Shown: piece by piece, positions 1 to 64,000 of the stretch
Layout: every line of letters begins with the position of its first letter
Numbering within the stretch: the stretch's first letter is position 1
Assembly: GCA_011109175.1 (NCBI GenBank)
Contig: RDEW01000019.1
Coordinates: 1 to 64,000, forward strand
Length of the DNA: 64,000 nt
Direction: 5' to 3'
Source of the DNA: Dicyema japonicum
Taxonomy: Eukaryota; Animalia; Dicyemida
Notes under the pieces: model-generated
What the model was told of the DNA's origin: nothing
Seen by the model: the letters and a program-made list of their open reading frames with translations, nothing else
Databases searched by the model: none
Translations under genes and position numbers: made by a program

Positions 1-320
1 AAACAAAATTTTATTTGAGGAACTTAAAGGTCCTTCTGGCTGAACTTAACTCTGATGACATCGGATCTGAATGTCATGTTTTCGAATCCGAAAGATTGAG
101 GTTTCAGCGAAGGTCAATTCTTGTCGAACAGATCCCTCCCGTGAGGTGACGAGTCATTTTGGCACGACATAGTAGTTACTAAAGATCTTCCTACCTTTCT
201 CCCTGACCAAATCTTTTGATGAAGATTGTATTACAAAAACCGGATTTGATTATTTTTAATAATGTCTGACACATATAATATCTGTCGCTCTTATTATAAA
301 TATTTTACATGTGTTCTATA

Positions 321-800
321 TAATGTTTATCTCTTTATATGACAATAATAAGCTTTGTCAAAAATATTATAGAATATCAATCCATAGTGAGCATTCTAAA
401 TGGTGATTCTGTACAGACACCTTCAAGACAAGCGAAATACAAATTAATGAAAAAATCCGAGAAATTTATTGTTATTGATGGTCGATTTACCTCAATACGA
501 AAAATTTAAAAAAACAGACTAGTTGGTTGCATGGATAACGAGTCAGAAATGCGAACTATTGCGGAGTCTATACATAGAAATAGTCATTCGGGGATTTGTA
601 AACTGCAGCAAAAAAGTTTGCAATCTGACTATGTCACAAGATATAACTAAACATAGATACAACAACTTTTGAAAATCTGGTTTGAAACTACATCCCTATG
701 CGGCCTTCGACCGCTGTTCTTCAGATAGACACAACGTTCATCTATCAATGTATGATTTTTCTATTGGAAATGAAGTATTTGTAGTGAATAAATTAGATAC
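321..800 (+). mobile_element. Degenerate Gypsy/Gin-like integrase remnant
   Basis: Frame at ~540-617 reads ESEMRTIAESIHRNSHSGICKLQQK, resembling the H-x3-H-x-G start of the integrase zinc-binding domain; no intact ORF. Confidence 0.3.
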
Positions 801-1284
801 GAGTTTTAGAAGATGAGACTATCCATCGCTTAAGTTGAGCACAGTTTAATCTTCATATGAAGAGCCAAGCAAAATTACTCAAATTTTGTCAAACAACCGA
901 ATCGAGGTTTATTTAATTTTTAATTACAGATTAAGTCAGGATCAGGAGAATTGAAAGTAGTCGAGTCAAGAAAATATGGACTTAAAAAAATAATTCTTTG
1001 ATTTTTGATTAGAAACGACAGGTGACATGTCGATTGGAAATGTAAAATTTTGTGCATTTTATATATAAATTATTATTTTGCTAAAAATATTAATCTCTTG
1101 TGATAATAATTATTATGGGTGGAGCATGGCTTGGAGCAATATGTCGCCTCCGTGATGATGACGCATCCCACACTGGTTACATGTCACCCGTCAATCAACT
1201 TTTAAACACATGCTAGATGTAATAATTAATGTGGCTATGATCATTTTTAATCGTTTTTCATAAATATTCAGCATGTGGTCTATA

Positions 1285-1413
1285 AAATGTTTATCTTTTC
1301 ATATGGTAATAATAGGCTTTTCAAAAATATTAAGGATTTCAATCCATAGTGAGCATTCTAAATGATGAGTCTGTGCAGACATCTTCAAGACATGCGAAAT
1401 ACAAATTAATGAA
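1285..1413 (+). repeat. Diverged direct repeat of ~321-452
   Basis: Both copies share caatccatagtgagcattctaaatg and gcgaaatacaaattaatgaa. Confidence 0.8.
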
Positions 1414-1559
1414 CAAGGAAGTCTGGTTGCGGGAACGGGTACATCTTGTTCTACAGGCTAAATCTAAGGGTTCGTAACCTGAAGATCATACCCCAAAAAT
1501 TGTGTGAGTTTGTTTACCTGAAAGTACGAGTGGAAAATATGTGGATGAAAATTGGAGGA

Positions 1560-2700
1560 ATGTATTCTAAAAAAGTTATATTTATATTCTTATCTTATCG
1601 AGAATTTTTTTAATGATGAAAATGAACGTTTGGGGTGACTTTAACTAGAGAGATACGTCGTTTGGTTGTTTGGTTACAAACAGAGACGGTCTTGTTTTGA
1701 AGTAAATGTATGTGTCTCTGGGTTTTCCGTTGTAATGTCCTCGACCCCGAATCACTTCTCTAAGTGGTTTGGATTCTTTGGAAATGAAGTTTTTGAATAG
1801 CTCAGTGGAGCGAAATGTATAGAAAAAAACCCACACTTTTTGAAATTTTATAATAAAATAACCGGACGTAAGTCTAGAAAAGAATTTCCATTGTTGCAAT
1901 GTCATGAAGGGTCTCCTGTATTTTTAATAGAAATTCCTTACCTGTTTGAGGATGAACTTTCGAAAATAAAGCTGGTTAACCCTAATGAGCGACTGTCTCA
2001 TTTGGCTCTTATTTTTCAAAAAGAAAAGCTGGAAAAAGTAAATAGTTCTTTACCTCCACGTTTCGAAAATAAAGCTGGTTAACCCTAATGAGCGACTGTC
2101 TCATTTGGCTCTTATTTTTCAAAAAGAAAAGCTGGAAAAAGTAAATAGTTCTTTACCTCCACGTCAGAGCCCTATAAATGGTAAAGAAGTTGAACATGAG
2201 GTAAAATACACTAAAGACAATGCTCTTGAAAGGACAAAATTGCTATTCGCTTATTCAAGGATGCACCCTAGGTACTCTATGAATATATGGGATGTCCATA
2301 TACGTGCAGTATCAGGTTGGTACATATAAATTCTTATTGGAAATTGACGGAGGTCATTGCTATTCGCTTATTCAAGGATGCACCCTAGGTACTCTATGAA
2401 TATATGGGATGTCCATATACGTGCAGTATCAGGTTGGTACATATAAACTTTTATTGGAAATTGACGGAGGCCAAGATGATACGTAAATCTGGGAAACCTT
2501 TGTACTTAACAACCAGTTATAGGCCCATAAGCCTCATACCATTTATCTCAAGAGTTATGGAAAAAAATATATTTTACAGAGTCTCTGAAAATATAAAACG
2601 TAATGGTATATTAAAATATCATCTATGGTGTTTTCGAAGTAATTTTATGGAACATGCTAAATATAAAAGAAAAAGCTATGAACGCTCTGTTCTGCGTTAG
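1560..2700 (+). mobile_element. Degenerate Jockey-like LINE ORF2 fragment
   Basis: ORF 2404-2700 contains RKSGKPLYLTTSYRPISL (the PK..K....SYRPISL pre-RT motif). The 5' part is homologous to ~34300-34930. Confidence 0.6.
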
Positions 2701-3136
2701 AAAATTAAATCTCAAGCAGGAGACCTTTGTTTATGTCTTCAACACTGCAATACTTATTCGAAAAAGAGAGACTAGATCCTCAAGAATTGACCTTTTGGGT
2801 GAACAATAACAACTCATATGACGATCAAAGGTGGTCCACCTTTGATATTGTGTTCCTTTGTCGTCGAAGGAATAAGGAACATCAAAAGAAAAGTACATAA
2901 TTTCCACTTTAGCTTGGATTATAAAACTATTACCGATATATCTATAAAGATTCTTGTCAAACCTCTGATAAAATTGATCAGCTTCTAATCCTATGGTACA
3001 CAGTTCTGTTTGATATTCTGTAGTTCTCCTTTAAAAACAATGTTTTTCACAGTTGGTTCATTTTTTCTTAGTATGTATCTATGTATACCCAAGAAAGTTA
3101 GCAATGTTAAGGAAATAAGGAAAACATAATCATTTA

Positions 3137-3250
3137 GGCGGGTGGCATAGTGGTTAGGTGTCGGGCTAAAGTTGCGTAGGTTACGGTTTCGATTCTCGCT
3201 GCTGTTCACTTGGTTGAAGGTTCCATTCATCTACGATGCTAAAAGGGCTT
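3137..3250 (+). mobile_element. tRNA-headed SINE, 5' partial copy
   Basis: A-box-like TGGCATAGTGG and B-box-like GGTTTCGATTC, followed by ctcgctgctgttcac as in the full copy at 41137-41592. Confidence 0.75.
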
Positions 3251-4334
3251 AACTAAATTTGTGAGTGAACTCAAGAAAATAGCAGTAAGCAAAAAGGGTA
3301 CTATTTCTAAAGGAGCGAAAACCAGATGACCACAACTGTTAAAGAGAGTACGAGCACCAGTGCTGCGATACGTTTCAGCTTTTTTAATAGGAATAGCCTC
3401 ATTCTTCATAAAGATTTTTGGTTCGACACAGAGCTGTCTTTTGTAAGTGTAAGCAGATTGACAGAATACTTTGTACGTGATGTGTCGAGTGGAGTTATCC
3501 ATGAGGGATAACCAAGAAATGATACCTTTCTTCCTCTCATGTTTCTGTTTTAATAAAATTTAATACTGCTAAGATCAAAATTTATGTGGATTTGAGACTG
3601 AGTCACTGAATTTTAATCAAGACAAGCAGGAAGTCTATGTCTTTCCTAAATGGGAGAGACATTTGACCAATGTCAAAAGTTACCACCGTGAAACCCATAG
3701 TTCCTTTAGTTTTATTACCCTTAGTTAATCATACCCAGTTAATATGATAACAGAAGCAGAGAGACTTTTTTTCCCTTTTTGACTTTTCATGTCACACGCA
3801 AGTCAACCAAAAACTATCACAAATGGAAGAAAAAATCTATTCCCTGAAGTTGTGGAACCCTTCAATGACGTGGGGAAGAGTAAATGGCTTTTATTCCATC
3901 CTAGCACTAGTGTCACCCGAGACATCAAATGACACCACCCTTTGAAATGAGAAAGATTAGGAAAGAAAAGTAGAGAGAAACCTTCAACCAAAAGCCATTA
4001 GGGGAACTAAACCCGGGATAATTGCTATATTAGGACATCCTACCTGCTAAGCGACCTGAAGTGCTATTGTGAGAGGCAGCACCACGTCAGGAGGAATAAA
4101 TGATTAAAACTTAATAACTGTTCTTATTATTCGATAAATTCATTATAAAAGCTTTATTGGAAAATAAGTAATATTCATGTAAATTAGTTATACGGATGAC
4201 TGGTAAATTCCATTAAATGTATTTTCAGCCACAAACAATGTCCCCGATTCAGACGAGACTGTTTCTTTGAGATAAACAGATGACTGAATATTAGTTGCAT
4301 CACCATTCTTTGGAGTGCTTTCCTACAAATTGGT

Positions 4335-5840
4335 TCATAAAACGACCTGTCTCATGTCGATGTGATCACTTGTTGGGAGATTGATTTTCTCAGCGGAATA
4401 GTGGCGGAGGAATTTCACAACCACGAATATTGAAAAGATGAAGAGCATGATTGCAATAATTGTGATCGACATTGCATATGTGAGTCTTAATTCACGGTGT
4501 TTACTTTCTTTTTTTGCAATATTAATTCCATCAGGGACCACGTGTTTGCTGACAAAAGTCACACAAATTGTAGTGGAGCCGAAAAACGTGCGATCAATGT
4601 CACAAACCAATTCGAGGCACTTGGTGTTGTTTTTACTCTCCTTTGGCTGCTTTTGGTTTACGAGCAGAAAACTCCGTTCACTAAGATATTTGAGTCCGAG
4701 GATTCCAGATGGTTCGACATAACATGTGGCAACTCCATTTGCATTACTCTCGACAGCCACATAAGCAAGAGGAGTTCCTGCTTTCGAAGTACTTGAAATT
4801 TCAAATAAATCCGAATCTCCGACATTGCTCACTGATATTTGGACTGCATTTTCCGAGAAGTTGTTAAGGGAGGTAAATTCGACAAAAATCAAGCAATAGT
4901 CGCACAACTGCCCACAGCAAACGCTAGCATTCAGTCTTATAGGGTTTCGAGCATGGAATACAGTCATAAAGTCGTTCTTGATTTTAACAGTCCCGTTCGT
5001 AAGGTCTATCGAGAAACCATTAGCATTTCCAACAAATCCAAAACGAATGGTAGTAATCCCTTCGATGGAACGGGAGAGGTCGTTCGACTGATAAAATGCT
5101 CTGAGTTTGGTTACAACCATTTCAGAAGTAAAAGGCGGGGAAAGTGATATCGTCAAAGTTTTATAGTCAAATCTTGGTCGGAGACAACTTTTGTTTGTCT
5201 TTTTTGAAACTTCGACTGTGAGAGACCCCCGAAGGGCAGGACTCCCGAAGTCGATGCAATGAACTTGCACATAATTCTTGATATCAACTCTCCTATTGTC
5301 AATCCTGATTTTCAGATGATCAGGATCTCCTGAAGATAATTCTGTCCACACCATGTGGGGATCAATAAAACATGATTTGATCCCAAAAAGTGGACTGTCG
5401 TAATCATACGGAGTTGGAAGTTCAAATTCAGTAAAATTCACGGAATCCTCAACTTCGAATTTAATGTAATCTGGATAAAATGTTGGGGGGTTGTTATTCA
5501 CGTCGAGAATTCTCACTTTTATGTTATATGTTCTGAACTCGTCTTCTGAAGCAGCCCCGACTTTGAATGTCACGTTACAATCCTTCTGACCGCGACATCT
5601 TAACAGGCTCTCGCGGTAAATCAACAGAACAGTCCGTATTATGCCAGTTTCCTTCTCCACGGAAAAGTAGCTGCCGTCCATATCGTGGGATAGTTTGAAA
5701 AATAAAACTTTGTGATTTTGAGTCGTGCTTGGGATCTGTCCCACAAAGCTGCCCGCCTCGGATTCCTCGATGATTTCATATAGGAGTTCCTTCGTGGTAG
5801 AGAATTGGAGGAGAATAGCCAGAATAAGCGGATTCGTCAT
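4335..5840 (-). CDS. Protocadherin-like type I membrane protein (501 aa, intronless)
   Basis: Signal-peptide-like N-terminus, EC1 with EE, YRE(S) and LDVNNNPPTF, EC2 with YDYDSP and DFGSPAL, a C-terminal TM (AMSITIIAIMLFIFSIFVVV) and a short tail. Confidence 0.85.
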   Translation of the reverse strand: MTNPLILAILLQFSTTKELLYEIIEESEAGSFVGQIPSTTQNHKVLFFKLSHDMDGSYFSVEKETGIIRTVLLIYRESLLRCRGQKDCNVTFKVGAASEDEFRTYNIKVRILDVNNNPPTFYPDYIKFEVEDSVNFTEFELPTPYDYDSPLFGIKSCFIDPHMVWTELSSGDPDHLKIRIDNRRVDIKNYVQVHCIDFGSPALRGSLTVEVSKKTNKSCLRPRFDYKTLTISLSPPFTSEMVVTKLRAFYQSNDLSRSIEGITTIRFGFVGNANGFSIDLTNGTVKIKNDFMTVFHARNPIRLNASVCCGQLCDYCLIFVEFTSLNNFSENAVQISVSNVGDSDLFEISSTSKAGTPLAYVAVESNANGVATCYVEPSGILGLKYLSERSFLLVNQKQPKESKNNTKCLELVCDIDRTFFGSTTICVTFVSKHVVPDGINIAKKESKHRELRLTYAMSITIIAIMLFIFSIFVVVKFLRHYSAEKINLPTSDHIDMRQVVL

Positions 5841-6949
5841 ATAAAATTACTACGCGAGGATGAGTATTTATTAATTAAAAATCGCCGACCAGCAAATCAA
5901 TTAGCCAGGAAATAAAATTAAAACTCGAGTAAATCGTTAAATTATCGACAATCTACAATTGTGTATTAATAATTAGTATTGTCCACGTCGCAGTTGGAAT
6001 ACACAAACTCAGGTCGACGTATGTTACTCAAATGTGTCCATATATGACTCAACAGTCTGCTTATTATTATCGATTTCCACTTCAATTTATTGATATATTT
6101 TGTCGGTTTTTTTTCACGTGACTTACTCTTTTATCAATTTAACAATGACTGAGCCAAAATTTCTAAACTAGTTTAATATTCCCATTAACACGACCCAAAA
6201 TGACAGTTCCCAAACAATAGTTTACTGAGAATGTCAGCAGGGTTAATTAGATTTATTTAGAACTCGGAGGATTCCTTGCCAGAAAGAAAAGGGATCAACG
6301 AGAAGGGTTATGGCTAAAACAAAAGATTGGAATAGCCATACTCCGAGGGAACTCGTTCACAATCCACGCAGCAGGCTTCCTCAACTGACATTTGTTTAAT
6401 TGTTAAAAAAATTTTTTGTTTAAAAAAAATTAAATTTATTAACAAGAAGTCAAGCAGTGTTAAAAATGGGGGACATTTGAAATAACACGGTTCTTGCCTA
6501 GAAATGCATGGACTCTTTACTGGGGTCCTTCTCCAACCAATCAATCCACAGTAAGCTTAACATACAAAGGCAGGTCACAGGTTCCCATATAGAATGCCGT
6601 TATTTTCTTCTCCGTCTCTGGTCTTAGTAATTTCTCTTGTTCCTTATATATTTTGGCGTCAGATCTCATTTGATAATACCTGAAGCTTAATTGAACCTAT
6701 TTTTAGTTTTGAGAAGATAATCTGTTATTATTTGTCTATTTATAGTGTCTTACAATTTTATCGACCTCGAGAATACAACACGATTGATCTTGTTAAAACT
6801 AAAGATCGGCAAGCAAAAATGAGTAAGGGAAAACTCAGAAGAACGCAACGGTTCTACCAAAGTATTGTCCATGAAAATGTGGGGAAATTCACAAAATTAA
6901 AAGTGAAAATAATTTGATTTTGAGATTTGCTCAAAATAAGCGTAAAACA

Positions 6950-7750
6950 CTAAATATGAAAAAACTGTTTGTGACAAAAGAAGTATTACCGAGCTTTCAT
7001 TCACATCTTTACGACTTCATTACAGACAGTTTACAGTAACCCACTATCTATTATCTTCGACTAATAATTTGGTTGAGGTGGTGAAGTCTCTTTCTTCCGC
7101 TTTACGTCACCAAAGAATTCGGAATGATTCATTTTCATTTTCTCTTCGTTCAATGTTAGGGGGTTCACACGAAAATGTAAGAGAAACACTATGTGAGGAC
7201 CTACAGGCAACCCTGTGTGGTGCCTATAAGAGACGAAAATGAAGGATGGATTAGACTAAACCTATGGAGACTACCATGGATTAATCAAATTTTACAAGAC
7301 GTTCAATCTATTCCTATGTAATACAGCATTCCGAATGTCCTCGCGACACAAAACTACCTGGAAGGGCTACAGAAAGGATTATTCGACTGGTGGTGCTAGG
7401 ATATTTAATCAGATTGATTATATCATCCCCCGTTACAAAGAAGAATGCATACTGCGTGGTTCTCGGTCATATGTTGGAGCTATCATGGATAGGAATAATA
7501 AGATTATTAATCACAAAAATACTTCACTCAGAAAATTGCAATTTCCATGCGTTCCCATATATCTCAAAGAGAACGGGGACTTCAGATAAAATTTTTAAAA
7601 ATGTGATAAATGAAGCAGAATATGTCATAAACAAAAATACTTCACTCAGAAAATTGCAATTTCCATGCGTTCCCATATATCTCAAAGAGAACGGGGACTT
7701 CAGATAAAATTTTTAAAAATGTGATAAATGAAGCAGAATATGTCATAAAG
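6950..7750 (+). mobile_element. Degenerate RTE-like endonuclease fragment
   Basis: ORF 7335-7589 has TTWKG...NQIDYII, typical of the APE C-terminus of RTE-type ORF2. It includes a tandem duplication at ~7512-7750. Confidence 0.5.
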
Positions 7751-8381
7751 GTATCATTTGATAGTTCGTTTCGAGATTAACTAGTATGAAGCACAAATGG
7801 CCCATCTACTAATTTTGTTTAGGGTGCTGGTTATCTTTGAATGGGTCAGGAATTCACAATTTCTACAAAAAATATGTCCAATCTTGTCATCCAAAAATTT
7901 CTTGTAACTCGGTGTAACAAACATGAAAATATTCAAAATTCAGCAAGAATGGTTTCCTAAGAAGACGTCCAGAACGTTTGATCATCTATGAATTCTTCAA
8001 TAATCCCTGTAGATTACAAGTAACCATATTTTATGAATAAAACTTTTGGAATACAAGTTTATCTTTTATTCTAGATTTTTCTATATTTAGCCCTACAGTT
8101 GGAGACACTCCAAGTCCACTGATAACCTGATAAATGTCCATTACGTCACATTTGTGGTAACTCAAGCGAGAATATCTAATGCAACTGGAAAGGTGTCATC
8201 GTCCATTTTATGCCATGATGGCATAGGACGCTAGGTGGACCACATGAAGCCACGCTAATCCATAACAAAAAACATAAGTCTTCAATCAGAAAGCCATAGG
8301 CAATCAGAATAACGTGTTCATACCGTCAGAAAATATTAAAAGAAACGTAAAAAACATGAAATCATAGAAAAATCATACAAA

Positions 8382-11225
8382 CTAAGAATCATGCACATCA
8401 TGGGTGAGAGTAACCACATAATTGGACGAGGAGTTCTAATTTTAATAACAAATCCCAACCATCAAAACACAGGTATTATTATCCCCAATAAACAATCTGT
8501 CCATGGGGGTACTACAGACAGAACAAGAAGTGCTATTTGCAGTTTTGAAACCTCCAGAACTCAAGTAATCCCCCAAATCAATCTTAGTGAGAACAGTTGA
8601 GTTAGAATTTGAGGTCACAACCAAATATTTGGATCCTTCCATTTGAGTAAAGTCATGTGGGGGCAACTTCATGAGGCCAAAGATCTCAGGAAACTTAGTC
8701 AGTGACCGAGTGGTTAAAGTCTCGTCCAGACTGACAAATATAACTCGAAGCGGATTCAGGTAGACGAGGGAAACCCAATTTACAGTTTTTCCGTCGATTA
8801 ACCGCTGGGAGAATCTACACGTGGTATGGAATTGAAACCTCGAGACTTTATCGACTGCCTGATCAAATTTTCTACAAAATAAAGACAAAATCTACAAATT
8901 TGTGAGTTTTCTGGAAATTATTGAACTTTCAAAAATAAATTCCTGAAATTTAAAAACTTGAAAACAAAGTGTGGCATAAAAAAAACCATTTCGAGAGAAC
9001 TGGAGAAATATTCAAGAAGCTCGAAAATTGACTTATCAACCAGATCATCTGAAGACAACAGTTCGGATAGTGGACCTCCAAATCAGTCAAAAGTCAACTA
9101 TTTTTAGATCTCAGGGCGAGAAGAAGACGGGGAAAGAACTCTTTAATCCGATCCCTTACTTCATCCTCCGACCTCCAATTGTAGGATGAATCCGATAGGA
9201 ACTAACACTTACTTAGAGAGTAACTTCAGAAACCCGGGTTGTGTACTTCCAAGGGAAAGACTTTGGGTCTTCGAACTGTTGGTCGATCAAATCAAGGACT
9301 TTGTCGCAACCTTCAAAGTTCAAGTCTTCCGTCATCGTTATAACTGAAATTAGAGGAAAAACAACCAGTTTTTAACCACCGGAGAAAGAGGCTGTCGTCT
9401 TGAATGTCCGTATTTGTTAGACTGAAGTAAAATCCCACAAAACTATAAAAGCTGTATAATCTTCACATAGAAAATCCCACCGAAGGTCAAAGAGTCATTC
9501 ACAGGATCTAGAAAGATGCTGCTAAAACACTGCATGTGTTTTTCCAATTCACAGCAAACGAAAGCCTTCAGATCACACAATTTCATGATAGAAAAACAAG
9601 TCAACCTAAAGTAAACAGAAAAAAGTACATAAACAACAATAGAACTGAAGAAACAATATTTTCGTGAACGCTGCGGAGATTGGATGCAAATTTGTTGCCG
9701 ATCGTCTAAATTGAGGGACAACAGTACGGGATTACCGATGGATCGTCTCAGGTAGTCTAGAAAGTCCCTACATCTGGAAATAACAAAAAGGGGCAGACTC
9801 GGTTTTGAATAGAAGAAGCTGAACAAAAGTATAATGGACCGTTTCAGAAGGAGCCTATTATGTAATAAGGCAGCGAACATCAGCGAAAAACTCCATCACA
9901 ACAGTTTCCAACTGGGAGAAGTGGCCTGAACAGGAGGAAGCCAACGTTTTCATAGCTTCTTTTATTTTCTAAAAATTATTGAAAAATAAAGGATTATGAC
10001 AATTTAGAAATTTATGTCAAAATTAAATGAAAAATATAAAATTAAAAAAAATAAATTATTTTAAACNAAAGTATAATGGACCGTTTCAGAAGGAGCCTAT
10101 TATGTAATAAGGCAGCGAACATCAGCGAAAAACTCCATCACAACAGTTTCCAGCTGGGAGAAGTGGCCTGAACAGGAGGAAGCCAACGTTTTCATAGCTT
10201 CTTTTATTTTCTAAAAATTATCGAAAAATAAAGGATTATGACAATTTAGAAATTTATGTCAAAATTAAATGAAAAATATGAAATTAAAAAAAATAAATTA
10301 TTTTAAACGTAGGCGGATGATTAAAATACCTCCATGATTAAAGAGACTGCAAACTTATCTGCAGCTATTCTAAACAGAATTGGAAGAAAATGAGGAAGAT
10401 TAGGCAAGTGTAACTACAAATAAAAGAGAAGAAGACCGTTTCAATATAATTTTCAGATCTTTCCCCCACATGCTCACCAACGACTATAAGTCTCTCGTAG
10501 TCATCAACAAATTCAGCGAAAATGGGCAACTTCAGTTAAAATAAAATTTACCAAATTCTTGTTTTGCAACTCAACCTTGAAATAAATCTTTCCATATAAA
10601 TAGCAGTTAATTAGTCCTTCCGTCCCAATTAACAGAATAGACTTCCTTTAAATTTAAATAAATAAAATTAATTTAAAAATGATTTAAATATAAACTTTGT
10701 GTGGTCAAAGTTTCTTGTGATGTCAGTTGGTTTTGCTGAATCTTTACTGAAAAAATGAGTAAAATTCAAACTTAAAAGAGAAATATTTACGTTTATTGAG
10801 GATAAGGTATTTGGGGAACATTTTGTCACAATCTTTGTTGTCACAATTCAACCAAACTATAAATCCCGCATTCGGAAATTTATCAGTACACGTGGAAATT
10901 ATTTTCCCAGTATCCACCAGAGAAAAGTAAATTTCGCCTGAAACACACAAAATCGCCAATTCTAGGAGTAAGAAGATTCCTCACGTTCTCCGTCTGGTGA
11001 CCATTCAATGAATTTGATTACTTTTGGTTCATTTGGGAGAGATATAACGTGAACTATCTCCAGAGAGAGTCGATAGATTATCACCTTAGAGTAAATCATG
11101 ATTAGTACCCTTGACTCATCTATTATGGCGGCCACTAGATTCACCTTGTCGAGACATTTAAATCCTCTTAATTTGTATTTTATTTCTCGTTCTGATATTT
11201 TAGTGAAACAATTTGTATTTTCCAT
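8382..11225 (-). CDS. ANAPC4: Anaphase-promoting complex subunit 4-like, multi-exon (internal exons only partly resolved)
   Basis: Spliced N-terminus VIIYRLSLEIVHVI..IEWSPDGEQLAI resembles the APC4 WD40 start (VLLHRL..LAWRPDGKLLAF). Middle FLRWLKTVITMTED..TRVSEFLSD resembles FRWLYVAMLRMTED..ERVGQYLKD. Introns of 22-24 nt (e.g. gtgaggaatcttcttactcctag) restore the frame. An N-flanked duplication lies at ~9827-10307. Confidence 0.75.
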
Positions 11226-11379
11226 GTCTCACTAAGCCCGGTTATGTAATTTGTTTGATTTTATTTTAATTTTTAATAAAGTTTAATATTATCAAAATAA
11301 TGGTAAATTAAAAAAGTAAAATATTAAGAGTTGCCCTTGGATGCGGGATCACCATCTGTATTAAACATTATCTTAACTA

Positions 11380-12900
11380 CTCCAGGAGATATGGCAGGTC
11401 GGCATTAATCAAAGAACGAAAAAAACTAGAAAAGTCTGCTCGATTAACCACTGAGGATAAGCTTAGACTGAGGACTTTGAATTATGAATTAAAAAACAGA
11501 AAGATCAAAGCACAAAAATCGAGATGGAAGCATGTGCTCTTTTTGAATGGAAATAAATCCACTGCTGAAGTTTGGAAAACTCTTCGATACGTCTCAAGAA
11601 AAGATGAAAGATCATCTGAGTTGGATCACAGCCAAAAGGATTTTAATAACCTAATAAAATATTATGTGAAAATATCCCATAAGGATCATATGAAGTCGGA
11701 TGTACTCCCTTTATATCTCACTAAACCGAAAAAGAAACCTGATATTATTTACTTCACTGAAAGCGACGTGAGAAATGTATTGAAAATCATTAAAACAACA
11801 TATTCTAACAGACCGGATAAAATCCCAATGATCCTCCTAATGAATCTTGGGGACTATGGAATCACTTCATTAACGAGGATTCTCAACCACTCTATTAACA
11901 AAAATTCTATTTCAGCCTTATGGAAGGTTGCTCACCTACGTACAATTTTGAAACCCGAAAAGTGAAGAAAGACCCGGCTTCATACAGACCGATCGCGTTA
12001 TTGTGTTCGCTGTCAAAAATTCTGGAATGTCTAGTTTTTGCAAAAATCAAAAATTTTATAATGGATTTGTCATTTCAACATGGTTTTAAAGAGGATTAGT
12101 CAACTTCGGCCTATTTATCTGCATTGATAATTTTATACAATATGGTTTTTCACACAGGCCGGAACACATTAAGACTGTACTTTGTTCCATTGACGTTCAC
12201 AAAGCTTTCGACTATGCGTCAAGGAGGATTCTTACTCAAAAGATCCATGGAAAGTTTAAGCTCTGGTTAGCTTACTTCCTTAGTGGTCTGAAAGGAGGCG
12301 TCTGCATTGATCAGTCAAGATCTATTTCCCGGCTTTTTCCTAATAGTGTTTTCAAAGATCCCCTTTGTCTCCATACCTATTTAATCTATTCATTGCAGAT
12401 ATCCCCACACCGGAAGTCGAAATTGATATTATTCTGACTTATGCCGACGACTTTGTCAGTTTGTCACGAGATCAGGACATCCAAATTGCTACTTCGGGAT
12501 TACAACAAAATCTGGACTGTCTTAACGACTGGCTATTGAAGAATTGCCTAACTACCAGTAGTGAGATGGTCGTCACAACCTTATTTACATCAGACAAGAG
12601 TCTGGGAAGACGGACGGTCGATCCGAAGATTCTGACTTTTGCTGTTTAGAAGACTTGGGGTGACTTTTGATATGCATATGCCACTCTCGCCCCCATGTAG
12701 AAAACGTTATAACAAAATGCGAAATAGACTAATGTCTTGTAATGTCTCACTGGCATATGGAAGTACGGAAATCATCCTATTTTGAGTACCATATACAAAC
12801 AATACAGTGAACCATGTATCTCTTATGCATGTGATGTCTGGGCCCATTCATCTCTTGATGTCTTGAAGATCGAGGCTAGCCGAAAAAGAGCCTCCAAAAT
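11380..12900 (+). mobile_element. Degenerate Jockey-like LINE ORF2 (RT)
   Basis: PDKIPM..LWKVAHLRTILKPEK, YRPIALL, SPYLFNLFIADIP and TYADDF motifs are spread over frameshifted ORFs. Confidence 0.85.
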
Positions 12901-13096
12901 TACGGAACGATGGACTTGTGGAGAGTTCCAGCCTCCAATGCCTCTAGAATCCATGATACGCATAGACCGTGGAACGTGCCGTCGTGACTATGAAAATCCA
13001 GTCATTCGCCCGATACGTGCTTCTGTGGTCGAGTGAGGAGCTCGGGCCAAGTTGAGGTCTCGGATAGAGCGTGCTGAAATCACGTGATCAGTTAGT

Positions 13097-13390
13097 TTGT
13101 GTAACCGTGGTCTCTGGTGTTATTATAAGAGTTACCCTTGCACAATAAAGGAACTTGGAAAGCTGAACTTCTTTCACAGGGATCAGCTTCAACATACCCT
13201 TTTTCATAGAACCACTCCAGACTACGGTCCGACATTCTTTAAAAAGAGAACGAGGAACACAGCGATTTCGTGCGAGATCCTGGAGGCAAGATGGAGGCTG
13301 TTTTGACATATATTTTTTCTGGACCTGGAGACCCACGCGAATGTGGCCATGGAAGATTACTTTGTTCTGGACGATCTTCATTTCTGTGGT
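13097..13390 (+). mobile_element. RTE-like LINE 3' fragment
   Basis: LNFFHRDQL..ARWRLF; same family as the 54593-55066 ORF. Confidence 0.75.
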
Positions 13391-13929
13391 CTACTGAATA
13401 ATAATATTAAGAGTTGATAAAATTAAAGTTTGAAAATAATTAGTGGTGTCGTGATTAACTGTGGGGTCGATTCCACTCCACTACCTACCTAATCAAAGTA
13501 TCCCTTTCTGCTCTTGGCCTTCTTCAATTCTAAAAGGTGTTATGTAATTTACCTGTTTCAGGAGACGGCACCATCCAAAAAGGATCCTTATCTTTACTAC
13601 TCCACTGGAGGGGTTTCCACAATGGTAAATTTGGATAAACGTGAAGTTGGAGATAATTAAATTTGAAGGTTTATACGATGAAGTATATATACCTTCATGA
13701 CGGAAGAATTCTTCCTCTCCCTATAACAAATTATTAAATGAAAGACTTGGGAGACATTGGAGACCTAAAGTTTTGAGCTAAGGAGACATTAAATTCACAA
13801 AGGCTCAGAGATTGAATCCCATGAAGACCAAAATAGAAGTAACAAGTAGACTAGACCCTCGCAAATTGGCCAATTTTTAAATTGATCACATTTTGAAAAA
13901 TTTTCAGAGAAAAAATCTCTTTATTACTG

Positions 13930-14330
13930 AAAGATTCAAAAAATTTCCACTGTCCTTTAAAGCTGCACGTGAACCATCGTTAGCGAAGCTTGAAGAGAAG
14001 TTGGTTGAATGGATGGAGGTAGTAGAGTCTGAACGATAAATTCAAAAAGAGACACGGATTCAGAACGCTCAAGTTACATGGAGAAATGCGAACCGATAAA
14101 TCTGTCGATGTTGAATCCTTTCTTGAAGAATTTAAATAAATTTAAAGCATATATGAAGATTAGACATCTTCAATCCTCTAAAAGTTGAGGATTTTAAACA
14201 TTGAATACACGAAGCATGAAACATTTAATGAAAATTCTTTAGAAGATTCAGAAAATAGTGAACAAGAATTGGAAAAAATAAGACCTGTAGACAAAATAGA
14301 TATTGAAGTTAGATTAATGCTACAGAATTA
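13930..14330 (+). mobile_element. pogo/Tigger-like remnant
   Basis: KLEEKLVEWME resembles the CENP-B-type HTH of Tigger transposases; heavily decayed. Confidence 0.3.
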
Positions 14331-15520
14331 ACTCTTAGGGAATGTTCATTTAAAGTATTTAAAAAATTATTTGTTTATTGTTCTTCAAAATATTCATTTT
14401 ATTTTTTAAAAAATTCTAAGGAACTAAAAATGGCCATTTTGCTAGGGTCGAGTGTATCACTTCACGTATATAAGCATTAGTAATGTTGCATGTGTTGTTA
14501 ATAATCAATGGGCCCTGTGTCTTTCTGTTAACTGATTGAAAGGCAGAGTTACTGTGACTTGTTTTTATCGTTTTGTNTGTTTATTGTTCTTCAAAATATT
14601 CATTTTATTTTTTAAAAAATTCTAAGGAACTAAAAATGGCCAATTTGCTAGGGTCGAGTGTATCACTTCACGTATATAAACATTAGTAATGTTTCATGTG
14701 TTGTTAATAATCAATGGGCCCTGTGTCTTTCTGTTAACTGATTGAAAGGCAGAGTTACTGTGACTTGTTTTTATCGTTTTGTGGTGAATATAAAGAAAAT
14801 GTCCTGGAATAATATAGACTCAGTTCTCTTTTGAGATATTCCTTTATTAAGCTTACTCATCTCCGCATGATCTTTTATTAAGCTTACCCATCACTTTTCA
14901 TGTGAATAGATAAATGATGGACTTGGGAGGCGTTAGAAACTAGAAAATGTCGGATACACAATGATCTGGGTCAGAATATCATCTGGAGCATAATTTGGGG
15001 GTACTTAGACAGATCTACCATGAGGAGGAACGGTTATTAGTTAGATTATTACCGAACGATCTTAATAGTGAACCTGAAACAGTGAGCAACTAGCCTAGTC
15101 GTTAATTGGTCTGAAGGTTGAGCTTGTAACGTGGTGACATATCTAGTGCACTTAATATCTGCATCCCCTCATGAAGGATACAACATATCGTTCTCCTTCT
15201 TATAGGAAATTTGAAACTATAAGATGAGGAGGCATCATATACTCCAATGAGTGTGATAAGATTGGAGGAACCCCACCCTTACGGAAGAACGTATTTATTA
15301 ACTCCGGTTTCTTCACTAAAGAAAACGGGTGGCTAAATGCTTCCGTCAATATTCATAGAGAGGTCCTAGACGCTTGTTTGCACCGAGACTACGGAAGAAC
15401 TATGTTATTACTAGTTATCATTCCTCAAATGTTCTATAATTACACACAAATACGATAGTCTTAATAATCTGAAATACAATATTAACGAAATACAAGACAT
15501 AAAAATTAGAAAAATAATAT

Positions 15521-17761
15521 ATGACGAATTTTCCAGTATTAATGGAGAGTGTTCGTGATTATTGTTAATATGGAAGTTTATAAAATAACCAAATTTTTGC
15601 CGGAGACGTCGTTTTACGTCAAATTTGAAATGAACTCGGTTAAAACATTTTTTCTCAAATATATCACATTAGAAGATTACTTCGAAATAAGAGTAAAGCT
15701 AAATTTATCTTTTCAGAGGGCTGCTAATTGGGGAGTTACTCCATTCGTTGCTGTGATATTCATTTTTTTGATGCTCTGCGGATTCTTGGCTTTCAGTGGT
15801 CTTCGACTCATCAAGAATCACAAACTTAAATATTCATCCGTTTTCGTGTACTTTTTGATATTGTACCTCCATTTCATGACTTTAAGCTCGATTTATGTCC
15901 TGATGTCGGTTAAGATTAAAAATTTAGAAAATGTGGGGACAAAACTCAATGAACCATACGATATGATGAATAACTACGCAAATTCGCTTAGTGAAAACTT
16001 AGTATTTTTTGGGTAACGAAAGCAGACATTATGGAAAACGTCGTTCAACAGGACATATTTGAAAATCTTTAACATCTACAAAAATATCTATCAAAACTCA
16101 ATGAACCATACGATATGATGAATAACTACGCAAATTCGCTTAGTGAAAACTTAGTATTTTTTGGGTAACGAAAGCAGACATTATGGAAAACGTCGTTCAA
16201 CAGGACATATTTGAAAATCTTTAACATCTACAAAAATATCTATGATGAAAAATCAAGTGTCTATTGGGTTTTATTAATGTCACACCACTTAACATTCACG
16301 ACTATCATAAATTCGCTTCAGAACGACATACTGACATTATCAAAACTTAACATCTCCAAATATAGCACGACCTCAGACAATCTAAAGTTTATTTTGACGT
16401 CATCCGTGTAATTGGTTGGCTAAGGCCTTTAGAAATGTCGGATTTAGAAGATTAATGTGGATTATCGCTTGTTGGGTATTGTTTTGCGGAATATGTTTCA
16501 AATCTAAAATTTACTCAGTAAAGAAACTGTAAGATTAATTGATTACTCAGACTTTGTCTGATGAGCTCATTTTTTATATTAATTTCATCGCTGATACTCA
16601 CAACCATCATCGTCTTGGGGATGGTCCTNNNNNNNNNNNNNNNNAACATCTCCAAATATAGCACGACCTCAGACAATCTAAAGTTTATTTTGACGTCATC
16701 CGTGTAATTGGTTGGCTAAGGCCTTTAGAAATGTCGGATTTAGAAGATTAATGTGGATTATCGCTTGTTGGGTATTGTTTTGCGGAATATGTTTCAAATC
16801 TAAAATTTACTCCGTAAAGAAACTGTAAGATTAATTGATTACTCAGACTTTGTTTGATGAGCTCATTTTTTATATTAATTTCATCGCTGATACTCACAAC
16901 CATCATCGTCTTGGGGATGGTCCTTTTTGAGATAAATTTTAGATGCTCAACATATCCTGCACTCACTTTGACCGCAAAATCAATGATTTGGGTAATCTAT
17001 TAGATTTATCACNAAATCTAAAATTTACTCAGTAAAGAAACTGTAAGATTAATTGATTACTCAGATTTTGTCTGATGAGCTCATTTTTTATATTAATTTC
17101 ATCGCTGATACTCACAACCATCATCGTCTTGGGGATGGTCCTTTTTGAGATAAATTTTAGATGCTCAACATATCCTGCACTCATTTTGACCGTAAAATCA
17201 ATGATTTGGGTAATCTATTAGATTTATCACAGAGAGAGACTCAATAGCTAAATATTACTGGAGTTGTGAACAGAATGCGACGTTCAAATATGTGGTACCT
17301 ACGACTATATCTTAGACGGTCTCTAAAATCAATATTAATAGTATGTTAAATACGATTCGGCATATGGGCTGTCCATCTTATCGAAAGGGAATTGACTGCA
17401 CAGATATATATATAAAATACCAAGTGGAATTGTTAATTATTTTTTAGAATATCATTATCGAATTACATAATCATGATTTTATAAATTTTGTGAACGACTT
17501 GGAGGGACCTCAAAATTGCAGCAATTTTAGCAGTAATTTAAAAATTATGAAAAATCAAATCTGTGATAAAACCTCGTAAATGCTTAATTTATGTTAGATA
17601 TAATTTGATATATCCATGTGTTATTTTTATGTTTGGGAATATTATATTCCTGCTATTTGCTTTCATCATTCCGTCATTGGATGGTTATCACTTGTTTGTT
17701 ATTTCTAGAGCCAATACTTGTGGAGTCAAATTACAATCAATTTAAAATGTTTGAGTTTTGA
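15521..17761 (+). CDS. Tweety/TTYH-like 5-TM protein, paralog 1 (11 micro-introns; spans an N gap and assembly duplications)
   Basis: ATG ACG AAT TTT CCA is shared with the other copies. GT-AG introns of ~22-25 nt give a frame ending MFEF*. Contains YYWSC and C-x14-C motifs. Internal duplications (~15942-16245, ~16645-17013) prevent a clean read. Confidence 0.7.
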
Positions 17762-18189
17762 TATTAATTTTTGTTTAACAGTTTTTTTAATAATTATTTA
17801 TCAAACAATATTTTTCAAACAATAAGTAAAATTAATTATTTTATAACATCCTTCTCAACCTTCTCTTCTTGGAGCCAACCTTTATTACCTGTGTAGGTGA
17901 GTTCTCGTTTCTGCACACCCCACATTCAGTGACATCCTCATCACCATGAATCGATACTCTATGCCTTTCCTCAGCATGTATACTCTCCAAAGTCTTTTTG
18001 TAGCACTAGCATTTGTATATAAGCNTTGCCTGTGTAGGCGAGTTCTCGTTTCTGCACACCCCACATTCCATCACATCCTCATCACCATGAATCGATACTC
18101 TATGCCTTTCCTCAGCATGCATACTCTCCAAAGTCTTTTTGTAGCACTAGCATTTGTATATAAGCTTTGACCCTCTCCTCCACTTGACC

Positions 18190-18660
18190 CATGAAGATTT
18201 GGAGACAATTCCATCCTAGGTGATGACCACAGGGATTATTTTCACTTTTTTGCGATGGATCATCTCATATTCGTTCACCAGTAGGTCATACTTGTGGAAC
18301 TTTTCTACTTCGACCTGCTTGAGGAAGTTTTGCGAAGTGATCCCAATTTCAACGAAAGTAATCGTATTTTTTCCAATTTTTTGTTTTTTGTTTTTTGGCA
18401 ATTAAAAAATTGAAGAGCCATTTTTTTAATAATAAAACATAACAAAATTATATTTAATTGACCATGCATTTCAATTTCAACGAAAGTAATCGTATTTTTT
18501 CCAATTTTTTGTTTTTTGTTTTTTGGCAGTTAAAAAATTGAAGAGCCATTTTTTTAATAATAAAACATAACAAAATTATATTTAATTGACCATGCATTTC
18601 TTTCGCCAATAGTGTTATGTCTGGGTCGTAGCTTGTCATTTTTAACTTGACAGGATTACA
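18190..18660 (-). mobile_element. R4/NeSL-like non-LTR restriction-like endonuclease fragment
   Basis: YDPDITL..FVEIGITS..EKFHKYDLL..IIPVVIT, a PD-(D/E)xK-type RLE. Confidence 0.65.
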
Positions 18661-18889
18661 AATTTGTATCAGTAATTTGACTCCTTAATTTTGATTTGAT
18701 CAAATTCATGTGAAAACGCTTGCTCGCACAAATAAATATACCCGAATATCGTGAGGACGATATAAGTTGAATAATTTGAATCTTTTGACTTATTTTCATA
18801 TTTTTTTGCCACGTGAAGTCAAAGTTTGTGTGTTGTTACTCAAAAATTAATGCGCCGCAGGCGCAAGGGAACTAGATTTCTGGACGGCG

Positions 18890-19310
18890 AGTGAAACAAA
18901 CAAAAAATCATTGTGTGGGCGCGTACTTTGCACGTTTCAACCTCTCGGCATTCTCAGCAGGCCGAACAGGCTCCAGAGGCACTCTGAATTAGGTTGCAAG
19001 GAACAAAACGTGTCGGTGCAGGTGACGTCCCATACAAGAGGATTTCCGACTTTAAAGGGAAGATGGTCATTACGGAATAACGTATTTATTTACTCCCGCT
19101 TTCTTCGAATGAAAGAAACCGGTTGATAAAAGAACGACACAGCCAAGAGCGGACGATCCCAAGATCTGACAGGTGCATTTGGTTTTGTGCCGAACTCGTA
19201 GGCGGACCCGGACAAGATAAGAAGTGGTCCGTAATCTGCTCGTCAAAATGGAATGACGGGCAAAGCGGAGAGGAGGTTTGTCCGATACAGTTTAGATAGG
19301 CAGCAATGCT
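18890..19310 (-). mobile_element. CRE-like non-LTR fragment
   Basis: Minus-strand translation PLVWDVTCTDTF; homologous to ~37960-38240. Confidence 0.6.
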
Positions 19311-19589
19311 ACGGAAGAACTAAGTAATTATTAGCCATCAATTCTCAAATGTTCTCTAAATAATAAATAGGGCGATTTTTTTGACTTTATAAATCCAAAA
19401 TTTTGACATAAAATTGACTTCAATCACTAAAATTTCAAAATTTTGACCATTTTGACTTTATGACACCCTCGTGAGCGCTGCTGGTTATTTGAACGAATCT
19501 CGCTCGCTATCCTGAGAGGGAATAGCCACGCAGTCAGGGTAGCTTCTACATAGCCGTTACTCTATTTTACAATAATAAAAAAATAGATA

Positions 19590-20200
19590 TTGAAAATGAT
19601 GGAACTCATTTACGCGGATGATGTCGATTTTGTCGCGGAGTTCTTGAATTTATAGACGTTATTATTGAGAACGCGAAAACAATTTCGAGTACTGGTCTCC
19701 CAAAGTCAATGAAGACAAAACTGAAATAACCACAATCGAAAGAACATCAACCCGCGTTGAGAAGTGGTGGAACACCCAAAAACTCGGCTCATTACTTGGT
19801 GATTCAAAAGATATCACACGACGAAAAATATTGGCCACAAATTCATTTAAAAATTACAATCTATTCTGATGATAAAGAATCAAATTTCTACTAAGATGCG
19901 ATTACAATTATGGATTTGTCTGACCAGTCCTCATTTACAACGCTGATACTTGGAAAACATCAAAGAAAGACATGGAACAACTCGACTCTTTTCACAAAGG
20001 CCAAATAAGATAACTCCTTGGACTCTCTTGGTCAAAGAAAATCTAAAAAATAAATTATACAGACTGACTGATTGTGGACCAATAAGTCAGAACGTACTTG
20101 AATCCCGCTAGCGCTTTTTTTGACATCTTCTACGGATGGGTGAACAAACACCCAGCAATGCCGTTATGGAAAAATTTTTCGGCTATATTGAATCTTCTAA
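19590..20200 (+). mobile_element. Degenerate RTE-like RT fragment
   Basis: LIYADDVDF, then YNADTW..LDSFHKGQIR as in the other RTE 3' ends; many stops. Confidence 0.6.
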
Positions 20201-20259
20201 AATTTTTTTATTTTGGCTAACCTATTTTTAAATAGATTTTAATAAACTGAGCAAAAAGT

Positions 20260-22800
20260 TAGTGTGGTTGGTTTTCTGAGGAATATAAAATCTAAAATAG
20301 TTTTATATTTTTTTCTGAAAATCACAAAAACAAAGGTTATAAATTATATTTTAGTGTGTAATATACTTGCATCTTATGGATATAAGAAATCACGAAAGGG
20401 AGAATTTACCAGAGTAGTTGCAGCCATTACAGACAAAATTAGAGTACTGGAAAAAGGCTCACAATTCATGAGTCGAGGAGAGCCTTTAGGAGAGATAATT
20501 ATGGGGTAGAATTAAATAGAAGGAGATTATATCGAAGTTTTACTGGTGATGCTCAGCGTACTGTGTGTAAAGTGGGAAAAGATGAGTGTTTATCTTTTTG
20601 GGAAACCGTGTGGAAGAAAGCTGAAAGTCAGAGATCTTTCAACGTTGTCTGAAAATGTATAACTGGGGTAGAAGAGTCCCCAGTGGATTTAACACGTGAC
20701 TTTATCAAGAACATAATTGAATGTTAACCGCATTGGAAATCATCTGATTCCGATGGTGTCTTGTTTTTTTGTCAAGAAATTTGAGGCCCTTCACGATATT
20801 TTGTGTGATGAGCTATTGAAAATTGCAAGTGGGGACATTGCAAGTCTCTGAAAATTAGATGGAAGTGAAGAGGAGGTGTCAAGGCGCCAAAGTGACTTAT
20901 GCTACGGGTTCGATTCTCGCTGCTGTTCACCTGGTGAAAGGTTCCACGCATCTACGATGCTAAAAGGGTTTGACGAGTGACGCCGTCATCAGTGGATACT
21001 CACTGCGGAACTGGATTGTCTAGAAAGGATCCACACACAAGAAAAAGAAAAAAAGAAGTGAAGATCATTCCTTGGTTCTACGATTAGTTAAAATTAACTG
21101 TTCTTTACTTAAATAAAGTGTGTGTCCTACCTATGCGGAGCTATAAATACTATGGCTCTCGTGAAAAGGCTATTAAAGTTGACTGTTGCACTGAAACGTG
21201 GAATACTTCAAGGAGACTCTCTGTCTTTCCAACTTTTTGTTTTAGTCATGATCCTTTAAGCAAGATTTTAAATAATAGATTTCCAAAATTGCGTGTATCC
21301 CAAAGTAATTCATCATTGTTGACGTATTCAACCAATCACTTATTTTTTATTGATGATCTAAAAATTTTTATTGAGAAGGAAGATACAATAGTGAAGATGA
21401 TGAATGAGATTGATGAGTATTTCAGTGTGGTTGGGATTAATAGGAGTTTTGAGAAGTATGGTAGACGTAAATCTCTGGGGAGGGGAATTACTTCGATTGT
21501 CTACAAGAGTGAGTTTATGTTGTACCAGTTTCTGTCTGATATGAAAATAAAATCGCATATTTTGCTAAGAAAGGATGGAATCTTGCTGGCCTTGAAAACA
21601 AAGATGACCACGATCGCTAGATTTCTATCTTTCAAGTACAAGATAAATCTAACTCAAGTATAAGACTATCAGAGAAAGCCAAGTAAATGGCCTGATTGAT
21701 TCTATTGAGAATATACTTCATTCTTGTTGTTTAACAGTTACGAAGATGGATACGTTGACCTAGCCGGATCTTCAGAGTGATTAACCAGTGGAAATAATAG
21801 CCCGAGATCAGAAAACATGTATTGTCTGCTACATTACAAGAACTCGTTTTTTGATACCAATGATTCAGTTTGTAGTAATTGCAAGAAGGCTAACAGATCA
21901 GTGGATTTGTTTGCTTCAGGACAGGAACTCGTTTTTTGATACCAATGATTCAGTTTGCAGTAATTGCAAGAAGGCTAAGAAATCAGTGGATTTGGCTACA
22001 TGTTGTGGTAGAATGCTCAATAGTGACTATGTGAGGAGGCATTAAGAAGTTGTTAGATGCATTCACCTGCATTTATGTAGAATGTTTAAACGTCTAAAAA
22101 CAGATTCAGTTCGATCAATTGTTACGACGCAGAAGGTGAAATCTGAGTAGACACTTCCATCATGACTGACACTAAAGTTCAACACAATAAGCGAGGTATT
22201 TTTTTGTATGACAAAATGAAAAAAGAGATTGTGATTATAGAAGTTGGAATCATCTCACAAGAAGCACTCAAGCATACAGATATGGAAAAGCTACACAAGT
22301 ATGATTTTCTCGCTGGAGAATTGGGAATGTTATACGATGCTCCTGTGAGAATTATTACAGTGGTTTTGACATGGGACGGGATTATNGAGTAGACACTTCC
22401 ATCATGACTGACACTGAAGTTAAACACGATAAGCGAGATATTTTTATGTATGACAAAATGAAGAATAAGAATGTGATTATACAAGTTGAAATCACCTTAC
22501 AAGAAGCACTCAAGCTAACAGAAGTGGAAAAGCTACACAAGTATGAATTGCTCGCTGGAGAATTGAGAATGTTATTCGATGCTCCTCTGAGAATTATTCC
22601 TGTGGTTTTGACATGGCACGGGATTATCTCCACGTGTTACAGAAATCATTTGAAAGCTCTCTCAATTGATCTGCCAATAAGAGTGTATATTCAGTCGTTG
22701 GTTTTAGAGAAAACATTAGACAGTATTATTGTCGAGCACAAACACGGAGTAAAAACACCAACTGACGAAATCCTTTATGAAAACTCTTAACATTGACGAA
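20260..22800 (+). mobile_element. Degenerate R4/NeSL-like non-LTR element (RT, CCHC, RLE), interrupted by a SINE
   Basis: TNHLFFIDDLK, CSNCKKAKKSVDLATCC..YVRRH and IIEVGIISQ..EKLHKYDFLAGEL. Confidence 0.75.
20889..21175 (+). mobile_element. tRNA-headed SINE copy
   Basis: gctacgggttcgattctcgctgctgttcacctgg through cctatgcggagct matches the 41137-41592 element. Confidence 0.8.
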
Positions 22801-23429
22801 GCGGCGACCCATAGTCCGAGGAAAAAGTGGAAGTCATGTGGATGGCTGGTGAAGATCTTTGTAAAGGAAGAAGGATATGTTAGATTAGTTCTTAATTGTG
22901 AATTTAACTAGAATACAAAATTTTTTTAAAATTAATTTATTCGCGGATTAATTAATAGGATTGTGACATTAAATACCATGTTAAAAATAATTAAAAAAAC
23001 ATTTTATTTATTAAAAAAGTAATCGCTAATTTTAGCCCAAATATTGTATTCTTTCTGTAATTTCTTAGAGACGTTCAATGTGAAATCATAATAATTTTAA
23101 GTTCTTTAGGACAAACATTAAAAATGAATATTCAAGACTATTCATTATATTTATTGTTTTTAAAGCCATTATTTTCAATTTCATCACACCCATCATATAA
23201 TTGTGTGTTATTTTCAATTCCACTGAATTCGATGTCAATTAAACTTGAAAAATGAGTCTCCAACAGTTCAGATTGAATGCCTCTATTTTACTTCAACAAT
23301 TATTTATTTGTGTGTCTAATTGCTCAATCCCAGGCTTTTCAAAAAATACGATAATTTGTCGCATATTTATTTTTTTAGTCTATTCTCACGAGGGCCTCCA
23401 GAGGGGTCGGTCCGCTTTGGTGATTCTTA

Positions 23430-23750
23430 AAAATCTAATGTTCCGTTACTCTGTTCGCCTTCTTTAGCATTTCCTCGATTTTCCTCATTTTTCCAAGATA
23501 TGAAGAGGCGCATGCATATGAGAAACATGGCTCAATGTACTGTATGTACACGTTCATCAGGACAGGGTGAGTCCCACTCTTCCAAATTCCTGATAAACTT
23601 TTCAATACGTTCAGTTTCTTCTCGCATTTCAATAGAATGTTTTCTACGTGTGGTGTCAAACAGAGATGCATATTGATTGTCACACCCAAGAACATAAATA
23701 AACTTAATTAAAAAAAGTTCCATATATAAAGAGGATGCCCTATACGGGGG
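23430..23750 (-). mobile_element. Jockey-like RT 3' fragment
   Basis: FLGVT..PHVENILLKCEKKLNVLKSLSG..YIQYIEPCFSYA. Confidence 0.7.
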
Positions 23751-23944
23751 TTTTATTATTATTATTATTATTGTGGCGGGTTGTACTGTATTTTTATAAG
23801 TTTGAAACAATTTTAAAGAACATATGAATTTTTGACTTTATTGACAAAAATCGCCTTATTAATAACACACAAGACTCGATTGTTTTAATGATCTGAAATA
23901 CAATATTAACGACACACAATACTTAAAAATTAGAAACATAATAC

Positions 23945-25523
23945 ATGACTATTATTCCAGTATTAATGGAAATTGTTCGTAATTATTGTTAATATAGACG
24001 TTAAAAAAATAACCACATTTATGCCGGAGACGTCGTTTTACGTCAAATTTGAAATGAACTCGGTTAAAACGTTTTTTCTCAAATATATTACATTAGAAGA
24101 TTATTTCGAAATAAGAGTAAACGTAATTGTTATCTTTTCAGAGGGCTGCTAATTGGGGAGTTACTCCATTCGTTGCTGCGGCATTCATTTTCTCCGTGCT
24201 CTGTGGATTTTTGGCTTTCAGTCGTCTTCGACTTATCAGGAATCACAAACTCAAATATTCATCCACTGTCGTCTACTTGTTAATCTTGTAACTCCATTTC
24301 ATGACTTTAAGGTCGACTTATATTATGATGTTAATTAAGATTAAGAATTTAGAAAACGAGGGGACAAAACTCGATGAACCAAATGACACAATGACTAACT
24401 ACGCCAATACGCTTAACGAAAACTTTGTATTTTTTGGGTGACGAAAGCAGACATTCTGGAAGACATTGTTTAGCAAGACATATTTGAAAATCTTCAACAT
24501 CTACTATAATATCTATGATGACATGACAAGTGTCCAGCGGAATATCATCAAAAGACAGTGCTCGAACTTCAAGACTATCGTAGATTCGCTCCAGAACGAC
24601 ATCCTAACAATATCAAAGCTCAACATCTCCAAATATAGCACGGCCTCAGACAATCTAAAGTCCATTTTGAAGTCATCTATGTATTTACTTCCCTGAGTCT
24701 TCTAGAAACGTCGGATTTAGAAGATTAATGTGGATTATTGCTTGTTGGGTATTGTTCTGCGGAATATGTTTCAAATCTAAAATTTACTCAGTAAAGAAAC
24801 TGTAAGATTAATTGATTACTCAGATTTTGTCTGATGAGCTCATTTTTTATCTTAATTTCATCGTTAATACTCACAACCATCATCGTCTTGGGGATGGTCC
24901 CATTTAAGATAAATTTTAGATGTTCAACCGATCCTGCACCCACTTAGACCGCAAAATTAACGATTTGGGTACTCTATTGGATTTATCACAGGGAACGACT
25001 CAATAGCTAAATATTACTGGAGTTGTGAACAGAATGCGACGTTTAAATATGTGTGAACTACAACTATATTTTAGACGGTCTCTAAAATCAATGTCAATAG
25101 AATTTTTAATTCGTATCATTTATTGGGATGTCCAAAAAATATAGTGGGATATGACTGCTCAGGTTCATATGGAAAATACCAAGTGAAATGTTTTATTCTT
25201 ATTTTTAGAATATCATCAATGAATCAAATTATGATGATTTTATAAAATTTGTGAATGACCTGGAGGGACCTCAAAATTGCAAAGATTTTAGCAGGAATTT
25301 AAAAATTATGAAAAATCAAATCTGTGATAAAACCTCGTAAATTCTTAATTTATGTTAGATATAATTTGATATATCCATGTGTTATTTTCATGATTGGGAA
25401 TATTATATTCCTGCTATTTGCTTTCATCATTCCGTCATTGGATGGTAATTAATGGTCTGTCTATTTATAGAGCCCATACTGGTAGAGTCAAATTACATTC
25501 AATTTAAAATGTTTGAGTTTTAA
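23945..25523 (+). pseudogene. Tweety/TTYH-like paralog 2 with premature stop
   Basis: Same 12-exon structure as the other copies. In-frame TAA at 24289-24291 where the others have TAC. Predicted intron 1 is only 19 nt. Confidence 0.7.
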
Positions 25524-25908
25524 TATTAATTTTTGTTAACAATTATTTATATTAAAAATATTAATTTTGAAATCACCATAATTTAGCTAACGAAAAAATG
25601 TTAATATTTAACACAGTGGTTCTCAACTTGCTATATCGTCCAAATTGGGCAGTGGGATTTTTAAATATTCATTTTTTATAAATTTTTTTTGTAGAAAGAA
25701 TAAAATATTAATGGAATATATTTTATAGATTTAATTAAATAAAAATAAAAAAACCAAGTTTTATTATTATGGAAAACACGATTAAATCAAAATTACTACT
25801 CGCTTCTATACAATTTTCAGTTCAATTATGACATTTTTATGTCAATTTTGACTATGTGATATTCTATTATGATATTTTTTATATCAATTTTGACTTCGTT
25901 TATTATAG

Positions 25909-26900
25909 TTGATCCTAATACGATTTGTGATTTATATTATATTTCTTGATTCGTTGTTCTTGTACCAATTTTATGTCAAGAAAAATTCAAGAATATCAGA
26001 AGCTACGAAAAGAGCACTTATAAATAAGGATAAAGAGGGTGTCGATTATATACAGCTTGCTCGAGATCTTGGACTCAAAAGGACAACAGCTATAGCCATC
26101 TTAAAAAGTGTAAATCCGTATGTTTGTAAACGTGGAGGTAGAAAGAATGCTACGATTAAACTTACGGATAATGATATGAATTTGATAATTGAAAAAATTG
26201 AGAATAATCTATCGACAACATTGAAGGAACTACTAACATTGGTAAATAATAAAGTTTGTATTGCGGCAATATATAACCGATCTGATAGCCGATTGATTAC
26301 CTACAAAATGTTGCGATGGAATAGTCTGGAAAATATAGAAAAAAAGAAAAATATTTTCATTGGATAAATAACGTAATACAAATAGAAAAATACATTTGGA
26401 CGAAACAAATTTCAATCTCTTTACATAAAAAAAATTCGACTGATCCAATATAGGATCACGTGCGATAGTTCCAGTAAAGGGAAGCAAAGGGGTGAATCTC
26501 AACGGAATTTTAGCAATTGATGACAATGGAACAATTGTGAGAATTGAATCACATTGGATTTGTAAAATCGAAATTTATACATTTTATCACGGCATTATCT
26601 GACAGCTGGAGAGGAACTTATTATTTATATGGATAATGTTTCAATCCATAAAAAACAAGGAAATTTTGAAGGTATACGAGTAGAACATGCTATACGAAGA
26701 TTTGATGCACCATATTCTCCTCAACTTAATCCATGCGAATGCTGTTTTTCCGGTCTTATGGCTGGGATAAAGACGTATTTATCTAGTCACAACAATCCCC
26801 ATAATGATGTTATTGTAGTAGGAAATGGAACCCTGACCGAATTTACTGTTTAATTACTACAAAATGCTTTGGACTATTCTATAACACATTTAACGAGGGA
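25909..26900 (+). mobile_element. Tc1/IS630-like transposase, frameshifted
   Basis: HTH-like ORF 25909-26367; LDETNFNL, MDNVSIHK and APYSPQLNPCECCFS match a DDE_3-type catalytic domain. Confidence 0.8.
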
Positions 26901-27010
26901 GAAAATACATAGGCCCCTATGCTATCATGGCCCTCATCAAAATTTTCAACTTTTCAATCAACGAAAATTGTATTCCTTCCATATGAAAGCTATCAAACAT
27001 ACGACCTATT

Positions 27011-28070
27011 ATGAAACCCGGGCGACCAAAGGGATCACCAGCCTCATACAGACCAATATCTCTCCTATGTGTTACATCAAAACTTTTGGAAAAACTGATT
27101 CTTGAACTAATCAGAGCATACCTTCCTGATGCACCTTTTCAACACGGATTCAAAAAAGGACACTCCACAGAAACGCATCTTACATGCCTTACAAATTTCA
27201 TCAAGGATGGACTAAAGCGCAAACCTCATCAGAAGTCTTTGTTATGCTCCATCGATATAGAAAAAGCTTTCGACACTGTCCCAAGAAAGCTTTTGACAAG
27301 GAAGATCTTTACGTCAAAAATTCCAAACAACCTGAAAATCTGGATCGCAAATTTCCTAAATGGAAGAAGAGAAAGAGTAACTGCTGGAAAAACTAGATCA
27401 GTGACCAAGTTCCTTCCAAATGGAGTCCCTCAAGGATCTCCACTTTCACCACACCTATTCAACCTATTCTTAAATAATATGTTCTCCCTTACCAGTGACG
27501 ATATTCTGGTTCTGGCATATGCGGATGATATAATCGTCGCAGTCAAAGACCAGTGCGTTCGTGCTGCTGTTTACCGAATACAAGCTTCATTGGACGATCT
27601 GAACTGTTGGCTCGTTAAGAACATTCTATATACAAGTCCCGAAAGGTCTTATACAACAATTTTCAGAACAAACAGAAGATTGATAAACTCTGCTCCATGT
27701 GTAACCATAAATGGAAACTCAATCCCCACGACCAACTCGGTCAAGATACTGGGCGTAACTTACGACCCACTCTTGACCTTCAACAAACACATCGACAAAG
27801 TCATCTCTTCGGCACAACGAAAGCTAAATTTAAAACACTCCTTGGACAATATAATGGGTGTTTCAACTCAAATTTGGACTCGCTCTACGTGCAGTATATT
27901 CAACCGTCTTTAACTTACGGGTGTGCTGCATGGGGAACCAACCTATCAAACAGGAATATAGAAAAAATCAAAACCTTTCAAAAAATGGCCAGTAAGGTTT
28001 TGCAAAGGTTTTCTTGGACACCTCTAAACCCTACATTTTTTGAGAAACTAGTGAGGAAAACCGGAGCCTT
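27011..28070 (+). mobile_element. Jockey-like reverse transcriptase (300-aa ORF, best preserved in the window)
   Basis: KPGRP..SYRPISLL, FQHGFKKGHST, IDIEKAFDTV, GVPQGSPLSPHLFN, LAYADDI, ILGVTYD. Confidence 0.95.
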
Positions 28071-28449
28071 ACTACCCTCCAAAAAAGTTAGAAACCCAAA
28101 AAGACAATATCAGAATATTGTTTCCATCTACCAACCACTCAGTGGATCCAACAACATCAATATTTTCGTCCTCGCAACAATCATAAATTATAAAGTGGAG
28201 CGACTTTCTTCTAGTACTATCCATTAGGGATTTCTGTTGATAGTCTTTGATAACGCTAAGGCTTACTCGGGTGAGGTCCATCATACATTGAAAGTAAGGA
28301 ATCCTGTGATTATAGTCATGTGTTTTCAACCTATGTTATTATTTCCAAAAAATGAAATTTGTCACTTTCCTAAAATCGAAGAATTTGCAGAGTATGAATT
28401 TGGAAATTAATAAGTCACTCAAAACAACTTTCTCGTTTTGAGGATTAAT

Positions 28450-28990
28450 TTTGATATCCCACAGTGGAATTGCGACCTCACTGCAAAGGACACAACTGAC
28501 GGAGTATCTTAGTCGTTATGAAGTTTCTGTAGCCTGCCTTCAGGAAACAAAAGTAAAAAAGGAGACTTGATGAGTCGTTGGAGTATACAAAGTTATGCTG
28601 CTAAAGCCAGAATGCAGACACAGGGATTTGATATTCATCGACGATTCACCAATGCGATTCACAGATGCTGCAGTGTATGTGACAGGATGTCTTTAATTAT
28701 ACTGAAGTTAGGCAAAACGCTGACAACAACGCATATGCCCCGACTATGGGCTAGCAATGAAATGTCCCGATGACGTTGAAAACTTCTACATGAAACTCAC
28801 GATGACCATGGACAATATTTGTGCTTCCCCCCTCGTTTTCCTTGTTGGTGACTGGAACGCAAAAAATGGAACACATAGTACGAACGAAAACTTCATTGCA
28901 ACCCATAGTAGAGGGAAGAGAAATTCTAATGGTGTTGCACTCACAGGATTCTGCTGTGCATTTGACCTTTTTTTGTGCAACATGTCGTTA
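28450..28990 (+). mobile_element. RTE-like APE endonuclease fragment
   Basis: VACLQETK and FLVGDWNAK..RGKRNSNGVAL. Confidence 0.7.
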
Positions 28991-29379
28991 ATGATGGAGA
29001 CAAATGATGTTTGTTATTGCCTTAAATTCCTGCATTCCCAGGTACTTTAAATGCAAAATACAGATTCCATCAAGCCCTTCGGCAGGTGAGTTTTTGGCGT
29101 TTTTGATTAGTTTTTCGACATCAGTAGTGCTGATTACAATCGGTTTCCTTGAAAAATTTAAACGTTTTTCAATTTGAGTAGACCGGATCATTTGTTCATG
29201 TTGATGTGACTCTATTTTGCGTAGTGGTCCATTATGATATCTTCCTGATGTGTGAAATCACGTGGTGTTTGATTCTTGTCAATACTGGTGGCGTGGGTTG
29301 TATTCATTCAATTTTCTCTCGATTGAAGTTCACGTAAAGTACTTAAAAATCCTTTAGTTTTGTTTGGTGGTTAATTTTG

Positions 29380-31720
29380 GCGATAAAATTGATCCATCGA
29401 TCAAATTGTTGATTTTTTTAATTGAAACTAATTTAAAACACAAAAATCAATCAAAAATGGTTCCCGCTAACTTAATCGACGTTGAGTTGGCTTTCGCGAT
29501 CGAGCAGAAAGTCTCACTTGCGTCGTGGCTTTTTAATGTTGCTAGGCGTCCAATTTCTTTAGGAAACGAAGCAATTTCCCACTAATTCCTCCTGTTGTCT
29601 CAACAAGGATGGGGTAGAACGTAAATCGATCGCTTTTCTCCTTTGCCTTCATTGTTTATTTCGTGGCATACAGTATGTCTACCGCGCTTCCGACAATGTT
29701 GGATGGGCAAAGGGAGTCGACGCTGGTAGTATCCCATACCAAAGGTTTACCTTCCTCGAAAGAAAAAATTGTGATTCCTTCAGGCCGTTTTCTGACTCAA
29801 TTGTCCAAGCCAACTGGTTCAATATGGAGGAGTATTCAGCAGACTCCATGGCTCGCTTAACAAAACCTTTAATCGCCTTATGTCTTGGGAATCGTCCTGC
29901 ACTTCGACAAGAAAGGGTATGATGTCCATAACAGTCGACATTTGTGAGTCTGCCAAATCTTCACTCCAAGTCTGATGGAGATACCGGTGCGAACAGTATC
30001 GTCATCATGTTGGGTTCCGACGCTACCAATGTGGAGGGCATTGATCCAAACGCCACTCCATTCGCATCTTCCAGTGATTATAAAAGCATGTCGATGTTGG
30101 CTTGATTAGTTCAGAAGCCTCTCATTTATCTTCACAGATAATCGTGTAACGGCCGTTCTGCTCAGGCATCTTCACTCTCAAATGCATCATATCTTTGATT
30201 TCCGACGAATCTGTATGGAGTTGGAAAATCATCTTGATCAGCAGTCGACTGGAGCACAAGGAGGACGAGGGGGGCCCTAAATCCTTTGGTTAAAAAATTC
30301 CCAGTCCACCAAAGCTAACGGGTAAGGTGCTTGGTCCCACCTTTGGTCGTCAAATTTAACATTGGTAGTGGTCCTGAAAAGAGAATATATAGTATCGCTG
30401 TTTTCAGGTAACAGGGTGTCCCCGGAAGAACGTAGTTTAATTTTTGTGCTGATAAGCCATTTCTCAGCAGCAATAGTGTTGTGTTAGGCATAGGAATTCC
30501 ATTTGAACTATCAGACTTTTTAAACAATCCAGCACATCCACTGCCCATGGTTCAACCATCCAAATACCATATTTCAAAAAAGTAGAACAATATCCCATGA
30601 TACGGGCAATTCCTAGGCTGAACAAGGCAGGGTCCAGTGAGTCTCCTTGTTGGATTCCAGAGACATATGGAATGAGGTATTGACTGTGGACTACTGGAAG
30701 GTTTTCTATATGAGCTATAAACATGATTGTACACTGATGGGGATAATTTAAAACAATCCTCCAGAATTGTAGCACGCCATATCGTGTTGAAGGCGTTTTT
30801 AATATCAATTTTGACGATTACATAAGGAATATTCTCGTACTTTTTAGTAAATGTACGGACTTTGAGGAGAACATGACGTGTCGAATTGTTTCTGGTAGTG
30901 TCCCTGAAAGCACTCTGTTCATTAGCTTGGTGATAGCCAACACAAACAGGACGACAGAGTTTCCCGTTGTCTGAGTGATAAGGTTTTTGAGGTTCCCAGA
31001 ACGGAGCCCATCAAGTCTTGCACTGCTGCTCGGGATGAAAGAGAGAGTCCTATCTTTTACGTCCTCTTCAAAAACAAGTAGATTAGATAATTGTTCTGGG
31101 CAAGATGGGATCCGACGATCATTCGGGGTACTTTGTCGCTCCTAACAAGTGCTGCGTACGACTGTTCGAGTGGCTCAATTATACAGTTCTGATCTACAAG
31201 AATCCTCACGGCAGCATAAATTCCACCTTCAGAAAGCTTTCGACGAATTGCACTTTGTAATCTTTATGTGTCCGAAATAGTCGATGTTTGCTTCTCATAG
31301 TTTTGGAATCTGTACTTGTGCTTTTCGGAGTCAACCAATAAATTCCCATAGGAAAATGTGTGGATATTTTCTTTTACTATTGACGTGAGTGATTTCTCTT
31401 CTTTCCCCTTCTATGGGGTATGCATAGTGTGAATCGAGCGAAGGAAAATAATCGTAAAAAGTCCTCAGAGTCGTCCTAAGAGACTGTCTTTTAATACAAT
31501 CGCATAGGCAGTCAGCGACAGATACTGGGGCAGCTTTGGGGAACCTGATCAGGAGTCTTCGTGTGTGTTTCAGGTTTGAAATCAATTCAAATACTCCCTG
31601 ATGATCCAGTGAAACATGTTCAGAAGGGTAGTGTAGAGACCAGGATGTCGTATTATCTAGTAAGAGGCATGACTGACAATGCCAATCGGAAATAACAGCC
31701 AGGGCTCTTTCAATCATTCC
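29380..31720 (-). mobile_element. Degenerate CRE-like non-LTR element (RT plus RLE)
   Basis: KIDIKNAFNT, GIQQGDSLDPALFSLGI, LLLRNGLSAQKLNYVL, LVWDTTSVDSL and FYPILVETTGG. Confidence 0.7.
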
Positions 31721-32399
31721 GACACAAGATATGTGGAAACCACACGAACAGGTCGTGAGTGGATCATCCGGTTTCTTTTGTTACTTATGTTGCATTTTTT
31801 GCAAATATCATCTTTTTGCAATTTGCTGCATCTTTCTGATTTTTCTTTTTCTTCAACACCACAAAAGTAGGGTGCGTTTTTTTCAATCTAACTTGTAATT
31901 TCATTATTAAGGTGAGATAGTTTGGCCATAGGAATTCTTGATTTTTTGAGTCGGCGTATTGTATGAATCATTGATAATTTCCTTATAGAAATTGGGACGA
32001 TAGTCTGCAATGAGTCCTCTTGATTTTTCTCTTATCACTGAGGATAACCTCATTAAAAATTGCACAACGGCGTCAAGCGATTTGAAATTCTCAACGGAAA
32101 AGTTGGATAGTATTTTGCGTTTCTTTGCGGAATGAATCCCATTTTCCACGTTTGTAATTTATTATGGTTTTCCGGTGCCTAACAATAGGCGAGAGTAGTT
32201 CGATTGAAGAATTGGATTATGATTGAGGTCATACATAACTTTCATGATATCGCCGAAGATAGCGATGGAGAATATAGATTGAGGTCTGAAGATGTAATGG
32301 AGTGTCCGGCTCTGGAAGCTGTCCGAGTTTTGATTTTTGTCATTGAGAGGATCTGAAATCCCCTCTCATTTCTCGTTTAGCCAAATAGACAAAGCGGAT

Positions 32400-32979
32400 C
32401 TTTGGCATTTAGGTCTTCGCAGATCACTACATTTTTAATCTTTTGCAGTTCGGTTAGTTTTGGGGAGTATTGTTTCATAAAGGGACCCAGTGGGGGATGT
32501 AAATATTTACAGATGCGTACGGTTTGTGGTTTATTTTTTAACCAAATAGGCAAAGCGGATCGTTGGCATTTAGGTCTTCGCAGATCACTACATTTTTAAT
32601 CTTTTGCAGTTCGGTTAGTTTTGGGGAGTATTGTTTCATAAAGGGACCCAGTGGTGAAATGTAAATATTTACAGATGTGTACGGTTTGTGGTTTATTTTG
32701 ACCATGACGGAAGTAAGTTCAACAGGATTGGCACTCAAACAGAGCGTGTGACCGAGTCGAAGTATCAGAGAAAGGAATAGATTTGTGTATGAGTACACCA
32801 TCTCCCGTGTTTGAATTCGGTCGATCACGGTGGACAATTGAGTAATTTTTGAAGTAAAAAAGAATTGATTTTCTGGATAGTTTAGTTTTTTGTAGGAGGG
32901 AAATATCGATTTTGTGGATAGTGAGAAATTCAACAAGTTCAGTTGATTTGTGTGCGAGACCGTTTATGTTGAATTGCAT
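32400..32979 (-). mobile_element. Jockey-like APE endonuclease 5' fragment
   Basis: MQFNINGLAHKSTELVEFL..IDISLLQKTKL, VNIYISP and ICEDLNAND. Confidence 0.8.
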
Positions 32980-33239
32980 GATATTAAGGAATCAGAAAAC
33001 TTCAACCAATTAGCCACGTAGCACTACCACATGGAGCCATGGGGGATCACATCCGTAAATGATTATTACATTTTTCAATAAAAATATTTTTTAAGGAGCT
33101 AAAAACATAAATAAGTTATTAATTTATTTTTTTTTAAAGTTAAATTTAATCATGGTCGGTGGAAACTTTTGGATGGGCGGTGAAATTTCAAAATGGGTGG
33201 TGGAGAAAAAGGCTGAGAACCACTGCTCTAACATATACC

Positions 33240-33480
33240 GTGTTAGTCGCAGACTATGAATAATTCCATTCATATACTCTTAAAGAATCCCCTGACACAG
33301 ACCCCCATATAGTAGAGCTCCTCGGCTGTTCGAACATACATTTTCAGGTCATCAATAAAAAGTAGGTGATTTGTACTGAAACAAACACATTGCTTTGAAC
33401 GCGCCATTTGGTATTGATAGACATGTTTTACCACTTCCGTATATTCTTGCACTGTTGTTGTGAAGGGAATCCCTTTTTGG
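33240..33480 (-). mobile_element. R4/NeSL-like RT fragment
   Basis: STNHLLFIDDLKMY. Confidence 0.65.
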
Positions 33481-33579
33481 GTCTCAGATGATGACTTAGA
33501 CCTTTACCTTACAGAAACTCTATGACCTAATTTCTCTTTCCAACGTTTCATTAAGGACGGGCGTAGTCTTCTTGTTGGA

Positions 33580-34930
33580 AAGTCTAGGGCGGAAGCCACG
33601 TCACTTGTGAGACTCGGGATGGTGTTTGGGTTCCAGAGAGTTCGTTTTGAATGGTACAGGAAACCGATAACTAGGTGCTACCGATTCCAAAAATTCGGGC
33701 ACATTGCGAATTTCTGCGAGGAAACAGAAAGGTGCTTAATTTGTGGTGGAGGGAACAATATGAACTCTTGTTTGGCCAAGTACAATGAAGGAAATGCATC
33801 AACTAAAGGAAGTTGGTCATTTGGCTTGTTATGGTAGTTGCTCTTCAGCAAAGGCTGCCTTTGAAGGAGGAAGAACAAAAGAAATGACTAAGAAAGTGTT
33901 TCGACCTGTTAAGTAGGTTAAAGCTGAGGCAGTTGAAAGTGTGTTGGGAATATCTACACGCTCCATTAAATTTGATTTTTTAACCCAAATGGACGCGAAA
34001 ATAACCTAACCTTTGACAATACATTGTCTCCGATTACACAGACAAAGGGAATACTATCAGTACTCCTAATCTGGTGGAAGGCACAGTTGCTTGGAAAAAT
34101 AAATGCTGTTGACAAACTGGTTGACATTTGTGCCGAAAAAAGGACTTGACGTCAGGAACTTGTTGGCCTTTTTTGGAGAGGCAGAGGTTCTACAAACATG
34201 AAGTCTGTTCTTACCATCATTGCGGTGAACCCCCGATCCTTTAAGAGAAGGCGTTCTGAGATTGTGTATATCCACCAATCACGCTGATATATTAGTTGTT
34301 AGTGAAACTGTTCTCGATCTTTTTGGGGACTAGAACTCTAAAGATACCTCGTTTAGATGTTTGGGGACGAATAAGATAGCCTTGTTCTGAAAGATATGCT
34401 TGTGTCTTCTGGGTTTTCCGTTGTGACGTCCTCGTTCAGAATCACTATTCTCCAAGTGGATAGGATTATTATGACATGGCGTTAATATCGGAATCTGTTT
34501 ATCAATTTTTGGAACGACAAATTACGCTTGCTCATATTGGTCTCTTTTAAAACAAATATGTTGAAGTCTTTAAAAAGAAAACAATGCTTGAGAAACAAAC
34601 TACGGGGATCTTCTGATCCGGTGACCTCATTGACTTGGAAATTATGACGATCACACAAGAAATACACGGATTAGAAAAAGTTAACAAGAATAATTTATGG
34701 ATAGCTCATTGCAGTGGATATAGAAAAAACCAAATTTTAAGATAGTCTATAACAGAGTGAGCGGACGTAAATCCAAAAAATTCCATTGTTGCAAAAACTT
34801 GATGGGTCTCCAGACGAGCCCCTGTCTTGTTTGCCCCTTAGTTCTCTAAAAAAAGCTGGAAAAAGTAGTTAGTTATTAACCACATTACAGCTCTATAATT
34901 GGTGGACTAGTCGATATGCAGTAAAATGCA
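33580..34930 (+). mobile_element. LINE fragment (gag-like ORF1 knuckles plus decayed ORF2 start) abutting paralog 3
   Basis: RCYRFQKFGHIANFC..RCLICGG (CCHC knuckles). The 3' part is homologous to 1560-2210. Confidence 0.65.
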
Positions 34931-35004
34931 AGAACTCGATTGTTTTAATGATCTGAAATACAATATTAACGACACACAAGACTTAAAAATTAGAAACATA
35001 ATAC

Positions 35005-36584
35005 ATGACTAATATTCCAGTATTAATGGAAATTGTTCGTAATTTTTGTTAATATGGAAGTTTATAAATTAACCAAATTTCTGCCCAAGACGTCGTTTTT
35101 CGTCAAATTTGAAATGAACTCGGTTAAAACATTTTTTCTCAAATATATCAAATTAGAAGACTATTTCGAAATAATAGTAAAGCTAATTGTTATGTTTTCA
35201 GGAAGCTGCTAATTGGGGAGTTACTCCATTCGTTACTGCGGCATTCATTTTCTCCGTGCTTTGTGGATTTTTGGCTTTCACCGGTTTTCGACTCATTAAG
35301 AATCACAAACTCAAATATTCATCCGTTGTCATGTACTTTTTGATATTGTACTTCCATTTCATTACTTTAAGCTCGATTTATGTCCTGATGTTGGTTAAGA
35401 TTAAAAATTTAGAAAACATGGAGACAAAACTTGATGAACCAAATAACACGATGAGTGAATACGCCAATTCGATTAGAGAAAACTTTGTAATTTTTTGGGT
35501 GACGAAAGCAGACATTATGGAGTACATTGTTCAACAGGACATATTTGAAAGTCTTCAACATCTACAATAATATCTCTGATAATATAACAAGAGTCCAGCG
35601 GAATATCATCAAAACACACTGCTTGAAATTCAAGACTATACTAGATTCGCTTCAGAAAGACATCCTGACATTATCGAAACTTAACATCTTCAAATATAGC
35701 ACGATCCCTTATCATCTAAAGTCAATTTTAAAGTCATCCATGTATTTGGTTCGCTAAGCCCTCTAGAAATGTCGGATTTAGAAGATTAATGTGGATTATC
35801 GCTTGTTGGGGATTGTTTTGCGGAATATGTTTCAAATCAAAAATTTTCTCTGTAAAGAAACTGTAAGATTAACTGATCACTCAGATTTTGTTTAATGAGC
35901 TCATTTTTCATATTAATTTCATCGTTGATACTCACAACCATCATCGTCTTGGGGATGGTCCCATTTGAGATAAATTTTAGATGCTCAACATATCCTGCAC
36001 TCACTTTGACCGAAAAATCAATGATTTGGGTAATTTATTAGATTTATCACAGGGAGAGATTCAATAGCTAAATATTACTGGAGTTGTGAACAGAATGCGA
36101 CGTTCAAATATGTGTCATATACGACTATATCCTAGAATGTCTCTAAAATCAATGTCAGGAGAGTGTTAAATAGGATTCATCATATAAGCTGTCCAATGTT
36201 TATAATGGGATATGACTGCTCAGTTGTATATGGAGAATACCAAGTGAATTGTTTTATTCTCATTTCTAGAATATCATCAATGAATTAAATTATGATGATT
36301 TTATAAAATTTGTGGATGACTTGGAGGGACCTCAAAATTGCAGCGATTTTAGCAGGAATTTAAAAGTTATGAAAAATCAAATCTGTGATAAAATCTCGTA
36401 AATTCTTAATTTATGTTAGATATAATATGATATATCCATGTGTTATTTTCATGATTGGGAATATTATATTCCTGCTATTTGCTTTCATCATTCCGTCATT
36501 GGATGGTAATTAATGGTCTGTCTATTTATAGAGCCCATACTTGTCGAGTCAAAATATAACCAATTTCAAATGTTTGAGTTTTGA
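35005..36584 (+). CDS. Tweety/TTYH-like 5-TM protein, paralog 3 (438 aa, 12 exons, apparently intact)
   Basis: Eleven GT-AG introns of 22,25,25,25,22,23,23,24,26,22,26 nt leave 1317 nt with no internal stop. Five hydrophobic segments have TTYH spacing. SC..KYYWSC and NCSDFSRNLKVMKNQIC match the TTYH DFC..YYxxC and C-x14-C patterns. The family call rests on topology and cysteine pattern only. Confidence 0.8.
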
Positions 36585-36689
36585 TATTATTTTTTTTGAA
36601 ATATTAAAAAATACTAAGTTTGAACTCATCATAATTTACCAACAAAAAACGTTAATATCTAACATATTGCATGTTAGTCGCAGATCTAG

Positions 36690-37760
36690 GTAAGAATTAT
36701 TGCAAAAATATATGTAGAATGATCATCTGAATCATAAGCCTCCTTCAAATCTATCCACATTGCCAAAAGGGAATTTCCATGAGACGCTGAAATGACTTTT
36801 TGATCATAGCCTTCTCTTTACCCCCTGTAAATTACCCAACTGATACTCGGAGAGAATTCCATCGGCCTATACAAAGCTTCTGATCCTATTAGCCACTAAT
36901 TTAGTCGTCAGCTTATACAGCAGATTCGATAATTTGCTGCAGACTGAGGGTTGTCCAGCTTTTGGATCAAATAAGTTGTCCCATTATGGACCTATCAGGA
37001 ATCGTTACCGGGTTAATGATGTTTTTCTGTATTACACGACGCTTAGACTCGTGCAATGACGTACATCTTTTGATAAAGAAATTATAGACTTTATCTACTC
37101 CGGTCGTTTTCAAATCAGGGAGACACATCTCACTACCAGCTCAAATTTTTTGTGGAAATCGAAAATTTGGAGAGATTTCTTCAAAAAAGAAGCGGGACCT
37201 TCCACACATTTCTTCTGTGTGATTTAGCCTCCCACATACTATCCCATGTGGAAAGCATTGCCTCGTCCTGCTTGGAACATTCACTATGTCAATTTCCGTG
37301 TAGGTGACGTATACAATCTGCTATTAAACTCAAGAAGATTAATTTCTCTCCTTCTTTTTACCGACTTTCATGTGTATAGAGTTTCCTCCTATACATTATT
37401 ATTCCATACTTTATCTCTACCTTTTAAGGTTCTCAAGGAGAATATTTTCAGTTGCAGCGAGATTCGTGAAGACCTCATAAACATGCTTGAGCTGCAACGT
37501 ATCACATTTCTGGTGCTCGTGCTCTCTGACAGTTGTGTTCATTTGGTCCCTGACCCTTTAGATAAGTACTCCTCTGACTTTCTTTGTCTACTGCCATTTT
37601 CTTGAGCTCACTTACAGATATGAAAGTACTAAATCTGCCACTGCATAGCTCCGATAGGTATGGCCAGCCATTCCAAGGCATCCTAAATAGCCTGTTACGT
37701 ACCTGCAGAACTACATGCTTCACTCATATCAGTTGCCACAACGCTCTCGGATATGGCAAG
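36690..37760 (-). mobile_element. Degenerate R4/NeSL-like RT region
   Basis: Fragmentary RT-like translation (NYRII, IDLKKAY-like) with many stops. Confidence 0.4.
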
Positions 37761-37959
37761 AATTATATTCTTACCATCTGTAACGTGAGTAACACTTCTC
37801 TTTTTTCCTTACAACATTTTTACCAACTCGAGAAAGTTTTAACGTTAATGTTTTTTTATTTATTGTTGTTATAAATGAAAAAAATTTATTACTGAAAAAA
37901 GTGATAAAGTTGTCATTTAGCGCCCCCCCCCCTCTGAATGCGTGGCTATCCTTTATCAT

Positions 37960-38700
37960 GATGGCGATCGAGATTCGCTCAAATCGCTCACCGAGATCTG
38001 AAGCAAACCAGTGGTTAAAATAAAGTCACATCCAAGAGCGGACGATCCCAAGATCTGACTTGTGTATTTGTTTCTGTGCAGAACTCGTAGGCGGACCCGG
38101 AAAAGAGAAAAAGTAGCCCGTAATATGGTCGTCAAGAAACATGACGGAAAAAGTGGAGAAGACGATTGTCCGAGATGGGAAAGCTTCACTTCCGTCAATA
38201 TTAATGTAAGAGATCTCAGTAGCTTGTTAGCAGCAATGCTAATGAAATGGTGCATGGTAATGCTCTGAGCCAGGCACTAGTTCCGTTTTTCGATTCAGAA
38301 GTCAGACAAGCCAAACAAGCTCATGTTTCATCTCGTCCATGATCTTTGAGCATAAAAGCTTGTAAATTCTCGTTGTTTATTTGCGTTTTTATGAAATCCC
38401 ACACTCAGTCGCGTCCTTTCTTCCCTATCTATGCATCCCACTGATTTAGCGCCCTATCCGTTTATGTAGTGTAAAATCTGGCGTATGAAACCACTGGAAG
38501 CATATGTCGAAGATAGAAAAGCCGGGAAGGCGAGTTCTAAATTAAGCGTAATCCGATTCCTCTGTAGCGAAGCGGAAGTTTGCATTTGACACAGTCAGTT
38601 ATGTCAAAAGAAATGTTGAGTGTTTTTTCAGCGACAGTCCTTAGCTTCTTGTCCATGTCCATGAAACATGAAACTGTCTGTAGAAGAAAATTCCTGAGGA
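37960..38700 (-). mobile_element. CRE-like fragment
   Basis: KLPLRYRGIGLR (CRE-type LP.R.GGLG.R); homologous to 18890-19310. Confidence 0.6.
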
Positions 38701-38723
38701 AGAATAAAAGGAGAGTTGACATN

Positions 38724-38821
38724 ACTTCTTTTTTTCTTTTTCTTGTGTGAGTGTTTTTTCTAGACAATCTAGTTCCGCAGTGAGTATCCACTGATGACGG
38801 CATCACTCGTCAAACCCTTTC
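38724..38821 (-). mobile_element. SINE internal fragment
   Basis: acttctttttttctttttcttgtgtg..gttccgcagtgagtatccactgatgacggc matches the SINE body. Confidence 0.75.
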
Positions 38822-39099
38822 TGGGACTGTCTGTAGAAGAAAATTCCTGAAGAAAAATAAAGACATGTGAAAGTCCAGGGTTTTTAAATTGGATGTGAGT
38901 GGTTGAACGAATGCATTTTTCACTTCCAGGAGAGTTGACATGTTACTGCCATATAGTGAAGAGTCGAAAAAATTGTATTTTCGAGTCGGGTGATCGAGAC
39001 ATCCATAAGATGAGTAGAAATCGTAGTCACTGCATGGTCAAAGTCGTCCTCTCCCGAGCAACGTTAATGATTTCACATTTATGAGAATTCTGTTCCAAC

Positions 39100-40900
39100 C
39101 CAAGTGCTGCAAGTGCAAAGATGGCGGACTCGACCTTTGCCACCACAATTTCCCAATTCCCTCCGATCATCCAAGTACCATAAGTTCAGTGGAGTTCCGA
39201 TCGCTGATGCTGCACAAGTGATGCCCAAGGCAAAGAGTAGGAGGCCAAGGGGGTCGCCTTGTTGGACTCCAGTCTTGGATTCGATGAAGTGTTGTTCTCA
39301 GTTTGGGGCTTAGAGTCTTGCTCGCTGAAATCTTCGCCATCAGGCGCCTGAATACGCTGCCTATAGCAATGGGTCTTGAATTATTACAAGGCTTTCTGAA
39401 GGCGATCGGTTTGGATGCAAAAAGGAGTCCTCTGGCATAGTCGAAGATATCATCCGAAGAATGTGGTCTGTAAGGGTTTTTATTGAATTAATGAGAAGGC
39501 GATCGGTTTGGATGCAAAAAGGAGTCCTCTGGCATAGTCGAAGATATCATCCGAAGAATGTGGTCTGTAAGGGTTTTTATTGAATTAATGAGGGAGTTCC
39601 CAACCAAGCCAGCAGTGCTGCTTCCTGAGAAAGATGAAATGACAGATCGTATATTACCTGTGGTGGTTGCCAAATTTGGAATGTCCTTCCCAATTTCTGT
39701 CTCGCGTTATTGAATGATGAGCTCGAGGGTTTCTTTAGCTGGTGAAAGAACCTTGTCATTGCTGGAGAGCGTGCGCAGAACTCCTCGAATGTCCCCTACC
39801 ATATTTTTTTATTCACTCTTTGCGTAGATTTGTTTATCTTGATCCTGGATGATGATGGCGAATGATCACCAATCGAAAGACTTTCCAATGAAGTCTCCAG
39901 GTTAACAGTTTCGTATTTAGAGGCATTTCTCTTGATGATTGAATTGAGGTCCTTTCTTTCAGTTCGGTAGAATGTGATCCGAGGACAAAAGGTTCATAGA
40001 GAGAAAGCTCATCCAGGCATCTTGAGTATTGTCGTCGACTTCTCAGGTGATTAGTTTTAAAAACAGGAGGCAGCTGTTAGACGCGCCGACCTTGGGATCC
40101 TCTCCGACACAAGTCGATTCAAACGGCGTAGGCAATCATCCGTTGTTAAATAGGTCCAGGACAGGTCCAGAGGAGGACTCCCTTCTCCCGCAGTGATATC
40201 CAAGGCATGAGCGGTATGACCAATTTGGCAGAGATTGTGCGGTCCTTCTTGTTAGCTTATAGCAGCCAAGGTATCCAAAATTTGTCAACAGTAACATTGA
40301 ACACCGAATTCCCTCTTATTTGTTTTGCTACTGATTATACAGAAAAGAGACGTGCAGGAAACGTAGATTATTACGTCCACTTTCAGTTCATTGTCGTTTT
40401 TTCTGGCAGTAAGGTAAGCCATTATCAATCAATTGACATAAACGTGTTTGATATACTGTCATATCAAAGAACAAAAAATCAACATATAACAAATCGATGA
40501 TGTATGCTCTGCAATTCAAAGACGAATTCGAAATTTATAATCGACTGTTTTGTTCCCTATGCACTAAAGTAGTCGATTCATCAAAGAAATTTAAAAGTTC
40601 TGAAGATATCTCTTCAGCCTCTTCTAGAGTTTCTTCACCTCTTTTATGAAGGGCCAGCTTGATTGAAAAATTTTCTATATTGTGAATTTCGCATGGCTTT
40701 CGACTTTTCCATTGAGTGACTTAAGCCCGGGACTTACACCACCAGAGAATTTCTTCCAAGAATTCACGTAATCTTCCCTCAGAAACCACCGGACTTTTCG
40801 AGACGTTGATATCAGTATATCGTCTGTGTAAATTATCACGTTTGTACTAGGATTCCTGGGGGCCGGAAAATCTCTCAAATATATTAAAGAGCAGAGAACT
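39100..40900 (-). mobile_element. Degenerate Jockey-like LINE fragments (gag knuckle, EN, RT pieces)
   Basis: CQIGHTAH knuckle remnant, SPCWTP-type linker and VIIYTDDILI. Confidence 0.55.
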
Positions 40901-41136
40901 CAGGACTAAGCCTTGTGACACTTCCCTCTTCATTACAATCTCTTCAGAAGTAAATCCTCCTCATCTCACAAATGACGTTTTCCTTGTCAGAAGACTCCTT
41001 AACTAATCGAGTAAAAGTTTTAGGATTTCAGCTCTATACCATTCAAAGCTGATTTTCTTCAATTACATAATATTTCAAAAATTACGAAGTCATGTGTGAT
41101 ATAATTAGTTCTTTTGAATGTTAGGAAATTCTACAA

Positions 41137-41592
41137 TAATTAATAATAATAACAGCCTTTTTCATGGAGCCGTGGTATTAGCTCCGCATAGGCAGGACAC
41201 ACACTTTATTTAAGTAAAGAACAGTTAATTTTAACTAAACGTAAAACCAAGGAATGATCTTCACTTCTTTTTTTCTTTTTCTTGTGTGTGGGTACTTTCT
41301 AGACAATCCAGTTCCGCAGTGAGAGTCCACTGATGACGGCGTCACTCGTCAAGCCTTTTTAGCATCGTANAGAACCAAGGAATGATCTTCACTTCTTTTT
41401 TTCTTTTTCTTGTGTGTGGGTCCTTTCTAGACAATCCAGTTCCGCAGTAAGAGTCCACTGATGACGGCGTCACTCGTCAAGCCTTTTAGCATCGTAGATG
41501 CGTGGAACCTTCCACCAGGTGAACAGCAGCGAGATTCGAACCCGTAGCCTAAGCCACTTAAGCCCGACACCTAACCACTAAGCTACCCGGCC
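41137..41592 (-). mobile_element. Full-length tRNA-headed SINE with 14-bp TSD
   Basis: Head GGCCGGGTAGCTTAGTGG..GGGTTCGAATC, a (TTA)n tail, and aggaaattctacaa repeated at 41123-41136 and 41593-41606. It contains a 128-bp N-flanked duplication. Confidence 0.85.
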
Positions 41593-42279
41593 AGGAAATT
41601 CTACAAACACAATCAATTACCGCAACATTTCATTAAGATAGTTCTTAACTATTCTAGAATAAATCAGTCTTTACTTTTACGAATTACCTCGAGTTTGAGA
41701 AGACAATAAAAAAGTTAAAGTTTTAATGAGAAAAAAAACAGAAATTTCAAAGACACAAATGTGAATACTGTATTATTGAGCTATGACAATTTTTGTTTTA
41801 ATAATAGGAGAGAAGACGAGTACATTTCTCTCCAGTGTCGGACGAAGGCTTGCTTCGAAGAGTTACGAGCTTTGTGAAAGACTTTGGTAGAAGCAAAGGC
41901 ACAAATTGGCGGTGATCAGTGGGAACGCCTTCGTAATCCTGGCCTTTTGACTAAAAATCTTTACATGTTTTAATGTTTCTTTTTTCAAAACTAAAATCAG
42001 CCTCTCCATGATTTTTGAAATTGAGTCTATCAGAATAAAGTCTATAGCCAAGGGAAATATTCTCGATTTTTCTGGTTTTGGGATCATCCAAATAATAATA
42101 TTTTTTTAATGCTATATTTTGTGGTTTATAGATGCTATGATGCTATTTTAAGTGCTATAATTTAAATTTTAACTGCTATAAAAAATTGCCTATTAATTAC
42201 ACAAAAAAACTCGATTGTTTTAATGATTTGAAATACAATATTAACGACACATAATACTTAAAAATTAGAAACATAATAC

Positions 42280-43846
42280 ATGACTAATATTCCAGTATTA
42301 ATGGAAATTGTTCGTAATTTTTGTTAATATGGAAGAAGTTTATAAATTAACCAAATTTCTGCCCAAGACGTCGTTTTATGTCAAATTTGAAATCGACTTG
42401 GTTAAAACATTTTTTCTCAAATATATCACATTAGAAGATTATTTCGAAATAAGAGTAAATGTAATTGTTATTTTCTCAGGGGGCTGCTAATTGGGGAGTT
42501 ACTCCATTCGTTGCTGCGGCATTCATTTTCTTCGTGCTTTGTGGATTCCTAGCTTTCAGCGGTTTTCGACTCATTAAGAATCACAAACTCAAATATTCTT
42601 CAATTGTCGTCTACGTTTTTATCTTGTACCCCATTTCATAACTTTAAGGTCGATTTATATTCTGATGTTGGTTAAGATTAAGAATTTAGAAAACGAGGGG
42701 ACAAAACTCAATGAACCATACGACACGATGACTAACTACACCAATTCGTTTATTGATAACTTTGTATTTTTTTCGAGTGACGCATGTAGACATTATGGAA
42801 GACATCGTTTAACAGGACATATTTGAAAATCTTCAACATCTACTATAATTTCACTGATCAATTGAATAGTATCGATTTGGCTATCATCAATGCATACTAC
42901 TGGAAATTCACTACTATCATAAATTCGCTCCAGAACGACATTCTGACGATATCTAAACTCAACATCTCCAAATATAGCTCGACCTCTGACAATCTAAGGT
43001 CTATTTTGAAGTCATCAATGTATTTTGTTCTCTAAGTCCTCTAGAATCTTCGGATTTAGAAGATTAATGTGGATTATCGCTTGTTGGGTATTGTTCTGCG
43101 CAATATGTTTCAAATCTAAAATTTACTCAGTAAAGAAACTGTAAGATTAACTGATCACTCAGATTTTGTCTGATGAGCTCATTTTTTATATTAATTTCAT
43201 CGTTGATACTCACAACCATCATCGTCTTGGGGATGGTCCCATTTGAGATAAATTTTAGATGTTCAACCGATCCTGCACCCACTTTGACCGCAAAATTAAC
43301 AATTTTGGTACTCTATTGGATTTATCACAGGGAACGACTCAATAGCTAAATATTATTGGAGTTGTGAACAGAATACGACGTTCAAATATGTGTTACCTGC
43401 GACTATATTTTAGACGGTCTCTAAAATCAAAGTTAGTAGAATGTTTATGACGATTCAATATGGGCTGTGTCCATATTATATAATGGGAATTGACTGCAAT
43501 AATTTATTTGTAAAATATCGACTTATTTCTAGAATATCATCAATGAACTAAATCATGATGATTTTATAAAATTTGTAAACAACTTGGAGGGACCTCAAAA
43601 TTGCAGCGATTTTAACAGGAATTTAAAAGTTATAAAAAATCAAATCTGTGATAAAACCTCGTAAATTTTTAATTTATGTTAGATATAATTTGATGTATCC
43701 ATGTGTTATTTTCATGATTGGGAATATTATATTTCTGCTATTTGCTTTCATCATTCCGTCATTGGATGGTTATCACTTGTTTGTTATTTACAGAGCCCAT
43801 ACTGGTGGATTCAATATACAATCAATTTCAATTGTTTGAGTTTTGA
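42280..43846 (+). CDS. Tweety/TTYH-like 5-TM protein, paralog 4 (intron 9 donor deleted; in frame if a cryptic donor is used)
   Basis: Same exon structure, with no stops if gtaaaatatcgacttatttctag is spliced; ends LFEF*. Confidence 0.7.
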
Positions 43847-43949
43847 TATTAATTTTTGTTTAACAATTATTTACATTACAAATATATTTCAATTGCAGGC
43901 CCTTTAAGAGTCTTAATTTATTATTATTATTAATAGCACTTTCGAAGAA

Positions 43950-44420
43950 CCAAAAATGTTATTTATTTAAGGTTCCGCTTGTGCCGTATTTTTCTTCAGG
44001 TTATTTTCTTTTTCCACAATTCTCTTGACCAACTTCCTCCATGCTCCGCGGTTACAGGCAGTTATTCCGAGCGTATCCAGATCATCTCCAGTTTTCAGCT
44101 TTCGTCCTACATTGGTAAGGTCCTTGTGTAGAACCTCTGGCAAAGTTATGCGAGGTCTTCCACGGAACGAGGTATTCACTTCTGGGCAGAAATAGTTATC
44201 CATTGCTATTTTAGCAGGCGTCATCTAACTCATTCGAAGGATGTGACCAAACAGACGCCATCTTGATTCCAGGATATCCAGACTCAATGGTTTTGTATTA
44301 CATACTTTGTGTAGATTCTTGTTTGTAATTTTTTTTCGGCCAGTTGATGCCAAGCAACAGTCGGAGTTGCTTACGATGGAAGTCATCTAGTTTGTCCATC
44401 TTAATTTACCACCGTTTTTT
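43950..44420 (-). mobile_element. RTE-like LINE 3' end
   Basis: RWRLFGHILR..PAKIAMDNYF..RGRPRITL, with a (TAA)n tail at ~43920. Confidence 0.8.
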
Positions 44421-44779
44421 TGTTTCTTGGTTTTTTTGGCTTAAATAATAATAAAATAATTGCAGAATTCTCACATTTTGCACGGATGGGGGAAAAAATG
44501 TGAACTGCAATATTTTTCGTATTGTGCGTTACCAGAAACAGGTAAACCACGTGAATAGCGTTGATTTTTTCCAGTCATAGGTGGGACTATAAGATACATT
44601 GGAGGTCCATTGCTTCAAACACAAGGAATAGCTGGATCACTTAATAAATGACCACCATGAATGACAAAATAAAAACGAGATTAGCAAGGAGCTTCAAAAA
44701 TCGCTTATTAGATAATTTTTTCCAAATATATTTAAGCCTACCAGTCATCTTCGTGGTGGAAGATTGAGCTGTTGGAGTA

Positions 44780-46750
44780 GTTATGGTGCTCTATGACATA
44801 ACTCTAATACACGTAATGTATTCATCTCTTCATGATTGGCGTAACTTCTTGTTCCTCTTCTTAATGGACTCGGGTGACATCGGAAGCCTGATGTTTTGAA
44901 ATAGGAAATACTTAACCTGGCTCTAATATGGAGTAGGTTGGACGAGTGTGTCTTGAAAAGTGACAAGGGCATTATTAGTTATTGAATATCGAATGCTCCT
45001 AATAATATAGAATTTCCGAACATTCTCCACGTGGTCTACATAGAGATTACATGACCTTGAGCCGGTTTTCCATTATCCAGGCATTAAGCAGTCCAGGTTA
45101 ACTTGTGTTCTTTCTGTGACCTTCCGGATGTCCCCATCTCGTGCAGCCAAAACAATATCATCCGCATAAGAGAATAGAATATCATTATCAGATTCCAGAG
45201 TCGGGAGATCGGCCAGAATGAGGTTAAAAAGATCAGGGGATACAGACGATACTTAAGGGACTCAGTTAAGGAGGAGATGTGAGATAAATTTCAGTCCTCC
45301 GAGGCATAAACGCCCCTTCGTCAATAGTATCTTCTTCGAGACAGTCAAACGCTTTGAGTATGTTGATCGAGCAGAGCACTGTTTTTAAATGTCTCGGCTT
45401 GTTAGCAAATTCGACTAGAATGAAGTCGGTCAATGTTTGTATGTAGACGTGGATTTCTCATTTTTGAATCCGTGTTAAAAAAAGGCCTCTCTGGTATGAA
45501 TTCTTTAATTCTCGCAAGCACAAGCCTCTCCAGGATTTTTGACATGGAACATAGTAGTGACACCAATTTAAAAGACGTTGGATCATCTCTTAGTCTTCCA
45601 GGTTTCAGTATTGGCCATATTATTGCCTGTTTCCATAACAACGGTATCACATTCTGGTTAATCGAATAGTTGAAAATCGACGTTAGGAAGGTAATTCCCC
45701 CATCTACAAGATTTTTCAATGGAATAACCGGAATTTTGTCTGGTCCGTGAGAGTATGTTGTTTTTGCGGAATTTAGTGTTTCCCTTACATCACTCTTCGA
45801 GAAGAAGAGCGGATCTGACACTTTCTTTAGTTTTATGCGTAAAAAAAGTGTATCCGACTTCCACGTGTGAAATTTTCGTATAGAATTTTATAATTTGTTC
45901 ACATCTCTTTTGAACATAATCCTCCTCAGACAAAATTTCCTCGTCTTTGTCGCGTTTCGAATAGATTTCCAACTTCTCCCGAAGTACGATTTCTATTTAC
46001 TGTCGTAAGTACACGATTCCACTTCAACCTCTGAGCCAGGAGCTCTTTGTCTTTTATTTCTTTATTCTTTATTCTTTATCTTCCAAGGGGATCCGGTTAG
46101 ATTTTTTGAGTTTATTTTTTTAATCAAATTCGTTTTCCCACGATCACTCTACGAATTTAATTGATGTTTGGGTATAGTCATTGATCCTGCTTCCAAGAAT
46201 ATGTGAGTAAACGAGCTGATCGCCTTATCCAGAGAACTGAAGCTATCCAAGTAACAATTCTTCAGTCTGTCTTCAGAGATTGCGCAATACAGTCTCCAGT
46301 TAGCACCTTTGTAATTGTAGCTGCTATGAATTCTCCTCACATTGGCCTCTCTCTTGATCTTCACAATCGGGTTATGGTCGACTCTTGTTTCGTAGAAGAT
46401 AGATCAAGCAATTTTCGATAAAAGTAATGAGGAGCAGAGTGTTAAGTAGGGGAGGTAGACTGATCCGTCTCTCTGAGTGTCCTTGTATTTCTCGTGGATC
46501 ATTCAATATCGTTAAGGAGTCCGCTTGAGATAGCAATAGTTTCCATCTCATGTCGGCTAGTTGAGTTGACAGCCATAAGGGATGCTTCGCATTTAGATCC
46601 CCGCAAATGATGATCTATTCGAGGGAAACAAGTCCTGATAGGTTTGCCATAATATAGTTTTACCGACAGGAACCAGGGGGCAGAATGTAGATATTCACAA
46701 GACGTAGTCTTCCTTTCGTTGTCCCGAGCGAGATTCCAAGCGGTTGCTTA
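44780..46750 (-). mobile_element. Degenerate Jockey-like LINE ORF2 (EN plus RT)
   Basis: YNYKGANW, GPDKIPV..WKQAIIWPILKPGR..SFKLVSLLCSMSKILERL and YADDI. Confidence 0.85.
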
Positions 46751-46849
46751 TAAAATCTGAAAACTTATGTAACTAGTTTTTGAAAAATTCTATTTATATT
46801 TTTAATATAATTTTTTTAAATTTTGAATATATTATCAGTCTAAGTTCGT

Positions 46850-47314
46850 ATGGGCGATTCTTCAAATTCCGATGATGAATTCATACTAGTAGATAATGAA
46901 AATGGCTCCAATGTAGTGATTCCTAAATTACTTATACTTAGATTGAGTCTGTGAATACCTCATTTAACAATGATGACAAATTCAACGATTATCTCCCGCC
47001 AATGTCTATTCCTGATAAAATCCTGGTCACAGGTATGCAAATCCTAAGATCCTTTAGAGGTCCTGAGTTCTTCATTCGTCGAAGACGTGCTCCAGAACAC
47101 TGAGCCATCCTTGAAGGGCAGCATTGCAAGCCAAAAGCCATCTATTATCACCAGGAAGCAATCGAGGACTTCAAGAGGTGACGATGACCTTCGGCAGCAA
47201 GTCAACGAACTCCGATCTGAGCTAAGGTACACTAAAAAGACTGTCCATTTTTTGTTGGTTGCTTTTGCCGCTAATCTGTTATGGAAGATTACTCGGGCTT
47301 TGTTTAAACAATAA
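46850..47314 (+). CDS. Mitochondrial fission factor (Mff/Tango11)-like tail-anchored protein, 3 exons
   Basis: Introns 46913-46941 (29 nt) and 47033-47057 (25 nt) give one frame. MSIPDKILVT resembles the Mff repeat MRVPEKLKVA. A coiled coil (DLRQQVNELRSEL) precedes a C-terminal TM with a basic tail. Confidence 0.6.
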
Positions 47315-48369
47315 ATATTAATTTTATTAAATTTTATTATTTAAATTTATTCTAACGGGACCTAACCCCATCAGGGATAGTAGTTTTCAAACAAGCACTA
47401 GATTGTCACACTGTTGGGAATGTCGAGGGGAACAGCGGTGAAGATTGGTAAAAAGAATTGATGAGACCCTTGAAGACGATGAAGATAGGTTACTAATGTC
47501 GATTGGGGGAGTTGTCGGGAAGAGGATGTTGGGTTTCCTAAAGAGAAGTAAGGCTTTCATATATTTCAAAGTATTATGGTTTATAGATGGTGGAGGATTT
47601 GGAGAAGAGTCTGAGATACGGGGAGACTTATAAAATAAGAGGGCTCCAATGTACTCTCTCTTTGGTGCTAATAAATCTGTCATTTATCAACACACGTGGT
47701 TGATTACCGTTATCGTTTTGCCTATAAGGTTTCAACTTCGAATCTATCTGTGGATGCAATCGCGGTTTCCACTCACAATTCTGCAGCCTGAGTACCTGCA
47801 ATTCATAATTGTCTGTTTTGGTTGTATACTAGTACTTCTACTACTCCCTCAATTGATTAACCTCAGAACGCTCGAGGATATGAGGATTCTTTGTTGGGAG
47901 TTAAGTTCCAATAAACAGACACTTGTATTCATAGATTAGTGGTCTTTATTAGCCAAGACGTCTAATATTTACTTTTTAAGTTTAACATTCATTCAAGTGC
48001 ATTAAACGCTACAATCAAATAATTTGCTTTGCTCAGTTTAAACCAAACCCCCTTAATTCTAAATCAAGATACTTTAGGTGATTCCAAAAACCCGAGATCA
48101 CTTAAAATAGCAACGTGGCAGACTAATAATTTTCCAAAGCAATAATTCAGATAAATTTTCAAAATAAAAGTATTAGAAAGAACACTTTAAACTAAATATT
48201 TAAGTCACTTTGAATGTGAAGAATATAATGTCTTGGATGAAAATGACACGTCTCATTTATTTTAAAAGAAATCAATTGAGAATTTTAAATTGAAGCGCCA
48301 AATAAATTCATATAGCGCGCAAAATTGGCGATATTTAAGGTTTGTTAGCGACGTTTTGGTGTCATTTAA

Positions 48370-48741
48370 ATGTCTTACAGAGAAACTGAAATCTACTCTT
48401 TTGAAGACCAGAATTTGAACGTGGACGCAATCAAATACAGAACCCAGCTTTGCAAGAGCTTTTTAGAGACTGGGAATTGTCGATATGGCGAAAACTGTTA
48501 CTTTGCCCATGGAGAATCTGAACTAAGGGACAAAGTCCGTCATCCAAAGTACAAGACCAAGCTCTGCAAGGGGTACCACGAGAATTTATATTGTAAATAT
48601 GGACCAAAGTGTAACTTCATTCACAATGAAATGAACCAAAATGAAAAAATGCATACCAGCCCAACTCCCCAGTGGATGACCAATAGCAGCAACAAAGTCC
48701 TCAATTTCAAATCCTTTTTAGAGAAATTCCATAAAAATTAG
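48370..48741 (+). CDS. ZFP36: TIS11/ZFP36-family tandem CCCH RNA-binding protein (123 aa)
   Basis: YRTQLC-x8-C-x5-C-x3-H, an 18-aa linker, then YKTKLC-x8-C-x5-C-x3-H. Confidence 0.92.
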   Translation: MSYRETEIYSFEDQNLNVDAIKYRTQLCKSFLETGNCRYGENCYFAHGESELRDKVRHPKYKTKLCKGYHENLYCKYGPKCNFIHNEMNQNEKMHTSPTPQWMTNSSNKVLNFKSFLEKFHKN

Positions 48742-48842
48742 CAAAGTGGGACTTTGAATTAAAGTTTTATTTTCTATGTAAACTGTTTTGTTTAATCAAT
48801 TACTTTATTCTAAGTAAACTGTTTTGCGCTACACGAACAAGA

Positions 48843-48960
48843 GACCCTCGTGAGTGCTGCTGGTTATTTGAGCGATTCTTTCTCGCTATCGTGAGAGGGA
48901 ATATCCATGCAGTCAGGGCAGCCTCTATATAATCGTTTACTCTCGTTTCTTTAATAAAAA
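48843..48960 (+). mobile_element. CRE-like 3' tip (second copy at ~19466-19590)
   Basis: The 19.5 kb copy translates WLFERISLAILRGNSHAV, resembling the CRE C-terminal FQRLS.A.QRGNA motif. Confidence 0.55.
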
Positions 48961-50449
48961 TTGAATTTATTACTTTATACCATTGGAAATTCACAAGTGT
49001 GCTGCATTTAGTCAATTATTTACAACACATGATTGAATTTGAATGGACACTAAACGTGATATGAGAATATATGAGAGACTAAACGAAATTGGTGAGATGT
49101 TAATGGGAGATTAATATTTGTTAACATTAAAACTTAATTAGAGTTACCTTAGAAGCTGATGTTTTGGAAGAGACATGCGTCGTTCGGGGTTCACTCTTCC
49201 GTGTTTATGCAGGACGACCGAGAGTCTCGACGAATTTGATAATGTGGGAGGTACTCTAAATGTCTCCAGAAAAAGTATTTAGCATTCATTCCCTGGTATT
49301 TCCTACATCCAAGATCTTTGTTTCGAAAGTCCCAGATCTCCCATGTGTTGAAGTCTTAAACTTATTTTTGAGAATGAAATTTTTAATTTTGCATGAATTT
49401 ATTAAAGGTAATATCATTTATTCAGAAACAGAAGACAATACAAACAAATCATGTTCCGGGTGCATCGCTTCCAAGGCGCTGTGAAAATAATCTCATTTCA
49501 TATTCTCCAAGCGACGATTATTTCTTCAGTTTCCTCAATTCGACAGAGTAGGCATCTGGGCTGTCAGGTTGGGTAATTGACTAAAGTAAATAATGAACCC
49601 CCTCCCACTCATTTATGTAGGCGGGGATAAATATTTTACTTATCTAATAACCCCGGGTATATCTGAAAGAGTTAATTAACGTATAATTAAGGTATATTCA
49701 GTCCCCATGGTCGGATTGAAAGGTATCATGTCCAACATCACCTGTAGCAGAGAAGAGCAGTGGGCATATCCTGAGACAGGTAAATTAACAGACGTCTCTA
49801 ATGCTTTGAAGAAGGAATATACCCAATTGAATTTTCATTGGAGTTTCTTACTTTCTGTAATCTCGTACAGACAGAACCTTGTGCAAGAAAGAACTCAACC
49901 ATTCTCGTAAATGCTAGAACGTCTATTTTATTTTATCTTAAGATTCAAACACATTTATTTTTAGAATTTACTTCTTGTCAACATCTCGGTGTCTTCAAGA
50001 CAGGAAAGCATGTTAAGTTTAAGATCTCACTCCATCTGTTCCGTAAATTCACAAAGTCTTCCAATCAAAATTGAAAGCGTTTGAAGGATCACCTTAGCAT
50101 CTTGAAATCTTGATATGTTTTTGATTTCCAGTGTAGATTCCAAGTGTAGGTGCTCAGTTGGTATGGTTTTAGAAAGGTATGGTTTTTAAAAAGTAATTAT
50201 TCTTAGAGTGGAATTTTGAGTTTATTTTTTCGACGTTTTTTATTGATAATCAGAGACCCTAGACATGAACAGCATAGTTNTTGATTTCGAGTGTAGATTT
50301 CAAGTGTAGGTGCTCAGTTGGTATGGTTTTAGAAAGGTATGGTTTTTAAAAAGTAATTATTCTTAGAGTGGAATTTTGAGTTTATTTTTTCGACGTTTTT
50401 TATTGATAAACAGGGACCCTAGACATGAACAGCATAGTTTATCGTTGCT

Positions 50450-51420
50450 CTGATGAATTGTCTGTAGATAATCAGGCTCTCTTTGATCTGGCCAAATGAC
50501 CTAGCTGCCACGGCCCGGACTAAGTTGACTTTCTGAGATTTTTCGCATACATATGAGATGTTTTGAACAAAATAGTAAAGTATCAAATATCAAACAGAGT
50601 AGTTAAGGTCTTTTAACCACAGAAAAAAAAGCTTTGTTATAACGTTGATTCCAGGTTGAATTGAGGACGGTCTGTAGTGAAAAGTGCTATTGATTACTTT
50701 TCGTTAGAAGAATGAGGAAATTTCTGTTCATCCATGAAGAAATTTTGTCAATAAGTTCTTGCATGACAATAGAAGCAACCGTTAAGTTGCAATGGGGAGA
50801 GGCTTTTACTACTTTGGATGTCCGGTCAATGGACGCAACAATTGTTTTTTGCGGAAGTTTATTATTGAATCCATCAATAAATTGAGTCAGTTTAAAAAGA
50901 TGGGTTGTAGTCGAATGGTAAGCTCGAAAGCCATGGTGGAGTCTAGAAAATACAGGTAGGGTTGATTAAACACAGTAGAACTCTTTCAGCAATCTTCGAG
51001 AAAACAGAAAAAAGGGAAATAGGACGATAAGAAGAGGAACAGAAGGGTCGCGGTTAGGCTTCAAATATGAATGATTGTGGCTTTATTCCAGAGCATAGGT
51101 ACTGACTGACCCATAAAGTATATTTGGTCCAAGGCTTTTAGGTGATGTATGGCAAGACCGTCAGGCCCTCTTGCATTAGTTTCGAGAATTGAACAAGTTT
51201 AGTAATTAGGGATTGCGGAATAATGAAAAGTCTGTTGGCTTCAGAGGATACGGTCTCTTACAATTGAGTCCTTATCGGTAAAAAATGAGTTATCTTCGCA
51301 TGAGCACTAAAAAGATTGTCTGGTCACGGAAGGATAAGACACGATTTTTTCTTGAGAGATCACTTGAGTCTGGGATGTATTTTCATGAGGATTCTCCACA
51401 AGACAGGGGATCCAGTATAA
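50450..51420 (-). mobile_element. Degenerate Jockey-like RT
   Basis: HHLKAL..WNKATII and HGFRAYHSTTTHL. Confidence 0.6.
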
Positions 51421-51589
51421 GGATTTAGAGTACAAGTAAAGTCATTCTATTCGTTAGTCTTATTTTAAGATTAGGTCGTCAATAAACCAAGTGGAATACT
51501 GTACGAATCCCACCTTCCAAGTTTATAGTTTATATGCGTATTTGTGATCCTTTTCTTCGTATGTTGATGGTTGAAGATAATTAAAATCG

Positions 51590-52000
51590 AGTTGTGGTCA
51601 GTTGAAAGATCATCTAGATGCTGATCGATTCAGCATGGAACAATGTTAAGCCAGAAACCATACGAAACTGTTTTACCAAAAATGTTGTATCTCTTAGTAA
51701 CAATGTAACAGTTGAAATAGTGGAGGAATAAATTGAACAGGACACATCAATTCAGTTTTGGAGTTATTTTTCCAATGAGATTTATTTTTCAAATTTCATG
51801 AATGTGGATTTATTAACGGGCCCTGATAAAGACAAAAACATCGATGTTTTGGAAGCTAAAAAATGTTCTCCTGACAAAATAGAAGAATCTAGTTTCTGAA
51901 ATATTACAACTTATACTGCACTTAAAAGAATAGGAAATCTCAAAAGTTATTTTGAAAATGGAGGTTATCCTGGTGAACATGCAAAAAACGTACCATGTAA
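51590..52000 (+). mobile_element. pogo/Tigger DDE_1 C-terminal remnant
   Basis: SAWNNVKPETIRNCFTK. Confidence 0.5.
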
Positions 52001-53170
52001 ACTTGAAAATCAGCTTGCAAAAATATTTACTAATTTGGTTAAATCGGTTAAATTTAATCATCGCTTATAGTGAAGCAAATCGTTTGACTTCACTAGGAGC
52101 CCCATAAAGTAATTTGAGTATACAAGGGAGTCATACTGACAAATCTAGAAAACACCGTAATCTTATTGAAGTATGATAATTTGCAAGTCTACTACAACAG
52201 GGGTAGGCACCATAGCGACAAATATAATAATTATGACAAGACTCAGTAATGCTGTCCCTTATTTACATGACAATTTTTCGTATATCTGAAATTTATTCGC
52301 ATTTTCGTCTTCGATCAAGGAGGACAAGTGTTCACCAGTCAGCCTTGTTCTCTGATAAGGTTTTGTAGACATTCAAGATGATGAGCATTAAAATCACCAC
52401 GTATGACAATTTTTCGTATATCTGAAATTTATTCGCATTTTCGTCTTCGATCAAGGAGGACAAGTGTTCACCAGTCAGCCTTGTTCTCTGATAAGGTTTT
52501 GTAGACATTCAAGATGATGAGCATTAAAATCACCACGTAAGATACAATTTTCAACAGAAAAAGTAGAAGTAAGTTCGCCGCATAGTTCGGAGTGAAACAG
52601 GACTTGTTGATATTGGCCCGGATATATGAAATTTCAATAGAAAATCCTCCATCGATTGTCCATAAGCTGTAAATCAAGTGTTCATTCTCAGCAATCTCAT
52701 TTCCATGGGAATCATCATCAAAGACAAGCCGTTATATGACCAACTCCTGCACTACAATCAGTATAAAGTAAGAATTGATGTCTCATGTGTTAGGACACAA
52801 TGTTGAAGGCTCTCCAAGTAATGCCTGATGATGTGCTTTGCAATCAAATATATGGTCGGTTTATGTTTGAGGTTAGTTTTGAGTCATTTTTGGCTGCTCA
52901 ACTAAATTGGTGGCAGAAAAAACTCTCCTCCAAGTTTGTATCTTCCAATTTTAGCTACACCTATTCTGACTCCCTCGATCAGTTTCTAAAAACAGATAGA
53001 CTGGCAGGACAAGACGGAGACGTTATAAGTCGAGTTTTTATTGCAAAAGTTGCTCTTAAGTATCAATTTAGTGCTACCATGAGATGAGGGATGTGTCCAA
53101 TGCTTCCGGTTATCTGAAAAGCATTGATTTGTCTGATTTAGAGGAGTAAATTTAAAATCTTGGTGATCAG

Positions 53171-53949
53171 TAGGGCGATTTTTATTTTGACTTTATAAAT
53201 CGGAAATTTTGACCTAAAATTGACGTTATTGACTTTAAAATTCCAAAATTTTGACCTTTTTTGACTTTATGATAAATTTATCTACAAAAAATTTTTTTTA
53301 ATATAAAAAAACTAATCAAAATTTTTATCAAAATACAGAATAATGTAATTCAAAACTTTTTCGGTTTTAAAATTTCGGTTTTAAAATTTCGGTTTTTCTT
53401 CTCTCAACAAATAATGATGTGGAAGGACACTTTTTCAGATAGTTGATAACATATAGAGAAATATGTTGTTTTTTCACTTTTGTGATAGAAAGCACTTGAT
53501 TAACAAATAATCTTAATTCCAGTACTTTCCGATTCCACATAAATCGTCCCCGAAATGCAATTTCTGAACGTATTCAACAGCGTCTGAGAGATCTATCGCA
53601 AAATCCCTTATAACATTGTCAATTATTTGACAGATAATCGAAGAGTTAGCTGCAGAATGGGCTACAAGATATTAAAATATTTTCTTGGGAACAGAAATTC
53701 TTCCAATAAATGTATTGATATATTTCTGTTCCCGGATATCAGTTTCGTCAATCAAGAATTTTTTTCAGATCTATAATAAATGACAATAAAACCTAAAAAA
53801 TAGCGTAATTCTGCCATACATTTTGACTTTTTTGACTTTATAACTTTTGATTTATATAATATTTTTGATTAAAAACTACATTTTTATAAGTTTTAAACAA
53901 TTTTAAAGAACATAGTAATTTTTTGACTTTATTGATAAAAATTGCCCTA
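53171..53949. mobile_element. Non-autonomous hAT-type element (779 bp)
   Basis: TIRs TAGGGCGATTTTT and AAAAATTGCCCTA, a perfect 8-bp TSD GTGATCAG (53163-53170 and 53950-53957) and subterminal TTGAC repeats. Confidence 0.9.
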
Positions 53950-54299
53950 GTGATCAGCATCCAGAACCTATCTGTAAATCTGAAAGTTTGGGGACCACTG
54001 TAGTGAAAATTCGATGAGGATTTTTAGACATATATTGAGGATGGATCCTGCTGCACACGCAAATGATATCATGAAATTATACTTTCTAAGTACCGGTCCA
54101 TTTCGGGGCAGATTTCGTACAACACTTCCTCTGACCTTAGATAACGACATAAAAATGCAAAATGCGAATGGAAAATCTTGCTGACTTAGACACCTCCTAA
54201 AAATCCCAATCTCAAGAGTATCATGGAGGCGTCTGACGGCAAAGATAATCCGGGGTACGGCACAAGCGTTTAGTTTATTGGATAAGTCAATTATTATTA

Positions 54300-55110
54300 T
54301 TATTATAAGCACTTATCGCTATGTCATAGGACTTGACAAAGCATGTGCAACACGAGTTAGCAAATCACTGGTTAGTTTCATCCACTTCCTCCTATTCAAA
54401 GCCGCAGCGCGCAACCAGTCCAGATCCTCTCCACTTGCAAGATGCCGTCCCANCTTGCTGACTTAGACACCTCCTAAAAATCCCAATCTCAAGAGTATCA
54501 TGGAGGCGTCTGACGGCAAAGATAATCCGGGGTACGGCACAAGCGTTTAGTTTATTGGATAAGTCAATTATTATTATTATAAGCACTTATCGCTATGTCA
54601 TAGGACTTGACAAAGCATGTGCAACACGAGTTAGCAAATCACTGGTTAGTTTCATCCACTTCCTCCTATTCAAAGCCGCAGCGCGCAACCAGTCCAGATC
54701 CTCTCCACTTGCAAGATGCCGTCCCATTTCTTTGAGGTCCTCGTCGAGAACGACTGCCAGTGTCGTCCTTGGGCGACCACGGAAACGGGGGGCCTCCAAC
54801 ATGAAGTAATCCTCCATGGCTACGTTCGCGGGGGCATCTAGGTCCAGTCGCAGAATATGGCCGAAAAGCCTCCATCGTGTATCCAGAATCTCATTAGAAA
54901 TTTCTGAGGTCTTCGTCCTCTTATAGAGAAGATTAGATGACATCCTCGTATCACTTCTTTCGAACATCATATGCCGTAGTTGGTCTCTATGAAACGCATT
55001 AAGCCTCTTCAGTTCATTTCTTGAGCAGGCCCAGGTACCAGCGTTATATAGTAGTATGGGTTTCACTAGCGAGTTGTATAATCGAGTTTTTGTTATAATG
55101 TCGAAACTCC
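54300..55110 (-). mobile_element. RTE-like LINE 3' end with (TAA)n tail (duplicated around N 54453)
   Basis: ORF 54593-55066: YNAGTW..LNAFHRDQLR..RWRLFGHILR..RGRPRTT. Confidence 0.85.
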
Positions 55111-55220
55111 CCAGATTAATTTAATTATTTTTGACGTTAATGAATATAAATTAATTTACTTTTTAATTAATAATAATTTTTAAAATTATAATATCAATAA
55201 AACTAGTGTTATTGACCTTA

Positions 55221-57555
55221 ATGAATTTAATAAGATTGCCAATATTCCGTAATTATAAAATGTAATATATATTTTACTGACTAATCAGACCTCTCACTTA
55301 TTTTAAAGCTTCGCTCTCCAAAGCGCCCAAAGTACTGTCATGGAATAAGGTCTAGGGTCCAAACGAGTCGTTCATCATAAATGCCTTTGCTGGGAAGTTG
55401 AAATTTGATCACGTGTTCCCATATCCTAAAGGTTTCCCTTCAAAAGTTTACTCAAGTTTTAACCGACGAAGAATGTGAAATTACCGAATCCATGATCGGA
55501 CCAATAAACAAATTTTTTAAGGTAAATGCGCGCTTTAGTGAAAATGACGATTAATTGACGTCATTACTTATGTTAGGAAGGTAATTCAGCCGCAGAGAAC
55601 GATAAGAGGGGAGAAATCACCATAGAAACCAAACGGAAATTAGCCGAACTTGGCGCTTACGGACTAATCACACCAACTGAATTTGGTTTTTCCTTTATGC
55701 TTACGTAGGCGGCTTGGGTTTGAATTCCAGTCAAACATCAAGGCTCAGTGAGGCGGTGGGTCACTTTGACCTTTCCGTTATGATCCACATTGGTGCTCAT
55801 CAGGTTTTTAGAACCGATTAGTCGTAGTCTATCGGATATCGGGGGATCATAAACTACGGGACGCCAGAACAGAAGAAAAAATATCTCCCCGACTTGGCCT
55901 CAGGAAAAAAGATCGCTGCCTATTGTTTGACAGAACCTTCCGCAGGGTCTGATGCCGCTGTAAGGGCTGAGATAACCACAAGTCTATCAAATCCAATGCA
56001 GTCCTCTCTGCTGACGGGAAGCACTACATTCTAAACGGAAGCAAGATTTGGATCACTAACGGTGGAATGGCTGATGTTATGACCGTTTTTGCTAAGGTTG
56101 CTTTAACACGGACAATTTAGACACCGGTGACCGAAGATGGCATGGAGAAGATGAAGATGACCGCCTTTATAGTCGAAAGGGAATTTGGAGGGATCACCAG
56201 TGGCAATCCTGTAGCTAAAATGGGGATCAAAGCATCCGAAACATGCGAAGTATTTTTCGACGACGTTCACATTCCTGTGGAGAATGTTCTCGGAGGTTAA
56301 CAGACTTGGTTGATTATTAGAGGTCGGCAATGGCTTCCTCATCGCTGTGAGCATCCTAAACATGGGTCGGTCCTCGATCTGTGCGAGCATGTGCGGGACC
56401 ATGAAGGAGATGTTGACCAGATCAGTTCTCTTTATTTTAACGGTCAGATAAATTTTGCCTGGCAGAGAGAACAATTTGGCAGCAAAATAGTCAAGTATGG
56501 AGTCATCAAGGAAAAGCTGGCGAGGATGGCAATGAAAATCTACGCATCTGAGGTCAGGGACCGGTTTTTTAGAGCTTAGTCCATCGGCTACCTACTGGCC
56601 GGAAACTACGACCGGAATGTGCCCGATCTGCAGGTGGATGCTGCAATTTGCAAGATATATGGATCAGTTAGTGACTTTATATAGTCTAAGGATGCTGCTT
56701 GGAGTGTGGTGGATGATGCTATACAAATTCACGGGGGGATGGGATATATGGCTGTTAATGTTAGTTTTTAATGTTCTAGGAGATTGAGTTGGAAAGATTC
56801 GCCAGGGATGCAAGAATTTGTCGAATTTTCGAAGGGACCAACGAAATTTTGAGACTTTTTGTCGCCTATAACGGAATTATGGTTATTAATCTTTGATAAT
56901 GCGCTTAGCATGCAGGAAAGACAATTTCAAATATCACCTCATCCAAGAATAGTCTACTTACTCTTTATTCATCAGTGTCTATAGCTGTAACGAGAATCCT
57001 CGTGGGTCCGAAAGCTCAAGCACACCTTAAGAAAATTGTCCACCAGGACCTTTCTGAGAGCGCCGAAAAAGTTTTATTTTTAAATTTTTTTTCAAAATTT
57101 ATTAATATAATTATACTTTAATTTTATTACTCTAACTTTAATTTTAGCTTGGAATTTCAATAAACAACTTTTTGAGAATAGTGACGCGTCTGATATTTGT
57201 CCATAAAAAGGGACTCAAAGGTTTGTGATCTTGTTTACTGATTAGACCGCCAGTTTGAAGTTTATAGAATTGGGGAGGCCGCTATTTCGATTCACGTGAT
57301 GGCTGCTGTACTTTCGCGGGCTTCGAGCGCATTAGAACAGCAGACAGACACATGTAAGCACGAGGCACAGCTTTGCAAAGCGATTTGCATGGAGGTGGGT
57401 TCTTGGTTTAATTTGTGTATCAGGAATCTTTGAATGTTTCAAGATCCTTAGACACGATAAGTAGAAGTAAGGAATTGACTTCATGTCTGTTCGATATTTC
57501 TGATAGTATTGTCAAGAATGAGGATTATTTCGTTAAGACCCCGCTCGGTATGTAA
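55221..57555 (+). CDS. ACADVL: Very-long-chain acyl-CoA dehydrogenase-like (608 aa, 18 exons)
   Basis: Seventeen GT-AG introns (508 nt total) leave 1827 nt in frame. Motifs: [63 protein letters not shown] (catalytic Glu) and C-terminal TPLGM. ACAD9 is the alternative call. Confidence 0.9.
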
Positions 57556-57649
57556 TCCTCTATAATATTATAATTCTTGATTAATCGCTAATTTACTTAA
57601 AATAAATTATCAACAGAATTTGAACTTATTTGCTTGTTGGGTTGTGGTA

Positions 57650-59880
57650 ACTGTTCTCCCTGGTTTCCAATTTAGTTGTTGGTTTGATTCCCACACTGCT
57701 ATTTACTTGATAGAAGGATTTTTTTCATTTCGACCAATAGGGCGTTATTTGATCCACTTAACTAAAGAGACTCACATTGTGTGGTTGGAGGGTCCCTTTC
57801 TTCTCTACCCTAGTGGAAGGGTAGAATATGGATGGACATGGTGTTTGGAAAAGATGCGCCCCATGCTTGTTTTCAACATCAATTGAATTCAGCTTTACCA
57901 AGAATGAAAATTTGTCAGCGATCCAACGAAGGCGGCATGAGCGTTCTGAAAAATCGGCTTTCAGTCTGTTTGCGATTCATTATTCTTTTATTTCATCAAC
58001 TTCTGATAAGCCACCGTATTACGCACTTTATCATTTTTTTTAGTCTGACTCTTGCCAAGGGTACATTCCACTTCTGACAGTATTCTGATGCAGATCCTAC
58101 TGTACTCTTTACGATGTCTTCAGATTTATGTCAATAATTTTATTGAGCTCATCAAAGTCATCCCTTGTCTGAATTAAATCAATCTTGGGATCTTGTAAAC
58201 GTTTTATGGCTAGGATCTGCTCTCCATACAGTGAGCTGACCGGTGCGACTGCCCCCTAGACACGCCACTGATACGCCCAAATCCGACAAGGAGCACTGGA
58301 TAAAACCTCTTACATGCATATCCGCGGTTATTAAAAACTTATTTGTTAAACTAATCTCATTTTTTGATAACAAATTCAATGTTTTGGGTGGTTCCATGGG
58401 TCTTAATATTTGGAAGCATGCCAAAGATACGAGAAACTTCTTTATGGAGATTAATCCAGGACTTCAAGACCAACTCTGGAAGGAAGGTAAGTGTGAATTA
58501 GATAATAACTCATCCTCTTTCTTGCAGTTACAAAATTGAGATATCGCGCTATGTGGATACTTGATTGAAGATTTTTTGTTCTTCCTCTTCCCCTTTTATT
58601 AAAGTGGCGTCATATGATCCACCTATCTTATGTGGCGCCCAGTGCGAGGGTGTTATGTAAAAAAGATCATTTGTTCTCCCCCTACTCCACTGGATGGGTC
58701 CCCACAACTGCAAGGAATGGACGACTTGCACCATTTACAGTGGTTCTGGATGGACTTGTGTAACAATCGAAGGACTCTGTTTCTGTGACAATGAGACTTC
58801 TTTTTGGTAGCGTGAGAGTTCAATAGACAATCCAGCAACGGTGACTACAGTGCCGAATCAGCTTAATGGTCTTTAGGCTGAGGTGTCGACGTACCTTGAT
58901 TGCAATTGATTTATCTTCTCACGGTTTACATGATCTCTCATTCTTCTCCCCGTGAACGAAATTCTAAAGACATCGAATTTTAGAACAAGGAATGTCAGAT
59001 ATAATTCGCTCAGAATTCGAATTTGAGGAAATTAAATGATTCCTCTTGAGAAGGAACAAGGGAGGTTGTACAACCTTACTGTAGGTTATCCACTTCTGGA
59101 CCACAAGGGAATATGCTGGAACAGTCAGAAGCATTCAGAGCAGTCGTTATAAGGAGCAGTTAGATTTCCAAGCCAACATAAAAAGGAAGAGAAATGCCAA
59201 ACTGTTCCCAAGGTTTAGAACCAATTGACATCTTGGAAGAGGTATGAATACTTTATCAGTTTGAATTTTCGAGATCTCATCACATGGGCGATCTGGCAAA
59301 AATCATGCGTCGAGAAATTGTTTGTACATGTAACATCCCAAATAAAAGCTCTCTACCCTCACATGGAGAGGTGGTCATTCCGTGTGTTTGATCTACGGGC
59401 TTGAAAACAGAGAAACCATCTCCATCAATTTTCTGCCTAACAAATTCTTTCAAAAACCCTGTCAACGTTTCTTCTGAAAAGGTGGAGTATGTAACTTCTG
59501 ATCTTTCCACCATTTAGGCATCAATTTGGCATAAGGCTGAGTAACTCTCCGATTCGAAGTGAATCACTGTAAAGAAAGGTGGTCAGCCCTCACTTTAGGT
59601 GGAGGTTCTATGTAGAAAATAGAGGCGATGGAGTTGGCCAAAAGATTCAAGCTTTTCAAAAAATTTACAGCAAACCACATCTTCGAGAGTCATTTGAAAA
59701 TATGAGGGTGACAATAAGGTCAATTGAAGAGTAGAGAATTATCCGGCCAGAGAATCGGAAGCCATTAATAAATAAAGGTGGGGTGTCCTCGTTGTATTAA
59801 GAACCAAAGAATACAAGCTTTTTCTCAGGAATATAAATTCCACATGTACTCGATTACTCATTTAGCGTCATTCCAGACTC
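57650..59880 (-). CDS. Probable multi-exon gene of unknown product (boundaries approximate)
   Basis: Successive open frames can be joined by GT-AG micro-introns, e.g. GAVAPVSSLYGEQILAIKRLQDPKID.. and LKADFSERSCRLRWIADKF; no recognised domain. Confidence 0.35.
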
Positions 59881-59889
59881 TCCCTTCCG

Positions 59890-60250
59890 CAGTCCTTTGA
59901 GCATCATCCTAGGATATTGAAGGGGATAGACTCTATTTTTGAAAACAAAAACATTTTGATAGTTTCAATTACTGAGGAATTTAAGTCCTTGATCTTCTTC
60001 AGCAACGTCTTCGTTAGGTTCATACCCCAAGCAGCGCAATCGTAGTCGAGGATTGAGCCAATATACTGAGTATATTTGGATCGTAACGTCGAGGAGAAAT
60101 AGCTCTTTGTTGTCCATAGAGGGCCTTTGTGGGTATTGTTGAAAATAGACATGATTATATTCTGAAGAGGTTGATGGATTACTATTGTCAACACAAGTTA
60201 CATTGTGTGCGGCTTTCCGATACGGCGATGAATAAAGATATGACACGCTT
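59890..60250 (-). mobile_element. Jockey-like RT 3' fragment
   Basis: YTQYIGSILDYDCAAWGMNL, similar to the end of the 27011 element. Confidence 0.6.
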
Positions 60251-60426
60251 ATTATTGATTGAAAATATAATAATAAAAATTTATTATTAAAAAAATTTAA
60301 AATAATAAATATGTTAAAAAATTATTGGTGGATGGCGAAAAGTTTAATGAGGCGTTTTAAATAAAACCCAAAAATGCGTAAATAGGTGACGCAATAATAT
60401 AAATAAGTAACATTCGTAGTGTCATA

Positions 60427-60857
60427 ATGTTAAACAGATTAAGCAAAACAGATCTCCAAAATATTAAGGATAAAAAACAGATTGAAAAATTAAAACAAAA
60501 GTTGGAAGAGGAACGGAGAAGGGTGATTTATAAATTTAATTCAGAAAAATATAAACTAAAATCAAATATATTTGCAACCCCCAAAACTAATCATTTTGCC
60601 CCACAAGACATTCAGTAGTTTTAGATTTAAGGATTAGAAATCAAATTGAGGGAAATAAAAACTTAATGAATTATTTAAATTTGAAGAGCGAAATAATAAT
60701 AAAGAAATCAAATAATGTTGTCCATAACCCTAAAGAACGTTTATTTCCTGTAATTCTCCGTGATATTACTCCTCCAAAGAGATTTGACCCTAATACAGCT
60801 GCCAGAATGATGATTATTGAACAGAAAAAATTAGAACTCAGAAATAAAAATACTTAA
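60427..60857 (+). CDS. Hypothetical basic protein (~135 aa, one 23-nt intron)
   Basis: Intron 60615-60637 (gtagttttagatttaaggattag) joins the two 63-aa ORFs in frame. Confidence 0.55.
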
Positions 60858-63111
60858 CATTTAATGTCTTATTTCTTTACTAATCATACATTTATTACAA
60901 TCATAGTTTGGAATATCACTCAGCCATATTTACCATTTCACTCCCATTACGATAGAGACTTGACGGCGTACGCATTTCTCTCCATTATTGGACAACCTTA
61001 TTGAGACAGAGGCTCGAAATGGCGGTGATCAGAGGTAACGCCTTCGCAATTATTTTTTTCAAAAATAAAGTTTGGAATTTTTTTTGGCTCAATACATTCG
61101 ACATCAAGAAAAATTCTCCTCTTCCTCCACTAAAAAATTATTGTCCTTGAGATTTAGAGTAGTTAATAGAAAGGGTCTTTTCTGCTGACTAACCTGGATA
61201 CTAAACCTTCCCAGTATAGATCAACAGGCGAAATCAGTAGGATATAGCCGAGACAGATTGAATGTTTCCAAGGCAGACTCTTTTTTACCGGACGCTAACA
61301 TAGTAGCCAACCAGGGTTTAGAATTCCTTGCAATGTCAGTCTTTACAAGTAAGATTCTTCCAAGGAATGAAGTCGATTGTTTTGCGGGTGTCAACTGGGG
61401 ATAATAAGGCCTTCTGATACCAGAACTTGTGGGAGAACCCAGATGAATAAAATCACTCAGAGATGACTCGCATTCGACCAATCATTATTGAATCTATGTT
61501 GGAGCGATTCATCAGAAAGGATTCCTTTGACATTCACAATGATGAATAGAGTCTTCGGACCAAATACAGTCATATTCTTGAGATCGCTGGGGTCAACAAC
61601 TTCCAAAGTGACTGAGAATCGTGGTGTTCCAAAGGATTTCTCAGACAGTTGTCAATGGAAACAGCAATTCAATTTTTCCCACTGAGTCATATTAAATGGG
61701 AAATTAAAAAAAGAAGACATCACTTGAATTCCACAAAGGGATAACTTGTTCTTTCTCAGTTAAATCAATAATTTCAATAACGGAGAACTGTCTTCACGGA
61801 TTGATCTACGGAGAAGATACATAATCATATAAATATGAACCTACACTAGTTATCTCATCGTTGGAGTGATCCACGTGGTCAGAATCAAGATAACTGTAAA
61901 AATTGACACATAGCTTGGAAAATACGTACCCAAATATCTAAATAAAGAGAGACAAGACTAAGACATTAATCTGAAAGGTCGGCTAATGGTAAGTCTTCTG
62001 ACAGNTACACTAGCTATCTCATCGTTGGAGTGATCCACGTGGTCAGAATCAAGATAACTGTAAAAATTGACACATAGCTTGGAAAATACGTACCCAAATA
62101 TCTAAATAAAGAGAGACAAGACTAAGACATTAATCTGAAAGGTCGGCTAATAGTAAGTCTTCTGACAGAATTGAAGAATTTATGATCCACCGTTTTTTCA
62201 GAGCACTCGAATGGCATAAGCGATTTATTAACCGCAATGATTCTATGTTGTTAAATTGGTGTAATTATGTGTATTTTTGTTAGTAAAAATGTAGAGGAAA
62301 CAACCTTGAAACAATCGATATTTCCTTCCTACGACAAAAGATTAACCACCGCCAATCTATATTTTAAAAACACTAAAAACTTAAATAATAATAATAATAA
62401 AAATTTAAAATATATACTCCCTACAAAAAATGGGTATTCATGTTGATTTTTTTGTCAAAAAATCAATTACTTTAACACAAGTGATTTCCCAAGCTAAAAA
62501 TTGCACCGAAGCGTAGCATTTCTCGAATTTCAATCAAAATTTGATCACCATTTATTTTCTGAACAAAATAAAGAAAATTAGACTTCCAGGGTACCGCAAC
62601 ACTGAGGGACTTGCTGATAATACATTCACTTTCTCTCTTAGCCATCCATGAAAAACATCAGTAATATCAATTCGGAAATAAGGGATAAGCATAATATTAG
62701 TTAACCGCAATTCCACAAATCAATATTTAATCACTATTTATTTTCATAAAAACAAAGAAAATGGATGACGAGTACAAAAAACATACACAGAACTAGACAA
62801 CCATCTCATCTTCTACTGATGATTCCTCAAATTGATTCATAGAACCATGCTTCACAAACCATCAACCAAGACATGTGAATTACAACCACAGCAAACCATC
62901 TTTCGTTCTTGCCGCAAACACGTCCTTATTTAACCATATTCCTTGAACAAGGAACCTGCAAGTCTTAAACCACTAAAAAGTCCACCGAATAGCATAAACC
63001 AAACAACCAAGACTACTTTAAATAGATCTCATAACATTAGTTCCTAACCACAAGCCCACTAGTGATAGTTTAACCCCGAAAGCAATAAATAAGGAAAAAG
63101 TCAATAAATAG

Positions 63112-63486
63112 TTAGGAGAGAGGAGGGAACTCCTCTAAACTTTTTAGATTAAGTGCTCCTGACGAACTGTTCTCGGCATTGGTAACTAACTTCCCGTCCT
63201 TTCCGAGAGAAAAAAATGGGACATGGTTCACTTCTTTTTTGACGGAATGGATCTTAGGAGGTTCTTTATTCCACACATTCCCAGTCACGGTGGGAATCTC
63301 TGGAGTCTGAGAGACGGGTTTCTTAACCTCCAAGATCTGGGTAGTCTCTTTGGTGAGTGGAATAAGTTCTTCCTCCTCTTCGTATTCTGGGGCTGGGAAC
63401 TCCTTCTTAACCTCCTGGGATGACTTCTGGGCAGATAGTTTTTGTTTTTGTTCATCGATGTGTTTGAATAATCTTTGAAGACTCAT
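63112..63486 (-). CDS. Small charged protein, possibly CDV3-like
   Basis: MSLQRLFKHIDEQKQK, GNVWNK and C-terminal SLEEFPPL loosely echo the CDV3 motifs SLDNFFAKRDKK, GPWNK and SDTQFPSL. The start is placed at the second Met. Confidence 0.5.
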   Translation of the reverse strand: MSLQRLFKHIDEQKQKLSAQKSSQEVKKEFPAPEYEEEEELIPLTKETTQILEVKKPVSQTPEIPTVTGNVWNKEPPKIHSVKKEVNHVPFFSLGKDGKLVTNAENSSSGALNLKSLEEFPPLS

Positions 63487-64000
63487 GATGGTCGTTAGAA
63501 AAAATGACAACAGAAGTTAGTAGCACTAAATAATAATGACACAGATTTAAAAAAATTTATTCAATATAAATTTTATAATTAATTAAATATTATTTATTTT
63601 ATTATTAATTTCACTTAAATCTACAGAGAAAATAAAATGCATCCACATTTAAGAGATTCCTAACTAAACTCAAAAATAGCCATTTTTTTGGTTAATTTTA
63701 CTCTCTGTTAAATTTCACATGTTTTAAGACAGCCATCGCTTAAGTCTTAGCGGATTTCCCATAATTCGATTTGAATATAAAACTCAATTATCGGTTCGAT
63801 TTTTATTGTTTATAATAAAATCCAAATCTTTTCTTAATTTCCAGAGATCACGTGCCTATTTAGATTAACTGTGGCATAAATTATCATTGGGAAGTATTGT
63901 AGGAAGTTGGGAAATTAAAATTAATGATTTTCAGCGTAATTTAACAAAGGCAATTAAAAGTTTATTTTCAATGGCAACGGAAGTCAAATGGGGGAGTTAT

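Follow-up and report, generated by a model that had tools for sequence, protein, structure and literature searches.

Diversifying selection on two patches of a predicted pentaspan membrane protein encoded in tandem in Dicyema japonicum

Dicyemids, animals of only about 30 cells, inhabit the kidneys of cephalopods, hosts without antibody-based immunity. An initial annotation of 64,000 nucleotides of the Dicyema japonicum genome (the window, which is the whole stretch analyzed here) described copies of a membrane protein in which two strongly differing loop patches sit on a near-invariant scaffold, and it proposed diversifying selection at an outer surface. The question raised by this locus is whether the patches have indeed been driven apart by selection, or whether a wrong gene model, gene conversion, or imported sequence creates the contrast between patches and scaffold.

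Four tandem paralogues split by micro-introns

The window contains four intact + strand paralogues (c1 to c4) of an unannotated, lineage-restricted membrane-protein gene in tandem arrangement. Self-BLAST of the window delimits a repeat unit of ~1.75 kb with 86-92% identity among the four copies, and tblastn over the whole window found no fifth copy or fragment. All of them fit a single model, in which 12 exons are separated by 11 GT-AG micro-introns 22-26 nt long and each copy keeps an intact open reading frame (ORF) of 412-421 aa.

15434-17793, + strand: copy c1, entire repeat unit in its assembled form, lengthened by three duplications at contig overlaps
15570-15692, 15717-15862, 15887-16001, 16178-16407, 16433-16528, 16551-16623, + strand: c1 CDS, exons 1-6 after overlap collapse
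16943-16991, 17233-17291, 17316-17423, 17448-17575, 17598-17683, 17709-17761, + strand: c1 CDS, exons 7-12 after overlap collapse (product 421 aa)
23846-25613, + strand: copy c2, repeat unit
23846-24020, + strand: conserved upstream region of c2, from comparison among copies
24021-25523, + strand: c2 CDS, 12 exons, 412 aa, introns of 22-26 nt, all GT-AG
24021-24116, 24142-24287, 24312-24426, 24451-24680, 24706-24801, 24824-24896, + strand: c2 CDS, exons 1-6
24920-24968, 24992-25050, 25075-25182, 25209-25336, 25359-25444, 25471-25523, + strand: c2 CDS, exons 7-12
34929-36664, + strand: copy c3, repeat unit
35054-36584, + strand: c3 CDS, 12 exons, 421 aa
42181-43885, + strand: copy c4, repeat unit
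42329-43846, + strand: c4 CDS, 12 exons, 418 aa

All 44 introns are GT-AG, if intron 9 of c4 is counted with a shifted donor: a 15-nt deletion took the usual one, so that exon 9 is four codons shorter and the intron (43510-43532) begins at a GT 12 nt upstream. In c2 the start codon of the other copies is replaced by ATA, and an ATG 10 codons downstream is used instead. An in-frame TAG after the fourth transmembrane (TM) helix prompted us to consider a ciliate code (TAG/TAA read as glutamine), which was rejected because a 23-nt GT-AG intron removes this TAG in all copies and because metazoan genes lie in the window. The latter are a cadherin-like gene, a LINE RT, and a TIS11-type zinc finger; the LINE-rich context and about 36% GC, like the 22-26 nt introns, fit a dicyemid. 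On the Octopus sinensis contig holding the best relative of the neighboring cadherin-like gene, no family member lies within 10 kb.

The similarity among copies has sharp limits. About 125-200 nt upstream of the start codon are ~90% identical, homology stops abruptly ~210 nt ahead of the start codon and ~55 nt beyond the stop codon, and the intergenic DNA has only transposon fragments in common. Carriage of the unit by a transposon was considered and rejected, since a search for terminal repeats framing the unit found none.

The first copy required repair, as three contig overlaps within it had been left unmerged in the assembly:

16092-16243: assembly artefact, exact second copy of 15940-16091 (100% identical), with no N between the copies
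16629-16924: assembly artefact, 16-N gap (16629-16644) and a second copy (16645-16924) of 16349-16628, 280 nt with 2 mismatches
17013-17230: assembly artefact, single N (17013) and a second copy (17014-17230) of 16796-17012, 217 nt with 5 mismatches

Because its flanks are duplicates of each other, the 16-N gap represents an unmerged overlap and not missing sequence. The repeated stretch covers the last part of exon 4 as well as exon 5 (TM3) and exon 6 (TM4), and the uncollapsed c1 consequently shows TM3 twice (FRRLMWIIACW at 16443 and 16739). Collapsing the three overlaps makes c1 colinear with c2-c4 and yields an open, in-frame ORF. All ten peptides quoted in the initial annotation lie on the + strand where it had placed them, with one proviso on TM4. 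Our c1 model uses the contig left of the gap (16551-16623), in which TM4 starts LCLMSS; within c1, the quoted FCLMSS is confined to the third of the overlapping contigs (at 17066), and this F/L difference is one of the five mismatches listed above.

The introns are predicted from DNA. The sequencing runs that match the locus are themselves DNA, with contigs that span introns and intergenic sequence and show no intron joints. This absence of transcript support, together with the poor assembly of c1 and the lack of a homologue in the databases searched, could be taken to point to an incorrect gene model or to pseudogenes, with the patches non-coding or mis-framed. We consider this very improbable. 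Four independent open frames of ~1250 nt all depend on one set of 11 GT-AG introns; indels whose length is not divisible by three lie exclusively within predicted introns, as does the single in-frame stop (c2, intron 2); TM helices, cysteines, and sequon positions are conserved among the copies; and omega outside the patches is 0.3.

Predicted topology and known pentaspans

The product is predicted to be a pentaspan membrane glycoprotein of ~420 aa with its N terminus outside. A hydropathy scan finds five hydrophobic segments in every copy, of which TM1-TM2 and TM3-TM4 would form hairpins with short K/R-rich cytoplasmic turns. The two predicted ecto-loops span about 110 and about 120 aa, and TM5 with an 18-aa cytoplasmic tail would complete the protein. 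The 7-9 N-x-S/T sequons per copy all fall within the two big loops, and loop 2 has six cysteines fixed across copies. The patches occupy one position in each loop:

16232-16297, + strand: patch 1 of c1 (loop 1, 22 codons)
24505-24570, + strand: patch 1 of c2 (mid-point of ecto-loop 1)
35566-35631, + strand: patch 1 of c3, with two N-x-S/T sequons absent from c1 and c2
42844-42909, + strand: patch 1 of c4, with one sequon
24716-24896, + strand: c2 TM3, short K-rich cytoplasmic turn and TM4 (exons 5-6 plus the 22-nt intron 5)
17337-17405, + strand: patch 2 of c1 (loop 2, 23 codons around a fixed C-P-x4-G-x-D-C)
25096-25164, + strand: patch 2 of c2 (mid-point of ecto-loop 2)
36157-36225, + strand: patch 2 of c3
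43435-43503, + strand: patch 2 of c4

Both patches are predicted to face the non-cytoplasmic side, as the initial annotation had assumed, because of the positive-inside rule, the restriction of sequons to the big loops, and the six fixed loop-2 cysteines. Both also straddle the mid-points of their loops. In an AlphaFold2 model of the exon-4 fragment (pLDDT 76), two long helices are separated by a break where patch 1 begins; the corresponding model for exon 9, at pLDDT 52, is not reliable. Any placing of the patches as "apex" or "exposed" thus comes from loop arithmetic and the exon-4 fragment model.

Sequence relatives were not detected. Phmmer with exons 1-3 against 1.84 billion representative proteins returned no hits, Pfam at permissive thresholds (E<=10) gave nothing usable for the exon-encoded pieces (and no Tweety or Prominin match), and PDB sequence searches with exon pieces gave no TTYH match. 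In the ESM Atlas the best score, 0.83, went to bacterial lipoproteins and is below the meaningful range. As the homology searches used exon pieces, a remote Tweety relationship could escape them.

In architecture, the Tweety homologues TTYH1-3 (PF04906), for which cryo-EM structures exist (PMC8361169), are among the closest known systems. They have the arrangement predicted here: five TM helices, an outside N terminus, a cytoplasmic C terminus, and ecto-loops between TM2-TM3 and TM4-TM5. The TTYH loops are built of paired long helices that make up a distal four-helix bundle, the second loop has a disulfide-stapled hairpin, and the ectodomain is N-glycosylated; the two long helices modelled for our exon-4 fragment, the six loop-2 cysteines, and the sequons may correspond to these features. 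The ordered core is of similar size as well, TTYH2 being modelled to residue 416 and our products being 412-421 aa long. On the other hand, exon pieces reveal no sequence similarity, the dicyemid protein lacks a long cytoplasmic tail, and neither hypervariable apex patches nor tandem paralogue arrays have been described for TTYH. A Tweety-like fold is thus far a tentative suggestion. Prominin-1/CD133 (PF05478, PMC11405016) shares the pentaspan topology, the two large glycosylated ecto-loops, and the short cytoplasmic turns, but it is about twice as long (about 800-900 aa), and its ecto-loops measure about 250 aa; it gives no sequence match either, and hypervariability has not been described for it.

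Selection and conversion along the gene

As described initially, the patches differ strongly and lack indels. Their nucleotide divergence is 33%, against 10% in the remaining codons and 10-14% in introns, and frame 0 contains no stops, against 13 and 21 for the two alternative frames. Several introns had been called near-identical, which holds only for introns 2, 5, 6, 7, and 10 (4.5-8% divergent), whereas introns 4, 8, 9, and 11 differ by 17-22%. Likewise, the scaffold is near-invariant as protein but not as DNA: over TM3-TM4 pN is 0.02 and pS 0.15.

Along the gene pS is flat (0.12-0.33; 0.18 in the patches vs 0.21 elsewhere), apart from codons 350-395 where it is near 0, and the pN peak (0.37) is confined to the patches, in which amino acid changes have accumulated two to four times as fast as silent ones. 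Pairwise NG86 estimates of omega are 1.5-4.8 in the patches vs 0.27-0.36 elsewhere, with dN exceeding dS in all six pairs, although ~12 synonymous sites per patch make the local dS imprecise. By codon column, the patches comprise 37 nonsynonymous, 8 invariant, and no synonymous-only columns, as opposed to 106, 201, and 56 in the rest of the gene (Fisher 1.3e-6).

Site models, run in our own implementation on three topologies, favor M2a over M1a with likelihood ratio test (LRT) values of 27.7, 25.7, and 17.8. M8 is better than M7 (LRT 26.5), the comparison that the initial annotation had proposed, and better than M8a (LRT 25.6); 22 of the 29 sites with P>0.5 lie inside the patches. A partition test gives a patch omega of 3.0-3.7 (LRT 43-58); the patches were picked post hoc, and the shared-rate p of about 1e-11 to 1e-14 would withstand a correction for ~400 windows. 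With branch lengths of their own for the patches, omega=1 is still rejected (LRT 26-33). Recombination inflates the LRTs of site models, a problem that the pairwise comparisons and topology-free triplets lessen without removing it; the triplets reject neutrality in four of four cases (LRT 6.6-17.6), and the best one excludes the badly assembled c1. All these values come from four sequences, with c1 stitched from overlapping contigs, and any multi-nucleotide or templated changes among them would raise omega. Purifying selection acts on the scaffold (omega 0.13-0.5) and positive diversifying selection on the patches (omega about 3-6), in agreement with the initial proposal. Such clustered sites with dN/dS significantly above 1 amid purifying selection elsewhere are what is expected of a gene family under diversifying selection at an exposed surface, a functional and not a homology class.

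In addition, short tracts of gene conversion shuffle segments among the copies, which are mosaic in structure. Informative sites form 30 runs vs 53 expected (p<1e-5), and each patch has a genealogy of its own (c1+c4 / c2+c3) unlike that of its flanks. In one alternative, the copies would be old, with the unit kept similar by conversion and the patches escaping it to drift neutrally under relaxed constraint. The mosaicism, the near-zero pS at codons 350-395, and the abrupt homology ends amid intergenic DNA sharing only transposon fragments all fit similarity maintained in this way. However, escaped patches should have high silent divergence, and neutral drift cannot yield dN above dS or the rejection of omega=1 under separate branch lengths. 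Constraint is visible, too, in the open patch frame and in the hydrophobic helix positions within patch 1, which remain hydrophobic. Since silent divergence in the patches does not exceed that of the flanks, homogenization of the flanks, which the initial annotation had named as a competing cause, does not account for the patch/flank contrast. We therefore regard neutral escape as improbable.

Import of cassettes is nearly as improbable to our minds, if slightly less so. Here, the patches would have been replaced by templated conversion from distant family members, and the clustered changes would mimic positive selection. The discordant patch genealogy is in line with this, as is the fact that c2 and c3 are mostly alike over patch 1. 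Moreover, same-species DNA contigs align to the flanks of patch 2 without matching patch 2 itself, and contig depth at conserved segments is 4-10 times that of unique segments, together hinting at further family copies. Against it, older imported sequence should raise silent divergence, of which no rise is observed, and tblastn detects nothing of the family in the window beyond the four copies. Furthermore, the variants carry an excess of amino acid changes, so selection is needed for their origin regardless of how they spread.

Thus, a pentaspan with a positively selected variable apex on a constrained scaffold, combined with conversion among the copies, is the best overall explanation, and we hold it to be probable.

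A putative variable apex and its possible roles

If each ecto-loop is a long helical hairpin, its mid-point would be the tip furthest from the membrane. Patch 1 would then comprise the bend of the hairpin plus the initial turns of its descending helix, and patch 2 a helix end and a Cys-framed 10-residue mini-loop, the two jointly forming one variable apex upon a constant stalk. Such an apex may be a recognition or recognized surface of which each paralogue shows a different version, and it could be directed at extracellular ligands or host molecules. The host-facing role, immune evasion, and ligand diversification suggested in the initial annotation are candidate functions of such a surface; the cephalopod host lacks immunity based on antibodies.

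Comparable arrangements are found in other parasites. In the schistosome tetraspanins TSP-2/-8/-23 the large extracellular loop is positively selected (PMC10012309), and these parasite membrane proteins similarly combine constant TM helices with diversification in a Cys-stabilized ecto-loop, and a loop dN/dS >1 with whole-gene purifying selection. Tetraspanins differ in having four TM helices and a CCG motif, as opposed to five predicted helices, CCG in none of the four products, and single loop-2 cysteines here; our protein has two variable patches on two loops, and its variation is among paralogues instead of isolates. The Plasmodium 2TM superfamilies RIFIN, STEVOR, and Pfmc-2TM (PMC1751529) are multicopy as well, with conserved TM helices around a short hypervariable exposed loop. 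This likeness is only an analogy, as organism and protein are unrelated and those families are much larger, with export motifs and antigenic variation directed against antibodies.

More speculatively, and with rather low confidence, one might picture an orphan Tweety/prominin-like pentaspan turned into a variable receptor repertoire within one of the simplest animals. The patches would be a composite binding site atop a four-helix stalk, the paralogues would probably number more than four and be reshuffled by micro gene conversion, and the repertoire would help decide host attachment or specificity, or innate recognition by the host.

With only 1.3 kb of coding sequence, the locus allows purifying selection, positive selection, and short-tract conversion to be told apart, which makes it a compact test case. 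It also shows that intact families of micro-intron genes can be missed by ORF-based annotation. To our knowledge, localized diversifying selection has not been described before for this pentaspan scaffold. On the outer surface of a membrane protein, such selection is classically associated with molecular arms races and recognition systems, and in a dicyemid it makes these genes candidate determinants of the animals' unexplained host specificity and attachment.

A four-copy gene array and its assembly

Self-comparison of the window identifies four copies (c1 to c4) of a unit of about 1.75 kb, 86-92% identical, spaced 7-11 kb apart and in the same orientation. The unit holds an unannotated gene for a predicted five-pass membrane glycoprotein with two hypervariable stretches: patch 1, 22 codons in extracellular loop 1 (as predicted), and patch 2, 23 codons in loop 2 around a fixed C-P-x4-G-x-D-C. 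All ten peptides quoted in the initial annotation were found on the + strand at the positions given, and tblastn returned no fifth copy in the window.

Copies of the unit (self-comparison)
15434-17793, + strand, c1
23846-25613, + strand, c2
34929-36664, + strand, c3
42181-43885, + strand, c4

The unit has sharp edges: homology among the copies sets in about 210 nt upstream of the start codon and breaks off about 55 nt past the stop (in c2 at 23846 and 25613), despite a silent-site difference of only about 20%; beyond the unit, the copies have only transposon fragments in common. Either the gene alone was copied, or the spacers were wholly turned over, or conversion makes the unit look younger. 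LINE-type reverse transcriptase (RT) fragments fill the spacers.

Repeats outside the units
21118-22790, + strand, LINE-type RT fragment
27011-28227, + strand, LINE-type RT fragment (RVT_1, E 5e-36 for 27011-27913)
45402-45821, - strand, LINE-type RT fragment
54593-55066, - strand, LINE-type RT fragment
20890-21175 and 41150-41559, inverted pair, 92-94% identical
39398-39592, tandem duplication of a 97-nt unit, copies identical, c3-c4 spacer

The four public runs holding the locus are DNA, because their contigs cross introns and intergenic sequence. Some of these same-species contigs match both flanks of patch 2 (25092-25202) at 90% or more and skip or replace the patch, and the summed contig depth of TM3-TM4 and other conserved segments is 4-10 times that of unique segments. 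Both observations hint that the genome holds more members than the four seen here.

The positions of c1 in the initial annotation need correction for unmerged overlaps. A 16-N gap at 16629-16644 hides no sequence: the 280 nt on its left (16349-16628) appear again on its right (16645-16924), 2 mismatches apart. Likewise, 16092-16243 is an exact repeat of 15940-16091, and 17014-17230 repeats 16796-17012 with 5 mismatches across a single N at 17013. Taken literally, c1 would contain TM3 twice; with the three overlaps collapsed, it matches c2 to c4 base for base and keeps its frame. The overlapping pieces mismatch far less than the paralogues differ, and these mismatches look like allelic or pooled-sample variation. 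Direct duplicates of 160-280 nt, 90-99% identical, flank most other N in the window, pointing to a scaffolding habit of this assembly, in which overlapping contigs are systematically left unmerged. Genes crossing an N may thus show falsely duplicated exons.

Unmerged overlaps elsewhere in the window
9822-10308, 14372-14782, 22145-22627, 50113-50439, 54177-54726 and 61842-62168, duplicates around a single N
32376-32699, same kind of repeat, without any N

Aligning the copies and tracking their reading frames gave a gene model of 12 exons and 11 introns of 22-26 nt, every intron being GT-AG in all four copies, with intact open reading frames of 421 (c1), 412 (c2), 421 (c3) and 418 (c4) aa. Comparative support for this predicted model is strong. 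Length differences that are not a multiple of three all lie within predicted introns (1, 2, 3, 9 and 11), the sole in-frame stop is a TAA inside intron 2 of c2, and exon lengths vary only through a single 3-nt insertion and a 12-nt shortening in c4. In the latter (43414-43532, exon 9/intron 9), the ancestral donor of intron 9 was removed by a 15-nt deletion; a GT four codons (12 nt) upstream fits, giving a 23-nt intron and a protein four residues shorter beside patch 2, an example of micro-intron boundary sliding. In c2, ATA stands at the start ATG of the others, and a usable start lies 10 codons downstream. Among animals, such introns are reported only from Dicyema japonicum and myxobolid myxozoans (PMC13644364). 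Besides them, the window has about 36% GC, many LINE RT fragments and frequent small gaps; in the D. japonicum draft genome, GC is 36.7%, gaps make up 4.1% and repeats, with abundant LINE-1, 49% (PMC6736024). These features make a dicyemid the likely source, and both candidate groups are parasitic.

Divergence and selection in the two patches

The mean pairwise nucleotide divergence is 33% in each patch versus 10% in the other codons and 10-14% in the introns, bearing out the earlier observation that the patches outpace the introns. Broken down by codon position (1/2/3), patch 1 diverges by 0.41, 0.27 and 0.32, patch 2 by 0.34, 0.37 and 0.29, and the other codons by 0.09, 0.07 and 0.15. Pairwise Nei-Gojobori omega is 0.40-0.61 for the whole gene and 0.27-0.36 outside the patches (dS 0.20-0.28), versus 1.5-4.8 within them (dN 0.32-0.61) in all six pairs. 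Codon columns in the patches comprise 37 nonsynonymous, 0 synonymous-only and 8 invariant, against 106, 56 and 201 in the rest of the gene (Fisher 1.3e-6). Frame 0 of the patches is free of stops in every copy; the other two frames hold 13 and 21.

The copies are also recombinant. Along the alignment, the 81 parsimony-informative sites cluster in long runs, each favouring one of three groupings (30 runs versus 53 expected; 0 of 100,000 shuffles below 32), so c1 to c4 are mosaics of short conversion tracts, and both patches group c1 with c4 and c2 with c3, unlike their flanks. In the refuting scenario of the initial annotation, the patch contrast would reflect conversion homogenising the flanks. 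This would predict raised silent divergence in the patches, which is not seen: pS is roughly flat along the gene (0.12-0.33; patches 0.18), and pN rises sharply to 0.3-0.42 at each patch from 0.00-0.20 elsewhere. In TM3-TM4, pS is 0.15 and pN 0.02, so purifying selection, and not homogenisation alone, holds the scaffold protein constant. What was called a near-invariant scaffold is thus so in protein but not at silent sites; with this and the c1 correction, the picture of two hypervariable patches on a conserved scaffold stands.

Diversifying selection at the patches was also supported by our own Goldman-Yang codon likelihood (F3x4 frequencies, four sequences). M2a, which put 8-10% of sites in a class with omega 4.1-5.7, was preferred over M1a in all three four-taxon topologies (LRT 27.7, 25.7 and 17.8). 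Under the best topology, M8 versus M7, the site-model check named in the initial annotation, gave 26.5 and M8 versus M8a 25.6. Sites with posterior >0.5 under any topology fell in columns 147-169 or 305-328 in 22 of 29 cases. A partition model that gave the 45 patch codons one omega of their own and kept branch lengths common with the rest, tested against omega=1, yielded a patch omega of 3.0-3.7 (LRT 43-58); correcting for the choice of the two windows after inspection would leave these shared-rate p-values (about 1e-11 to 1e-14) significant. With the patches' own branch lengths the LRT was 26-33 and omega ran to its bound, because the patches lack any purely silent codon difference. Since recombination can inflate site-model tests, M1a/M2a was redone on all four three-sequence subsets, whose star tree leaves no topology to mistake. 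The LRT was 6.6, 12.0, 9.0 and 17.6 (p 0.037 to 0.00015), highest in the set without the badly assembled c1, where six of seven sites with P>0.8 lay in the patches. As four-sequence data sets go, the case for diversifying selection at the two patches, predicted to be extracellular, is thus well supported.

Predicted architecture and known likenesses

Each copy is predicted from hydropathy to have five TM segments, with short, K/R-rich TM1-TM2 and TM3-TM4 links. The positive-inside rule predicts an extracellular N terminus, two long extracellular loops and an 18-aa tail inside the cell. All 7-9 N-x-S/T sequons per copy fall within the two loops (about 110 and 120 residues), and six loop-2 cysteines are fixed among the copies. 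The mid-point of each loop falls within its patch (alignment columns 147-168 for patch 1, 305-327 for patch 2). An AlphaFold model of the exon-4 fragment, from the four-sequence alignment, has two helices (residues 2-24 and 27-75; mean pLDDT 76, pTM 0.37) that break at the start of patch 1. Within this patch, the positions kept as V/I, I/L, I/L and F are set at helical intervals, with variable residues in between; a helix buried on one face and exposed on the other would fit this pattern. From the exon-4 fragment and the loop mid-points, as the exon-9 model is unreliable (pLDDT 52), we infer, rather than report as a result, that the two patches together may form a membrane-distal apex.

A phmmer search with exons 1-3 found no match among 1.84 billion representatives, and Pfam, PDB sequences and the ESM Atlas held nothing usable for this protein. 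By predicted architecture, the closest known proteins appear to be the Tweety homologues, which have five TM helices, an outside N terminus and about 416 residues in the ordered core; long helices pair up in their ecto-loops to make a distal bundle of four, the second loop bears a hairpin stapled by disulfides, and N-glycans are present (PMC8361169). By sequence, assignment to Tweety failed on the pieces searched. Prominin-1 has the same pentaspan plan but is twice the size (PMC11405016), and neither prominin nor tetraspanin assignment held. In evolutionary behaviour, the closest analogues are schistosome tetraspanins, with a positively selected large ecto-loop (PMC10012309), and Plasmodium 2TM families, with a hypervariable loop between constant helices (PMC1751529). 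Membership of the Tweety, prominin, tetraspanin or 2TM families is not established.

Neighbouring genes and a possible role of the patches

Further genes were noted in the window.

4335-5840, - strand, single-exon cadherin-like membrane protein, 501 aa
48370-48741, + strand, intronless zinc-finger ORF, 123 aa (Pfam zf-CCCH, E 1e-17)

The latter encodes two C-x8-C-x5-C-x3-H fingers of the TIS11/tristetraprolin type. For the cadherin-like ORF, the only good relative (526 aa, 34% identity, 95% coverage) carries the annotation 'protocadherin gamma-C5-like' in an Octopus sinensis assembly. It may reflect genuine spiralian kinship, or else parasite DNA within the octopus assembly. The 21.6 kb around it have 33% GC and contain no member of the pentaspan family.

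To our knowledge, dicyemid hosts lack antibody-based immunity. Classical antigenic variation would therefore be a less likely role for the patches than recognition, attachment or evasion of innate factors.
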